Source of the DNA: Truepera sp.
GTDB lineage: Bacteria > Deinococcota > Deinococci > Deinococcales > Trueperaceae
Assembly: GCA_965218435.1 (NCBI GenBank)
Contig: CBDCKW010000009.1
Location: 2,976,001-3,040,000, forward strand
Length of the DNA: 64,000 bases
Direction of reading: 5' to 3'
Shown here: positions 1 to 64,000 of the stretch, piece by piece
How positions within the stretch are numbered: the stretch's first letter is position 1
Layout of the letters: each line of letters starts with the position of its first letter
Notes under the pieces: model-generated
Databases searched by the model: none
What the model saw: the letters and a program-made list of their open reading frames with translations, nothing else
Told to the model about the DNA's origin: nothing
Position numbers and translations under genes: made by a program

Positions 1-257
1 TCGTAAGCCTTACAGAAGTCTCTGTCAACCGCTATGCCGACTTTTACTCGCATCCGTGCGTATGTGTAATTTGCAACTGCTACAGACCTAGGACCTGACC
101 GAAAAGCCCACAGGTTATCTTGCGGTGGCTACAGAAAAGCCCGGAACCGGAACGTAAAGCGTCCTCGAGCACCTTGACCTTATACTGTCTGGGAAAGTGT
201 AAACCACATTTCTACGGTTCTTAACCAAGCATCCCTGCCTTAATGCTATAGTTAGGC

Positions 258-920
258 ATGGTTAAACCTGTACTCTTATCTGATTCGGTAGGCAACTACC
301 TCAAAGCGATCTGGGTGCTTGCCGAAGATAAGAGTATCAGCACGAAAGAACTCGCCGAGCACTTGGGCGTCACTGCACCGTCGGTTACAGGCATGTTGGG
401 CAAGTTAGCAAAACTCGGCCTCGTGACTTATGAGCGGTATTACGGCGCGAAACTGACGCAAGCGGGGCGGTTAGAGGCGCTCCGTTTGTTGCGTCGTCAC
501 CGGCTAATCGAGACGTTTTTGCTTGACTACCTCGACTACAGCTGGGACGAAGTACACGATGAAGCCGAACTGATGGAACACACCATGACGGAACGCTTTA
601 CCGAGCGGCTCGCGGAAAAGTTGGCGCAGCCTGCCTTTGACCCGCACGGTGACCCGATTCCGGCGGCGGACGGGACGCTGCCGGAGCGTGTCGGCGAACC
701 CTTAAGCAGCCTTAATGTTGGCGAAAAACTACGTGTCAACCGTATTTTAAGCCAGGAGAGCGAAGTGCTGAGCTACCTTTTTAACCTCGGCGTCAAACCC
801 GGCGTGGTGCTTACTGTTAAAGGCGTCGAACCCTTTGGCAAGTTGTTTCATATCGCCGGTCAGAACGGCGAGTTCGCGCTCTCGGCGGACCTAGCCGGGC
901 AGATCGAAGGCGAAAAGTGA
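258..920 (+). CDS. mntR: DtxR/MntR-family metal-dependent transcriptional repressor with C-terminal FeoA/SH3-like domain
   Basis: N-terminal wHTH (YLKAIW...LGVTAPSVTGML), RRHRLIETFL, EAELMEH and DPHGDPIP metal-site motifs; TATAGT at 247-252 lies 5 nt before the ATG (leaderless). Confidence 0.9.
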   Translation: MVKPVLLSDSVGNYLKAIWVLAEDKSISTKELAEHLGVTAPSVTGMLGKLAKLGLVTYERYYGAKLTQAGRLEALRLLRRHRLIETFLLDYLDYSWDEVHDEAELMEHTMTERFTERLAEKLAQPAFDPHGDPIPAADGTLPERVGEPLSSLNVGEKLRVNRILSQESEVLSYLFNLGVKPGVVLTVKGVEPFGKLFHIAGQNGEFALSADLAGQIEGEK

Positions 921-1121
921 CGGGCAAAATACTTCGGCTGTGAACTTACAAGTTCCTCAACCGTTTGCCAGATAAGGTTGCGTACAATATTTTTAGGTAA
1001 AGCAAATATCGAACAACAGCCGAGTCAACCTCCGTGACTCGGCTTACAACAGCTACGTTCTCGGTTACACGAACACCTCTGTTTCCGGCTCAAGCCGACC
1101 CGCCCAACTCGGCAAAAGTCT

Positions 1122-2351
1122 CTAAAACGCCCACTCGCCCGCCCGCATCACCGGCTCTTCAGAATCGTCATCACAAACTCCGGCAATCTCCATCTCCGCG
1201 GAGCCGATCATAAAGTCTACGTGCGTCAGCGAATCGTTGAGGCCGACGGCTTCGGCTTCATCGTCGCTCATGGTCGTGCCGCCTTCAGCACAGAAACGGT
1301 AAGCGCGGCCCAGCGCGAGGTGTGAGGCAGCGTTTTCATCGAACAAGGTGTTGTAAAAGAGCAGGCCGCTCTGCGAGATGGGGCTCGAGTGCGGTACCAG
1401 CGCCACTTCACCCAGGCGGGTCGCGCCTTCGTCGGTGGCTAGCAGGCGCTCCAAAGCGTCCTGACCCTGCGCTGCCTTCACGTCGGTGACGCGCCCTTCT
1501 TTGAAGGTCAGAGAAAAATCGTCAATCAGTTGCCCACTGTATGAAAGCGGTTTGCTGCTGTGAACCGTACCCTCGACGCGGGCGCGGTGCGGCGCGGTAA
1601 AGACCTCTTCAGTCGGCAAGTTGGCGACAAAGGTCGTCCCGGCGTCATTTTCCGACCCGCCCCCGCGCCAGATATGACCGTCAGCCAGACCCAGCAAGAG
1701 GTCGGTACCGGGGGCGCGGTAGTGCAGCGCCCGGTAGCGGCGTTCGTTGAGGTGCGTGCGGCGGGACTCGAGTTCACCCAGATGCGCCTGCCAGTTGGCC
1801 ACCGCGTCGTCGCTGTCCGCTCGAACCGCCTTGAAGATTGCGTCCCAAAGTTTGCCGACGCGCTCATCCGCAGGCGCGTCGGGAAATACCTTCTCCGCCC
1901 ACGCCGGGGTTGCGACCGCGACCACACACCAGTTGATCTCGTCGTTCATGACCTTATTCATAAACGGTTTGAGCGCCGTTTGCGCCGCCTTTTGCACCGC
2001 GGCAATGGCGTCACCGGGTTGCCCTTTGAGCAGGTCGGGATCGCCGCCGGTCACCGACAACCTCGCGCCGTTGTCATTAACCATCTCGAGCATCCCCTCT
2101 GCGAGCCACGCCGGGTAAAAGTCGAACGAATCTTCCGGCGCGTACTGAAACCGTGCGAGCGTCAAAGCGTCGTCGTTATAAAACGGATGGACATAGCGCA
2201 CACCGCGTTTGTAGGCGGCTTCGCTTACCTTAGCGAGCAGCGGCGACGCTTCGATGGGCGCAGCGATCATGAGCTGTTGACCGGCTTGTACGTTGAGACC
2301 GACTTCAGCAATCAGGGCGGCGTAACTGATAAGTTTATCGTCAAAATTCAT
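1122..2351 (-). CDS. M29-family aminopeptidase (AmpS/AmpT-like)
   Basis: NLPTEEVFTAP, GEVALV, LFDENAASHLALG and SLTHVDFMIGS motifs. Confidence 0.92.
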   Translation of the reverse strand: MNFDDKLISYAALIAEVGLNVQAGQQLMIAAPIEASPLLAKVSEAAYKRGVRYVHPFYNDDALTLARFQYAPEDSFDFYPAWLAEGMLEMVNDNGARLSVTGGDPDLLKGQPGDAIAAVQKAAQTALKPFMNKVMNDEINWCVVAVATPAWAEKVFPDAPADERVGKLWDAIFKAVRADSDDAVANWQAHLGELESRRTHLNERRYRALHYRAPGTDLLLGLADGHIWRGGGSENDAGTTFVANLPTEEVFTAPHRARVEGTVHSSKPLSYSGQLIDDFSLTFKEGRVTDVKAAQGQDALERLLATDEGATRLGEVALVPHSSPISQSGLLFYNTLFDENAASHLALGRAYRFCAEGGTTMSDDEAEAVGLNDSLTHVDFMIGSAEMEIAGVCDDDSEEPVMRAGEWAF

Positions 2352-2688
2352 AGGTTTAATCGTCAGTAGGTTTAGCTTAACGCCTGTGGCTTGGTAAACT
2401 TCGTGTGCTAATGCAGAGAATACAGCCTAGAGAAGCACCTATTCTCCCTGCTGTTTTCTGTATTCCGTCTCTACTCGAGCAGTAAAAATGTTGAGTGACC
2501 CTTGACTAAACGCTTAAACGTGAGAAACTTGATTACGTCAGCCGCCGCGCCGCGTTATAACAGGGAGTCTTGACCCGCTGCCTCTGCACCTCAGCCGCTC
2601 TCAGCACGCCGCCGCACAGCTGCGCACGGCTTAAACTGAGCTGTGGGTGGACACTGGCTGGCACGTCAGCGCCGCCCCAGGGAGGGAT

Positions 2689-3363
2689 ATGATCTTTCAA
2701 TTTTTGGGCCAATCGGGGTTTTTTGTCCAGACAGGTGAGCACGAACTGCTCATCGACCCTTTTCTAACGGGGAACGACAAAGCAGTTAGTAAACCCGAAG
2801 ACTTCTCACCGTCTTATATCATCTTGACGCACGCCCACGGCGACCACTACGGCGATACTGAAGCTATTGCCAAGCGGAGCGGCGCGACGGTCGTAAGCAG
2901 CTTTGAAGTCGTCACCTACTTGGGTAAAAAAGATATCAAAGGGCAACCGCTGAATATCGGCGGTCAGGTGACGCTGCCTTTTGGTTCGGTCAAGCAGACC
3001 CCGGCGTGGCACTCGAACTCACTGCCTGACGGCACCTATGCGGGGATGCCTGCGGGTATCATCTTGGGGTTAGAAGGTAAACGTATCTATCACGCCGGGG
3101 ATACCGGGTTATTTAGCGATATGAAGCTGATAGGGCAGGGCGGCCTAGACCTCGCCATCTTACCGATTGGCGACCTTTTAACGATGGGGCCGAGTGACGC
3201 TTTAGAGGCTGTGAAACTCTTAAACCCCAAACAGGTCATCCCTGTTCACTACGACACGTTCCCAATGATTGAGCAAGACGCGAACGCGTTTAAGTCGGTA
3301 GTCGAAAGCGAAACCGACGCCGAAGTCGTCGTCTTAAAACCAGGCGAAAGGCTGACCCTTTAA
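2689..3363 (+). CDS. Metallo-beta-lactamase-fold hydrolase (UPF0173-like)
   Basis: LIDPFLTGN, THAHGDH, YHAGDT and PVHY motifs; ATG at 2689 follows a GGAGG SD. Confidence 0.88.
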   Translation: MIFQFLGQSGFFVQTGEHELLIDPFLTGNDKAVSKPEDFSPSYIILTHAHGDHYGDTEAIAKRSGATVVSSFEVVTYLGKKDIKGQPLNIGGQVTLPFGSVKQTPAWHSNSLPDGTYAGMPAGIILGLEGKRIYHAGDTGLFSDMKLIGQGGLDLAILPIGDLLTMGPSDALEAVKLLNPKQVIPVHYDTFPMIEQDANAFKSVVESETDAEVVVLKPGERLTL

Positions 3364-3366
3364 CCC

Positions 3367-4311
3367 TTGCGCCAGCCTGCTTTTGTCCCCGACGGGTATA
3401 CCCTCTTGCACCTGCTCGGTTCAGGTAACACCGCGCACGTGTACGAGGCGCGGCACGCCGAACACGGCACCGTGGCGCTGAAACTGCCTAAAAGCGAGCT
3501 GCAACACGACCCGGTGCTCCGGCGGATGTTTGAAAACGAGGTGCAGCTGACGACGCCGCTCAAACATCCGCGGGTGATCAACGCTTACGGCGGTTACCCG
3601 ACCGGCGAATGGGCGTTTTTGGCGTTGGAGTTTTGTGAAGGCACTCTAGACGCCGAATTGGGATTGCGTTTGCCGCTGGCTTTGGCGTACCGGCTGGTGC
3701 TCGAGGTCGCCCAAGGGCTCTCACACAGCCATCAGCGGCAAATCCTGCACCGTGACGTCAAACCCGCCAACGTCTTCCTGCAGGGCGGTCACGCCAAACT
3801 CGGCGACTTTGGCACGGGCGCGTATATCAGTGACGTGTTCGGCGCACCCCCGAATACCGAAAAGGTCGGGACGGCCTTTTACATGGCCCCGGAAATTTTT
3901 CAGGGCAAAAGCGCCACGGTGCGGAGCGACGTGTACAGCTTAGGCATCTTGGCCTATGAGGTCATTTCAGGTGTGCGCCCCTTTACCGGCGAACACGAAG
4001 GCGAACTGATGCTCGCGCATTCGTCGGGCGTCCCGGTCTCTTTACGGCAACTGCGGGCCGAGGTAAGCCCTGAAGTCAACCGGGTTATCGTCAGTGCGAT
4101 GTCTCGTACCCCGGAAAAACGCTTTGACAGCGCCGAAGCGTTTGTCACCGCGTTCGCTGAGGTGACCGGTCAACCGGCCAGCGACGCCATCACCGAACTA
4201 CAACTCGGGCGGGCGGGCCGTACCAACGGCACCGCACTTAAAAGCAAACGTGAACCGCAACCAAGCGAAAAGTCCGGGCGGTTCGGTTGGTTTGGGCGGA
4301 GGCGCAGTTGA
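3367..4311 (+). CDS. Hanks-type Ser/Thr protein kinase, cytoplasmic
   Basis: LGSGNTAHVY Gly loop, VALK, HRDVKPAN, DFG, YMAPE and DVYSLG; no TM or PASTA region. Confidence 0.92.
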   Translation: MRQPAFVPDGYTLLHLLGSGNTAHVYEARHAEHGTVALKLPKSELQHDPVLRRMFENEVQLTTPLKHPRVINAYGGYPTGEWAFLALEFCEGTLDAELGLRLPLALAYRLVLEVAQGLSHSHQRQILHRDVKPANVFLQGGHAKLGDFGTGAYISDVFGAPPNTEKVGTAFYMAPEIFQGKSATVRSDVYSLGILAYEVISGVRPFTGEHEGELMLAHSSGVPVSLRQLRAEVSPEVNRVIVSAMSRTPEKRFDSAEAFVTAFAEVTGQPASDAITELQLGRAGRTNGTALKSKREPQPSEKSGRFGWFGRRRS

Positions 4312-4368
4312 GCGGCGTCCGGGGGTAGGGCCTCGAACAAAGCGCGTAGCGCCCTATTGACCGGTCCA

Positions 4369-4553
4369 TACGAGTCTAGAACGGGCTGTTGAGCCCTCTG
4401 GAAAGTAGCGGTCATGTCCCCCTAGATTACTGTCTAGGACGATCTTTAAGGCGATCTACCGGGTCATGCTCAGGCAGACAAACATCTTCTTGTCTAGCTT
4501 ATACAACAAAGCACGTTCCAGATAAGGTTACTAAAAAATTGCCGTGTACTTAG
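4369..4553. mobile_element. Left-truncated copy of the IS4/IS10-like MITE at 60648-60857
   Basis: Ungapped alignment to 60673-60857 with about 28 mismatches in about 185 nt (hand count); keeps the right TIR TTGCCGTGTACTTAG; left TIR absent. Confidence 0.8.
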
Positions 4554-4847
4554 CTCTTTGCCACCAACTATCCCGACAAAAAAGCCTGTCTCAAAGCTCA
4601 TCGTTACCGCAGGTAGACCGAAGAAATGTTCGGCGACTTTAGGGGTCACGGCGCTGACTTAGCGCAAACCCGCCTTCGTTCTACCGACAAGCTTCACCGG
4701 CTCACGCTGGCGGTTTGTTTGCTCTATCTCTGGTTCGTTGCCTTTGGCTCCCGGGTTATCAAGTGGGGGCTGCGCAAGCTGGTCGACTGTAGGTCCAGAA
4801 GAGACCTCAGTAGCTTTCGCATCGGCTTCGACTTCTTATCAAAATAA
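4554..4847 (+). pseudogene. IS4-family DDE transposase 3' remnant
   Basis: Reads LFATNYP..ACLKAHRYRR*TEEMFGDFRGHGADL...RRDLSSFRIG: a degenerate Y-x2-R-x3-E-x6-K region with an internal TAG; 5' part missing. Confidence 0.8.
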
Positions 4848-4917
4848 CAGTCGGAGTTGCTTAGAGAGATACCAATACAAGACACTCCTGTCCGTCAGTT
4901 CGGGCTAAAATAACCCT

Positions 4918-5661
4918 GTGGGACAGCGTTACGCCGTGCAAGAAGGGATTATCTTGCGCCGCTCGGAGTTGCCGAGTGGCGATATTATCGTGACACTCTT
5001 AAGCGAAGAGAGCAAGTGGCGCGCGGTAGCCCGTAAAGGCAAGCTCGTCGGCGGCAACTTGGGCAAACTGAGCCTCTTTCATGACGTGACGGTGCAGCAC
5101 TACACCCGCCCCGGTGACCAAAGCGACTTGGCGCTTATTACGCAAGTCCAGCTTAACGGCGCACTGCCTCGGCTCAGCGACCCCGATATCTACCCGTACG
5201 CACATGTCCTCGCTGAACTGACCAACAAACTTGCAGTAGACGTGCATCTCGACGGCGGCTTTTACCGCTATTTTACCGGAGCCTTGCGCGGCGTGTCGCA
5301 ACAAACCGATCCCGAACGCGTCGCGCTGGTCATGAGCTGGCGGCTGTTGGCGCAAGGGGGACTTTCGCCGAGAGTGACGCGCTGCGCTCGTTGCGGCGAG
5401 CGCGACTTAGAGGGAGCAACCACCTTTGACGTGGCCGCCGGTGGTCTCAGCTGCGCGGCCTGTAACAGCGGCTTTCGGCTTTTGTCCTCAGTCCAAGGCG
5501 AGTTGACGGCGCTGCACCGTCTCAGCGTAGCCGAAGCCCTTACCTTACCCTTTTCTGAGCGCCGCGCACACTGGACGCTGTTGTCACGGTACTTGGGCTA
5601 CCACGTCGGTGAGGTGCAGAGTTTGCTCTATCTGCCCAGAACAGCGGAAGCCGCCGTCTAA
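4918..5661 (+). CDS. recO: DNA repair protein RecO
   Basis: N-terminal OB fold (EGIILRR..D.IVTLL..AVARKG) and CxxC...CxxC zinc finger as in Deinococcus/Thermus RecO. Confidence 0.9.
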   Translation: MGQRYAVQEGIILRRSELPSGDIIVTLLSEESKWRAVARKGKLVGGNLGKLSLFHDVTVQHYTRPGDQSDLALITQVQLNGALPRLSDPDIYPYAHVLAELTNKLAVDVHLDGGFYRYFTGALRGVSQQTDPERVALVMSWRLLAQGGLSPRVTRCARCGERDLEGATTFDVAAGGLSCAACNSGFRLLSSVQGELTALHRLSVAEALTLPFSERRAHWTLLSRYLGYHVGEVQSLLYLPRTAEAAV

Positions 5662-5714
5662 GCGAGCTACTGTTTGGACAAGATGTATAAACTGAGCTTT
5701 ATGGACGAAACCGT

Positions 5715-6326
5715 GTGAATGGGTTTTGGGTTTTAAGTCTTCTGGCAGGATATTTACTCGGTAGTCTGCCGAGCGCGGCGCTGGTGGCGCGGCTTAAACG
5801 GCAAAATATCTTCGAGGTGGGCTCGAGCAGTATGGGCGCGATGAATACCGCCCGAAACCTCGGGTGGGCGCTCGGGGCACTTGTTTTGCTCCTCGACTTA
5901 GGAAAAGGCGCGTTGGCAAGTTTTATCGGCCTTTGGCTCGGTGCGCTCGGCGGTGACCCGCTCGTGACGCCGCTCGCCGCCGGAGTCGGCGCGATTGTCG
6001 GACACCTCTGGTCGGTCTGGGTCGGGTTTCGTGGAGGTAAAGGACTCGCCACGACGCTTGGTGTCGCGCTGCCGGTCTATCCACTCGGCGGACTTTACGG
6101 TCTTGCCGCGCTACTTTTATTGATCGTCATCTTCCGCCGCGTGACCTTGGCAACATTTTTAACGGCGCTCGTCTACCCGGTCGGAGTTTACCTCTCGCTG
6201 GCTGCGTCTGCGCCGCCGACACGGGTCATGGCGACGACGTTAGCGGCGTGTCTGATCGCGTTCCTCGTCGCGCTTAAACATGTGTTGCCCAGCCGCCCAG
6301 TCACGGGGCCGCTCCGCCAGCCCTAA
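5715..6326 (+). CDS. plsY: Glycerol-3-phosphate acyltransferase PlsY
   Basis: [26 protein letters not shown] and FRGGKGLAT motifs. Confidence 0.9.
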
Positions 6327-7415
6327 ACGCCACGCCACCGCCTGCGCGACGCGCACCCCGGCTAAACCGTCCCCGTACGGGTTCGGACCGCCTTTCATCG
6401 CAGCTCTCGCAGCCGGGTCAGCCAGCAGCGGGCGTAAAACAGCCGCGACACGTTCAGGCGTATTGCCGGCCAACTTGAGCACCCCCGCCGCCACCCCTTC
6501 GGGCCGCTCGGTGACGTTTCTTAAGACGACGACCGGCACACTGAGCGCCGCGCCTTCTTCTTGTAAGCCGCCCGAATCGGTGACGATCAGTTCAGAGGCG
6601 CTCATCAGGGCGATCATCTGGGCGTACTCGAGCGGCTCAGTCAACCTCACATTGGGTACGCGGGCCAGCGGTTCCCAAACGGCCTCTCGGACTGCCGGAT
6701 TGAGGTGAACCGGATAGACGAAGGTGTAGGTGGGAAACTCGGCGGCCAGCTCTGCGAACAGCTCGGCAAGCGGGCGGAGAAAGGGCAAGTTCTCGCGGCG
6801 GTGCATAGTCAGAGTGACAATAGGGCCACGCGGCGAACCGGACCAGTGAGCGTTTTTTGCCACCAACTGCACGGCGTCTACCGCCGTATTACCGGTCACA
6901 ACCACCGTCTCCGCACGTTTACCTTCGCGGAGCAAGTTGGCTTTAGCAAGAGGCGTAGGGGGTAGCTCGAGGTCGGTCAGGACGTCCGTCAAGCGGCGGT
7001 TGGCCTCTTCGGGAAAAGGTTCTTTGAGGTTGTGTGACCGGAGGCCCGCTTCGACGTGCGCAACTGGAATCCCTTCAAAATAGGCAGCCAAAGCCACCGC
7101 AAAAGTTGACAAGGTGTCGCCGTGAACCAACACATAGTCAGCCTGCAGGGTTTTGAGGGCCGCCGCTGCCGCCGGCACAGTGCGAGCGAGCAGGTCGGGG
7201 AGCGTCTGCCGCACCTGCATCACGCCCAGGTCGAAGTCGGGGACAAGCTTAAAGAGCTCTAAAACACTGTCGAGCTGTTCGCGGTGTTGGCCGGTAACGA
7301 GTAACAGGGGCTCGAGGCCCGCTTGCTTACGCAGCGCATAGATGACCGGGGCCATTTTGGTCGCTTCGGGGCGGGTGCCGAAGGCGGCACAGACCCTTGC
7401 AGGTACTCTACTCAC
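6240..7415 (-). CDS. wecB: UDP-N-acetylglucosamine 2-epimerase (non-hydrolysing)
   Basis: [33 protein letters not shown] and NPYGDG motifs. Confidence 0.95.
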
Positions 7416-7418
7416 GCG

Positions 7419-8507
7419 TCACGTGCGGCGCGCCGCCTGACGCGTCACCTCACGCACCCGCAAAAAGCTCACACCACCGACCAAGACGACGGTCGCCGTT
7501 ACGGTCAGGTAGATGAGTTCGGGCGGCGTTTGCGAGAGCGTCAGGCCGCACGCGCTAAAGATCAGCGCCGCGCCCCACAACACGAGCACCGTCAGCGGTT
7601 TCGACCCGCTCCGCACCCGGATCAGGTCGTGCAGGTGGTCGTTGGCCGCCGCCGCCGGGTTTTGACGGCGCGACAACCGGCGGAGCGTCACCTGCGTCAG
7701 GTTTACAACCGGTACTGCCAAAATCAGAATCGGCGCGGCGACCGTGACCGCTGCCGTCACTTTCAGCGCCCCCAACACGCTGACCGCAGCCAGCACGTAC
7801 CCGAGCAGATACGCGCCCGAGTCGCCCATGATGACCTTGGCGGGGTTGTAGTTATGCCGTAAGAACCCCAGCGCGGCCCCGGCTAGCGCGGCGAGCAGCA
7901 GCACCGCTGCGCCGCGTTCAGGTAGCTGCACTGCGGCGGCTAAGAGGGCGAGGCTCGAGATCGCCGCCAGACCCGACGACAAGCCGTCGAGCCCGTCAAT
8001 AAAGTTAAACGCGTTGGTAAACCCGACGATCCACAGCAGCGTCAAGCCAGCGGCGAGCACCGGGCCAAAAAATTGATACGGTGACGCGCCGAAATAGTTG
8101 GTGATAAAGTCTACCCGAACCCCGTTTACGACCACGATACCGGCGGCCACGAACTGACACGCGAGCCGCGTCAGCGCCGGAACTTCCCAGAGGTCGTCGA
8201 AAAGTCCGACGAGCGTCATCAGCGCGCCGCCGAGCACAATCGCCAAGAGTTCTTCGCGGTACGCCGCCAGCAGGTCGGGGCGGAGTAACCCGCCAATCAG
8301 TAGCGCACCCATAAACCCGCCGAAAATAGCAACGCCGCCGATGTTGGGGACCGCGCCCTCGTGAACCCGTCGCCCGCCGCCCTGCTGCAACGCGCCGATA
8401 CGCCGCGCAAATCCCTCGACACGCGGCGTTAAGGCGGCGACCAACACGAGCGCCACGGTAAAGGTCGGCAGGGCGAGCGGCAGGTAAAAAAGCAGTTGGT
8501 CGCGCAC
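7419..8507 (-). CDS. Undecaprenyl-phosphate GlcNAc-1-phosphate transferase (WecA/TagO, MraY family)
   Basis: Multi-TM; GLFDD, NAFNFIDGLDGL, PAKVIMGDSG and HLH motifs. Confidence 0.9.
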   Translation of the reverse strand: MRDQLLFYLPLALPTFTVALVLVAALTPRVEGFARRIGALQQGGGRRVHEGAVPNIGGVAIFGGFMGALLIGGLLRPDLLAAYREELLAIVLGGALMTLVGLFDDLWEVPALTRLACQFVAAGIVVVNGVRVDFITNYFGASPYQFFGPVLAAGLTLLWIVGFTNAFNFIDGLDGLSSGLAAISSLALLAAAVQLPERGAAVLLLAALAGAALGFLRHNYNPAKVIMGDSGAYLLGYVLAAVSVLGALKVTAAVTVAAPILILAVPVVNLTQVTLRRLSRRQNPAAAANDHLHDLIRVRSGSKPLTVLVLWGAALIFSACGLTLSQTPPELIYLTVTATVVLVGGVSFLRVREVTRQAARRT

Positions 8508-8583
8508 CCGTCTAGTTTACTCGGTTAGTAGTGTGTGTAAAGTAGGGACGCACGTCATTATCACGATTATCGTTGTGACTAGC

Positions 8584-9234
8584 TTAGCGCGTCCCGTAAA
8601 TACGATCGCCCGCATCACCGAGACCCGGCACGATGTAGCCGTGGTCGTTGAGGCGTTCGTCTTGTGCTGCCAAGATAATTTCAACGTCCGGGTGCGCACC
8701 CTGAATTGCCGCAACGCCTTCAGGCGCACCCAAGATGCACAAAAGCCGAATCCGCGCCGCACCTAAGTTTTTAAGAATGGTGATCGCAGCAGCGGCGCTC
8801 CCGCCGGTCGCCAGCATCGGATCGAGCAAAAAGACGTCACGGTCGGCGATGTCTGAGGGGAGTTTGTTGTAGTACTCGACGGGTTCTAAGGTTTCCGGGT
8901 CGCGGTAGAGTCCGATATGGCCGACTCTCGCAGTCGGTACGAGCGTCAAAATCCCGTCTACCATCACCAGACCGGCCCGCAAAATCGCGACCAAGGCCAG
9001 CTTTTTACCACTTAAACGTTCCGTTTTTGCCTCTGCTACCGGGGTTTGAATCGTCACAGACTCCACGGTCAGGTCGCGCATCGCTTCAAAAGCCATCAGC
9101 ATACTGAGTTCTTGGCACAGCTCCCGAAAGTCGCGCACATCGGTCGTGCGGTCGCGTAACAGCGACAGTTTGTGCTGCACCAAGGGGTGGTCAATCACGG
9201 TTACAGACGTGCGAGGGGCGCTACGGGCAGACAT
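8584..9234 (-). CDS. upp: Uracil phosphoribosyltransferase
   Basis: [23 protein letters not shown] and [12 protein letters not shown] motifs. Confidence 0.97.
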
Positions 9235-9472
9235 GCCTCAGGGTAGCACGTCTAACTTTTCCTTACAGGTTTAGAGTGCTGCACCGAGGAGAGACAGGGT
9301 AAATACAAATTGTTCAGGCGTCACAGACAACGCTCGGTCCGGCGGTACAACGTTGATGGAGAGCTCGAGCGGCTTTCGTGATAACGTCTAGTTTGCTGGC
9401 ATGTCTTTGTCCTAAAGCTGAGCCCATTTCCTGAGCTGTTCTAAGCTGACCGGTCCATACTTTGGGGGAACC

Positions 9473-11161
9473 ATCATCAACCATACGACGAAACGACTTC
9501 TGCTCGGTTTGCTCTTGTTTCTCAGTGCTTGCGGGACTCGGCAGGGTGAGCTGTCAGTAACACTAACCGCAGATAAGCTCAGCGGCCCCGCGCCGCTGGG
9601 GGTTACCTTTACTGCCACGCCTGCTGGGGTCACCCAAAGCAATATCACCTACAGCTGGGATTTTGGTACGGGTGAAACGGTGGAGGGCGGCTCGAGCCAA
9701 ACCCACATTTTTGAGCAGGCCGGGACTTTTTTGGTCAAGGTCACTGCAAGTCAGAACAAGCAAACGGCGCAGGCGAGCGTCCGTATGGACGTCTCCGCGC
9801 CCCCGGTCACCCCCGACCCTACCAACGTGCCTCCGACCGTAACGCTAAGTGCGCCCAAAACGACCGGTAAAGCTCCGCTCGAGGTCGCCTTTAGCGCCGC
9901 TGCAACCGACCCGAACGGGGACACGCTCGCCTACAGTTGGGACTTTGGTGACGGCAAAACCGTTACGGGCGGCGCGGCGCAGACTCACACCTTTGCCGGA
10001 GCCGGTACCTACACCGCCGTGGTCACCGTGGCTGACGGGCGTGGCGGCGTCGCGCAGGCTAAAACGCAGATAACCGTCACCGAGCCTGACCCGCAACTTC
10101 CGCCGACCGACCCGACCGACCCTCCAAAACCGCCCCGGCCGCCCGAGAACAAAGTGCCCGAAGTGTCGCTCAGCGCAAAACCGGCTGAGGGCAGCGCGCC
10201 ACTTACCGTTTCGCTTAGGGCCGACGCCCGCGATCCCGAAGGGGAGCCGCTCACGTACACGTGGGACTTCGGCAACGGCGAAAAGGCGAAAGGGAACTCG
10301 AGCCGTACGCTCAGCTATACGAAGCCGGGCAGCTACACCGCTTTAGTAACCGTCAGCGACGGCCTCGCTGAAATCTCGGCCAAAACGCAAATCCGGGTTG
10401 ACGCGCCCGCGCCGACACCGCCCGGTAACCGCCCGCCCGAAAACGTCAGCGTGGCCGCCGACCCTCCCACCGGGACAACGCCCCTAGACGTCGAGTTCAG
10501 CGCCTCGGCCGACGACCCTGATGACGACACCCTCGTCTATCTGTGGGACTTCGGCGACGGCGTAATCTCGAACGAGAATCCGGCGCGGCACCTCTATCAA
10601 AAGGCAGGGACGTACAGCGCGTCGGTGACCGTCGGCGACCGTAAAGGGGGTAAAGCTTACGAAGAGGTCACGGTAGTTGTCACCGGCGGCGGTGCCGACA
10701 CACCCGACGTGCCGTTTTACGGCGAGTGGGCGTGGACAGCCAAGTCGGACAAAAAAACCTTGACCGGTTACCTGAGCATCTCAAAAAGCGTGTCAAAAGC
10801 GGATTCCGGCCTCGAGGAGTTTTTTGTTCGTGGCGGGCAGGGCGCGTGGACCTACTGTCAGGGCGGCCTGGACGCGTGTGGCGCACCGACCGGCGTGGGC
10901 CGCATCGATGTCCTTAACTACGGCGACGGTGACACGTTTGACATCGTGTTTACCGACGCCGAAACCGGCACTGACACACTGGTCGCCTTTGATACCGACG
11001 ACCGCATCGGTAGCCGAGACGGGGCACCGCTCTTTGAGGGTGAGGCGACGTGGTATGAGGACGACGGCAGCAGCGACGACCTGAGTTTTACGATGGTCAA
11101 GGTCGCTGACGAGCCGCAGACGGCGCTAGACGCGGCGCTGGCGACCCTTACTATACCGTAA
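9473..11161 (+). CDS. Lipoprotein with four PKD domains and an unknown C-terminal domain; start uncertain (ATC 9473/9476 or TTG 9509)
   Basis: Lipobox FLSAC; four WDFG(D/T/N)G PKD motifs joined by Pro-rich linkers. Confidence 0.85.
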   Translation: MINHTTKRLLLGLLLFLSACGTRQGELSVTLTADKLSGPAPLGVTFTATPAGVTQSNITYSWDFGTGETVEGGSSQTHIFEQAGTFLVKVTASQNKQTAQASVRMDVSAPPVTPDPTNVPPTVTLSAPKTTGKAPLEVAFSAAATDPNGDTLAYSWDFGDGKTVTGGAAQTHTFAGAGTYTAVVTVADGRGGVAQAKTQITVTEPDPQLPPTDPTDPPKPPRPPENKVPEVSLSAKPAEGSAPLTVSLRADARDPEGEPLTYTWDFGNGEKAKGNSSRTLSYTKPGSYTALVTVSDGLAEISAKTQIRVDAPAPTPPGNRPPENVSVAADPPTGTTPLDVEFSASADDPDDDTLVYLWDFGDGVISNENPARHLYQKAGTYSASVTVGDRKGGKAYEEVTVVVTGGGADTPDVPFYGEWAWTAKSDKKTLTGYLSISKSVSKADSGLEEFFVRGGQGAWTYCQGGLDACGAPTGVGRIDVLNYGDGDTFDIVFTDAETGTDTLVAFDTDDRIGSRDGAPLFEGEATWYEDDGSSDDLSFTMVKVADEPQTALDAALATLTIP

Positions 11162-11634
11162 GAAAGGAGTCAGAACACAGTATTCATATTCAGTACGGTA
11201 TTCAGACTCAATACTTTGGACACTATAGAAAGCGCGTCAGAGACGGCATTTCTCAATACGACTTCTACTTAGAGGATTCGCGTCACAGACGGGCAAAGCG
11301 GATTTTGCGTCAAAACCTGTCCGGAGTATTACAGACTGAGAACCGAACAAAAGTCTGTATAGCCAACGCCGAGGTGCTAAAAGCCAAGAAGCCACGTTCT
11401 AAAAATGCCTTTATTACAGCTTTGCTAAGCGTTCGTCAACTCAAACGAGGTTTTCACAAGCTCGAGCTGTCTCACGTCAGGCACGGGCTTATTCAGCGCA
11501 GGTGAAGCTCGTCCGGATTTCAGGTTCAGAAAGTGCTGAGTCAGTGGAGGCAAACGCGTCTTTCAGACACTCAAAACGTGATTATCAAAGCTGCGATCAA
11601 CCCAGTTTAGCTGCTCGCCGGAAAAGCTTCGAGC

Positions 11635-12786
11635 TTACGACCCACCCGCAACCAGCTTGTGCGGCAGTTTGGTCAGCACCTCAGCGCCCGTTTCGGTTAC
11701 AACGACCACGTCCTCGAGCCTGACCCCGCCCACACCCGGCAGGTACACCCCCGGCTCGATGGTCATCACCATACCGGGCTCGAGCGTCTCGGTGACTCCT
11801 TCAGCCAGCTGGGGGATACTCTCGTGAACCTCTAAACCCAGCCCATGACCGGTTCGGTGAACAAACCACTCACCGTACCCGGCCGCTTCAATCACCCGTC
11901 GCGCCGCCCGGTCAACCTCTTGCATTGCTGCACCCGGTCCCACTGCAGCAATCGCCGCCCGGTTCGCCTCGGACACAACCTCGAACACACGGCCCAGCTC
12001 AGGATTTGGTTCTCCCAAAAAGAGCGTCCGGGTGATGTCGGCGGGGTAACCGTCTTTCCGGCCCCCGTAATCAATCAGCAGCGGTTCGCCGCTTTGGAGC
12101 GTCCGGGACGAGGGGTCGCCATGCGGCAACGCACTGTTCGGCCCGGACTGAACCAAAGGTCCAAACGCGTGACCTTCGCTGCCTTCTTCCCCCAGCAGTG
12201 CCGTCAGCCGACCTGCAATCTCTTGCTCGCTCTGTCCGGCGCTGAGTTCAGGTAAAAGCCGCCCTAGCGCCCGCTCACTCAGCGCGGTCGCCGCCCGAAT
12301 CGCGGCTAATTCACCGGGTTCTTTATGTGCCCGAAGCCTGGTTAGTTCCTTTTCAGCGCGGCGTACCTGCAATTCCGGGGCCTCAGCCAAAAGTGCCAGA
12401 TATTCGCCCGCCCGCATCGTCAGCGCGTCAATCCCGAGGACTTGCTCACGCAGCCCTAATTCGTCCAGCACGGCCCGAAACGCCCCTTCAAACCCGGCTT
12501 CATCGCTCCAGGGAAAAAGCTGAGGTGACAGCTCGGGGTGCGCCGAGAGTTGGGGGACCTCGAGTTCAGGCAACACCAGCGCCAGTCCTGTAGACGTGAT
12601 AAACGCCAGAAGAGGCCGTTCCGAAAGCCCAAACGTCAGACCGGTAAAGTAGCCCAGGTTGGCCCCCGGTACGAGCACAACCGCATCAAATCCGTCCAGC
12701 TCACGCACTTTGGCCTGCCGCGCCGCGTAATCTACCAGCTGCTTTGCCCCTCGGTTATCCTGTTGACTTAGCCCTTGTTCGGTCAT
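11635..12786 (-). CDS. Xaa-Pro peptidase (M24 family)
   Basis: SALPHG, IDYGG..GY.ADITRT, HRTGHGLGLEVHE, TIEPGVY and GVRLED motifs; ATG 12786 lies 7 nt after TATGCT. Confidence 0.92.
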   Translation of the reverse strand: MTEQGLSQQDNRGAKQLVDYAARQAKVRELDGFDAVVLVPGANLGYFTGLTFGLSERPLLAFITSTGLALVLPELEVPQLSAHPELSPQLFPWSDEAGFEGAFRAVLDELGLREQVLGIDALTMRAGEYLALLAEAPELQVRRAEKELTRLRAHKEPGELAAIRAATALSERALGRLLPELSAGQSEQEIAGRLTALLGEEGSEGHAFGPLVQSGPNSALPHGDPSSRTLQSGEPLLIDYGGRKDGYPADITRTLFLGEPNPELGRVFEVVSEANRAAIAAVGPGAAMQEVDRAARRVIEAAGYGEWFVHRTGHGLGLEVHESIPQLAEGVTETLEPGMVMTIEPGVYLPGVGGVRLEDVVVVTETGAEVLTKLPHKLVAGGS

Positions 12787-12898
12787 GCTCTGAAGCATAC
12801 GCCGCACCACCCGAAAAGGCTATGTGGACCTATTTAAGCTTATGCTATAAAGCTGATTTACGCCGTTTGACACACGCCTTCTAGCACCTTGAGTGCCC

Positions 12899-12927
12899 TT
12901 GACTAACCTTAAAAAATGAGGTAGAAT
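12899..12927 (+). promoter_or_regulatory. Sigma70-type promoter for Crp/Fnr paralogue 1
   Basis: TTGACT-17 nt-TAGAAT. Confidence 0.7.
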
Positions 12928-13009
12928 GCCTTTATTGATGAGGTGACCTAAACCAAGCTCTACAGCCACCCGCAACACACTACCCCCCAGCCACCTAAAG
13001 AGGTTTCAA

Positions 13010-13678
13010 ATGACCCAGCAAGTACCCCAAATGTTTAGCGATTCTCACCCCTTTGTTCCTGCAACTCTTGCACTCCCGACCCGCGTTTTAGAGGCCGACG
13101 ACGTGCTATACGAAGAAGGCCGCGACGCCTCATCTTTGTACCTTGTGAGCAGCGGCGTGCTTAAAGCCGTCGTCCCGACGTCGATGGGCAAAGAACGTAT
13201 CGCCGACCTTTACGGCCCCGGTGATGTGCTCGGTACCGCCGCCTTGGACGGCGGTCAACACGCCGAAACCGTGATTGCCGTTCACGACGCGCAGCTCGTC
13301 CCACTCGACCCCGCGCAAGCGATGAACGACCGCGTGCTCCGCGACCACATCTTGCGTAGCCTCGCGCGCCAACTCCGGCACGCTCGCCAAGGCATTGACG
13401 ACGCCGAGCTCCCGGTCGGTGCCCGCGTGACCAAAGCGTTTTTACGGCTCGTCGAGCGGTTCGGGCAAGCGTCTGATACCGGCGAAGGCGTCAAGCTGCC
13501 GCTCGCCCTCACGCACGAAGACCTGGCGTCACTGACGGGTTCGTCCCGCGTGACGATCACCCGGATTTTGGGTGAACTCCGGCACGAAGGCGCGTTGTCC
13601 GGGACGCGCGGCGTCTACTACGCCAACCCGCAGGGCCTCGAGGCCGCCACCGACGACTACGTGATGCAAGTCCTGTAA
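13010..13678 (+). CDS. Crp/Fnr-family transcriptional regulator (paralogue 1)
   Basis: Beta-roll domain (LYLVSSGVLK..GPGDVLG) and HTH LTHEDLASLTGSSRVTITRILGELR. Confidence 0.92.
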   Translation: MTQQVPQMFSDSHPFVPATLALPTRVLEADDVLYEEGRDASSLYLVSSGVLKAVVPTSMGKERIADLYGPGDVLGTAALDGGQHAETVIAVHDAQLVPLDPAQAMNDRVLRDHILRSLARQLRHARQGIDDAELPVGARVTKAFLRLVERFGQASDTGEGVKLPLALTHEDLASLTGSSRVTITRILGELRHEGALSGTRGVYYANPQGLEAATDDYVMQVL

Positions 13679-13750
13679 AGCGTCGAATTTGAGCTGCGAG
13701 CGTTGCTGTACAGCAACGCTCGCAGCTTTTTTGCTTGCTATAGTCACCCT

Positions 13751-14698
13751 ATGAAACTGCTCTATCCGACCTCGCTCGAGTTAGCTACTGGGAGGCTCGA
13801 GGGTTTTGGTGTCAACTTGTGCCCTTACGATGTCAAGCAGGTCCTCCCTACAGAGCACCACGACGCCGAAGTGCTCGTCACTTGGGGCAACAGCGCCGCG
13901 ATGCTCGAGGGCGCAGCCAAGAAGCTCTCCAACCTCCGCTGGGTTCAGTCGCTGGCCGCCGGCCCTAACGACATTTTAAGAGCTGGATTTGCCGAGGACA
14001 TTACAGTGACCACCGGCAGCGGTCTTCATGACCACACCGTCGCGGAGCACACCCTCGGCCTCCTCTTAAACGCCGCGCGGCGTTTTTACGAGATGCGCGA
14101 CTTTCAAGCCCAGCGCCGCTGGCCGGGGCACTTGGGTGGCCCGCAACCTGACCGACCCAAAGACGCCTTTCGAACGCTGCAAGACGCTAGCGTGCTCGTG
14201 TGGGGTTACGGCAACATTGCCCAAACCCTCGCGCCACACTTGAAACTGTTGGGCGCACACGTCCGGGGCGTCGCCCGCACCGCCGGAGTCAGAGACGGCA
14301 CCGAGGTTTTAACTGAGGCTGACCTGCCGGAGCTGCTCCCACAAACCGACGCACTGGTGATGATCTTGCCCGGTTCGGAAGCGACGCGTCACGCCCTTTC
14401 AAAAGAACGTTTGGCCCTTTTGCCCCGTCACGCCTGGGTGGTCAATGTTGGGCGCGGCACCGCAGTAGATGAAGCGGCGCTCGTCCACGCCCTGCAGACA
14501 GGCAAACTCGGCGGCGCGGCGCTCGATGTGTTTGACACCGAGCCGCTCCCGGAAAGCTCACCGCTCTGGGACGCGCCTAACCTAATCGTATCGCCACACG
14601 CAGCCGGGGGGCGACCGCAGGGCGCAGAAGCCCTAATCGCTGAAAACTTGAGACGGTTTCTGGCAGGACAGCCGCTAAACAACGTGATTGGGCGTTAA
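13751..14698 (+). CDS. D-isomer-specific 2-hydroxyacid dehydrogenase family protein
   Basis: GYGNIA, NVGRG, LDVFDTEPLP and SPHAAG motifs; ATG 6 nt after TATAGT. Confidence 0.88.
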   Translation: MKLLYPTSLELATGRLEGFGVNLCPYDVKQVLPTEHHDAEVLVTWGNSAAMLEGAAKKLSNLRWVQSLAAGPNDILRAGFAEDITVTTGSGLHDHTVAEHTLGLLLNAARRFYEMRDFQAQRRWPGHLGGPQPDRPKDAFRTLQDASVLVWGYGNIAQTLAPHLKLLGAHVRGVARTAGVRDGTEVLTEADLPELLPQTDALVMILPGSEATRHALSKERLALLPRHAWVVNVGRGTAVDEAALVHALQTGKLGGAALDVFDTEPLPESSPLWDAPNLIVSPHAAGGRPQGAEALIAENLRRFLAGQPLNNVIGR

Positions 14699-14717
14699 CT
14701 GCAGCTATGCTTAACCG

Positions 14718-14987
14718 ATGAACGTACTTTACAACTCAGCCCAAAACCGCTTTGAAATCGCCCTAGGCGGCGGCGCAGTAGCTGAACTCGACTATATCCG
14801 CAAACCCGGTACCTTAACGATTACGCACACCTACGTTCCACCTAAATTTGAAGGCCGGGGAATTGCCAGCAAGCTGACCCAAGAAGCGTTAGCGTACGCG
14901 TCTCGAGAGGGCCTCGAGGTCATCCCCCTCTGCTCGTTTGCGGTGAGTTACCTGGCGCGTCAAAACCGCAGAACTCAGAACGCCTGA
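14718..14987 (+). CDS. Small GNAT-family acetyltransferase (YjdJ-like)
   Basis: HTYVPPKFEGRGIA...VIPLCSF motif. Confidence 0.85.
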   Translation: MNVLYNSAQNRFEIALGGGAVAELDYIRKPGTLTITHTYVPPKFEGRGIASKLTQEALAYASREGLEVIPLCSFAVSYLARQNRRTQNA

Positions 14988-14999
14988 GCCGAGTTAAGT

Positions 15000-16256
15000 T
15001 TAGGCACCCCTGGCACGGACACCGCGCCCCAAAATCAGCGCCGCCGCTCGCTCGCCGCTCTCCATTGCTCCCTGAACCGAACTCATGCTGGTCGCCTCTG
15101 AAGCGATGAGGACGTTGGGCATGGACGTCTCGTTGTCCGGTAGCGCCGCGCTGAAGCCGGCAGGTTGCGCAAATTGGGCAAAAGGGATACGGATGACCTT
15201 TAACAGGCGCAACTGCGACACCGCGCCACCGTACCAGGCACTGAGTTCATACCTCACTTCCCGGTCCAGTTCCTGATCATCCAGACCTTCTGCGCCGAGC
15301 GCCGTCACCGACAACAGGTGCTCACCCGGCGGGGCCAACAGCGGGTTGACGTTACTCAGCCAAAGCGCGTTGTTGACGTAGCCCTCAGCAGCGTTTAAGA
15401 GCAGGCGTAGTTCGGCGTCAAGGCGCACAGCTGAGGCGTAGTAGAGGTAGGTGCTGCCGACGCCCTCGGTAGGTACGCTGACGCCGGTCAACCGCTCGAG
15501 TTCAGGCGGGTCGGTCGCCAAGATAACGTGGGTGGCCCCAAACTTTTCCCCTTCAGTCTCTACGGTGACGCCGTTCGTGTGGGGCTCGAGCCCCGTCACT
15601 TTGGTACCAAACCTGATCTCTAACCCCTCAGCGAGCTGCTGCGTGATGCGGCCGACGCCACCCCTCGGCAAGGCAATCTGGCCGTCTAAGAGCATCCGAA
15701 AGTAATAACGAAAAAGCCGCGCACTCGTCCTCAGGTCACGCCGTAAAAAGATGCCGCCAAAAAAAGGGGCGAAAAACCGTTCGATAACCCGCTCTGAAAA
15801 CCCGTAACGCCGTAAAAAATCATGTGTCGGTTCGTCTTTACCTATAAGCAGGTGAGGGGTCGGCGCACTTTTAAGCGTCGCCGCGAGTGCCAGCACCCTG
15901 GCTCGGTCGGGCCAGCTGAGACTTTTGGCTTGCAACGTCCCGCTGAGACTGCCGGGGTCACGGCCAACGGTTTCACGTGAGCGCCCCTGACAGATGACCG
16001 CCGCCGGAGGAAGCAAAACGAGGTCCAGGCGTTTGAGGTCTAAGTTACGCGCTACAGCGGGGTAGGCGGTAAACAAAACCTGAAACCCGGCGTCAAGGGT
16101 AAAGCCGTCTTGCATCACCGAATAGACGCGGCCGCCGAGATGAGACCTAGCCTCGAGCACCCGCACACTAACACCCGCCAGCCGCAGCTGCCGCGCCGCC
16201 GTTAACCCGGCTAGCCCCGCGCCGACAACTACCACGTTTGTCTTACGCTGAGTCAC
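15000..16256 (-). CDS. FAD-dependent oxidoreductase (amine oxidase/protoporphyrinogen oxidase-like)
   Basis: VVGAGLAGL, LEA...GGR, LDAGFQVLFTAYP and GAMESG motifs; GTG at 16256 preferred as start. Confidence 0.82.
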   Translation of the reverse strand: MTQRKTNVVVVGAGLAGLTAARQLRLAGVSVRVLEARSHLGGRVYSVMQDGFTLDAGFQVLFTAYPAVARNLDLKRLDLVLLPPAAVICQGRSRETVGRDPGSLSGTLQAKSLSWPDRARVLALAATLKSAPTPHLLIGKDEPTHDFLRRYGFSERVIERFFAPFFGGIFLRRDLRTSARLFRYYFRMLLDGQIALPRGGVGRITQQLAEGLEIRFGTKVTGLEPHTNGVTVETEGEKFGATHVILATDPPELERLTGVSVPTEGVGSTYLYYASAVRLDAELRLLLNAAEGYVNNALWLSNVNPLLAPPGEHLLSVTALGAEGLDDQELDREVRYELSAWYGGAVSQLRLLKVIRIPFAQFAQPAGFSAALPDNETSMPNVLIASEATSMSSVQGAMESGERAAALILGRGVRARGA

Positions 16257-16458
16257 GCATCTTAGCTTAGCAGCCGACTGCTTAACTCTTTGGATGGTGT
16301 GACGCTTTGCCAACTGAAACATCGGCAAGAAGTTTAAGAAACCCAGTCGGGACAGCTCTAAAAAACCCGTCGCAAACGACGTGCCCGAACGTTTGGAGAC
16401 AGGGGCGCTAAGGTAGACTAAAGCTATGTTCGCCCGTCAGGGGCGCTGAGGAGGAAAG

Positions 16459-17844
16459 ATGGATTATCAAGTGCTGATTATCGGAGCGGGGCCGGGAGGC
16501 TACCACGCCGCTATTCGCGCCGCGCAGCTCGGTCAGAAAACCGCTTGTGTTGAAGACACCTATGTGGGCGGCGTCTGCCTTAATGTCGGCTGTATTCCAA
16601 CAAAGGCCCTGTTACACGTGGCTGAAGATTTGCGCGAAGCGCAGCACGCTAAGGATTACGGGATTGACTTCGGCAAGCCCAAGGTTGACCTCGAACAAGT
16701 TGACAAATGGAAAACGGGCGTCGTCAACAAGTTGACCGGCGGCGTGCGGAGCCTGTTAAAAAGCAACAAAGTTGACCTGCTCGAGGGTCACGCTGTCTTA
16801 AAAGACAAAAACACCGTCCAGGTTGGCGACAAAACTGTTACGGCTGAAAAGATCATCGTCGCCACCGGTTCCGAGCCCATCGAGATTCCAGGGTTTGAAA
16901 CAAACGGCGAGACGATTGTCAATTCGACCGGTGCGCTCTTAGTCTCCGAGATTCCCAAACGGTTTTTGGCGATCGGTGGGAGCGCCATCGGTTTAGAGTT
17001 CTCCGACATCTATCACGCACTCGGTTCTGAGGTTACCGTCGTCGAACTGATGGACGAGATCGTCCCGACCGCTGACCGCGACGCGGCCAAAGAGTTACGC
17101 AAATCGTTCGATAAACGCGGCGTTAAGATTTTGACCAATACCAAAGCAGTGAGCCAGAAGAAAACAAAGGACGGGCTCGAGGTTACTTTAGAGCGTGACG
17201 GTCAAGAAGAAAAGCTCGTCGTGGATAAAATTTTGGTCGCCGTCGGGCGCAAACCACGGGGCAAAGGCATCGGTTTGGAAGAGGTGGGGGTTAAGCTCGA
17301 GCGCGGCTTTGTCCCAACCAACGCCCAGATGCAGACGAATATCCCCACCATCTACGCTATCGGCGACGTGAGCAAGCCGCCCCTATTGGCACACAAAGCC
17401 ATGAAAGAAGGTCTCGTCGCCGCCGAACACGCCGCCGGTCAACCGGCCGCTTATGACACCATCGTCCCGGCGGTTGTCTATACGAGCCCTGAACTCGCGT
17501 CGGTCGGGATGACTGAACAAGAGGCGAAAGACGCCGGACACAAGGTACGGGTCGGGACATTCCCATTAACCGCGTCGAGCCGCGCCATGACGTTAGGCGT
17601 CTCTGAGGGAATCGTCAAAGTCATCGGTGACGAAGAGACCGATTTGCTTTTAGGGTTTCACATGGTCGGCCCGAGTGCAGGCGATATGGTCTCCGAAGCG
17701 GCGCTCGCCATCGAGATGGGCGCAACCTTAGAGGACATTTCGCTCACCCAACACGCCCACCCGACCATCGCCGAGAGCTTGATGGAGGCTGCAGAAGCGG
17801 CACACGGTGTAGCGATTCATATTATAAATAGACGCCGCAAATAG
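16459..17844 (+). CDS. lpdA: Dihydrolipoyl dehydrogenase (E3)
   Basis: GAGPGGY, GGVCLNVGCIPTK redox disulfide and HAHPTIAE motifs. Confidence 0.96.
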   Translation: MDYQVLIIGAGPGGYHAAIRAAQLGQKTACVEDTYVGGVCLNVGCIPTKALLHVAEDLREAQHAKDYGIDFGKPKVDLEQVDKWKTGVVNKLTGGVRSLLKSNKVDLLEGHAVLKDKNTVQVGDKTVTAEKIIVATGSEPIEIPGFETNGETIVNSTGALLVSEIPKRFLAIGGSAIGLEFSDIYHALGSEVTVVELMDEIVPTADRDAAKELRKSFDKRGVKILTNTKAVSQKKTKDGLEVTLERDGQEEKLVVDKILVAVGRKPRGKGIGLEEVGVKLERGFVPTNAQMQTNIPTIYAIGDVSKPPLLAHKAMKEGLVAAEHAAGQPAAYDTIVPAVVYTSPELASVGMTEQEAKDAGHKVRVGTFPLTASSRAMTLGVSEGIVKVIGDEETDLLLGFHMVGPSAGDMVSEAALAIEMGATLEDISLTQHAHPTIAESLMEAAEAAHGVAIHIINRRRK

Positions 17845-17855
17845 GCTTCTACCTC

Positions 17856-17893
17856 AAAAAACGAAGAGCTGCCGTCAGTTAGCGGGCAGCTCT
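17856..17893. terminator. Intrinsic terminator between convergent lpdA and cyclase genes
   Basis: AGAGCTGCC/GGCAGCTCT stem with upstream A-tract. Confidence 0.6.
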
Positions 17894-17915
17894 CGAACAT
17901 TTCTGCACGTTTAAC

Positions 17916-18566
17916 TCAGGCAGGACGCAGCAACACCCGAATAGGCGACGCGTCACCCCCAACGATTTTAAGCGGTAGCGCAGCCAGCTCAAACTGTCCC
18001 TCGCGGACGTTTCTTAGATCAAGACCTTCGATCACCCAAATACCCGCACCTAAAAGTATTCTATGCGTGTGGTACGTAGCGGCGAAGGGCGCAACGGACA
18101 GGTAATCCACGCCGACAAGAGCAGTTTCGCGCTCAGCTAGATAACTCGCAGCTTCGGCAGAGACGGCAATATAGTTTTCGTCAAAGGGCTCGGTAAGCCA
18201 GTCCCTAGCTGAATTTTTGGTCTTAAAAAATAAGCGTTCGCCTGGTTTTAGCTCACCGGCCCTCGCTTCGTACGCTCTGATTTGGGCGCTCGAGATCACT
18301 TCTCCTATTATCTCAGCGACCCTGACCGGGCCAAACATCGCTTCAAACGGTGCGGCGGTAATATCGGCCCCGTCTTGGTAAAAATGCAGCGGCGCGTCCA
18401 TATGGGTGCCGGTATGGACACTCATCGTCAACGTGCTGACGTTCGAGCTTTTGCCCTCCTCCATACTGCTGGTACGGCGACGTTCTGTTTGCGGCTGCCC
18501 CGGCCAGACGACCATCTCGGGGGTGATCGGCCAGGTGACGTCGAGCCACGCGCTGCTTTGCGGCAC
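17916..18566 (-). CDS. Cyclase-family metal hydrolase (kynurenine formamidase-like)
   Basis: HTGTHMDAPLHF, GVDYLSV, IEGLDL and GGDASP.R motifs; GTG 18566 follows the SDR stop. Confidence 0.85.
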   Translation of the reverse strand: MPQSSAWLDVTWPITPEMVVWPGQPQTERRRTSSMEEGKSSNVSTLTMSVHTGTHMDAPLHFYQDGADITAAPFEAMFGPVRVAEIIGEVISSAQIRAYEARAGELKPGERLFFKTKNSARDWLTEPFDENYIAVSAEAASYLAERETALVGVDYLSVAPFAATYHTHRILLGAGIWVIEGLDLRNVREGQFELAALPLKIVGGDASPIRVLLRPA

Positions 18567-18573
18567 TTGGCGT

Positions 18574-19383
18574 TTAACCGAACGCGGTCTGCACCGCGCC
18601 GCCGTCAACGCGGTAATTTGCACCATCGACGTACATCGCCAGGTCGGAACACAAAAAGGCGATGACGTTGGCGACCTCTTGAGGTTTACCACGCCGTTTA
18701 AGGGTAATGCCGGGGCGATCTTCAGCCAAAAAGCTCTCGACCGCTTCGTCAACACTTGTATCCATTTTTTTTGCCCGCTCTTCCATCATCGCGTCGGTCA
18801 TCGGCGTCTCAACGTAGGCGGGTGACACGACGTTGACGTGAACGCCGTCGGGACCATAGGCTTTGGAAAGTCCTTTAGCCAAGTTGATAATCCCCGCTTT
18901 AGCGGCGTTGTAGGGCGTTTCTTCGACGTAAGGTTGAACGGCATTTTCAGAAGCGATGAGCACAATACGCCCGTAGCCACGTTCACGCATCCCCGGAATA
19001 AACGCTCGGCAAACCCGTACCGCACCCAGCAGGTCAACGTTGAGCGTTTCGTGCCAACCCTCATCGGTCAGCTCGAGAAAATCACCGGCATCTCCCCTGG
19101 CCCCGGCGATATTTGCGAGTACAGCCGCGCCGCCTTGTTCGTCCGCGGCGCTGAGCAACTTGTTGACCGAATCAACATCAGTCAGGTCAGCAGGGCAAAT
19201 ATATACCTCTGCGCCCGGTGCATGTTCCTCAATCTGTGCTTTAGCTTTTTGTAGCGGCCCTTCTTCAAGGTCACTGAGAAGCACTTTAGCCCCTTCAGCG
19301 GCCAAGGTCATTGCCGTGCTAAGGCCAATTCCCGAATCTGCTCCTGTTATCACAGCAAGTTTTCCGTTGAAAGCTAGGTCCAT
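18574..19383 (-). CDS. Short-chain dehydrogenase/reductase
   Basis: TGADSGIG, YNAAK and VDGG motifs. Confidence 0.92.
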   Translation of the reverse strand: MDLAFNGKLAVITGADSGIGLSTAMTLAAEGAKVLLSDLEEGPLQKAKAQIEEHAPGAEVYICPADLTDVDSVNKLLSAADEQGGAAVLANIAGARGDAGDFLELTDEGWHETLNVDLLGAVRVCRAFIPGMRERGYGRIVLIASENAVQPYVEETPYNAAKAGIINLAKGLSKAYGPDGVHVNVVSPAYVETPMTDAMMEERAKKMDTSVDEAVESFLAEDRPGITLKRRGKPQEVANVIAFLCSDLAMYVDGANYRVDGGAVQTAFG

Positions 19384-19532
19384 ATAGAGGAGGTTACTGA
19401 AATAGCACTCAAAAGATTACGTGCTGAACTATAATTTTTGCAGTGAGGGCAGTGCCGAGAACTCTTTAGCTGTAGGGTGAGAAGCTCGAGCCCTATCCTA
19501 TCCTACAAATGGCGGTAGCAGTAAGCTGCATG

Positions 19533-19562
19533 AAAAAGGACACGGCTTGATTGCCGTGTCCT
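19533..19562 (-). terminator. Intrinsic terminator of the beta-helix lipoprotein gene
   Basis: GGACACGGC/GCCGTGTCC stem followed by U5 on the minus strand. Confidence 0.75.
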
Positions 19563-19589
19563 CGTATCCTCTGTGAGTTTGAGGTTAGT

Positions 19590-20582
19590 CTACCGGTATT
19601 TAGAAAACTGCGAGTGACTTCTGAACCAGGCGTCCCGAGCTTTGGTCCAAACGGACTTGTCGGTAGTTACAGTGAAGCAGGTAGGGCTGTCTTTTTTAAG
19701 TGACTCGAGATAACGCTTGTCGCCACCGGTATAGACGACGGTATTTTTGTTGCCCCGGCAGGCACTTTCATTAAGCGGGTTGCTGTCAATCCCCGGATTC
19801 TTACCAGGGTCCATATGGCGAACATTTTTAGGCAGTAAGAAGACGTTGTTTTTAAGTGTAAGCTTGCAACCGGGCTCTCTAGTTCTCACAGTCCATTTCC
19901 ATACGGCGACGCTGCGTTTGGCGTCCATTGCAATCAGACTATTTTCGATGGTAAGCGACTGACCTTTAATGGTCTTGGTTTCTTTGCGGCAAGAAACCCC
20001 CATAAAAGCACTGTCAATTAAGACGTTGCTGACCCGGCCACTGTTGTTCCGGTCGTTTTCGATCCCGTCGTCACCGGCGTGCTTGACATAAGAATCGCGG
20101 AAGGTCCAGTTGGGGTTGTTATCTTTCCAAGTGATACCATCGCCCGTATTAAGAACTGCCACATTTTCAACAATGGCGTTTGGGGTGTTATATAGGCGAA
20201 AAACTGGGGATCCATGATAAACGTTCCACGAAGCACTAAGGCTAAGACCAATGTCATAGACACCACCCGAGAGGCAAAAAGAACCTTTGTTATCGTTGCT
20301 GAGAAAAGCGGGTGGACCGCCCACCATCTTCGCGTTCCGCGCGTCAACACGGGCGTTGCTCTGGCGGCTTACCACCACAGTCTTACCGTAAGTGCCGCTT
20401 AATTTAATAAGTTTGCCGCTGCTGTTCAAGCACGAGCTTGCTTGAGTTGCTAAAGACGTTTCGGGAACCTGGGGCTCGAGGCCGCTGTTACAAGCTGCTA
20501 AAAATACCAGAACGCTTACAAGTGCAAGATACGAGGCCCGGGTCCACACTTTTGTCCCCTTGGCGTTGACGGTGTTTTTCAA
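19590..20582 (-). CDS. Secreted lipoprotein, probable right-handed parallel beta-helix (pectin lyase-like fold)
   Basis: Lipobox LAAC; Asn-rich repeats (IVENV, TFRDS, RVSNV, TIENS, TLKNN) with GDGI/DDGIEND turns; Lys-rich, visibly lower GC than its flanks. Confidence 0.65.
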   Translation of the reverse strand: MKNTVNAKGTKVWTRASYLALVSVLVFLAACNSGLEPQVPETSLATQASSCLNSSGKLIKLSGTYGKTVVVSRQSNARVDARNAKMVGGPPAFLSNDNKGSFCLSGGVYDIGLSLSASWNVYHGSPVFRLYNTPNAIVENVAVLNTGDGITWKDNNPNWTFRDSYVKHAGDDGIENDRNNSGRVSNVLIDSAFMGVSCRKETKTIKGQSLTIENSLIAMDAKRSVAVWKWTVRTREPGCKLTLKNNVFLLPKNVRHMDPGKNPGIDSNPLNESACRGNKNTVVYTGGDKRYLESLKKDSPTCFTVTTDKSVWTKARDAWFRSHSQFSKYR

Positions 20583-20599
20583 TGTGTTTTGTCCTTTCG

Positions 20600-20768
20600 A
20601 TCAGGCCACAATCGGCCCGCGCAACTCATTACCGAGTTGCGTTAGAGATGGGAAACACGCGTCCACTCGCAAGTGGCTACACGTAACCTTCTACTTGTTA
20701 CGCGCTGCGCGTTTCTTGACGTCAACAAATTGTAATTAATGTTTGAGGGGAGGCCATCCGCTCTAACG
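20600..20768 (-). ncRNA. Candidate structured cis-regulatory 5' leader (family unknown)
   Basis: Nested complementary stems (see findings); TACCTT -10 element 6 nt upstream of the first paired base. Confidence 0.45.
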
Positions 20769-21176
20769 AAGCTAAAGGTATCCTAGGCAAATATTAAAAT
20801 TGTTAAGTGTTTATGAGCAAAAAATGAAAGATGCAATAACGAAAGTTCATGCGTAAGGGAAATTCGACGCTTTTCCTCCTCAAATTGGCTCTCATAGAAA
20901 GTCCGGGAAGTAGCGAATCACGCCGATTTTGCAGGTCTTTTTGGCAAATGTGCTTGGATAACCATGCCAATTTGTTGTGCAAAGCATTTGGTTAGTGTTT
21001 CCGGTCACCCTTGGCAGTTTAGAAATGGCGAATAAAACGCCCGACTACAGCGGTGAAGATTTGGCTGCTTATATATTCGGCGTGGTCTTATCGGGGTATC
21101 TGGAAAGGACCACCTAAAGCTGTGCCTACGCTACTGGAGCCTTGCTTTGAGTTAGCATAAACGTGAGGGGGTAACT

Positions 21177-22157
21177 ATGGCTGAACCTGTCCGCTGGGGC
21201 ATTTTAGGAACGGGTAACATCGCTCGGCAGTTTGCCGGAGGGCTCGCTGAGTTGCCGGACGCTCAGCTCGTTGGGATCGGCTCGAGAACTCTCGAGACGG
21301 CCCAAGCTTTCGCCACGACGTTTGGCGCTGCTCACGCTCACGGCAGCTACCACGCGTTAGCCGCAGACCTGGATATAGACGTGGTTTACATTGCGACGCC
21401 GCATACCCTGCACGCTGAAAATAGTCTGCTCTGTTTAGAAGCGGGCAAAGCGGTGCTTTGTGAAAAGCCCTTTACCCTTAACGCGGCTCAGGCACAGACT
21501 GTGGTAGACAGCGCCAGGGATAAAGCATTATTCCTGATGGAGGCGATGTGGACGCGCTTTTTTCCACTGTTTAAGACGCTTCGTGACCTTCGAAAGGGAC
21601 AGATCGGAGAACCCAGACTTTTACAGGCTGACTTTGGGATTGTAAGTCCGGTAGTCCAGAACCGCCTCTTTGACCCGGCTTTGGGAGGTGGGGCGCTGCT
21701 CGATGTGGGCGTCTATCCGGTCTCGCTCGCGTCGTACTTGTTAGGTACGCCGACGGCGGTCTCGAGCCGCGCCCACTTAGGCGCAACGGGCGTTGATGAA
21801 CAAAATGCCGTTATCCTAGAGCATCAGGGCGGCGCACTCGCGGTTCTCAGCTCGGCGATTCGCGCAGAAACGCCGCAAGAGGCGCTCATCGTGGGAACAG
21901 AAGGGAGCATCCGGGTGTGCGCTCCGTGGTGGCAACCCACGAGGATAATTTTAGCGAATAAAGACGGCGAAGAGACGTTTAGCTCGCCTCTCCCACACAA
22001 CGGGTACGCGTACGAGGCCGCCGAGGTCATGCGTTGTCTGAGAGAGGGGTTGCTCGAGAGTCCTCTCATGCCGTTAGCTGAAACGCTCAGTATCATGCAC
22101 ACACTCGATACCTGCCGCACTCAGTGGGGGCTGCGTTATCCAGGGGAATCCGAGTAA
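21177..22157 (+). CDS. Gfo/Idh/MocA-family oxidoreductase
   Basis: WGILGTGNIA, LCEKP, EAMWTRF and GGGALLDVGVY motifs. Confidence 0.92.
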   Translation: MAEPVRWGILGTGNIARQFAGGLAELPDAQLVGIGSRTLETAQAFATTFGAAHAHGSYHALAADLDIDVVYIATPHTLHAENSLLCLEAGKAVLCEKPFTLNAAQAQTVVDSARDKALFLMEAMWTRFFPLFKTLRDLRKGQIGEPRLLQADFGIVSPVVQNRLFDPALGGGALLDVGVYPVSLASYLLGTPTAVSSRAHLGATGVDEQNAVILEHQGGALAVLSSAIRAETPQEALIVGTEGSIRVCAPWWQPTRIILANKDGEETFSSPLPHNGYAYEAAEVMRCLREGLLESPLMPLAETLSIMHTLDTCRTQWGLRYPGESE

Positions 22158-22163
22158 ACGTAG

Positions 22164-22463
22164 TTAGCGCCCTGTAGGAGTTGCCGCGGCGTCTCCGACG
22201 ACCGTTGTCCAAGGGCGTACACGCCACGCAGTTACGAGTCCGCCGCGGACATACGGGTCAGCTTCGGCGAACCGCTCGGCAACCTCGGGCTTGTCACCTT
22301 GAAAAAGTAACACGGCGCTGTCTACCGGGTCGGTCAGTGCGCCAGCTAAGATCAGCTTGCCCTCAGCTTGAGCGTCCCAAGCGAGGCGGAGGTGCTCGGC
22401 GCGAAACTCACTGCGGCGCTCGAGGTAATCCGGGGCCAGGTCGTAAAAAAGGAGATAGTGCAT
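22164..22463 (-). CDS. YciI-family protein
   Basis: R.EHL...AGAL...FAEADPYV.GGLV..W.VRPW pattern. Confidence 0.88.
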   Translation of the reverse strand: MHYLLFYDLAPDYLERRSEFRAEHLRLAWDAQAEGKLILAGALTDPVDSAVLLFQGDKPEVAERFAEADPYVRGGLVTAWRVRPWTTVVGDAAATPTGR

Positions 22464-22466
22464 TCC

Positions 22467-23483
22467 CTACCCTACCGCCGCCGGGACACGTCTGGGTTTG
22501 CGGAAAGTGATATTTTCCCACTCGCCGTGTTCAACAACCTCTAAAGCTCTGTTTTGCGCTTGAAAATAGCTGACCAGCTCTTGTACCAGGTTGTCCGGCG
22601 TTGAGGCCGCCGAGGTGACGCCGACCGCACGTACCCCGCGGAACCATTCAGGTTGCAGGTCGGCGGCGCTCTCGATCCGTTTGGCGTTGCCGGTCAGGTC
22701 TTGGGCCAACTCCAGCAGCCGCATCCCGTTTGACGAGTAGTCACTGGTCACGACCAAAAACATGTCTACGTTGGGGGCGATCTTGCGCACCGCGTCCTGC
22801 CGGTTTTTGGTCGCGTAACAGAGATCGTCCGAAGGCGGAATGACGAGGGCCGGAAACCGGGTTTGGAGGATCGCAACCGTTTTGGCCACGTCGTCTACCG
22901 AGAGCGTCGTCTGGGTCAAGACGACGACCTTTTCGGGATTTGCGACAGTGACGGTCTCCGGGTCGGCCAAATCGGGGTCGTGTTTGCGGTTGCCGACGAC
23001 GCTCACCACCGTGGTCGCGTCCGGCGCTTCACCCTTGGTTCCGACGACCTCTTGATGGCGGCTCGAGTCCCCGATCAGCAAGATATGAAACCCTTCACGC
23101 GCATACTTTTTAGCTTCAGAATGAACTTTAGTCACGAGCGGACAGGTCGCGTCAATGGTCGCTAAGCCCAGCACCCGCGCACCCTGCCGGACGGCCGGAC
23201 TCACGCCGTGAGCGGAAAAAACCACCGTGTCGGCGAGCGGTTCACCGGAGGCTAGAGCCTTTTCCCTCAGCGGCCCCAGCTCACTGAGTTCTTCGACAAA
23301 GTGAACGCCGTGCTCGGCACCCAAACGCCCGACCACCGTATCGTTATGAACGATGGCGTGATAGACCGCCAGGCTCTCGCCGTGTGTACCGAGGTCCGCT
23401 GCGGCCTCCTCTACAGCCTGAATCGCCATCACCACGCCCGCACAAAAGCCTCGAGGTTTCGCTAAATAGAGCGTCTCAACCAT
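22467..23483 (-). CDS. ispH: 4-hydroxy-3-methylbut-2-enyl diphosphate reductase
   Basis: [33 protein letters not shown] and ASTP motifs. Confidence 0.96.
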
Positions 23484-23501
23484 GCTTTACTATACCGGTC
23501 G

Positions 23502-24671
23502 CTAGCTTGCAGCCTCGTCAGGCGAGTTTTGAGCAGCTCGAGCGGCTTCTGCTTCATCTTTGCGTTCCGCCACCTCAGCAGCGGCGTCAGCGGTCGTCCA
23601 GCCCTGCGCTAGCGCGTGCTCGGCGGCGGCAGCGGTGTCTTGGGTCAACATCAGGGTGCTGCCGTCCGCCCCCAGCTTACGGGCAAGTTTTTGCACGCTC
23701 TCGCGCCGCTCGGCGTCCGCCACATCGCGGATATAGATGCCTAAAATACGCCCCGGAAAATCGTGTACGACTTCGTGATAGATTTCCGGGTCTTCTTGTC
23801 CGGAGTCGCCGATCAGGATAAAGGGCAGCTTTGGATACGTCTCTAAAATTTGGCGAATCGCCGCCTTTTTGTGCTCGCCGTGTGTGGTCGGTAACAGTTC
23901 GGTGGCGCTGACGCCCCAGTCGCGGAGCAAAATCGGGCCGAGCGGAATCCGGTTAAGTGCCAGAAACTCGGTCAGCACGTCGTAGAGGTTCCAGGGACTC
24001 GAGGACACGTAAAAAAGTGGGTTACGCGTCCCGGCACTGCCGCGTCCCAGCGCCTCGTAAAAGGCTGCGACACCCTCGAAGGGGAGCCGCGTATAGGCGT
24101 TGCCGAACAGCACCTGTTTAGCTAAACTGCGGAGGCTCGTCGCGCCGGTCTGCAGTACGGTGTCGTCAATGTCGCTGATGACGCCGAACTGCGCGTCCGC
24201 TGGGGGAATGAGGATAGACGCCTCGGCGCGGACCGGCGGGGTGCGTTTGGGATGGGTGAGCTCGAGCTCCAGCGTCAGCAGCTGATCGTCAGGTTCGACG
24301 TTAGAGACGGCTGACGTGGGCGGTTCTACCCCCGGAAGTTCAAGCCAGTGAGCGATATGCCCCTCTTCGTCGGTTTGTAACGGTGCCTGAAAATCCGGCG
24401 CAGCCGCCAACGTCACGAGCAGTTCAGCGTCCGCCACCTCACCGCTAAGGAAGCGTTTCCAAGTATTTTTGAGGTTGTCCCAAGCCGAGTCCTGCTCAGT
24501 TGCAGCGGCAATCCCCCTATCCGCTAACACGCGGCCCAAGACAAACGCCCGCCCCGGTACGCCGTAACCTAAGTAAGTTTGAATCAGCAAGCGGTCATCG
24601 TCGTCAACCCTTGAAAAAGCCCGGTCAACCTGCGTTTCGGCTTGGTAGATAAGTTTGTGCCAACGTGACAT
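23502..24671 (-). CDS. App1-family phosphatidate phosphatase (DUF2183), paralogue A
   Basis: VISDIDDTV, FYVSSSPWNLY and LIGDSGQEDPEIY motifs. Confidence 0.88.
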   Translation of the reverse strand: MSRWHKLIYQAETQVDRAFSRVDDDDRLLIQTYLGYGVPGRAFVLGRVLADRGIAAATEQDSAWDNLKNTWKRFLSGEVADAELLVTLAAAPDFQAPLQTDEEGHIAHWLELPGVEPPTSAVSNVEPDDQLLTLELELTHPKRTPPVRAEASILIPPADAQFGVISDIDDTVLQTGATSLRSLAKQVLFGNAYTRLPFEGVAAFYEALGRGSAGTRNPLFYVSSSPWNLYDVLTEFLALNRIPLGPILLRDWGVSATELLPTTHGEHKKAAIRQILETYPKLPFILIGDSGQEDPEIYHEVVHDFPGRILGIYIRDVADAERRESVQKLARKLGADGSTLMLTQDTAAAAEHALAQGWTTADAAAEVAERKDEAEAARAAQNSPDEAAS

Positions 24672-24704
24672 CTCAGCTCCAGCTCTAAACGTTATGGGAT
24701 GGTG

Positions 24705-25955
24705 TTACTTCTTCTCGCGCGTGGTTACTACGGTTACCGAGGCGCGCACCGTTTCAGAATCCGCTACAACTTGGGTCGGCTCGTTGGACGGCCCGAAGGC
24801 GGCGTCCAAAAAGGTTGTGTCGCGCTCTTTTTGGACGCGCACCTCCTCGAGCGCAGCCTCACCTATCCAGCCCTGGGTAAAGGCGTGTTGCGCGGCGGCT
24901 AAGGTGTCGCCGACCAAAACGAGCTGACTACCCTGCTCTTTAACACGCTGCGCGAGCGCCTCGACCGCGCCCCGCCGCGCCTCACCGCTGACGTTACGAA
25001 TATAGATCGCTAAAATACGCCCCGGATAATGCTCGACGATCTCACCGTAGATTTCGGGGTCTTGCTCCCCGGAGTCGCCGATCAAAATAAAAGGCAAGTC
25101 GGGAAAGGTATCTAAAATACGTTTGATCTCGTGCTGCTTAAACGCGCCGTGTTCACCCGGAAACAGCTCACCGGTACCGCCGCGCCAAGCCCGCAGGTTA
25201 AGGGGTCCTAACGGAATCTGTCCGAGGGTAAGAAACTCTAAGAGCAGGTCGTAAAGGTTCCAGGGACTCGACGACACGTAAAAGAGTGGGTTATGGGCCG
25301 CGCCGCGCCCCTGCTCGAGCGCCCGGTAAAAGGCCGCCACGCCGCGAAACGGTAGCCGCGTATGGGCGTTACCGAAGAGCACCGCACCTGCAACGCGCAC
25401 CCAGCGCGTGACGTCGGTCTGCACGACGGTGTCGTCCATATCGCTGATCACGCCGAACTGCGCGTCGGCCTCCGGCACGAGCACCCGCCCGACCGCCTCG
25501 TCTGCCTCGACGCCCTTTCGCTGGGGTGACAGCAGTGTATAGCTGACCTCGGCCCACCCCGCCGGAACCGCCTCAGGGAGCGTGAGACGCCCCTTAAAGT
25601 AGCCCTGCGCGTCAGCCCCCAGTTCTCCCTCCCCGCCCGGATAGACGACCTTGAGGCGGGCATTGGGCACTTTATCGCTGACAAACCGTTTGTACGTATC
25701 TGAAAAGTTGCGCCAGCGGCTCGCGTCGGGGGTTGCTAACGTAAGGCCCTTGTCTTCGATCACCCGGCCCCGGATAAAGAGCTCGGTCGGGGTTCCGAAA
25801 CTTAGGTAAGGCACGATTTCAAAGGGGCGCTTCGAACGGAAGCGGCCAAGCTTGCGGAAGGTTCTGAAGTCGCGCTCGAGACCCAGCACAAACCCGGTGA
25901 GCATTCTTTTCGCCCGCCGCACCACGCTTTGTGCCACCATAGCCCTAGCCACCAC
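24705..25955 (-). CDS. App1-family phosphatidate phosphatase (DUF2183), paralogue B; start uncertain
   Basis: VISDMDDTV, FYVSSSPWNLY and LIGDSGEQDPEIY motifs. Confidence 0.88.
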   Translation of the reverse strand: MVARAMVAQSVVRRAKRMLTGFVLGLERDFRTFRKLGRFRSKRPFEIVPYLSFGTPTELFIRGRVIEDKGLTLATPDASRWRNFSDTYKRFVSDKVPNARLKVVYPGGEGELGADAQGYFKGRLTLPEAVPAGWAEVSYTLLSPQRKGVEADEAVGRVLVPEADAQFGVISDMDDTVVQTDVTRWVRVAGAVLFGNAHTRLPFRGVAAFYRALEQGRGAAHNPLFYVSSSPWNLYDLLLEFLTLGQIPLGPLNLRAWRGGTGELFPGEHGAFKQHEIKRILDTFPDLPFILIGDSGEQDPEIYGEIVEHYPGRILAIYIRNVSGEARRGAVEALAQRVKEQGSQLVLVGDTLAAAQHAFTQGWIGEAALEEVRVQKERDTTFLDAAFGPSNEPTQVVADSETVRASVTVVTTREKK

Positions 25956-26207
25956 TCAAGGAGTCAGGGCGTTCCTGCTTACAAGCTCTCACGAACTCAA
26001 TATACTCGTTTCGGCGCAACGAAACGTTACTGAAATATGCAAATGGGGTCAGTCCCTATAACCCGAATAAGGTAGCGCGGAGGTTTGCCTTCGTACCTTG
26101 ACCATCACCGTCACCCCGTGATAGGCTTTTTTGCCTGGTGGTCAACGCCACGATAGGCCCAGGGCCGGTGCCCGTAGCCCAGACGTTCGGTTTAGAACCG
26201 TAACCGC

Positions 26208-26284
26208 GGGCGATTAGCTCAGTTGGTTAGAGCGCGTCGCTGATAACGACGAGGTCAGTGGTTCAAATCCACTATCGCCCACCA
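26208..26284 (+). tRNA. tRNA-Ile (GAT)
   Basis: GGGCGAT/ATCGCCC acceptor stem, D arm AGCTCAGTTGGTTAGAGC, anticodon arm CGTCG-CTGATAA-CGACG, GGTTCAAATCC T arm, encoded CCA. Confidence 0.97.
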
Positions 26285-26287
26285 TAG

Positions 26288-26312
26288 TCCCGCCGTAAAA
26301 AGCGGGATTTTT
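26288..26312 (+). terminator. Intrinsic terminator after the tRNA
   Basis: TCCCGC/GCGGGA stem followed by TTTTT. Confidence 0.75.
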
Positions 26313-26591
26313 GCTCTGTGGTTCTGTGTTTTGTGGCGGGGAGAGCCCGGTAGATGTCCAGCAATTTTCAGTCAGGGATGCGTAGCACGCGCTTTCAAAC
26401 TATCAAGCCGACCCAAGCGACTGCCAAGGTCGCGTAAGCTATGTCGGTTCGTAGGACTCGAGTGTCCCTAATCTGAGAGTTTCAAGTAGGGTCTGTACTT
26501 TTTAAGGCTCACGGTAAATATCAAGCGCGGCAGTTAGTCAATTCTGACCTGTCTACCGCGCCAGGTTTCTTGTTAACTCTTAGGCCAAGCT

Positions 26592-27572
26592 TTAAGCCGT
26601 CATCATACGCCGTCTAAGGCGGGGCCGCCACACCTTGAGGTACTGCGCCGTCACGTATGAACCGGCGACGAGCAGCGCGGCGGCGGACTGCGCAACGAGC
26701 CCCTCGACATTGGGAAATACCGCAAACCACATCCCCCACCACGCCGGGAAGTGAACGTTTAGCTCAGTCGTCGGCAGCCAGTGCGCGAGTTGCAATTCTT
26801 GCACGCTTTCACCGACCATCACGATCAGCACGGCACCTAACATCACGCCGGTTAAAACCAGCATTTTTTTGTACGGCAGATGCTGATGCATGACAAAGGT
26901 CAGCACGGCGACGATAGCGGTTAAAAAGAGGCCGATGGCGACACCTTGTAAAATAGCGCTGCCCCCCGCTCTAAGCCGTAAATTTTGCAAAAACAACACG
27001 ACTTCAAAACCTTCACGGTACACCGCGGTAAACCCGAGCAGCAGCAACCCGCCGAAGACACCTCTCGAGGTTCCTGCGGTCGTCAATTCCTGTTTGCGGC
27101 GGTTGTGGTGCGAAATCCAGCCGGTCCAGTAGATTTTGTGAAAAAACCAGTTCATGATAATGAGCAAGACGACTATCGCCAAAAGTCCGGTGGCGGCCTG
27201 AATGTCGAGTTCAGACAAGGGGATAATAGAAATCAGCGCGACGACTAAAAACCAGGTGGCGAGCGTCGCTAACAGCGAAAGCCCGGAGCCCAGCGCCACC
27301 GGTTTCCAGTACGCTTGCTGTTTGCGCACCATACTTGCAGTGATGGCGGCTAACACCAAAATCGCCTCTAAACCTTCCCGAAAGACCAAAATTCCGGTGT
27401 TAACCACCGCAGTCGTGGCGCTCAGGTTGGCGGCGCTGGGGTCGGGGTTACCCTCGGCGGTCACACCCTGCCACACGAGCACACCGAAAACGAGCAGTGC
27501 GCCTAAAACGACGAACACGTTAAAGGCAGGGTTTTGCCGACTGCTGGGCTTGGCCAGGAGTTTAGTTCGCAT
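26592..27572 (-). CDS. FTR1/EfeU-family iron permease
   Basis: Two REGxE motifs (REGLE, REGFE) in a multi-TM protein. Confidence 0.9.
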   Translation of the reverse strand: MRTKLLAKPSSRQNPAFNVFVVLGALLVFGVLVWQGVTAEGNPDPSAANLSATTAVVNTGILVFREGLEAILVLAAITASMVRKQQAYWKPVALGSGLSLLATLATWFLVVALISIIPLSELDIQAATGLLAIVVLLIIMNWFFHKIYWTGWISHHNRRKQELTTAGTSRGVFGGLLLLGFTAVYREGFEVVLFLQNLRLRAGGSAILQGVAIGLFLTAIVAVLTFVMHQHLPYKKMLVLTGVMLGAVLIVMVGESVQELQLAHWLPTTELNVHFPAWWGMWFAVFPNVEGLVAQSAAALLVAGSYVTAQYLKVWRPRLRRRMMTA

Positions 27573-27624
27573 AACGAAGCGTCCAACCTAGAGAAACCAT
27601 GACTCTCCTAAAACCGTAGGGGTC

Positions 27625-27647
27625 GGTTGTCAGCGGCGCTAACAACC
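27625..27647. promoter_or_regulatory. Inverted repeat just downstream of the FTR1 -10 box (putative repressor operator or leader hairpin)
   Basis: GGTTGTCAGC-GGC-GCTAACAACC; TATACT on the minus strand at 27656-27661. Confidence 0.5.
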
Positions 27648-27820
27648 CTTGCTGAAGTATAGAAGCGTTAAACCCGAGTGTCAAGGTCGGAAATGGAAAT
27701 CGGGTCGGGATGGAGGGTTAGACACCCACAGATAGACACCTGTAGAGACGTACCGCCTCAGGTAGAGCAGCGCCGTCAAACTAACTCTGCGCATCTCTAC
27801 GTAACTTGCCCACCCACGGC

Positions 27821-29020
27821 TTAACTACCAAAAACAGCGCGTTTACCGCCCAGCTCGAGGTCAACGGTCACTACACTACCGCCTCGCTGAACTTCTACGG
27901 CGACCGTCTGCCCGACCTGCCTGCGGCGCAACACGCTGATGAGCGCCTCAGCAGTCGGCGTCCGCTCGCCGTCTACCGAGACGATGACGTCGGCGGCAAG
28001 CTGCATGTCATTAAACCCTTGGCTGAGCGCCGCGTCGTGCAAACCCGCCTTAGCCGCAGGACCGTTCGGCGCGACCTTGCCGACGATCACCCCCGGTAAG
28101 GGGCCAAGCTCGAGCCCATTCGAAACAGCCGGGTCGTAATCGGTCAGACCTTGCAAGCCGATCTCAAAACCGATCACCGGCACGTCGCGCTGCTCACCGG
28201 CGCGCAGCCCCGCCAAGACCGTACTGTCAGCAACAATAGGCACCGCGTAGGCGGCGTAACCGTCGTCCGGAAACAGCTGCCGCTCTAAAAGCGGCAACAG
28301 CCCCGGCCCCGACACCGTATGCGGCGGCGTAAAGGCGATATAACTGACGACGCCGACCGCGTTCCCGGACTCGTCTACAACCGGCCCCCCCGAATCGCCG
28401 GGGGCGAGCGCGGCGGTCAGCTCAAAGGTTCCGTCGGCAAAATTCGCCTGCACTGCCCGAACGTTTAAGCGGCGCACCTTCCCGGCGCGCCCCTGCAAAA
28501 AGTCGCCTCGGCTGTTGCCAATCGCCACCACGTCGCTGCCGACCACCGGCTCGAGTGGTGACACGTTTAGATAAGGCACATGTTTAGCGCCGACCGCCCG
28601 TAAGAGCGCGAGGTCGCGGTAAGCGTCAAAGCCGACGAGCTCGAGCCGGTAGCGTCGTCCGCCGGGGCTGAGCGCAGTCAACACTGCTTTACCGGGGAGG
28701 TTTGGGTCTACATCAACGACGTGATAAGCCGTCAGTACGAGACCGTCCGGCGAGATAAAAAAGCCGCTGCCAACGCCGAGCGGTGCGCCGGAAAAAGCCA
28801 GCAGGCTCGAGCCGACGTCAATTTGTAAGGTAGCCGGACGTTTTGTAACGAACGTTTTTAAGAGGCCCCCCCGAGGCGGCACTACGTCCGGCAGCTCCGG
28901 CACACTGTACTGCACCAAACTCGCTTCGCGGGGCGGCGCGGGGTAAAACTCATAAAAAGCGAAGGTGGCCGCGAGCAGCAGCAACAACAAAAGAAGTCGG
29001 AGCGGGTTCAAACGCCTCAT
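27821..29020 (-). CDS. HtrA/DegP-like serine protease with PDZ domain, N-terminally anchored
   Basis: GSGF, LTAYHVV, DLALL, PGDSGGP and a C-terminal PDZ (GPAAKAGL..D.IVSVDG). Confidence 0.9.
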   Translation of the reverse strand: MRRLNPLRLLLLLLLLAATFAFYEFYPAPPREASLVQYSVPELPDVVPPRGGLLKTFVTKRPATLQIDVGSSLLAFSGAPLGVGSGFFISPDGLVLTAYHVVDVDPNLPGKAVLTALSPGGRRYRLELVGFDAYRDLALLRAVGAKHVPYLNVSPLEPVVGSDVVAIGNSRGDFLQGRAGKVRRLNVRAVQANFADGTFELTAALAPGDSGGPVVDESGNAVGVVSYIAFTPPHTVSGPGLLPLLERQLFPDDGYAAYAVPIVADSTVLAGLRAGEQRDVPVIGFEIGLQGLTDYDPAVSNGLELGPLPGVIVGKVAPNGPAAKAGLHDAALSQGFNDMQLAADVIVSVDGERTPTAEALISVLRRRQVGQTVAVEVQRGGSVVTVDLELGGKRAVFGS

Positions 29021-29229
29021 AGGGAGTGTGGCACCTTTCGTGTACAGGCTCTGCCCAAACGCTTTTTGAAAAACCCCGAAAAGCGCACTGCTCGAGCACC
29101 TAAAGTAAGTGCAGCTTACCGCCCCGGAGGGCGCAGAACTGTCAGCTACCGGGCGAACGAAAGCTACCTATAACTTGACATCAGCTCGCGAGTATGAAAA
29201 AGTAGTTACACGTAACGAGCGTTTCATTT

Positions 29230-29778
29230 ATGGGTAGAGATTTGGACCCCACCATCAAAACGTCGCTGCTCGAGAAGATTCTCGAGTACCTACTAGCAAA
29301 CGGTGTTCATGGCCTAAGCCTGCGTCCTCTCGGGGACGCTATCGGAACGAATGCAAGAATGCTTATCTATCACTTTGGCTCTAAAGAGCAGCTCATCGTC
29401 GAGACACTGCGGCTTGCGCAACGAGAACAGCTCGCGGCTCTTAGCAGCAGCCCTAGACCTGAGCCAAGCCGCCAAGCTGAGCTAACGTCGCTTTGGCACC
29501 TGTTTACTTCAGACGACTTCTTGCCTTTTGTCAAGCTTTTGTTTGAGGTCGAGGTCGAGGCGATAAACGGCAATGCTCTTTACGTTTCGTTTGCACGCCA
29601 GATGCTGGGCGGCTGGGTCAGCTTCGTACAAAGCCGTTTAGACTGCGACGCTACGACCGCGAACTTTATCGTCAACGCTTTTTCGGGTTTACTTCTCGAC
29701 CGACTCGTTACGAACGACGCCCAACGCATAGACGCTTCATTCGAAGCTTTCGCAGCTCTACTAGACAAAGGAGATTGA
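29230..29778 (+). CDS. TetR/AcrR-family regulator
   Basis: LSLRPLGDAIGTNARMLIYHFGSKEQL HTH; palindrome GTTAC-AC-GTAAC just upstream. Confidence 0.9.
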   Translation: MGRDLDPTIKTSLLEKILEYLLANGVHGLSLRPLGDAIGTNARMLIYHFGSKEQLIVETLRLAQREQLAALSSSPRPEPSRQAELTSLWHLFTSDDFLPFVKLLFEVEVEAINGNALYVSFARQMLGGWVSFVQSRLDCDATTANFIVNAFSGLLLDRLVTNDAQRIDASFEAFAALLDKGD

Positions 29779-29783
29779 GGAGT

Positions 29784-30179
29784 ATGACTACGTTAAGTAA
29801 CGCCCAAAAGCTAGGCTCGGTAGCGGTCGGGGTATCGCTATGGTTTATCTTTATCTTCGTCGTGCGGGCGATTCCTTGGGTTTTTGACGGTGGTATCAGA
29901 AGCGCGCTGTTATTTTTGCTGACCGTCCCGCTGACTTACGGTTTTGTGGTGTTCTTAAAAAAGGCTGTCTCGCTCACGCCACAAACCGTCTTTGCAGGTG
30001 CAGCGATAGCAACGACTGCCGCCCTACTGTTAGACGGCCTTGTGTTTACCTTTGTCAGCCACTGGTACGGCAATACTGAGGAGCATATCAGATACGGGGC
30101 AGGCTTTATTCTCTGGGGCGCAGGAATGGGTATGCTCATCGCCTGGTTTAGATACACGCCTAGCGCCGATAAAGCATAA
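29784..30179 (+). CDS. Small four-TM membrane protein (DUF5367-like)
   Basis: Four hydrophobic segments, ALLLDGL motif, operonic with TetR. Confidence 0.6.
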   Translation: MTTLSNAQKLGSVAVGVSLWFIFIFVVRAIPWVFDGGIRSALLFLLTVPLTYGFVVFLKKAVSLTPQTVFAGAAIATTAALLLDGLVFTFVSHWYGNTEEHIRYGAGFILWGAGMGMLIAWFRYTPSADKA

Positions 30180-30229
30180 ATTAAGCCGTTCGCTATTGTG
30201 AAGTCATCTAAGCTAGGTATAGTCGCGTT

Positions 30230-31342
30230 ATGACCTCGAGCCCCACCCCTCAGCAATCAAGTCAGAGCCCAAATAATCAGGGCGAAACTGATTATCCGGG
30301 CCGCATCGCCGACATCGCACAGGTGTTGCAACGTTGGGGCGGTCCTATCGTGCTAGCCACCCACGTAGACCCCGACGGCGACGCGCTCGGCAGTGCGCTC
30401 GCGCTTAAACGGGCGCTGGCCACGCTGGGCAAAGAGACGCTGCTCCCGTGCTCGCCGCCGCAGTACCTCACATTTTTAGCCCAGCCCGGCGAACTTTCAG
30501 CGCCGCTTGCGACCCTGCCGGATGGGGCGCTCGTCTTCGTGCTCGACGTCGAGGTCAGCGTGCGGCTCGCGGGCGTCCCGGTAGAAGACACAACTGTAAC
30601 GGGCGCAGCTTATACCGTCGTCTTAGACCATCACGGGACGAACAACCGCGCGGGTGACCTCGTGTGTGTGCAGCCGAGCGCCGCAGCGACCGCGCAGATG
30701 GCTAAAGACGTGATTGACGCGCTCCCGGTGACGTGGACGCCCGAGCTGGCGACGCCCTGTTTAACGGGTTTACTGACCGATACCGGCAACTTCCGCTACA
30801 CCAATACGACCCCCGAAGTGCTCCGCGCCGCCGCCGATTTGCTCATAGAAGGCGTAGATTATGCGGAGCTCAACGACCGTTTGGCGTGGCGGCACCCCGA
30901 CTATTTTCGGATGCTCGGCAAGGTGATGAGCACCGCGAGCTTTCCTTTGGGCGGACTCGTCGCCTACGCTGAGATCACCCAGGCGATGAGAGACGAAATC
31001 GGCCCGACCGATGACGACTCGAGCGACTACGTGGGGCTGATTCGTTACGCGGCGGGCAGCGTCGTGGCGCTCTTTTTACGTGAAGAAACCGAGGACGCCG
31101 CCGAGCCCAAGGTCAAAGTGTCGGTGCGGGCCAGAGATGACGTCTCGGCGCAAGCGATCTGTGTGGCGTTAGGCGGCGGCGGCCACGTCGCGGCGGCGGG
31201 CGCAACCCTGCGTGTGGGTTTGGCACAAGCCAGGACGCAGGTTTTAGACGCCGTACGCGCCGAACTCGGCCGCGCAGGGTACGACGTACCGACCCAAGGT
31301 ACTGCGGACCTAAGGTACCGCGACCCAAGGCTGAGCGGTTAA
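30230..31342 (+). CDS. DHH/DHHA1 phosphoesterase (NrnA-like nanoRNase/pAp phosphatase)
   Basis: HVDPDGDALGS, DHH, TDTGNF and GGGGHVAAAG motifs. Confidence 0.9.
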   Translation: MTSSPTPQQSSQSPNNQGETDYPGRIADIAQVLQRWGGPIVLATHVDPDGDALGSALALKRALATLGKETLLPCSPPQYLTFLAQPGELSAPLATLPDGALVFVLDVEVSVRLAGVPVEDTTVTGAAYTVVLDHHGTNNRAGDLVCVQPSAAATAQMAKDVIDALPVTWTPELATPCLTGLLTDTGNFRYTNTTPEVLRAAADLLIEGVDYAELNDRLAWRHPDYFRMLGKVMSTASFPLGGLVAYAEITQAMRDEIGPTDDDSSDYVGLIRYAAGSVVALFLREETEDAAEPKVKVSVRARDDVSAQAICVALGGGGHVAAAGATLRVGLAQARTQVLDAVRAELGRAGYDVPTQGTADLRYRDPRLSG

Positions 31343-32544
31343 GACGGGCTGACCGGACTGCGGACGACGCGCGCCCTTTGTGCGCGGTGTCTGGGTAAAG
31401 AAAACCCAAAGCGGCTACCGAGGCCGGGGGTGCTTTCGGCCCAGACCCGCCCACCGTGCAGTTCACAAAGGCGCTTGGCCAGCGCCAAGCCCAGACCTGC
31501 ACCCCCTGCAGTCTGCCCCTCGAGAGCTTGCACGCGAAAAAAAGGCTGAAAGATATGCAGCAGGTCGTCCGGGCTGATACCCACGCCGTCATCTACGACT
31601 TCACAGCGAAGCTCGCCCGGGTTGGCTGTGAGCACGACCTCTAAACTCCCGCCCAGCGGCGTAAACTTGACCGCGTTTGACAAGTACGCACCCAAAATCT
31701 GCCCTACCCTTGGCGCGTCGGCGTAGAGCGTGACTGTCGGCTCACCTGAAACCTTGACGCTCAGCCCTTTGGTGTGCGCGTCTGTGCGCACAGTGCTGAG
31801 CACACGCGTTAAGACTGTTTCAAACGAGAACGGCTCACGGTAGAGCGTCAATTCACCGGACTCGAGCTGCGACAGGTCAATTAAGCCCTCGACGAGCGCG
31901 ACGAGTTGCGCACCCGAAGCCTGAATCAGCGCCAGATACTCGCGCTGTTCGGCGCTCAGCGCCGGATCGTCTTCTAAGAGCTGAGCGTACCCGATCACCG
32001 AAGTCAGCGGCGTTCTAAGTTCGTGGGAAATCGTCGCTAAAAATTCGCTTTTGACCCGGTTCGCCCGTTCCAGCTCACGGTTCTTACGTTCTAACTCGGC
32101 TTGGTAGCGCCGGAGGGCGCTCTGCGTACTGCCCTGAACGCTGACGCCGCGCAGCGCCACGAGTTGGGGCACACTGTTGCCGTTGTCGCCTGACTCGAGG
32201 GCGCGCGAGGCAAGTTCGGCGGCGACAGATTTACCGCCGCGCAGTGTCACCGTCACCTCTTGCAACCGCAAACCGGCTGCGCCACCTTGCACGCTTATTT
32301 GTGTCTCACCTACTTGTGTTTCACCCGGCTCTGAGTCGTTTAGGGCGTCTATCTGAATAAAGTCAGCAAGCCGCCTACCGCTTAGCTCACCGGCTTCATA
32401 ACCCAAGTAGTGCGCGAAAGCCTCGTTGACTCGGGTAATTACACCGGCTTCACAGATCGCGGTAGGCTCTAATGTCAGCGCCAGCAGTTGCAACTCAGAT
32501 GACAACGCAGCTGCTGTACTCGGTTTTTTCACGCTGTTTACCAC
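31339..32544 (-). CDS. Soluble PAS-domain sensor histidine kinase (orphan)
   Basis: PAS-like N-terminus, SHELRTPL H box, NAVKFT, DDGVGI and GAGLGL motifs. Confidence 0.9.
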   Translation of the reverse strand: MVNSVKKPSTAAALSSELQLLALTLEPTAICEAGVITRVNEAFAHYLGYEAGELSGRRLADFIQIDALNDSEPGETQVGETQISVQGGAAGLRLQEVTVTLRGGKSVAAELASRALESGDNGNSVPQLVALRGVSVQGSTQSALRRYQAELERKNRELERANRVKSEFLATISHELRTPLTSVIGYAQLLEDDPALSAEQREYLALIQASGAQLVALVEGLIDLSQLESGELTLYREPFSFETVLTRVLSTVRTDAHTKGLSVKVSGEPTVTLYADAPRVGQILGAYLSNAVKFTPLGGSLEVVLTANPGELRCEVVDDGVGISPDDLLHIFQPFFRVQALEGQTAGGAGLGLALAKRLCELHGGRVWAESTPGLGSRFGFSLPRHRAQRARVVRSPVSPS

Positions 32545-32908
32545 GGCTCACAGCTTAAGAAGCTCGAGCTAACAGGTGCGCCAAGCTGGTGCGGATGAAC
32601 CCGGTCCATGAGCTCAGTATAGGCGACCTCAGCCCCGCTACCTAGGTCAAATGACGTAGACCTTTTGGGACCTTTTGGCCGCTTGGTTTGTCGCCCAAAG
32701 CAACGTAGCAAGCGGAAGCTGAACGTCCGTGCGGCAGCGTGAGGCTACGGTCTAATCTGGGCGTGCCGACAGGTAAAATACGGCTGGATAAAACCCTGAG
32801 AAGAGCGCCTGTCAGATAACTTTTACCGGGGCGTGCTAGCATAAAATCCCGGAGAGGATGACTAGAAGTTATCTCAAAAGCCACTGAGATAGGCTCTAGG
32901 GTGACCTA

Positions 32909-34573
32909 ATGCAAACAAACTACATCTTCATCACGGGCGGGGTGGTGTCGTCGCTGGGCAAAGGGATTGCGAGCTCGAGCATCGGCGCACTTTTACGGGC
33001 CAGGGGCTACCGCGTGACCGCCGTAAAAATTGACCCTTACATCAACGTAGACGCCGGGACGATGCGCCCCTACGAACACGGTGAGGTCTTTGTCACGAGC
33101 GACGGGGCCGAGACCGACCTCGATTTAGGGACGTATGAACGCTTTTTAGACGTGCCGATGGGTCGCGCGAACAACGTCACCACCGGACAGGTCTACCTGA
33201 GTGTCATTGAAAAAGAGCGGCGCGGCGAATACCTGTCACAGACCGTGCAGGTCATCCCGCACGTGACTGACGAGATTAAAAGCCGTATTTACGAAGCTGG
33301 CAGAGCAGCCAACGCTGAAATCGTCTTGGTCGAGGTCGGCGGGACGGTCGGCGACATCGAGTCGCTCCCGTTTTTAGAGGCCATCCGGCAGCTCCGGTTT
33401 GAGGTCGGGTCCGAGAGGTGCGTCTACCTGCACGTCACCCTGCTCCCCTTTTTAGGCACCAGCGAAGAGTTTAAGACCAAACCGACGCAGCACTCGGTCG
33501 CCACCCTCCGCAGCGTGGGCGTCCAACCTGACGGCATCATCTTGCGTTCGACCAGCCCCGTACCCGACGAGGTGCGGACCAAAATCGCGCTGTTTACCAA
33601 CGTCGAGGCGAGAGACGTGTTTAACTCGTTTGATACCGAGTTTATCTACGCGGTCCCCGAGATTTTAGAGCAGCAGGGCATCGGGCGGTTTTTAGAGCGG
33701 CGGCTCGGGCTCGAGAAAGGTACCCCCGAACTGCGGGCGTGGCATGAAGCCGTCAGGATTTTGCGCGAACCCGAAAAGCACGTCTCTATCGGCGTCGTCG
33801 GCAAATACGTCGCCATGCCCGACGCTTATCTGAGTTTAATGGAAGCCCTGAAACACGCCGGAATCGCTAACCGTGCCCGTGTGGAGCTGCGCTGGATCAA
33901 CGCTGAAGAAGTCCTCAGCGACGACCTGAGCGCCCTCAGTGGCCTGGACGGGATTTTGGTTCCGGGCGGTTTCGGCGTTCGGGGCATCGAGGGCAAGGTG
34001 CGGGCCGCGACCTACGCCCGTAAAAACGGCGTGCCGTATTTGGGTATCTGTTTGGGAATGCAGGTGGCTGTCATTGAATACGCCCGCAACGTTGCGGGGC
34101 TCACGGCGGCCAATTCAACCGAATTTGACCCCTACACGCCCGAACCGGTGATTGACCTGATGCCTGAACAGCTGGGGCTCGCCGAGATGGGCGGGACGAT
34201 GCGCTTAGGTAACTGGCCGATGGAAGTTGCGCCGGGAACCAAACTTGCGGCGCTGTATGCGGGGCAGCTGGATAAAGCCGGGGTGGTGCTCGAGCGTCAC
34301 CGTCACCGGTTTGAGGTCAACCCGAAGTATGTCGCGCAGCTACAAGAGGCGGGGCTGAGCGTTTCCGGCGTCACCCCGGGGATGCAGGGGCGTGGGGCCG
34401 GGTTGGTCGAAGCGATTGAACTTTCTGAGCATCCGTTTTTTGTCGGCTTACAGTCGCACCCCGAGTTCGGCACCCGGCTCATGCGCGCCTCGCCGCCGTT
34501 TCGGGGGTTCATCGAGGCAGCCGTCACGTATCAAGAAGCGCGTCGAGATCAGGCTGTAGCTGAGAAAGCTTAG
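32909..34573 (+). CDS. pyrG: CTP synthase
   Basis: TGGVVSSLGKG, KTKPTQHS, GICLGMQ and HPEF motifs. Confidence 0.98.
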   Translation: MQTNYIFITGGVVSSLGKGIASSSIGALLRARGYRVTAVKIDPYINVDAGTMRPYEHGEVFVTSDGAETDLDLGTYERFLDVPMGRANNVTTGQVYLSVIEKERRGEYLSQTVQVIPHVTDEIKSRIYEAGRAANAEIVLVEVGGTVGDIESLPFLEAIRQLRFEVGSERCVYLHVTLLPFLGTSEEFKTKPTQHSVATLRSVGVQPDGIILRSTSPVPDEVRTKIALFTNVEARDVFNSFDTEFIYAVPEILEQQGIGRFLERRLGLEKGTPELRAWHEAVRILREPEKHVSIGVVGKYVAMPDAYLSLMEALKHAGIANRARVELRWINAEEVLSDDLSALSGLDGILVPGGFGVRGIEGKVRAATYARKNGVPYLGICLGMQVAVIEYARNVAGLTAANSTEFDPYTPEPVIDLMPEQLGLAEMGGTMRLGNWPMEVAPGTKLAALYAGQLDKAGVVLERHRHRFEVNPKYVAQLQEAGLSVSGVTPGMQGRGAGLVEAIELSEHPFFVGLQSHPEFGTRLMRASPPFRGFIEAAVTYQEARRDQAVAEKA

Positions 34574-34574
34574 C

Positions 34575-35237
34575 GTGAACGTGCTCAACCACAAGTCAAC
34601 GTTGGTCATCGGGTTGGCAGGGGGGACGGGTTCGGGTAAAACGACCGTTTCAGAGGCCATTAGAGAGGCTGCCGGGGCGGGCGAAATCGTCGTGTTACCG
34701 CAAGACGCCTACTACCGCGCCCAGAGCAACGTCCCACCCGAGATTCGTAAAAAGACCAACTACGACGAACCGAGTGCGTTCGATACCGACCTGCTCGTCG
34801 CACACTTAGACGCCCTGTTACGGGGCGAGGCCGTAAAGCGCCCGGTCTACGACTTTACGGCGGACGACCGCGCGGCAGAAACCGTCCGGCTCGAGCCCAA
34901 ACCCGTGATCGTCGTCGAGGGCATCTTGGTGTTGCACGAACCCACGCTACGCGAACGTTTTGACCTCAGCGTATTTGTAGACGCGCCACCCGACGAGCGG
35001 TTTATCCGGAGACTCGAGCGCGACGTAAGCGAACGGGGCCGAAGTGCCGAGAGCGTCATCGAACAGTACCGCCGCAGCGTTAAACCGATGCACGACCTCT
35101 TCGTCGAACCGACCAAAGCACACGCAAACCTGATCGTGCCCGAAGGCGGCAACAACAAGATCGCCTTAGAGGTTTTGAGCACGTTCGTCTCGAGCTTTGT
35201 CGCGTCTGTTAAAAGTTCCACCACCTATGGGCGTTAA
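34575..35237 (+). CDS. udk: Uridine/cytidine kinase
   Basis: GLAGGTGSGKTT, QDAYY, EGIL, RRLERDVSERGR and VKPMH..FVEP motifs. Confidence 0.93.
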   Translation: MNVLNHKSTLVIGLAGGTGSGKTTVSEAIREAAGAGEIVVLPQDAYYRAQSNVPPEIRKKTNYDEPSAFDTDLLVAHLDALLRGEAVKRPVYDFTADDRAAETVRLEPKPVIVVEGILVLHEPTLRERFDLSVFVDAPPDERFIRRLERDVSERGRSAESVIEQYRRSVKPMHDLFVEPTKAHANLIVPEGGNNKIALEVLSTFVSSFVASVKSSTTYGR

Positions 35238-37074
35238 GACCGTTCGGCTGATTTTGGGGGCTATCATCCTGCTGAGCCTGCTCCCCGGCGGACTGCTGGC
35301 GTGGCGGCGCATCCAAACTGAAGACAGCAGCGTCAGCGTCACCTTGCTGCTGGACGAACCCGCGCTGGCGCAGCAAGCCGCTTACGAAGGCGTCACGCCG
35401 TTTGCGCTGGCCACGCGCTATCAAAAGGCGGGGCTGAACGGAATCGCCGTCTATGAAGAGACGTTAGAGACGCTTGCCGAAAAGGGCAAGATTGCTTTGC
35501 TGGAGGGTACCGACGCTCGCGCCGAGGCCCTTTTACGGGGCGAACGGTTAGACCTCCCGCCGAACAGTTTGCTCGTTCGGGCGTTAGAACCCGGCGCACT
35601 TGCGGACGCGCTCACCAAAAACCGCCCGCGTCCGCAGACCATTCAGCTTGCCGGGGTACGCTGGGTCGTCTTTAGTGAACCCAGCGCCAAAGACCGCGCC
35701 GGGGCGCAGCGTCCGGCGGGGCCTGACCGGGCGAAGCTGGAGCGCTACCAAAAGGCAGGCTGGGACGTCGCCTACCGGCCTGTGAACTATCCGAATTTGG
35801 CAGACGTCGGCAGCGACTATCCGAACGTCAGATATCTGATCTACGAGGGGCTCGAGGTCGCCGGCAACCCCGACGAACTGAGCGAAGCCGTTAAGGTGTC
35901 GCAGAACTATCTCACCGGCCTTATCGAAGGCACCGACCAAGCCGGGATGAGAGCCATCAGCAGCAAGGTGCCGCTGGCAAGAGTATTTAGCATCTCGCAA
36001 GAGTGGCTCAATACGCTGCAGCCCCAAACCGTCGCCGACAAATATCTGCTGGCCGCGAGCGAACGCGGTGCGAGGTTACTCTATCTGCGGCCCTACACCG
36101 ATGAGACGGTCGGCGACATGAGGGCGAATACCGAAGCGTTGGTAAGGGCAGTAAGGACAGGCCTCGAGGCCGAAGGTTACCGCATCGGCCCGGTCAAGGC
36201 GCTGTCTTACCGCAGCTCTCCCCTACTCCGCGCTCTGGCAGGCGTCGGCATTTTGGCAGGGCTCGGGATTTTAGGAACGCTCTACCCCGGCACTTGGGGC
36301 GTGCTCGTCGCGTTCGGCGTGCTCGGCCTTGGACTGCTCGCAGGCGGGCTCAGTTGGGACGCGCTGGCGCTCACCGCCGCCCTGAGTTTTCCAGTTTTAG
36401 GGTACGCCCTGTTACCCAACCGCCTCTGGAGTTTGTTCGGCGCAGTCGCTCTAAGTCTCGTCGGGGCGACGCTTTTGGCGGCGGTCGGCAGCGAACGCAA
36501 TACGCTCTTAGCCGTTACGCCTTTTGCCGGGGTTGCCGCGACGCTCGTTGTGCCCCCGGCGCTCTTTCTCTTTTTTGTGATGCTCCGCGAACGTTCCCCG
36601 GCGGCGTGGGTCCGGGACTTTTGGGTACGGCCTGTTCGTCTGGGTGATGTGGCGCTGGTTTTGGTCGCGCTGGTAGGACTTGCCTTCGTCCTTTTGCGGC
36701 GCGGCAACTTTCCCATCATCGGCGCGAGCAACGCAGAGTTAGGGCTCCGGGCGCTCTTGTCGGACTACTTCGCGCGGCCCCGGTTCAAAGAACTGATCGG
36801 GCACCCGCTGGCAGTCGTGGCGCTCTTAAACCCACTTTGGCCTCGCTGGATACGCGGGCTGCTCTTAACGGTCGGGGTGGTAGCGCTCTCGAGCATCGTC
36901 AATTCGTTTAGTCACTACCACACGCCGCTCCTAATCTCGTTTGAACGCACCGTCGTCGCGCTCGTCTTAGGGCTTATGCTAGGCGTATTGCTCAATCTAG
37001 TGGTGCGGGTGGTCGTTCGGTTCGGTGCAAACTGGCTCGGCGCAGCCACTGACAATGGTTCAGGTACACCTTGA
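35227..37074 (+). CDS. DUF5693-family membrane protein (csaB-associated)
   Basis: Extracytoplasmic domain plus multi-TM C-terminus with RPRFKE..GHP and NSFSHYHTP motifs. Confidence 0.75.
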   Translation: MGVKTVRLILGAIILLSLLPGGLLAWRRIQTEDSSVSVTLLLDEPALAQQAAYEGVTPFALATRYQKAGLNGIAVYEETLETLAEKGKIALLEGTDARAEALLRGERLDLPPNSLLVRALEPGALADALTKNRPRPQTIQLAGVRWVVFSEPSAKDRAGAQRPAGPDRAKLERYQKAGWDVAYRPVNYPNLADVGSDYPNVRYLIYEGLEVAGNPDELSEAVKVSQNYLTGLIEGTDQAGMRAISSKVPLARVFSISQEWLNTLQPQTVADKYLLAASERGARLLYLRPYTDETVGDMRANTEALVRAVRTGLEAEGYRIGPVKALSYRSSPLLRALAGVGILAGLGILGTLYPGTWGVLVAFGVLGLGLLAGGLSWDALALTAALSFPVLGYALLPNRLWSLFGAVALSLVGATLLAAVGSERNTLLAVTPFAGVAATLVVPPALFLFFVMLRERSPAAWVRDFWVRPVRLGDVALVLVALVGLAFVLLRRGNFPIIGASNAELGLRALLSDYFARPRFKELIGHPLAVVALLNPLWPRWIRGLLLTVGVVALSSIVNSFSHYHTPLLISFERTVVALVLGLMLGVLLNLVVRVVVRFGANWLGAATDNGSGTP

Positions 37075-38045
37075 AGGTCTTGATAAGTGGCTACTACGGC
37101 TTCGGCAACCTGGGTGATGAGGCGCTGCTCGCGGGTATGTTAGGCGGGCTTACCGCGCAGCAGGTTACGGTGTTGTCGCAAAACCCTAAAGAGACTCGAG
37201 CCCTACACAACGTCGCCGCCACGCACCGCCTCACTGGGCTCTACGAACTTTTGCGGCACGACGCCCTCATCTCCGGCGGCGGCGGCTTGTTGCAAGACAA
37301 GACCAGCACGCGCAGTTTGCAGTATTACCTGGGCGTTATCACCCTCGCTAGACGCCTCGGCAAACGCGTCGTGGTCTACGGCCAATCGGTCGGCCCCTTA
37401 AGCGCGGCGGGAGAGCGGGCGGTCGCCAAGACCTTGTGGGGCTTACCCGTTGCAGTGCGGGACGAACCTTCCCAGGTCCTGCTAGACCGGCTCGGCGTTC
37501 CGGCTGCTTTGGTCGCCGACGCTGCCCTAATGCTGCCTAAACCTGAGGTGAAACCTCGAGCCCACGCCCCGGTACTCCTCATTCCGCGCGGCGGCTTCCC
37601 GGCGGTTACAGACGCATTTATCAAGCTCGCTCGGCGACTTTCTGACGAAGGTGTTCCGGTCGCGGGTTTGGCGCTCCAACCCAGTGAAGATGGTGAGGCA
37701 CTCGAGCACCTTACTAGGGCTGTCCCCTCACTCCGTAGGCTCGAAGCAACTACACCACAGGCCGCTCTAGCAAGGGTCGCCGAAAGCCGTTACACCGTCT
37801 CTGCACGGCTTCACGGACTCATCTTTGCAGCACGCACCGGATGCCCCTTGAGCGGCGTCGCCTACGACCCCAAGGTCGAGGCTTTTTTGACGGCGCTGGG
37901 CCGCCCCGCTCACCCGGTTATGCCCGACCCAGACGTACTCTACGGTGAGATACAGAAGCCCCAAGTTGACATTACAAAGGCAGAGGCGCTGACTATCAGG
38001 GCTGAGAACGGTTTGGGATGGCTGCGAACTCAACTCGGTTGTTGA
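37071..38045 (+). CDS. csaB: Polysaccharide pyruvyl transferase CsaB
   Basis: SGYYGFGNLGDEA, GGGGLLQDKTS, RLHGLI and YDPKV motifs. Confidence 0.93.
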   Translation: MKVLISGYYGFGNLGDEALLAGMLGGLTAQQVTVLSQNPKETRALHNVAATHRLTGLYELLRHDALISGGGGLLQDKTSTRSLQYYLGVITLARRLGKRVVVYGQSVGPLSAAGERAVAKTLWGLPVAVRDEPSQVLLDRLGVPAALVADAALMLPKPEVKPRAHAPVLLIPRGGFPAVTDAFIKLARRLSDEGVPVAGLALQPSEDGEALEHLTRAVPSLRRLEATTPQAALARVAESRYTVSARLHGLIFAARTGCPLSGVAYDPKVEAFLTALGRPAHPVMPDPDVLYGEIQKPQVDITKAEALTIRAENGLGWLRTQLGC

Positions 38046-38095
38046 GACCGGCCCTTTGGGGCATGGCTCGAGTCCTACCAGGCTAAACTGTGAGG

Positions 38096-38878
38096 GTGAA
38101 GCGGTTTTCTCTCGTCGGCATAAAGCTGCTTGTGGGTTTATTTATGGGCCTAGGTGTCAGCTGGGCGCAAGCTGAACCGGCGGCACCTGCTGAACCGGCT
38201 GCACTCAGAGACCTCTTAAACGGCGGTTACTACGCGCTCGCCGCTCAGGTCGAGGGGCCGAGGGCCGTAAAAGGTGCGCCCCGGAGTTCTGAGGCGCACC
38301 TACTTTACGCGCACGCACTTTACTTGGTAGACAGCTTGGAGAACGCTCAAACCCAGCTGGAAAAGGCTAAAACGCTCGCCCAAACCCCGCAGCAGCGGCG
38401 CTCGGTCATCCATTTAGACGCCCTCGTCAGGGCCGCGCAGGGCGACGCCGCACGCGCCACAAAGCTTTTAGAAGGTGTGTTTGGGGCAGCGCCCAGCTAT
38501 CAGGTGGCGATGGATTGGGGTCAGGTAGCGTGGCAAGGGGGCAACTTGAAGGTGGCGCTCCGCGCTTACCGGGCCGCCGCCGCAACGCCTGAAGGTAAAA
38601 CCGAACCGTGGCCGACGCTTAACGTCGCACGGGTACTGTTGCAACAGGGCCGTTATCAAGCGGCGCTAGCTCCCCTCGAGACCACCCTCACCCGCCTCGA
38701 GCAAGACCCCGGCCCGCGACCTTCACCCGCCTACGCCGAAGCCTTTTACCGGCTCGGCCAAGCGCACGAAGCGTTGGGCAGTGTTCAAGAAGCCGTCTCA
38801 AACTACAGCGCCGCGCGTAGCGCCGACCCCGACTACACCCCAGCTACAGACGCGCTGGCACGGCTCAGCGCACCTTAA
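38096..38878 (+). CDS. Exported tetratricopeptide-repeat protein
   Basis: Signal peptide ending AQA, Ala-rich TPR helices (AEAFYRLGQAHEALG); GTG 6 nt after TAAACT. Confidence 0.8.
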   Translation: MKRFSLVGIKLLVGLFMGLGVSWAQAEPAAPAEPAALRDLLNGGYYALAAQVEGPRAVKGAPRSSEAHLLYAHALYLVDSLENAQTQLEKAKTLAQTPQQRRSVIHLDALVRAAQGDAARATKLLEGVFGAAPSYQVAMDWGQVAWQGGNLKVALRAYRAAAATPEGKTEPWPTLNVARVLLQQGRYQAALAPLETTLTRLEQDPGPRPSPAYAEAFYRLGQAHEALGSVQEAVSNYSAARSADPDYTPATDALARLSAP

Positions 38879-38881
38879 CGT

Positions 38882-38911
38882 TAGGTAGAGCATAAATAGG
38901 TAGAGCATAAA
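38882..38911 (+). repeat. Perfect 15-bp tandem direct repeat
   Basis: TAGGTAGAGCATAAA x2. Confidence 0.9.
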
Positions 38912-39028
38912 AAAGAGCAGATTGTGGGGTTTACCACCCATCTAAACGCCATGTGTGCGTGATACTATACTTTACTGAGTAGCACCCGGCGTGGGGCAAG
39001 ATGGGTGCCAACAGAAGGAGGCCCCGAT

Positions 39029-39706
39029 ATGCTGAGCATCACCGAACACATCTCTGAAGGCGACTGCAACACTCCCGAAGTCGTTCCCAGCACCCTAGCG
39101 CACCCGACCCGGACGCTCGAGCCCAGCGCCATCTTGTACGAAGCAGGCCGTGAGGCGAGTTCACTATACATCGTTAACAGCGGCGTCTTAAAAGCCGTCG
39201 TCCCGACCTCTTTGGGCCGCGACCGTATCGCCGACTTACACGGCCCCGGCGACGTGCTGGGCCTCGCCGCGATTGACGGCGGTACCCACGCCGAAACGGT
39301 GCAGGCCGTTCACGACGCCTGCTTGACCCCGCTCGACCCGCAGCAAGCCCTTAACGACCGGCGTTTGCGCGACTACATCTTCCACAGTATGGCGCGGCAG
39401 CTCCGCCGTAGCCGCGAAGCTATTGACGACGCCGAACTCCCGGTCGGTGCCCGCGTGACCCGCACATTCTTGCGCCTCACCGAGCGTTTCGGGCAAGGAG
39501 CCGACAGCGGCGCAGGCGTCAAGTTACCGCTCGCCCTGACGCACGAAGATTTAGCGTCACTGACGGGTTCATCCCGTGTAACCATCACTCGGATTCTGGG
39601 CGAGTTACGGCAAGAAGGCGCATTGTCCGGGACACGCGGCGTTTATGTGGCGAATCCGAGAAACCTCGAGGCCGCCACCGACAACTACGTCATGCAGGTC
39701 ATCTAG
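39029..39706 (+). CDS. Crp/Fnr-family transcriptional regulator (paralogue 2)
   Basis: About 78% aa identity (hand count) to 13010-13678 with an identical HTH; AAGGAGG SD before ATG 39029. Confidence 0.92.
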   Translation: MLSITEHISEGDCNTPEVVPSTLAHPTRTLEPSAILYEAGREASSLYIVNSGVLKAVVPTSLGRDRIADLHGPGDVLGLAAIDGGTHAETVQAVHDACLTPLDPQQALNDRRLRDYIFHSMARQLRRSREAIDDAELPVGARVTRTFLRLTERFGQGADSGAGVKLPLALTHEDLASLTGSSRVTITRILGELRQEGALSGTRGVYVANPRNLEAATDNYVMQVI

Positions 39707-39722
39707 CAAGCGTAACGACACG

Positions 39723-39761
39723 AGAACGGGCAGCGGTTCAAGTCGCTGCCCGTTCTTTTTT
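39723..39761 (+). terminator. Intrinsic terminator
   Basis: 13-bp stem AGAACGGGCAGCG/CGCTGCCCGTTCT followed by a T-run. Confidence 0.85.
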
Positions 39762-39769
39762 GGTCTTTT

Positions 39770-40474
39770 CTATTTCAAAGCAAAGGTCACCTGTACAGAG
39801 ACTTCTACTGAAAGTTGACCGCTCGAGACCGGCACCGAGCCGCCCCCCGACATCATGCCTCCTTGTGCAAAAGCCGCGTCGTAGTTTCTAGCGTAAACGT
39901 CACCCGGTCGCTGAGTTTCGACAATGCGTTGCACCGCCCCAAGCTTAGCCTGACCGAGTGAGGCGAGTTGTCGGGCTTTTTTACGGGCACTCGTCATCGC
40001 TTGTTCACGGGCTCGGCGCTCGAGTTTCGTTCGAGTAGAAGCGGAAAAATCGTAAACCACATTAGAGATTTCGTTCGCGCCTACCTCGGCACTTTTAGCG
40101 AGCAGTTCACCGAGTTGCGCTGTATTGCGGACGGTCACACTGAGCGTACTAATCACCCGGTAACGCGTCGCCACAAGCTGGTTTTTCCGGTAGATCGGCT
40201 CAGGGTAGACGCTGAAGTTACTCGTACGAACGTCCTTTTCGGCGACACCTGCATCTTTAAGTGCTTGGGTTAGGCTCGAGGCCCTTTCGCTTACTTTAGC
40301 GGTGGCGACCTGAGCGTCAGCATTCAGGATATTTATCCCTGCGTCGAAACTCGCCTCGTCGGGTTCACCGTAGACGGTACCGGTCGCGCTCACCATGACA
40401 CTTTTAGGGACTTGAGCAAAGGTAACGGGCAGCAGTAACGTAAGACATACGAGTAAGAGTTTGGCTGGCTTCAT
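39770..40474 (-). CDS. SIMPL-domain (DUF541) exported protein
   Basis: Signal peptide; V.ATG.V...PD.A, GANEIS.V and AR..A...AR.KA..LA patterns. Confidence 0.88.
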   Translation of the reverse strand: MKPAKLLLVCLTLLLPVTFAQVPKSVMVSATGTVYGEPDEASFDAGINILNADAQVATAKVSERASSLTQALKDAGVAEKDVRTSNFSVYPEPIYRKNQLVATRYRVISTLSVTVRNTAQLGELLAKSAEVGANEISNVVYDFSASTRTKLERRAREQAMTSARKKARQLASLGQAKLGAVQRIVETQRPGDVYARNYDAAFAQGGMMSGGGSVPVSSGQLSVEVSVQVTFALK

Positions 40475-40556
40475 AATGTCATCCTTTCGCCTCGAGCCTA
40501 CAAGCTACTAGGCTCGAGATGCTGAGAACTATGCTTAAAAGCCTTTAACAAGCGTT

Positions 40557-41096
40557 TTACTCCAGCTTTGCCTTTACCCGCGCGGCTTGCTGCAAATGCC
40601 TCAGCTCATGCACGGTTACAGCATTGAACGCAGTAAACGCGCTCAGCCGCAAAAACCTCGAGACCGGTGACGAGATAACGATGCGGCTCAGCTCGAGCCC
40701 GTCAGCGAGTTGGGTAAGCTCTAAAAGCTCGTCTTGGAGGCTTAAAAACCGCTCGACAACGCCCGCTTGCGGCTCAGGCAAAAATGTTTTGGGCGTTTTG
40801 AGTTTTAGGTTGGCGTCAGGCGTCAGCGGGCGGACAAACAGCTTACCCACAAAACCAAGCTGAAACGGCCCGCGTCCCTTTTTGTTTTCGGAGGCTTGGA
40901 GCGTAGGTCTCAGCCGAGCCGCGTATTCCTTCCCGGCGATATTAAGGTGCGCCAAACACTCACCGACCAACCAACCCCCGTCCGGCGGCGGTTGCCAGAG
41001 CTGTCCTTCGCTCAGGTCGGCCGTGAGGTGCGTAGCCTCGAGCTTTACGCGCCCCAGCTGCGCCCGCATTTCGTCTAGCTGCAAAGGCAGTTTCAT
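40557..41096 (-). CDS. DinB-family protein
   Basis: W.VGECLAHL and HELRHLQQ His motifs. Confidence 0.85.
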   Translation of the reverse strand: MKLPLQLDEMRAQLGRVKLEATHLTADLSEGQLWQPPPDGGWLVGECLAHLNIAGKEYAARLRPTLQASENKKGRGPFQLGFVGKLFVRPLTPDANLKLKTPKTFLPEPQAGVVERFLSLQDELLELTQLADGLELSRIVISSPVSRFLRLSAFTAFNAVTVHELRHLQQAARVKAKLE

Positions 41097-41165
41097 ACCC
41101 CACTATAGAGAGTTGCAAAGAAAAAAAGGAGAGGTCACCCTCCCCTTTCCGGTCAGCTCAACCCT

Positions 41166-42749
41166 TTAGTCGAACAAGCTTGCGACGTTCACCTCACCCT
41201 GCGGCTCGAGGTACGCCGTGTCCATCTGCGCGAGTTGCAAGGTGCCTGACACGTCGTCGTTGACGCCCTGCCAGTAGGTATAGTTGTCAATCACCCAGAT
41301 GCCCGACTCACGCGTGCCGTTACCCGAACCTTTGGTCCCGCCGAACGGCATGTGCGCTTCAGCGCCGGTTGTCGAATTGTTAATTGAGGTCATCCCGGCC
41401 TCAATCTCTTCTTTGAAGCGGTGCGCCCAGAGCCGGTTATTTGTATAGATGGCCGATGAGAGGCCGTAATCAACCGCGTTCGCCGTCTGAATCGCTTCGT
41501 CAATGCCGTCTACTTTAACCAGGTTGATGGTCGGGCCAAACACTTCGGTCTTAAACTGTTTCATCTCCGGGGTGACGCCCTCCCAAACCGTGGGCCAGCC
41601 GTAAAAGCTCGCCTCCGGGTCGCCGACAAAACCGTCGGGTTTACTTTCCGGCGTAATACGACTTTCGCCGTAAAGGAGCGTTGCCCCGTCCGCTCTGCCC
41701 CAGTCGTAGTGCTCGGCCCAGCGATTGAAAAACCGCTCGTTGATAAAGGGGCCGTAAAGCACGTCGTCAACCTTGTTTGGGTCACCGATTTTCACGTTTT
41801 TGGCAGCCTCGAGAAAGCGCGTCTTGAACTCGTCGTACACGGGCGCGTCAATGATGATATTGCCCGCTGAAGTGCAGCGTTGCCCACCGGTGCCAAACGA
41901 AGCCCAGAGTGCGCCCTGCACGGCGTTGTCCAGGTCAGCGTCGCGCATCACGACCAAGGGATTTTTGCCGCCCAGCTCTAAGGTCGGGTGCAAAAGATTG
42001 CGCCCCGCAACCCCACCAATCTCCCGGCCCACCGCCGTCGAACCGGTAAAGGCAAACTTGTTCAGCAGCCCCTCGTCCATCATCTCGATCAGGTATTCGC
42101 CCGCTGCGTCTTTGCCGCCACCAAAGATGAGGTTTAAGACGCCTGCGGGTAGTCCTGCTTCGTGCATCAATTTGACGAGCGCGTAGGCGCACGCGGGCGC
42201 ATCTTCAGAGGGTTTCCAGACGACCGTATTGCCAGTCAAAAGGGCCGGAATCAGCTTCCACGCCGGAACTGCAACCGGAAAGTTTCCCGCTGTGACAATG
42301 CCTACGACCCCGAGCGGACGGCGATAGGTCAGGAGTTCTTTGTTGGGCATTTCAGACGGCACCGTCTGCCCGTACAAACGGCGGCCTTCGGACTGAAAAA
42401 AGTGACAAGTGTCAATGGCTTCTTGGACGTCGCCACGGGCCTCTTTGAGCGTTTTACCCATCTCACGCGTCGCAAGGCGACTTAAAGACTCTTTTTCGCG
42501 CTCGAGCGCCTTACCAATCGTCCCAATGAGTTCACCCCGAATCGGGGCGGGCGTTTTCGACCAGCTCTTAAAGGCTTTTTGGGCAGTCTGGCACGCTTCT
42601 CTGACCTGCTCTTTGGTCGCTTCGGGAAATTGTCCGATGACATCGGCAAGTTCTGACGAATTACGTGACGCAAACGTTTTGTCGCTGTTGACTTCCTCAC
42701 TACCGATCAGGTTGCCGAACGTTTTAACACTCTCTTTAACTTGTGACAT
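41166..42749 (-). CDS. NAD(P)-dependent aldehyde dehydrogenase
   Basis: NFP, KPSE, FTGS, LELGGKNP, GQRCT, EVFGP and PFGG motifs; GGAGGA SD before ATG 42749. Confidence 0.92.
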   Translation of the reverse strand: MSQVKESVKTFGNLIGSEEVNSDKTFASRNSSELADVIGQFPEATKEQVREACQTAQKAFKSWSKTPAPIRGELIGTIGKALEREKESLSRLATREMGKTLKEARGDVQEAIDTCHFFQSEGRRLYGQTVPSEMPNKELLTYRRPLGVVGIVTAGNFPVAVPAWKLIPALLTGNTVVWKPSEDAPACAYALVKLMHEAGLPAGVLNLIFGGGKDAAGEYLIEMMDEGLLNKFAFTGSTAVGREIGGVAGRNLLHPTLELGGKNPLVVMRDADLDNAVQGALWASFGTGGQRCTSAGNIIIDAPVYDEFKTRFLEAAKNVKIGDPNKVDDVLYGPFINERFFNRWAEHYDWGRADGATLLYGESRITPESKPDGFVGDPEASFYGWPTVWEGVTPEMKQFKTEVFGPTINLVKVDGIDEAIQTANAVDYGLSSAIYTNNRLWAHRFKEEIEAGMTSINNSTTGAEAHMPFGGTKGSGNGTRESGIWVIDNYTYWQGVNDDVSGTLQLAQMDTAYLEPQGEVNVASLFD

Positions 42750-42842
42750 ACGTCCTCCACATTCACGCGATGGTATCACATTATGCAGAGCTTTATTCAT
42801 CCGGCATAGACTTTTGCGCGTTGGGCGGGTAAGCTGAACGTG

Positions 42843-44450
<1,608 letters not shown>

Positions 44451-44452
44451 CG

Positions 44453-44968
44453 ATGACGACAGATGCGACAGGAACGCAGATAGCAACGACTTTGGGGCGT
44501 GACTTTCAAGACTTAGTAGAGGCGCTGCTCAACAATATTCAAAACGTTCTTACAGATTTTCCCGACGAAGTGCTAAATGAAATTCCCGAAGGTCTTACGA
44601 ATAGCCCTTATACTCTGATCTATCATCTGTTGGGCTCGGCGCGTTACTGGATTGGTGAAGTTGTCGGGGGCGGCGCGTCAAACCGTGTACGCGCGGACGA
44701 GTTTCAAGCACAAGGCTCACGGCAAGACCTCGAGCAACGCCTCGAAAATACCCGCGTGGGGCTGGCTTACACGTTTGAGCATTTAGACGAAGCCGACCTG
44801 ACACCGCACCCGGTTGACCTCAGCCGCGGTGTGCTGAGCTGGGGCAGTCTGCCGCCTGAAGGCCGCACGTCAGCTTGGGTGATTGCGCACGACCTGGCAC
44901 ATATGGCTTACCATTTGGGCCAGCTCAGGTTGATGCAGCGCCTGCTCCTAAAAAAGGCAACCCAATGA
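44453..44968 (+). CDS. DinB-family protein
   Basis: NS...LIYHL, R..EF and HMAYHLGQ motifs. Confidence 0.82.
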
Positions 44969-45360
44969 CAGAACGTCAAAATATCGCCAGCGGAACCCCG
45001 TGGGAAGCGCAAGTGGGGTACTCGAGAGCCGTTCGCAGCGGCCCGCACGTGTGGGTTTCGGGGACGACGGCGACGGACGGAAGCGGCACAGTTGTCGGTC
45101 AAGATACCTACACACAAACCGTACAGATTTTGAAAAATATCGGCGTAGCGTTGGCTAAGGCAGGGGCAAAGCTAGACGACGTGGTGCGTACCCGCATCTT
45201 TGTGACCGACATCAAAGACTGGCAAGAGGTAGGGCGGGCGCATAGCGAGGTTTTCGGCAGTGTCCGACCTGCTACAGCGATGGTTGAAGTGAGCGCCCTT
45301 ATTGCCCCGGACATGCTCGTCGAAATCGAAGCTGACGCCTTCATTCAGGGGGAAGCGTGA
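44965..45360 (+). CDS. Rid (YjgF/YER057c/UK114)-family protein
   Basis: [26 protein letters not shown] and LVEIEA motifs; ATGA overlap with the DinB gene. Confidence 0.9.
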
Positions 45361-46634
45361 CTCGTATACGGATTCAAAACGCTCGTTTGCATGATCTTTA
45401 CGGCGATCACGGCGTCCATGACCTCTACCTTAAAGACGGCTTTATCGAAGGAACTGACTTGGGTGGTGAGGTAGACGAAACCTTTGACGCTGAGGGAAAC
45501 CTCGTCACGCCAGCGTTTATTGACCTGCACGCCCACCTGCGCGAACCGGGGCAAGAGCAAAAAGAAGATTTGGCTTCCGGCCTCGCCGCCGCTGCCGCCG
45601 GGGGTTTTGGCACGGTCGTCTCGATGGCGAACACCACCCCGCCCGTAGATGAACCCAGCACGGTTACGGCGCTGATTGCCAAAGCTGAACGTTTGGGGTT
45701 CTCTCGGCTGCGCCCTGCCGCCACGCTGAGCCGCGGTCTCAAAGGGCTCGAGCTGACCGATTTTGCTGCCCTCAAGGACGCTGGAGCCGTGATGATCACC
45801 GACGACGGCATTCCGGTGCAAGATGGTCATCTGATGCGCCGAGCTTGTGAGTACGCTGCCGAACTCGAGCTGGTCATCCAAACGCACTCCGAAGACCCCG
45901 GTTTACGGCAAAACGGCGTGATGAACGAGGGCGTCGTCTCACAACGGCTCGGTTTACCGGGAAATCCTGTCGCCGCTGAAGCCGCGATGATCTACCGCGA
46001 CTGTGAAATCGCCGCCATGACTGGAGCCAGGGTTCACATCGCGCACGTCTCGTCAAAACGGGGCATGAAAGTGATCGAATTTTTCAAAGCGCAAGGCGCA
46101 CCGATAACTTGCGAGGTGACGCCGCACCATTTGAGCCTAACCGACGCCGTACTGGAAAACTTTGACCCCATCGCCAAAGTTGCGCCACCACTCCGCACCG
46201 CTGAAGACGTAGCGTACTTGCATGACGCCGTAAAACGCGGTGTAGTAGACAGCATCGGCACCGACCACGCACCGCACACCCGCGCTGAAAAAGATCAAGA
46301 TATGGAGAGAGCGCCATTCGGTATCGGTAATATCGAAGTAGCGTTTCCGCTCCTTTATACCGAACTGGTTTTAGGGGACGGGCTGCCGTTAGGGACGCTC
46401 TTAAAACTGCTGCAAAGTGGTCCCACTAAGGTCATGAGCTGGACGCCGCCGAAGCTCGCGCCCGGACAACCTGCAGACGTGGTGGTTCTCGACTTAGAAA
46501 CCGAGCGCCCGGTTAAACCCGAAACCTTTAAGAGTAAAGCCAAGTTCAGCCCCTGGAAGGGTCAGGAGCTTAAAGGCTGGCCGACGCTGACATTGGTACG
46601 CGGTAAGCTTGCGTTTCGGTCAACGTCTGCGTAG
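45357..46634 (+). CDS. pyrC: Dihydroorotase (type I)
   Basis: [28 protein letters not shown] and TDHAPH motifs. Confidence 0.95.
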
Positions 46635-46776
46635 AGCAAGGCGAGATTACTCACATACGTGTGTGTATTTGGTCAACATTAGACCAGCCCCTCTGTGATA
46701 CCCGACAGCGGTGGCGAGATAAGCTCGAGACAGGGACACCATACGTGTAAGAAGCGTTGGGGCGGAACGCAACACC

Positions 46777-47610
46777 TTAACGTTTCAAGTCCGGCTCCGG
46801 GTTCGCCACAAGCGGCGAGTCTGGAGCCGAATAACGAAAAGACCCCGGGGTGCGCCCGGTATCCCGTTTAACGTACCTGCTGAGGTGACTGACAGAGTAG
46901 TAGCCACAAAGCTCGGCGACCTCCTCGAGGCTCAAGTTAGAGTTGCCGATAAGCTCCAAGGCGCGCCTTTGCCGCAGCCCCTGCAGATAAGCCTTCGGGC
47001 TATAACCCCGCAATTTGACGAAGTAAGCTCTCAGGGTTGAGGTCGAAACACCGACTTCGGCGGCTACTTCCGCAACGCTTGGCGACAGGCTGAGCCGCTC
47101 TTCAAACAACCGCTCGGCGCTCTGCACAAGCTGCTCGGCGGCGGTCGGCTCAGGCTCACAGCTTTTACGGCGCAGCGTAAGGTCGAGTTGCCGTAAAAGC
47201 AGCGTGAGCATCTCCGTCCGGTCGAGCGCCCGCCCGCGCCACTCTCGCCGCAACCCGGTAAAGAGCGCGGCTAAGGTGTGCTCCTGATCGTCGCGGTAAA
47301 CCTGCAGCCAAGGGGGTACTGCGTCACACTGCAGATGCATATAAATCTGTTTGTAAGCGGTGAGCGCCAAGTCAAAGTGGGGCGTCTCAGGCGGAATAAC
47401 CAGCAGCATTCCTGGCTGGGTATCGAAGACGTGAGCGTCTACTACGCACCGGATATAACCAGCTTGGTAGTAGATCAGTTCCCAGGCATCGTGCTGGTGA
47501 ACGGGAAAGTTTTGCTGTTGCCCGGCAGTATAGGTACTGACCGTGCTCAGCTGCAGCTCACTCTCTGAAAACGAGGGATAGCCTGGCGATTTGTGCAATT
47601 CACCTGCCAT
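46777..47610 (-). CDS. AraC-family regulator, divergent from the galactoside cluster
   Basis: Cupin N-terminus (HQHDAWEL) and double HTH (EVAELCGY...R.PG.FR). Confidence 0.9.
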   Translation of the reverse strand: MAGELHKSPGYPSFSESELQLSTVSTYTAGQQQNFPVHQHDAWELIYYQAGYIRCVVDAHVFDTQPGMLLVIPPETPHFDLALTAYKQIYMHLQCDAVPPWLQVYRDDQEHTLAALFTGLRREWRGRALDRTEMLTLLLRQLDLTLRRKSCEPEPTAAEQLVQSAERLFEERLSLSPSVAEVAAEVGVSTSTLRAYFVKLRGYSPKAYLQGLRQRRALELIGNSNLSLEEVAELCGYYSVSHLSRYVKRDTGRTPGSFRYSAPDSPLVANPEPDLKR

Positions 47611-47786
47611 TTTATGTATTGCCTTTCACGCCTCTTTTCACTAGTATAGACGCAGTTTAACAAAAATTGTTGCGGTGTCTTAACGCACGTCCAGCCTTCT
47701 AAGCGTGTAGCTGGAGGGTTCTCGAGCGTTTAAGGCTCTCGAGAGAACGCAAGCGGCGTTTGCCGGGGGGACACGCGGGGAGGTTT

Positions 47787-49160
47787 ATGGCGAAAATTGC
47801 AATCATCGGAGCGGGTGGCTTCGTCTTTCCGCTCAGACTGATAGGCGACATCCTCAGTTTTAGTGAGCTGCAAGACAGCGAACTGGCGCTTATGGATATT
47901 GACGTAACTACGCTGGCACGTACGACCGGCGCAGCACGGGAACTGGTTGCCCATCACAGCTTAAACACGCGTGTGACTGAGACGACCAACCGCCGGGAAG
48001 CTCTGGACGGGGCGGACTACGTGATCGTGACCTTTCAGGTGGGCGGCCTAAAGGCGTACCGCGCCGACGTCGAGATTCCGCGCCGCTACGGACTCGATCA
48101 GTGCGTCGGCGATACGCTCGGGCCGGGCGGGGTGTTCCGCTTTTTGCGGAGCGTACCTGCGTATTATGAGCTTGCTCAGGACATGCTCGAGCTTTGCCCG
48201 AACGCGCTCCTACTCAACTACGCCAACCCGATGGCCATGAACTGCAGCTATTTGTCCCGGCTCGGCGTTCAAACCGTCGGGCTTTGCCACAGCGTTCAGG
48301 GTACGACCCGGATGCTGGCGGACGCGCTGCAAGTTCCCTACGACGAGGTTGACTACCGCGTCGCCGGGATCAACCATCAAGCCTGGATTTTAGAGTTTAG
48401 ACGCGGCGCAGAAGACCTCTATCCGAGACTCCGGGAAGAGCTGGGGCGGGCGCATCTTAAAGGCGCTTTTACGGGGGAACTCGGGCCCGACTTGGGTGAC
48501 CACAGCGAAGCCCGCAGCGTGTCGTCTTACGAAGGCGGTCAAGAGCGCGTGCGCACGGAAATCATGGCGGCGTTCGGCTATTTTCATACCGAGTCGAGCC
48601 ATCACGCCAGCGAGTACCTGCCCTACTTTCGTAAAGATCAGCAGCTCATCAGCGAGCTGATTCCGGAACGTTGGGACTACTTCGAGGTCTGCTCGAGGCA
48701 TGATGAGGCGGGGCTTAAAGACCTGCTTGAGCGGCTTAAAACAGAGCTGAAACCGTCGCTCGAGTACGGCTCGCAAATTATCCACAGTCTTGAAACCAAC
48801 ACCTCACGCGTTATCTACGGCAACGTCGCTAACAACGGCCTGATTACCAACTTGCCCGAGGGCTGCTGTGTCGAAGTGCCTTGCCTGATTGACGCGGGCG
48901 GCGTTCAACCTACGGCTGTCGGCAAGCTGCCTCCTCAATGTGCGGCGGTCAACCGTACCAACATCAATGTGCAAGAGCTGGCGGTCGAAGCGGCGCTGAC
49001 GGGTAATCTCGAGCACGTCTACCACGCAGTGCAGCTTGATCCTTTAACAGCTTCACTCCTTACCTTAGGTCAGATTCGCGACTTAGTTGACGAGCTGCTG
49101 GGGGCTGAAGCGGCGTGGCTACCGGATTTTGCCAAGCTGCAAAAAGAGGAATTCGCTTGA
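47787..49160 (+). CDS. GH4 NAD+/Mn2+-dependent alpha-galactosidase/glucosidase (paralogue 1)
   Basis: IIGAGG, GDTLGPGG, NYANPMA, GLCHSVQ, AGINH and TESSHH motifs. Confidence 0.9.
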   Translation: MAKIAIIGAGGFVFPLRLIGDILSFSELQDSELALMDIDVTTLARTTGAARELVAHHSLNTRVTETTNRREALDGADYVIVTFQVGGLKAYRADVEIPRRYGLDQCVGDTLGPGGVFRFLRSVPAYYELAQDMLELCPNALLLNYANPMAMNCSYLSRLGVQTVGLCHSVQGTTRMLADALQVPYDEVDYRVAGINHQAWILEFRRGAEDLYPRLREELGRAHLKGAFTGELGPDLGDHSEARSVSSYEGGQERVRTEIMAAFGYFHTESSHHASEYLPYFRKDQQLISELIPERWDYFEVCSRHDEAGLKDLLERLKTELKPSLEYGSQIIHSLETNTSRVIYGNVANNGLITNLPEGCCVEVPCLIDAGGVQPTAVGKLPPQCAAVNRTNINVQELAVEAALTGNLEHVYHAVQLDPLTASLLTLGQIRDLVDELLGAEAAWLPDFAKLQKEEFA

Positions 49161-49283
49161 CACTTTTACCGAACCAGCCTAGAGTTAGGAGCCACACATT
49201 TTTTATCTTGCAGCTTATTTTGCAACGCGGTCAGGTTGTAGCTACTCGTTTTAGCCGCCGGGATTCGGCGAAAGGAGTGTTGT

Positions 49284-51329
49284 ATGAAGCTAATGCGTAG
49301 GTCTTGGTTGCTTTTCGGTGTACTCTCTCTCGGGGTAGGCTTCAGCGCCGCACAAGAAGCCGAACCCGACCCGGCACGCTCGCTGAGCGGCAAGCTGCAA
49401 CTCTCAGACATCGTCGAATACCGCGCGTTTAGTAACTATCAAGAGGCTCCCGAACTTGACGCGATGGTCGAAGCCGGGGACCTCCCGCCCATAGCCGAGC
49501 GACTCCCAAAAGAGCCGCGGGTTATCAAAAAAGCCGAGATGGTTGACGGTTTGGGCGTCTATGGTGGCGTTTGGCGCGACACCTTTGCCGTTCCGACAGT
49601 GAGCTGGAATTGGGGCGTCGCCGGTCAAACTCAAGGCTATTTTGGCATCAACGAAATGGTTCAAGTTCCACTGGTTGACCTTTTTCCGATGTGGATGATG
49701 GCCCAACCGGAACCCGCGCCGCTACTCGCTAAGAGCTGGTCTTGGTCTAAAGACGGTAAAAGCCTCACCATGAAGCTTATCGAAGGCGCTCGGTGGTCGG
49801 ACGGCGTTCCCTTTACCGCCGACGACGTGCTGTTTACGTTTAACGACTATATTTTAGACCCCAATGTTCCGAGCCCCAACGAAGCCGACGCCTGGACGTT
49901 TGGGGGTAAGGTGACGAAGCTCGAGAAGATTGACGATTACACAGTTCGATTTGTTTTCGGCGCGGCGAAACCCTACAGCGCCTTTTACCGGATGGGCTAC
50001 GAACAGTTTTCTATCGTCCCTAAACACGTATTCGCAAAGTTTCATCCCAAATATACCAAAGGCGCAACCTATCAAAAGCTCTTGACCTCCGCCCCACCCC
50101 AAGACCTGCCGCCGGTTACGCTGGGCGCTTTTATCCCGGTGCGTTATCAACCCGGTCAGCAGATGATTTTGGTAAGAAACCCTTACTACTGGCAAGTTGA
50201 CGAAGACGGCAAGCAGCTCCCGTATATCAGCGAGGTCCACTACGCCGAGGCAAGTAGTGGCGAGCAGCGCACCTTTAACCTGATTAACGACACCGGCGAC
50301 CGCGATAACGTCGAGAACCCACAAATCTTTACCCAAATCTTTCAAGCCTCCCAGAAGCCCGACGCTCACTTCAATTTGCGCTTTGAGGGGTTCGGTATCG
50401 GCTACCGGCTCGAGCTCAACTTCGCCGACTTCGGCGCGAAAACGCCTCGAGCCAAGGCCCTGAGAGAGCTGTTTCGCAATCTTAAGTTTCGTGAAGCCCT
50501 CTCCTACGCGGTTGACCGTCAGGGGCTGGCAACAGCAGCCTTCGCCGGTCCATTAACCCAGCCTTGGTACGGGGGATATCCGTCGGCGTCCCCGTATTAC
50601 GATCCGAACTTAGTCAAGACCTTTGAATATAGCCCCGACCAAGCTAAAACGCTGCTCAGCGAGCTAGGGTTTCAAGATACCGATGGGAACGGCCTGCTCA
50701 ACTGGCCCCAGGGAACCCCTACCGCTGGGCAGGACCTGCTCATCGAACTCGTTGCGGCTGCGGATGTGCAAGCTGCGGTCGAAGCGGGACAGGCGCTGGT
50801 TCCACTTTTCCGCAGTGTTGGTATCGATCTGCGGTTCCGGGTTCTGCCTGGACCGACTGTCACAAACTTAGTCAACACCTCCGACTTTGATATGGTCATC
50901 ACGCGTCAAGATGTGCCCACACCGGACGTAAGGCCGGGCTTATACGGACCGGCCAGTGCCGACGAACCCACCTGGCACCAGGCTGGCCCCGAAGGGCGCA
51001 CACTGCTCCCTTTTGAAAAGGAGATGGCGACGCTTATAGACGAGTCTCGCTTCACCACCGACCCGGCTCGCCGTACCGAGATTTTCCACGAGGTTCTTAA
51101 ACTTTCAACTGACAACGTCTACACCATCGGACTCTACGAAGCGCGGCGCGGCTTAGCCGTCAATAAACGCCTTAAAAATATTCCCGACGATTTGCCCACG
51201 TTCCAGTACGAATGGGGGATGGAGAATATGCCGTGGCTTTCGTGGACAGCTGCAGATGAGCAGATCGCCCCGCGCTTTTTGAACCTCATCCCGACACCGA
51301 AAAACTATCAAGCTCGCGCGGGCAACTGA
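49284..51329 (+). CDS. ABC transporter family-5 solute-binding protein, AgpA-like (alpha-galactoside)
   Basis: Signal peptide; LPPIAERLPKEP, WSDGVPFTADDV and RNPYYWQVDE.G.QLPY motifs; flanked by GH4 genes. Confidence 0.85.
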   Translation: MKLMRRSWLLFGVLSLGVGFSAAQEAEPDPARSLSGKLQLSDIVEYRAFSNYQEAPELDAMVEAGDLPPIAERLPKEPRVIKKAEMVDGLGVYGGVWRDTFAVPTVSWNWGVAGQTQGYFGINEMVQVPLVDLFPMWMMAQPEPAPLLAKSWSWSKDGKSLTMKLIEGARWSDGVPFTADDVLFTFNDYILDPNVPSPNEADAWTFGGKVTKLEKIDDYTVRFVFGAAKPYSAFYRMGYEQFSIVPKHVFAKFHPKYTKGATYQKLLTSAPPQDLPPVTLGAFIPVRYQPGQQMILVRNPYYWQVDEDGKQLPYISEVHYAEASSGEQRTFNLINDTGDRDNVENPQIFTQIFQASQKPDAHFNLRFEGFGIGYRLELNFADFGAKTPRAKALRELFRNLKFREALSYAVDRQGLATAAFAGPLTQPWYGGYPSASPYYDPNLVKTFEYSPDQAKTLLSELGFQDTDGNGLLNWPQGTPTAGQDLLIELVAAADVQAAVEAGQALVPLFRSVGIDLRFRVLPGPTVTNLVNTSDFDMVITRQDVPTPDVRPGLYGPASADEPTWHQAGPEGRTLLPFEKEMATLIDESRFTTDPARRTEIFHEVLKLSTDNVYTIGLYEARRGLAVNKRLKNIPDDLPTFQYEWGMENMPWLSWTAADEQIAPRFLNLIPTPKNYQARAGN

Positions 51330-51360
51330 GGCGCTGAGGGTGACGGGTATAGGGTGCAGC

Positions 51361-51387
51361 AGACCGGGTAGAGATTCTGCCCGGTCT
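51361..51387 (+). other. Intercistronic hairpin after the SBP gene (likely mRNA stabiliser)
   Basis: AGACCGGGTAGA/TCTGCCCGGTCT stem with no U-tract. Confidence 0.55.
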
Positions 51388-51413
51388 CTCCGGAAGGCTC
51401 GAGTGAGTGGGTA

Positions 51414-52409
51414 ATGCTCGGCTTTATCCTTAAAAGGATTGGCTACGCTGTGCCAACTCTCGTTTTAATCAGCTTTTTTTCGTTTCTGATTATCGAACTC
51501 CCACCTGGAGACTATATGACCACGCTGCAAAACACGCTGGTCGCGCAGTCGGGCATGTCTCCAGGGGAGGCGCGCGCGCTGACTAACCGGATGAGGGAAG
51601 AGTACGGCCTCGATAAACCCTTTTTGATACGCTACGGTCAGTGGATCAGTGCTATCGTCACGCGCGGCGACTTCGGCTTTTCTTTCATCTTTCGCCGTCC
51701 GGTGAGCGAGGTGATCTGGCAACGCTTGGGGCTGACCCTGCTCGTCGCCCTTTGCGCCCATGTTCTGTCAGTTGTCAGCGGCGTCCTCATCGGTATCTTT
51801 TCAGCCACCCACCGCAACACCTTTTTTGACCACGCGGCTACCGTACTCGCTTTTTTAGGCTTCTCGGTACCCAACTTTTTCCTAGCACTCGTTATTATGT
51901 ACGTGCTCGCTTTTCACTTTGGTCAGCACGTCGGCGGCTTTTTTAGCCCTGACTACGTGATCGCCCCCTGGAGCTGGGCGCGTCTTGTCGATTTTCTCAA
52001 ACATTTTTGGGTACCTGTTTTGGTCGTCGGACTCGCGGGTACGGCGCGCAACATGCGGGTTATGCGCGGCAACTTACTTGATGTGCTTAACCAGAACTAC
52101 GTGCGCACGGCGCGCGCGAAAGGTCTGTCCAGCAACCGTGTTATCTTTAAGCACGCGGTTCGCAACGCCATTCAGCCCATCGTGATGTACCTTGGGGTGG
52201 CGCTGCCCTTTTTGCTCCAAGGTGAGATCGTAACGAGCGCCGTGCTGAACCTCCCGACGATGGGGCCGGTATTTTTACAGTCGCTGGTCACGCAGGACAT
52301 GTACCTTGCGGGCTCATTTTTGATGTTGCTGGCTGTAGTGCTGGTGATTGGCAACCTGCTGGCAGATATTGCGCTCGTTTGGGTAGATCCGAGAGTAAGT
52401 TATGATTGA
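51414..52409 (+). CDS. ABC transporter permease (OppB/DppB type)
   Basis: LPPGD, YGLDKP, GDFG.S and YVRTARAKG motifs. Confidence 0.93.
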   Translation: MLGFILKRIGYAVPTLVLISFFSFLIIELPPGDYMTTLQNTLVAQSGMSPGEARALTNRMREEYGLDKPFLIRYGQWISAIVTRGDFGFSFIFRRPVSEVIWQRLGLTLLVALCAHVLSVVSGVLIGIFSATHRNTFFDHAATVLAFLGFSVPNFFLALVIMYVLAFHFGQHVGGFFSPDYVIAPWSWARLVDFLKHFWVPVLVVGLAGTARNMRVMRGNLLDVLNQNYVRTARAKGLSSNRVIFKHAVRNAIQPIVMYLGVALPFLLQGEIVTSAVLNLPTMGPVFLQSLVTQDMYLAGSFLMLLAVVLVIGNLLADIALVWVDPRVSYD

Positions 52410-53535
52410 CGCCACGAGGATAAAACCGGTTGGGCAGACTGAGCCGAAATTCCAGACCAAAAGCACGTCAACGCTCGCTTTAACCTGGCGACGTTTCCGG
52501 CGAAACACGTTGGCCCAGATAGGCGGGACGTTCGTTGTTCTTCTTTTCTTCATCACCCTTTTTGCTCCCTTCTTTACACCGTATAATCCGACCCAAACAC
52601 AACTAGGTACAGTTTATGTTCCTCCCCAACGCGTTCACTTTTTCGACACCGAAGGGCGGTTTCATCTTCAATCCTTTACTTACGCGCTTGTTCCCGACAT
52701 AGACCCCAATACCTGGGCACGTATTTACCGTGAAGATACCAGCAAGATGTACAGGCTAAACTTTTTTGCCCCTGGTTGGGATTACAAGCTGCTTAACCTT
52801 GTCCCGACAAACCTCCATCTCGTCAGCGTCGAGGAAGGGGGTAGTCTGTTTCTCCTTGGTACCGACAAGATGGGGCGCGACCTCCTCAGCCTGATCATCT
52901 TCGGTGCGCGTATTTCGGTCGGGATCGCAGTTTTTGGCGCACTGGTGAGCGCCTTTTTAGGGTCGGTGATCGGCGCGGCGTCGGGGTATTACGGGGGTAT
53001 CTTCGACAACGTTACCCAGCGAGTCAGTGAACTTCTGCTGAGTTTTCCAACGTTGCCGCTCTTTATGGCGGTGAGCGTAGCGATTCCGGTCGAGTGGCCA
53101 CCGCTCGGTGTGTTTTTCGGCATTATGATGATTTTTGCCCTGTTAGGTTGGCCGACGCTGGCGAGGGAGGTGCGTGGCAAAGTACTGTCTTACCGTGAAG
53201 AAGAGTTTGTCATGGCTGCTCGCGCGGCTGGGGCGACAGGACCTTACATCATCTTCCGCCACATCTTGCCGAACGTGATCAGTCACATTATCGTGATCCT
53301 TACGATCAGTGTACCCGAGCTAATCCTGGCGGAGGGGGCGCTATCGTTTTTGGGCCTTGGCATTCAACCACCGCTAGTGAGCTGGGGCGTCTTGTTACGC
53401 GACGCAACGACGTTAGAGACCCTCGGCCAGAACCCTTGGATCATGCTTCCGGGTGTCGCCATCTTGTTAACCGTCTTAGCTTTTAACTTTCTTGGAGACG
53501 GTTTGCGTGACGCCATCGACGCGACGACCCAATAA
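52402..53535 (+). CDS. ABC transporter permease (OppC/DppC type)
   Basis: LGTDKMGRD, EFVMAARAAGA, SFLGLG and GDGLRDA motifs. Confidence 0.93.
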   Translation: MIDATRIKPVGQTEPKFQTKSTSTLALTWRRFRRNTLAQIGGTFVVLLFFITLFAPFFTPYNPTQTQLGTVYVPPQRVHFFDTEGRFHLQSFTYALVPDIDPNTWARIYREDTSKMYRLNFFAPGWDYKLLNLVPTNLHLVSVEEGGSLFLLGTDKMGRDLLSLIIFGARISVGIAVFGALVSAFLGSVIGAASGYYGGIFDNVTQRVSELLLSFPTLPLFMAVSVAIPVEWPPLGVFFGIMMIFALLGWPTLAREVRGKVLSYREEEFVMAARAAGATGPYIIFRHILPNVISHIIVILTISVPELILAEGALSFLGLGIQPPLVSWGVLLRDATTLETLGQNPWIMLPGVAILLTVLAFNFLGDGLRDAIDATTQ

Positions 53536-53581
53536 CAGACAACCCGGCAAAAAGGCAGGGTTGCAGTAAACTAGGAGTCCT

Positions 53582-54997
53582 ATGACTAAAATCACCTTTA
53601 TCGGCGCAGGCAGCACGGTATTTGCCAAAAACCTACTCGGCGACATTCTAAGCTTTCCCGAACTTTCAACTGCAGAGATTGCACTCTTCGATATTGACGC
53701 CGAACGTCTCAAGACGTCGGAAATCGTGGCGCACAAGGTTGCCGACGCACTCGGCGCTAAACCGACTATCACCGCCACGACCGACCGCAATGCTGCGCTA
53801 GACGGCGCAGACTACGCGCTCAATATGATTCAAGTCGGCGGCTACAAACCGAGCACGGTGATTGATTTTGAGATTCCGAAAAAGTACGGGTTACAACAGA
53901 CCATCGGCGATACTTTAGGCATCGGCGGCATCATGCGGGCGCTTAGGACTGTTCCGGTGCTCTTAGAGATGGCCCACGACATGGAGCGGCTTTGCCCCGA
54001 CGTGCTGCATCTGAATTACGTCAACCCGATGGCGATGAACTGTTGGGCGTTAGCCCGAGCCACGCGGATTAAAACCGTTGGACTTTGCCACAGCGTCCAG
54101 GGCACTGCGGGTGAGTTGGCCAAAGACATCGGCGTGCCGGTGGAGGAAATCAACTACCGCGTTGCCGGCATCAACCACGTGGCGTTTTATCTTGAGTTTG
54201 AGCGGGGCGGACAAGATTTATACCCGGAGATTCAGCGTGTGGTAGACGAAGGCCGTGTCCCCGACACGAACCGGGTGCGTTACGAGATGTTTAGACGGTT
54301 GGGCTATTTTGTCACCGAATCTTCAGAGCACTTTTCTGAATATACGCCGTGGTTTATTAAACAGAATCGGCCCGAACTCATTGAAAAGTTTAATATCCCG
54401 ATCGACGAATATTTGCGCCGCTGCGAGTTTCAGCTGCAGAAGTGGGAACAGCTCAGAAATAGGCTCGAGGACCCCACCACCACCTTTAAGGTGCAAGACG
54501 TTCACAGCGAACACACGGACGACTCCCCAACGGACGGCAGCGTCCGTGACGAAGACCGGATGATGGAACAGATGCTCACCATCAAACGCTCGCCCGAGTA
54601 CGGCTCCTTAATTATCCATTCGGTTGAAACAGGACAGCCCAGGGTCGTTTACGGCAACGTCATGAACACCGGCCTGATTGACAACCTACCCGAATGCTGC
54701 GCCGAAGTCCCGTGCGTCGTTGACCAAAACGGCATGCAACCAACCCATATCGGCGCGTTGCCGCCGCAGCTTGCTGCCCTGATGCAAACCAACATCAACG
54801 TGCAGGCTCTGACGGTTGAGGCCATCTTGACCGGCAACAAAGAACATCTCTACCACGCCGCGATGTTTGACCCGCATACGAGCGCCGAGCTGGATTTAGA
54901 GCAGATTCACGACTTGGTGGACGACCTCTTAGAGGCGCACGGCGAGATGATACCTGAAGCGTTTCGCGCTTCAAAACAGCGGGAGTTGGCGCACTAA
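53582..54997 (+). CDS. melA: GH4 alpha-galactosidase (MelA-like, paralogue 2)
   Basis: KITFIGAGSTVF, QTIGDTLGIGGIMRALRT, NYVNPMAM, GLCHSVQGT and TESSEHF motifs. Confidence 0.9.
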   Translation: MTKITFIGAGSTVFAKNLLGDILSFPELSTAEIALFDIDAERLKTSEIVAHKVADALGAKPTITATTDRNAALDGADYALNMIQVGGYKPSTVIDFEIPKKYGLQQTIGDTLGIGGIMRALRTVPVLLEMAHDMERLCPDVLHLNYVNPMAMNCWALARATRIKTVGLCHSVQGTAGELAKDIGVPVEEINYRVAGINHVAFYLEFERGGQDLYPEIQRVVDEGRVPDTNRVRYEMFRRLGYFVTESSEHFSEYTPWFIKQNRPELIEKFNIPIDEYLRRCEFQLQKWEQLRNRLEDPTTTFKVQDVHSEHTDDSPTDGSVRDEDRMMEQMLTIKRSPEYGSLIIHSVETGQPRVVYGNVMNTGLIDNLPECCAEVPCVVDQNGMQPTHIGALPPQLAALMQTNINVQALTVEAILTGNKEHLYHAAMFDPHTSAELDLEQIHDLVDDLLEAHGEMIPEAFRASKQRELAH

Positions 54998-55040
54998 CGT
55001 AAATTTTTAGGGTGACAAGCTCCCTCACCCACAGGACAAA

Positions 55041-55130
55041 ATGGTAAAGGTTAAACGCCCGACGAGTTTTGAAGTTGTCCAACTCGCGGGCGTTTCTCGC
55101 ACAACGGTGTCGCCGATACTCAGTAGGACA
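55041..55130 (+). pseudogene. LacI-family regulator N-terminal remnant
   Basis: KRPTSFEVVQLAGVSRTTVS.IL matches a LacI HTH; similarity then stops and no sugar-binding domain follows. Confidence 0.7.
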
Positions 55131-55293
55131 ACTCACAACAAACAACATGGTGACGTTGCGTTTGCACAGTGTCGCCGTTGGACGCGCTCAGGCTTTCGGC
55201 TCGAAGCCAACAAATCGAGGCCAACAAACCGAGATAGTAATTTAAGCCTAAAACGCAACAGTGTCGCAGTTCGTTTTCACGGTTCAAACCCCA

Positions 55294-55896
55294 CTAAGTA
55301 GGCAGCGCCCACCACACCCACACCGCAGCAACGACCAAAAGCGAACCTATAGGCGAGACAAAGGCCAGGGCGGTTGCCGCAGCAAAAAACACGGTGCCGA
55401 GCTGAGACTTAGAGCCGATTAACATTGACGTCGCATTTTTGGTTTCGCCGGCGTCTTGCACCGCAAGTCTGAGCAGCAAAAACGTCAAACTAATGAGCGC
55501 GCTTATGCCTGCGTACACTGCTGCTGCGACCGGCGCGGCAGGTTCAGTGAGATATGCAGCAACCAGTGAGGTCGGAAACGGCAAAAACGTAACGGTCAAA
55601 AGAAAAAGGCCGTTGAGACGCACCAGGCGCAGCGTCACGACGCGGACGTCTTGCAAAAGCAGGTGATGCCCTATCCAGGCAACCAAAATCGTTCCAAAGG
55701 CCAACACGAAGGCAAAGTACGAAGGCCAGCGCCTCAGTAACGCCGACCAAAGCAGCCCTGGAGAACTGGCGTCAGCAGCACTAGGCACTTTGATGTCGAG
55801 TACGAGCAGCGTGATGAGGATCGCAAAAACGCCGTCACTAAACGCTTCTAAACGCCTCGAGTCCTTAAAGAAAGGGGTATGTCTTCGGCTGGCCAT
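55294..55896 (-). CDS. TMEM175-family potassium channel
   Basis: RLEAFSDGVFAILITLL signature, W..HH and LPFPT motifs. Confidence 0.92.
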   Translation of the reverse strand: MASRRHTPFFKDSRRLEAFSDGVFAILITLLVLDIKVPSAADASSPGLLWSALLRRWPSYFAFVLAFGTILVAWIGHHLLLQDVRVVTLRLVRLNGLFLLTVTFLPFPTSLVAAYLTEPAAPVAAAVYAGISALISLTFLLLRLAVQDAGETKNATSMLIGSKSQLGTVFFAAATALAFVSPIGSLLVVAAVWVWWALPT

Positions 55897-55948
55897 AGGC
55901 CCTCAGCATAACTGGATAAGCTCGCAAAGGTCCGAAACGGGCTCAGTG

Positions 55949-56149
55949 CAGGGCTTACGCATGTGACAAGGTTTCACCGGCCCAGTAAAGGTAACGTACG
56001 GCTTTCGGTGGCCATGCCAACCTCGGCGTAGCTTCTGCACGTTCAGCGTCGGCGACGTTGGTAGAGAGCAACCTATAAGCTGGTTGACCTTCGACACGCC
56101 GGTGACGGAGACACAAAAACTTCGCCGCAATCCATAGGCGTAAGCCCTG
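55949..56149. mobile_element. 201-bp MITE with CAGGG ends (ISAs1-like)
   Basis: Perfect 12-bp TIR CAGGGCTTACGC/GCGTAAGCCCTG; flanking direct repeat CTCAGTG at 55942-55948 and 56150-56156. Confidence 0.85.
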
Positions 56150-56167
56150 CTCAGTGAGTTAGCCCGG

Positions 56168-57532
56168 TCACTCCAAAAGCAGCGATTCAGGCGTTGTAAG
56201 TAACTCGATCAAGTAACTCGTAAACTGCGCCGCCTCCGCCCCGTCAATGATGCGGTGGTCAAACGATAACGACAGATAGAGCATCTGCCGCGCTTCTATA
56301 GAATCGTCGGGCATCACCACCGGGCGCTTTTTGATGCTGTGAACACCTAAAATCGCCGCTTCAGGAACGTTGATAAGCGGGAAGCTGAAAAGCCCACCGA
56401 GCGAACCGATATTGGTAATGCTAAACGTGCCGCCCTTCACGTCTTCAGGGGCGAGTTTGCCGTCTCGAGCTTTCGCCGCGAGCGTATTGACCTCTTGCGC
56501 GACCTCTAAAATGCTCTTTTGGTCTACGTCTTTGATGACCGGGACGACCAAACCTACATCCGTTGCAACCGCTAAGCCCAAGTTGTAAAACCGCTTGAGG
56601 ACAACCTCACTCGAGGCTTCATCAAAGCTCGAGTTCACCACCGGAAACTTTTTCAGCGCCGCCACCGCCGCTTTTATGATAAACGGCAGATACGACAGCC
56701 GAACGCCACGTTTTTCCGCCAGCGGTTTGAGCCGCGCACGCAGCGCGACCAGCTCAGTGGCGTCTACTTCGTCAACGTGTAGGGTGCGCACCGTTTGCAG
56801 GTGTGACGCGACCATCTGGTTGGCAATGGCTCGCCGTAAACCACGAATGGGAACGCGCTCCTCGAGCCCTTCATACCCCGCCGGTGTTTTATAACCGGGT
56901 GCTTTGGGCATACTTGGAGTCGAAGATGTAGCCTGTTCAGCAGCTTTTCTCACGTCGTCTACGCGGATGCGCCCGTTTGGGCCGCTGCCGGAGACGGCAC
57001 CTAGCTCGAGGCCCAACTCGCGGGCGAGTTTGCGCGCCGCCGGAACCGCTACGGGGCGACCATACGGGCCGGATTTGCGCTCAGCTTCACCATTTTGAGT
57101 GTCTTGCCGCATGACCTGATAGACCGGTTCAGCGTGGTCGTCTTTGGACGCCCGGAACAAGCTGCGTGCGTCACCATCGTCTGTATCGTTATCTCCGTCA
57201 TTGGTATCGTCTTCTAGCTCAGCAGGCGGGTCTTGGGCCAGCTCTGCTTTGGGTGACGGCGTTTCTGTCGCACCGGCCGCTTGCTCTCCTATAGCCTCGT
57301 CTGCAAAGCGGGCAATCGGCGCGTGAACTGCGACCACGTCCCCTTCAGCGACGAGCTGCGTCTCTAATACCCCGGCGAACGGGCTCGGCAGCTCGACCGT
57401 GACCTTATCGGTCATTACCTCGACGACCGGCTGGTCTTCTTCGACGTGTTCGCCCTCGGCGACGAGCCATTTGACGATTTCACCTTCGATCACCGACTCG
57501 GCGAGTTCGGGGAGTACGAGTTCTCGGGGCAT
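56168..57532 (-). CDS. Dihydrolipoamide acyltransferase (E2) of the branched-chain 2-oxoacid dehydrogenase
   Basis: Lipoyl domain VMTDKV, PAARKLARE and FDHRIIDG motifs. Confidence 0.93.
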   Translation of the reverse strand: MPRELVLPELAESVIEGEIVKWLVAEGEHVEEDQPVVEVMTDKVTVELPSPFAGVLETQLVAEGDVVAVHAPIARFADEAIGEQAAGATETPSPKAELAQDPPAELEDDTNDGDNDTDDGDARSLFRASKDDHAEPVYQVMRQDTQNGEAERKSGPYGRPVAVPAARKLARELGLELGAVSGSGPNGRIRVDDVRKAAEQATSSTPSMPKAPGYKTPAGYEGLEERVPIRGLRRAIANQMVASHLQTVRTLHVDEVDATELVALRARLKPLAEKRGVRLSYLPFIIKAAVAALKKFPVVNSSFDEASSEVVLKRFYNLGLAVATDVGLVVPVIKDVDQKSILEVAQEVNTLAAKARDGKLAPEDVKGGTFSITNIGSLGGLFSFPLINVPEAAILGVHSIKKRPVVMPDDSIEARQMLYLSLSFDHRIIDGAEAAQFTSYLIELLTTPESLLLE

Positions 57533-57536
57533 AGGG

Positions 57537-58298
57537 TCAGGTTCTCCTTAGTAACCAGATAAAACCGGCGAACGGAAACGTCTCTTCGCCGTCAAAAAAG
57601 GGCTCGAGCTCTTCAGTAAACTTTACTTTGAGCGTTTGGGCTGAGTAACGTCCGCTCGAGCTTGCCGCAACCGCGTTACTCTGCGACATAAGATAAGCTA
57701 CAAAGTCAGCCAAATTAAATGACCAGGTATTTTCGTAAGGTTCTCTGACCACAAACTCAAAGCCAGCTTTTCGGGCATCTTCGTCTGTAAAAGGTGCGCG
57801 GTCTCTGGGCGGTGACAGATGAGCTTCGTAATAACGTTTTAACCACGCCACAAAATTGGCATTTAGATGCTGCTGACCTCTGAAAAAGTTTTCGTATAGG
57901 GCGAGCCAACCGCCCGGACGCAGCACGCGCCGCGCCTCTTGCAAAAACGCGCCACGGTCAAACCAGTGAAACGCGGAGCTGACGGTGATGAGGTCGGCGG
58001 TAGCATCCGCTAGAGGAAGTGATTCTGCTGACGCCTGATAGTAGGTGATACGCGCGTCTTTCGGGGCTATAGAGAGCATTGCTTTAGACGCGTCTATTCC
58101 AATCACACGTTTAGCGACAGCCAGCAGCGCCTGCGTTGACAAGCCCGTACCGCACGCCACGTCTACGGCTAGCTCGAGGGGAGCGCCTAAAAAAAGTTTT
58201 TCTCTAACTCTTTCAATCACCAGCGGATGAAAGTGAGGACGGCCCTGAGCGTAAGCTTCGGCAGTCTCCGAGGTAACAAATGGATTTACGGGGTTCAT
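57537..58298 (-). CDS. Class I SAM-dependent methyltransferase
   Basis: VDVACGTG, AESLPL, AFHWF and RVLRPGG motifs. Confidence 0.9.
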   Translation of the reverse strand: MNPVNPFVTSETAEAYAQGRPHFHPLVIERVREKLFLGAPLELAVDVACGTGLSTQALLAVAKRVIGIDASKAMLSIAPKDARITYYQASAESLPLADATADLITVSSAFHWFDRGAFLQEARRVLRPGGWLALYENFFRGQQHLNANFVAWLKRYYEAHLSPPRDRAPFTDEDARKAGFEFVVREPYENTWSFNLADFVAYLMSQSNAVAASSSGRYSAQTLKVKFTEELEPFFDGEETFPFAGFIWLLRRT

Positions 58299-59271
58299 CA
58301 GTATTCTAAAACCCGCTGCACCGCTTTCAAAATGCGGTTCACTCCCGGCAAGTAAAGCCGGTCTTGTGCATACGGATACGGCGTGTCAAAGCCAGTTACG
58401 CGCAGGGGCGGTGCGAGCAGCATATCCAGCACTTCTTCAGAAATCGTCGCCGCCACCTCGCTGACAAACCCGCCGGTTTTGGGCGCTTCGGAGACCAACA
58501 CGACGCGGCCGAGTTGGGCCACGGCCTCTAACACCGTCCCCTTGTCCCACGGCATCAAGGAGCGCAGGTCAATCACCTGGGCCGAAATGCCCTGCTCAGC
58601 GAGCGCGTCAGCGGCCTTGAGCGTTTCGGCAACGCTCGCGCCGTAAGAGACGAGCAGCACGTCGTCCCCCTCACGTCGCACTCTCGCTTGACCGAGTGGA
58701 ACGAGGTGTTCGCCGTCCGGCACCTCTTCTTTCATGGTGCGGTACAAGCGTTTAGGCTCCATAAAAATCACCGGATCGTCGTCGCGGATGGCGGTGCTCA
58801 GGAGTCCTTTGGCGTCAGCGGGAGACGACGGGTAGACGACCTTGAGGCCGGGGGTGTGAACGAAGTGCGTTTCAGGGTTTTGCGAGTGATGATGTCCGCC
58901 TTTGACGCCGCCACCCGCAGGCATCCGCACGACCATCGGGGCGAAAAACTGCCCGCCGGAGCGGTAGCGAAGTTTGGCGGCTTGCGAGACGAGTTGGTCA
59001 AAACCGGGGTACACGTAATCTGAGAACTGGATTTCAGCAACGGGCCGGAGGCCGTGCGCGGCCATTCCCACCGCCGCGCCGATAATCGCCGCTTCTGAAA
59101 GCGGCGTGTCAATCACCCGGTCAGGACCATAACGTTCAAACAGTCCTTCGGTCGCCAGAAAGACGCCGCCGCGTTTGCCGACATCTTCACCCATCAAGAC
59201 GACGCGCTCGTCCCTTTCCATCTCACCTAAAAGGGTATGCGCGACCGTTTGGACAAAGTTAAGCTGCGCCA

Positions 59272-59272
<1 letters not shown>
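58298..59272 (-). CDS. 2-oxoisovalerate dehydrogenase E1 beta
   Basis: [24 protein letters not shown] and GGHHHSQ motifs. Confidence 0.92.
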
Positions 59273-60498
<1,226 letters not shown>

Positions 60499-60647
60499 TT
60501 ATGCGCCCATAAAGTTGCCGCCAACCGTCCGCTCGAGCAGCTGTCACTCACATCAAGTATACGCTAGCACCCCTGAGCGCGTAAAAAACCCATGCCCCCT
60601 ACCAATTCGGTACACTTTTCGGCGTCAGCTAAAGTTATGAGTGTTTG

Positions 60648-60857
60648 CTTAGTACAAGACAAAAAACAATTTTACGAGTCTGGAACGGGCTATTGAGCCC
60701 TCTGAAAAGTAGCGTTTATGTTCCCCTAGATTGCTGTCTAAGACAATGTTCAAAGGGGTTTACCCGGTCGTGCTCATGCAGACAAACATCTTCTTGTCTA
60801 GCTTATGCAAAAAAGCACGTTCTGGACAAGGTTGCTAAAAAGTTGTCGTGTGCTCAG
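60648..60857. mobile_element. 210-bp MITE, IS4/IS10-like ends
   Basis: Imperfect 15-bp TIR CTTAGTACAAGACAA/TTGTCGTGTGCTCAG (12/15); 9-bp TSD GAGTGTTTG/GAGCGTTTG; second copy at 4369-4553. Confidence 0.8.
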
Positions 60858-60871
60858 GAGCGTTTGTTGAA

Positions 60872-61032
60872 CAGGGCTGACGCATCTTCAAACTGAACCG
60901 AAGGTTTCAGGGGAATTTGCTTTGTTTTCAAAAATCCCTGCTGCGTAAATATCAAAGCGAGGTGCTTTATTCGCCTTCTTCAGCTTGAGAATCGTTTTAT
61001 GGACTTTCAGAACTAGGTCACGCTCAGCCCTG
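60872..61032. mobile_element. 161-bp degenerate MITE with CAGGG ends (ISAs1-like)
   Basis: TIR CAGGGCTGA/TCAGCCCTG; 10-bp TSD GTTTGTTGAA/GTTTGTCGGA (8/10). Confidence 0.7.
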
Positions 61033-61240
61033 GTTTGTCGGAGGTAGCCCCGGCCCCGCCAGCAAAGTGACAGTTTTGCTCCACACGAGGTTTGTGATGC
61101 GCTCATAGCTTAGAGAACGTGACGGGCCTAAACAGCTCAGGGGACTTTCTCACGCTTTGTTCCCCTTGTTCCCCAGCACTTGCGGGTAATAGCTGCTACC
61201 CGGCACGGGTGCGCTATCATAGGCAGACGAGGAGGCTCAG

Positions 61241-62233
61241 ATGAGAACGAGAAACCCACAGCGCCTGTTGGCCTACGCGCTGATCATTATCGGCGTAATT
61301 ATGCTGGTGTCGCGCATCGGCAGTGCGGACTGGCTCTGGTTGGCACTTATCAGCGCCTTGTTTTTGTTCGGTTACGTGTCGCGGAAAAACTACAACTTTT
61401 TGGTTGCGGGCGGCGTGCTAATGGGTATCGCCGTCGGCACGCTGATCGGCACTGACAGCGGGATGCTCTTAAGCCTCGCCGCCGGATTTTTTGCAATTGA
61501 CCGGATAGAGCCTAAACCCAACCGCTGGGCACTCTACAGCGCAGGGATTTCTGCGGTTCTGGGCGCACTCGTCGCGTTCGGGTCGTTTGGCCTCTTAAGT
61601 TCAACTGCGTTTGCTCTCGCGCTGGTCGCGGTTGGGACCTACTTGCTCTACCGTGAAGGGAATAAACCGGACACGCCCCCGACTAGTACGAGCAGCTATA
61701 CGCCCAGTCCCCCTAGTCAGTCGTCCGCAACCTCACCGATACCGGAACCCTCGAGCGAACCTGCCACGAATACGTCAGCAACGAGTACGCCGGGCAGTGA
61801 AACCGCGCCGCCCCCACCAGCGGCCGAAACCGTGCAACCGTCCCATACCCCCCCTGCCCATACACCCGCTAATGTACCCGGTGGTGCGGCAACGCCCGCT
61901 ACGCCATTAGAAAACCAGCCACTAGAAAACCAGCCGCGACAAGAATCGCCCCAACCACCACCGGAACAGCCCACGCTCTCGGGCGAAGCTGAAACGCGGT
62001 TACGGCGGCTCGAGGCGTGGCGGCGTGAAATCGCCGCGGCTGACGGGGTACCGCCGTATATCGTCTTTTCCAACGACACTCTAGCCAAAATTGCGGCGGC
62101 AAACCCCCGAACGCTGGACGAGTTAGACACCATTAAGGGCGTCGGACCAGTTAAGCTGTCGCGTTACGGCGAAACCGTTTTAGGCGTCTTAAAGGATGAC
62201 CCCGGCGAGGACACTGAAGTTGTGGCAAGCTAG
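61241..62233 (+). CDS. Membrane protein with a Pro/Ser/Thr linker and C-terminal HRDC domain
   Basis: Hydrophobic N-terminal ~135 aa; L.AWRREIA...GVPPYIVFSNDTL..IA..P.TLDEL..IKGVG..K..RYG HRDC pattern. Confidence 0.85.
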   Translation: MRTRNPQRLLAYALIIIGVIMLVSRIGSADWLWLALISALFLFGYVSRKNYNFLVAGGVLMGIAVGTLIGTDSGMLLSLAAGFFAIDRIEPKPNRWALYSAGISAVLGALVAFGSFGLLSSTAFALALVAVGTYLLYREGNKPDTPPTSTSSYTPSPPSQSSATSPIPEPSSEPATNTSATSTPGSETAPPPPAAETVQPSHTPPAHTPANVPGGAATPATPLENQPLENQPRQESPQPPPEQPTLSGEAETRLRRLEAWRREIAAADGVPPYIVFSNDTLAKIAAANPRTLDELDTIKGVGPVKLSRYGETVLGVLKDDPGEDTEVVAS

Positions 62234-62325
62234 CACGGACGCACAAAAAGCCTGTAGACCTTACCATGACCTACGCAGCGAGCAGCTAGACTAGAGAGAT
62301 AGACACTATCTAAACGGAGGAACTT

Positions 62326-63468
62326 ATGGACACAACGATTCAGCGCGGGCTTGACGGAGTAGTCATTGACACGACTGAAATCTGCAGCATTGACGGAATG
62401 AAAGGCGAGCTGATCTACCGTGGCTACGACGTCCGCGAGTTGGCCGATAAAGCCTCGTTTGAAGAGGTTATTTACCTTTTGTGGAACGGCAAATTACCTA
62501 AAAAAGACGAGCTTGCCGAGTTTCAAGCGTCTTTGCAACCTCACTTCGCCGTACCGGACGAAGTGATTGACGTACTGCGGCACTTTCCCACGAATGAGAG
62601 CCCGATGCACGCGCTGCGTACGGCGGTCTCGATGCTCGCGGCCTCGGACAAAGAGAGCGACGGCGTTGACCTGGATAACGTGCGCCGTATCGGAATCCGG
62701 CTGACCGCCCAGATCATCACCTTGACCGCCGCTTTAGAGCGTATCCGCGACGGACAAGACCCCGTTGCGCCACACCCCGAGCTGTCACTCGCCGCGAACT
62801 TTCTCTATATGACCAATGATGAGATGCCCTCTGAAGCTGCCGTGCGCGTAATGGACGTGGCGCTCGTGTTGCACGCTGAACACGGCTCGAACGCGAGCAC
62901 TTTTGTGGCGCGGGCAACCGCCTCGACCCTGACGGACGTATACAGCGCCATCACCGCCGCTATCGGCTCACTTAAGGGGCCACTGCACGGCGGCGCGAAC
63001 ACTGCCGTGATGCAGATGTTAGAAGAGATCGGCAGCGTCGAAGCGGTCGAAGATTTTGTGATGAACAAACTAGGTCAACCCAAGGCCCGCATCCCCGGTT
63101 TCGGTCACCGCGTCTACCGGGTGCTCGACCCACGCGCGGCGATTTTAGAAGGCGTCGCCGAAAAGCTCGCCGAAGAGTCCGGCGATTCGAAGTGGTTTGA
63201 GATGTCGCAAGAGATGGAGCGCGTGATGGAGCGCGAGATGGACAAACAGGGCAAGCAGGTGCGGCCCAACGTAGACTTCTTTTCGGCGTCGGTCTACCGG
63301 ATGCTCGGCTTTCCCGGCGAGATGTACACGCCGATTTTCGCTGTCGCCCGGACACCGGGGTGGATGGCGCATCTCTTAGAGCAGTACGCCGACAACCGTT
63401 TGATGCGGCCCAAACTCGCGTATGAGGGTGAAAAAGGCAAGACGTTTACGCCTATAGAGGAGCGTTAA
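62326..63468 (+). CDS. gltA: Citrate synthase (2-methylcitrate synthase not excluded)
   Basis: GELIYRGY, HAEHGSNAST, GPLHGGAN, GFGHRVY and PNVDF motifs. Confidence 0.9.
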   Translation: MDTTIQRGLDGVVIDTTEICSIDGMKGELIYRGYDVRELADKASFEEVIYLLWNGKLPKKDELAEFQASLQPHFAVPDEVIDVLRHFPTNESPMHALRTAVSMLAASDKESDGVDLDNVRRIGIRLTAQIITLTAALERIRDGQDPVAPHPELSLAANFLYMTNDEMPSEAAVRVMDVALVLHAEHGSNASTFVARATASTLTDVYSAITAAIGSLKGPLHGGANTAVMQMLEEIGSVEAVEDFVMNKLGQPKARIPGFGHRVYRVLDPRAAILEGVAEKLAEESGDSKWFEMSQEMERVMEREMDKQGKQVRPNVDFFSASVYRMLGFPGEMYTPIFAVARTPGWMAHLLEQYADNRLMRPKLAYEGEKGKTFTPIEER

Positions 63469-63502
63469 AGCTCCAAAGCGTAACCCCCATAAACCGACCA
63501 GC

Positions 63503-63539
63503 CTACGCCCGACGCAGATTTTACCGTCGGGCGTAGTTT
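63503..63539 (+). terminator. Hairpin/terminator after citrate synthase
   Basis: CTACGCCCGACG/CGTCGGGCGTAG 12-bp stem followed by TTT. Confidence 0.65.
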
Positions 63540-63713
63540 CGTAGGGACCGGGCTCGAGTCTCCCCGGCAGTAGCGTAAAACGGCTAAGATAGTGAGCGGT
63601 CTTTGACCGCTAGCTTTTACCTCAATTTTTAAGGTATAGTAGCTGGCGACAGTCGTATAGCCGTACCGTAAAACGTACCAAAAACAGCTCGGTGGGCCGG
63701 GAAAGAGGTAAAA

Positions 63714-64000
63714 GTGGCTGTTACACTTCCGCCAAGAGAAGCCAAACGCGAATTTGCCGTCGAGGGCGCGTACCGCTACAACAGCGGGAGCACGCTCCGC
63801 TGGATTTTGTCGCATCTGGGGCGTTACCCGCTCCTGCTCTTTAGTTTCTCCGCCGCCGCGATCTTAACCAACGTGCTCTTTTCCGCCATACCCCGCCTGA
63901 CCGGAACGGCGTTCGACGAGGTGCTTCGGCCCGAACCGAGTGTGCGGCGACTCTTGACGATTGCGCTGATTATCTTGGGCATCGTCTTGGTGCGCGGCGT
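63714..64000 (+). CDS. ABC exporter (fused TM-ATPase type), 5' part running off the window
   Basis: GTG after GAGG; open to the window end; RWILSHL..YP..TM1..IPRLTG.AFD..TM2 pattern typical of MsbA/MdlA-like N-termini. Confidence 0.65.
   Translation, partial: MAVTLPPREAKREFAVEGAYRYNSGSTLRWILSHLGRYPLLLFSFSAAAILTNVLFSAIPRLTGTAFDEVLRPEPSVRRLLTIALIILGIVLVRG

Follow-up and report, generated by a model that had tools for sequence, protein, structure and literature searches.

HIP1 (GCGATCGC) is, to our knowledge, known from cyanobacteria, and we know of no explanation for it in three decades. The Chi sites known to us are non-palindromic and strand-skewed, and the uptake words DUS and USS are 9-12 nt long and non-palindromic. 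In the literature on HIPs (PMC4390886, PMC5861425 and PMC13756078, accessible text), Elhai describes four dense HIP strains without a cognate methylase. CTCGAG figures solely as a methylated motif in the available parts of PMC6346199, PMC8112702 and bioRxiv 2026.06.24.734251, and the available part of PMC3903499 has the honey bee as its subject. Blow et al. 2016 (PMC4752239) tie CTCGAG clusters to oriC in Nocardia, and the accessible main text has no mention of Thermus, "Deinococc" or over-representation. Searches of the open-access literature, a scope that leaves out most subscription papers, yielded no published account of a CTCGAG excess.

The CTCGAG excess in the window and the genome

The window, the whole 64-kb stretch of DNA that was analysed, has 127 copies of CTCGAG dispersed over positions 1..64000, a sample of the 9,883 in the genome. 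The original prediction had counted about 125 copies and had estimated a GC content of about 59%, about 20 expected copies and a roughly 6-fold enrichment. The GC content is in fact 57.7%, while the expectation from base composition (19.8) and the enrichment (6.4-fold) agree with that estimate. No hexamer is more frequent in the window than CTCGAG, which also ranks first against a Markov-2 model (5.4-fold). The GCTCGAGC context is present at 30 of the 127 sites. With gene boundaries taken from the gene calls of the analysis's own model, 73 sites are in-frame Leu-Glu, the remaining two frames have 8 and 27, and 19 sites lie outside genes, which bears out the claim of several coding frames; the six sites cited earlier as intergenic all fall outside the gene calls. 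The tandem pair and the hairpin described there are both present. The pair (sites 21281 and 21291; 21281..21296) lies within an oxidoreductase gene (21177-22157), and the hairpin (sites 40491 and 40513; 40491..40518) is intergenic and has 10-bp perfect arms with one CTCGAG per arm.

The site-free stretch at 51404..54463, between sites 51398 and 54464, spans OppB/OppC-type ABC permeases and the beginning of an alpha-galactosidase gene. The gap of about 3 kb exists as described, but its reading as less-ameliorated DNA is not supported. On contig C9, 11 of 8,389 inter-site gaps are at least as long, a 15% chance per 126 gaps, the genes in the gap have normal GC3 (0.61-0.67), and just 3 Leu-Glu dipeptides are encoded within it. 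Foreign DNA was rejected on these results, and the gap is an ordinary product of chance.

The genome (G000) has CTCGAG at 2.06/kb, or about every 490 bases. It is the top hexamer, 6.7-fold above order 0 and 5.2-fold above Markov-2, or 7.5-fold once the word is masked. The maximum-order Markov ratio (1.24) was set aside as a measure; it understates the excess because CTCGAG inflates its own 5-mers. A dicodon-preserving null is useless for in-frame sites because CTC-GAG is itself a dicodon, and within-gene synonymous shuffles were used in its place. After shuffling, an excess remains in every frame (3.2-, 6.3- and 5.2-fold), and it is greatest in the two off-frames and in intergenic DNA (5.9-fold, and 9.6-fold in spacers shorter than 600 bp). 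One-off variants are not enriched (0.75-1.13-fold intergenic). The excess is DNA-level and genome-wide, as had been proposed by analogy with HIP1: it persists under codon-preserving nulls and extends to intergenic DNA.

Density along the genome is flat, about 190-250 sites per 100 kb, and under-dispersed, with a gap CV of 0.954 versus 1.007 +/- 0.008 in permutations. Within genes, sites repel one another at short range, with values of 0.76 (6-25 bp) and 0.89 (25-50 bp) and no effect past 300 bp. A spacing peak at 21 bp is not a repeat element, since its pairs have unrelated flanks and are for the most part coding; it is consistent with a seven-codon spacing of Leu-Glu. Multicopy genes, mostly of IS type, carry the word at 4 of 72 Leu-Glu positions (0.12/kb), compared with 54% of Leu-Glu on contig C9, and genes with the lowest GC3 have 1.33 sites/kb. 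Density is higher on two small contigs, C6 (5.2/kb) and C8 (3.2/kb).

Distribution, conservation and methylases among relatives

The survey covers 201 Deinococcales genomes, grouped in families (f1-f5) and genera (including g23, g26, g45 and g46), and the excess is widespread among them. Family f5 (19 genomes) is the densest at 4.3-6.8 sites/kb, and the four g45 genomes have 2.5-3.4 sites/kb. The Deinococcus-like family f2 has no excess (0.01-0.27 sites/kb), and a reduced f1 genome of 2.1 Mb (G007) has 0.29 sites/kb. In the Thermus-like genus g23 the CTCGAG/CTGGAG ratio is 0.4-1.5, and one 60-kb sample reaches 2.9-fold over Markov-2. Five f1 genomes (G155, G042, G198, G018 and G020) have ratios of 1.0-1.7, and samples of the GC-rich relatives G016, G131 and G076 are 1.7-2.0-fold over Markov-2. 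Leu-Glu is over-represented 2.17-fold in f5 samples versus 1.03-fold for Glu-Leu; the values for G000 proteins are 1.26 versus 1.07.

Sites are conserved in relatives' orthologues beyond control palindromes, a check that the original prediction had proposed. Two comparisons on coding DNA alone (246 and 269 orthologues) give Jaccard values of 0.42 and 0.41, versus 0.08 for pooled 4-GC palindromes. At conserved Leu-Glu, CTCGAG is retained in 265 of 324 cases in one comparison and in 260 of 314 in the other; the control CTCGAC at Leu-Asp is retained in 58% and 62%. One-step synonymous neighbours seldom appear as the alternative state (12 of 59 and 7 of 54). Conservation on its own cannot tell selection from loss-lowering repair, and a read-based polymorphism test gave no information (40 differences listed, mixed samples).

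P0001 is a 560-aa stand-alone N6-adenine methylase (type A) encoded outside the window, on the minus strand of contig C9 at 3672240-3673922. It was found in the search for an orphan XhoI/PaeR7I-like methyltransferase that had been suggested, and its closest named relatives are from Truepera. It is predicted to be a CTCGAG adenine methylase derived from a restriction system. The PDB, NCBIfam, plasmids, phages and protein searches gave no named specificity for type A, and neither profile of the endonuclease that an XhoI/PaeR7I-type restriction-modification system would have beside its methylase has a match in G000. An endonuclease partner lies beside type A at 66 of 72 loci in other phyla and at 3 of 38 Deinococcota loci. 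The resemblance of this partner to XhoI/PaeR7I is weak: 8 of 32 members match, the best at E 0.03, and hhalign gives a probability of 33% with E 5e-4.

A PaeR7I type replaces the type A methylase in relatives. All 17 g26 genomes have exactly one type each, A (13) or B (4), and in G181 the type A gene is split by an insertion that carries the type B gene. Type A, B or C is present in g26, g46 and many f1, and was not found in f5 and g45 (no strong match in 19 and 4 genomes), most f3, f2 and G007; a 32% match to type B (G047) and weak type A matches (26-29% identity) are not scored as carriers. The median CTCGAG/CTGGAG ratio in f1 is 5.7 for carriers (n=33) and 2.7 for non-carriers (n=21). M.TaqI, whose site TCGA covers the same adenine as CTCGAG, has a homolog in all 28 g23 genomes, yet these have little CTCGAG excess. 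Type A loci in other phyla have no local excess either (0.95-fold over 72 loci).

A single universal methylase was rejected, as profile searches found none common to all; they covered 201 genomes for types A/B/C and PF22837, 151 for PF02086, the 19 of f5 for PF01555 and PF00145, and 10 relatives for PF07669. Family searches in the 19 f5 genomes gave variable methylases, again with none shared by all; a 280-aa D12 enzyme is kept in 7 f5 loci and absent from the other f5 loci examined. SMRT data place CTCG(m6A)G in Meiothermus ruber, M. chliarophilus and Marinithermus hydrothermalis, and the same table has M. silvanus without CTCGAG methylation (PMC4752239 supplement 3, in the part available). 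Methylation had been suggested to maintain the site, but it is not supported as the cause because searches for the three methylase types found none in the genomes with the strongest excess. This suggests that the methylases would protect the word and not cause it.

AddAB as candidate reader, and alternatives

AddA (904 aa, 3359875-3362589) and AddB (772 aa, 3363359-3365677) are encoded on the minus strand of contig C9, outside the window, and AddB is a candidate reader of CTCGAG. AddB is present in 52 of 53 f1, 21 of 23 f3, 51 of 52 f4, 16 of 19 f5 and 0 of 53 f2 genomes, and AddA has the same family distribution. G007 is the one f1 genome without addAB. The genes are retained in f5 and g45, the groups that are both enriched and methylase-less. 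Weak enrichment also occurs with these genes, since addB is found in 27 of 28 g23 genomes and addAB is retained in the five f1 genomes with ratios of 1.0-1.7; density among carriers ranges over 0.3-6.8/kb. The structure model of AddB (pLDDT 88.7) has the B. subtilis AddB chains as its best match in a fold search (E 4e-27), whereas sequence and profile searches against the PDB gave no AddB match. The matched entries are 3U4Q/4CEI, of B. subtilis AddAB; the G000 protein is about 370 aa shorter than these chains and 12% identical. Among the 5-8-mers of G000, none is both strand-skewed and strongly over-represented, as a conventional Chi would be; the most strand-skewed 7-mer, GGGGAGA, is 1.5-fold over-represented. 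The 7-mer extensions of CTCGAG have no skew (strand share 0.485-0.512), and its one-off variants no marked skew. According to PMC9751324, as far as its available text goes, most Thermus have addAB and Deinococcus does not; other published work invokes chi in Thermus with the sequence unnamed in the available text (PMC11143384).

addAB is present in all enriched lineages and absent from two without excess, and a palindromic Chi is therefore the best mechanism. CTCGAG may act as a Chi-type signal for the AddAB helicase-nuclease of this order, a putative role to which we give a probability of about 0.4. The excess, the conservation, the near-absence from mobile genes (though contigs C6 and C8 are dense) and the co-occurrence with addAB are observed. 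AddAB degradation of a broken DNA end would stop at CTCGAG, presumably read by AddB, and recombination would start. The palindrome would read correctly from either DNA end, so no strand bias would be needed; the leading-strand skew of Chi is lacking, as no skew is possible for a palindrome. Rescue would be more frequent for broken chromosomes and for incoming self-like DNA with CTCGAG, so that near-misses gaining the word would spread and losses would be removed. Thousands of common restriction sites would also favour the retention of any methylase covering CTCGAG, and this would account for the way in which unrelated methylases derived from XhoI/PaeR7I-like systems have repeatedly been captured and exchanged. 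The absence of addAB is independent just twice (f2 and G007, neither of which has the methylases), and any gene lost in f2 would give the same pattern. The addAB carriers with weak enrichment and the higher ratios of f1 methylase carriers also count against a Chi role.

The model that Elhai proposed for HIP, a methyl-directed repair ratchet, appears unlikely here. The methylase-marked strand would be favoured in mismatch repair, so that gains are fixed, losses are undone and the word is functionless. The methylation in three species, the single type in every g26 genome, the type B insertion in G181, the higher ratios of f1 carriers, the scarcity of one-step neighbours and the MutS and MutL motifs in G000 all agree with it, but f5 and g45 are enriched without a strong match to types A, B or C, and the f5 methylases are variable. 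M. silvanus without the methylation, the type A hosts of other phyla and the M.TaqI homologs of g23 also argue against the ratchet, as does the lack of any match to Vsr, the nickase it would need beside a methylase, in the five genomes searched.

An uptake or transformation tag is rather improbable. Word-bearing DNA would enter or recombine better, and molecular drive would accumulate the word, as for DUS/USS and as has been suggested for HIP1. HIP1 increases transformation in cyanobacteria (PMC13756078), and the reshaped proteins and dense small contigs point the same way. The unenriched one-off variants do not fit such a tag. Thermus, which is highly competent, is among the weakest in enrichment. 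The flat, under-dispersed density could instead reflect sites for a putative protein of the nucleoid or of chromosome organisation that promotes even coverage, as the periodicity of HIP1 has been interpreted (PMC5861425). This is quite improbable, as the repulsion is short-range within genes, hairpin avoidance would give the same pattern, and a candidate protein was not found. A by-product of codons or codon pairs (Leu CTC with Glu GAG) accords with 6,639 of the 8,504 coding sites being in-frame Leu-Glu, and may explain much of the count in the GC-rich relatives, but the excess in G000 peaks in intergenic and off-frame DNA, which refutes it there, and it has practically no chance as the explanation.

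Comparison with known systems

A HIP-like word in a second phylum has cultured, genetically workable hosts (Meiothermus, Thermus), and natural presence and absence with a named candidate reader make the HIP question testable. If CTCGAG is Chi, the rule of polar Chi would be overturned and the missing signal of the Thermus-type AddAB named, with practical use in protecting linear DNA during transformation. How a genome crowded with a single restriction site stays covered can be seen from the methylase swaps. A broader and more tentative reading is that this is the first palindromic, orientation-free Chi, which a compact AddAB would read across most Deinococcota, which has reached a density of one per 150 bases in one family, and which methylases repeatedly captured from restriction systems would shield; it would then model the function of HIP1.

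CTCGAG resembles HIP1 and the alternate HIPs as a short palindrome that occurs throughout the genome, in every frame and in spacers, that greatly exceeds what composition and Markov models predict, and that is conserved between species beyond control palindromes. HIPs usually come with a stand-alone cognate methylase, whose types can be unrelated, and their densest genomes are sometimes without it; for CTCGAG, predicted cognate methylases of unrelated types occur in g26, g46 and many f1 and were not found in the densest family. HIP1 is cyanobacterial and has cytosine methylases, whereas CTCGAG belongs to another phylum, is a 6-mer with a TCGA core and has adenine methylases. The fold excess of HIP is 15-300 and that of G000 is 5-9; the density is 300-2,700 per Mb for HIP and about 6,000 per Mb in f5. 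HIP1 proper is ruled out, since CGATCG is depleted in G000 (0.15-fold) and the host, judged by the Truepera relatives of P0001, is not cyanobacterial. The orphan CTCGAG methylases of PMC4752239 are alike in placing m6A at this word in three cultured species of the Thermaceae group. DUS/USS share the thousands of copies and the reshaped proteome, but CTCGAG is a 6-nt palindrome. Like the Chi of AddAB and RecBCD, CTCGAG is an over-represented short word that is scarce in mobile DNA, and its distribution partly tracks an AddAB-fold helicase-nuclease; it differs in being palindromic and skewless, and its putative reader AddB is short and divergent.

Abundance and exactness of the CTCGAG word

CTCGAG occurs 127 times in the window (G000:C9:2976001-3040000), against 19.8 copies predicted from base composition; it is the most frequent hexamer there and the only palindrome above 1.8x its order 2 (Markov-2) expectation. 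The host genome, Truepera sp. G000 (4.81 Mb), has 9,883 copies (2.06/kb), which is 6.7x the order 0 and 5.2x the order 2 expectation and unlike most other 6-bp palindromes, which are depleted. Strong avoidance is seen for GGCGCC, GGGCCC, TTTAAA, AGGCCT, GCATGC, GCCGGC and RGATCY (0.02-0.14x).

By our own gene calls for G000 (4,659 genes), coding copies number 6,639, 523 and 1,342 in the three frames, while within-gene synonymous shuffles give 2,104, 83 and 260; intergenic copies number 1,378, with 234 expected. Under a model that masks the word, CTCGAG is in 7.5x excess over the whole genome and 9.6x in spacers <600 bp, where one-off variants stand at 0.75-1.13x. Because of these frame, intergenic, masked-model and variant results, the exact hexamer, at the DNA level, is what is targeted.

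Site density is flat along the main contig, C9. A site-free gap of about 3 kb in the window, in which the original prediction saw possible less-ameliorated DNA, is a chance gap in a stretch with few Leu-Glu pairs. Spacing is slightly evener than chance (CV 0.954 vs 1.007 +/- 0.008, 200 permutations), but a Leu-Asp control also trends weakly negative, so the test was rerun within genes; there, clear repulsion between sites is confined to <50 bp, and seven control dicodons gave no consistent signal. CTCGAG writes 31% of Leu-Glu pairs in the lowest-GC3 genes and 50-58% in the remaining genes. Multicopy genes have 0.12 sites/kb and spell 4 of their 72 Leu-Glu pairs with CTCGAG; the 16S gene has no site.

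Contigs C6 and C8 (21 kb each) have 5.2 and 3.2 sites/kb, with positions recurring at offsets of 12,981 and 10,471 bp, which suggests that they are over-assembled small plasmids. The most replichore-skewed 7-mer over the whole of C9, whose skew extremes lie at ~1.46 and 3.38 Mb, is GGGGAGA (311:109), which we take to be a candidate KOPS/SRS-type signal.

Spread across the order and retention between species

The excess is real and phylum-scale, and no report of it was found in the open-access literature searched. CTCGAG was counted in 201 Deinococcales genomes, with densities based on rounded genome sizes. Family f5 (19 genomes) has 4.3-6.8 sites/kb, genus g45 (4 genomes) 2.5-3.4, g26 (17 genomes) 1.4-3.1, g23 (28 genomes) 0.6-1.6 with a CTCGAG/CTGGAG ratio of 0.4-1.5, and f2 (53 genomes) 0.01-0.27; f1 and f3 are mixed. 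Markov-2 ratios, computed for these relatives on samples of 17-100 kb, run from 10-16 (f5) and 14 (G012) through 4.9 (g45), 4.1 (G030) and 2.9 (G026 and G154) to 1.5-2.3 (G007, G016, G076, G131 and G158) and 0.5 (f2). Over-representation in the f5 samples is 2.17x for Leu-Glu and 1.73x for Ser-Ser. Judging from M.TaqI and published addAB patterns, among others, f2 appears to be Deinococcus-like and g23 Thermus-like.

In f5 (L281-L288) GGCC is almost gone, CCGG and many 6-bp palindromes are strongly reduced, and 16 of the 19 genomes retain 0-25 GAGCTC copies. In the Thermus-like sample of G154 (L298-L300), a C precedes 91% of the CTCGAG sites, giving CCTCGAGG, possibly a shifted version of the word.

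G000 was compared with two other genomes, G005 (246 orthologues) and G004 (269), over about 400 kb of each; identity at fourfold sites is 0.52-0.53. At conserved Leu-Glu pairs CTCGAG is retained in 82% and 83% of cases, vs 58% and 62% for CTCGAC, and where it is not retained the codons are mostly TTR-GAR, at least two steps away. Off-frame, with amino acids conserved, 42/48 and 51/69 sites are retained in frame 2 and just 4/17 and 3/11 in frame 1. The pooled Jaccard index of sites is 0.42 and 0.41, vs 0.08 for 4-GC palindromes, chance overlap being somewhat raised for a frequent word. These data show retention, which is compatible with either selection or biased repair as its cause.

Candidate methylases for the word

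Outside the window, at G000:C9:3672240-3673922, lies P0001, a stand-alone gamma-class N6-adenine methylase (type A; 560 aa, PF22837) among housekeeping genes close to dnaG; about a dozen further methylase genes are present in G000. The nearest named relatives of P0001 are in Truepera MAGs (61-67%), from which the host is taken to belong to the Trueperaceae, and strong orthologues occur in 28/53 f1 and 13/52 f4 genomes. A second type (B), strong in 13 genomes, has 64% identity to annotated paeR7IM; the PaeR7I site is CTCGAG. All 17 g26 genomes carry exactly one of the two, and both occur together only in G001 and G181. In G181 (L390, G181:C4:627000-646000) an 8-kb insertion, with IS copies, unidentified genes and a methylase of the PaeR7I type, interrupts type A near codon 110, so that one methylase type has replaced the other in place; type A is intact in G074, of the same genus.

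Outside the phylum a PD-(D/E)XK gene lies directly after type A in 66/72 loci, and inside it in 3/38, where short flanks narrow the view. This partner weakly shares a core motif with PaeR7I/XhoI. The intact case, in G005 (L030:869-1585, minus strand), is a 239-aa open frame. It belongs to an unnamed XhoI-like endonuclease family of 596 homologues; among the 120 matches listed, every named one is 'hypothetical'. The frame coexists with 8,892 CTCGAG sites and is absent from the same locus in G000. In a midpoint-rooted tree of type A, made without a clade test, other phyla fall between the Trueperaceae and Meiothermus groups. Together, partner, tree and paeR7I swap point to CTCGAG as the probable methylation target of type A. 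SMRT rows in PMC4752239, read at the level of species, list CTCGAG as methylated in three cultured species and M. silvanus as lacking it.

AddAB and the competing readings

The addA and addB genes of G000 lie outside the window (G000:C9:3359875-3365677), with a calcineurin-like phosphoesterase gene between them (G000:C9:3362586-3363362). Relatives of AddB carry the name ATP-dependent nuclease subunit B, and 58 sequences share four invariant cysteines at the C-terminus; the predicted structure matches B. subtilis AddB. AddB is present in 140/147 genomes outside f2, the misses including G007 and several incomplete genomes, and was found in 0/53 f2 genomes; AddA gives no more than weak matches in f2, in 14/53 genomes, provisionally taken as other UvrD helicases. 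G000 offers no obvious candidate for a conventional polar Chi. The most plausible mode of action, at a probability of roughly 0.4, is that CTCGAG serves as a palindromic Chi read by AddAB. Counted against this reading are that the independent absences number just two, and that g23 and five f1 genomes keep addAB yet are weakly enriched.

A methyl-directed ratchet, in which methylation would drive the excess, is a less likely explanation. A methylase is not required, since none of the three types searched was found in f5 or g45, and it is not sufficient, since type A hosts in other phyla have CTCGAG at 0.95x and M.TaqI homologs occur in 28/28 g23 genomes. In f3, the genome G030 (2.9 sites/kb) also has a solitary M.TaqI homolog amid housekeeping genes (L129, G030:C1:33946-35172). 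That the word is an uptake tag is improbable, and a nucleoid-protein site slightly more so; the remaining probability goes to causes not considered. Although it is not HIP1, CTCGAG matches the class of highly iterated palindromes in over-representation and conservation.
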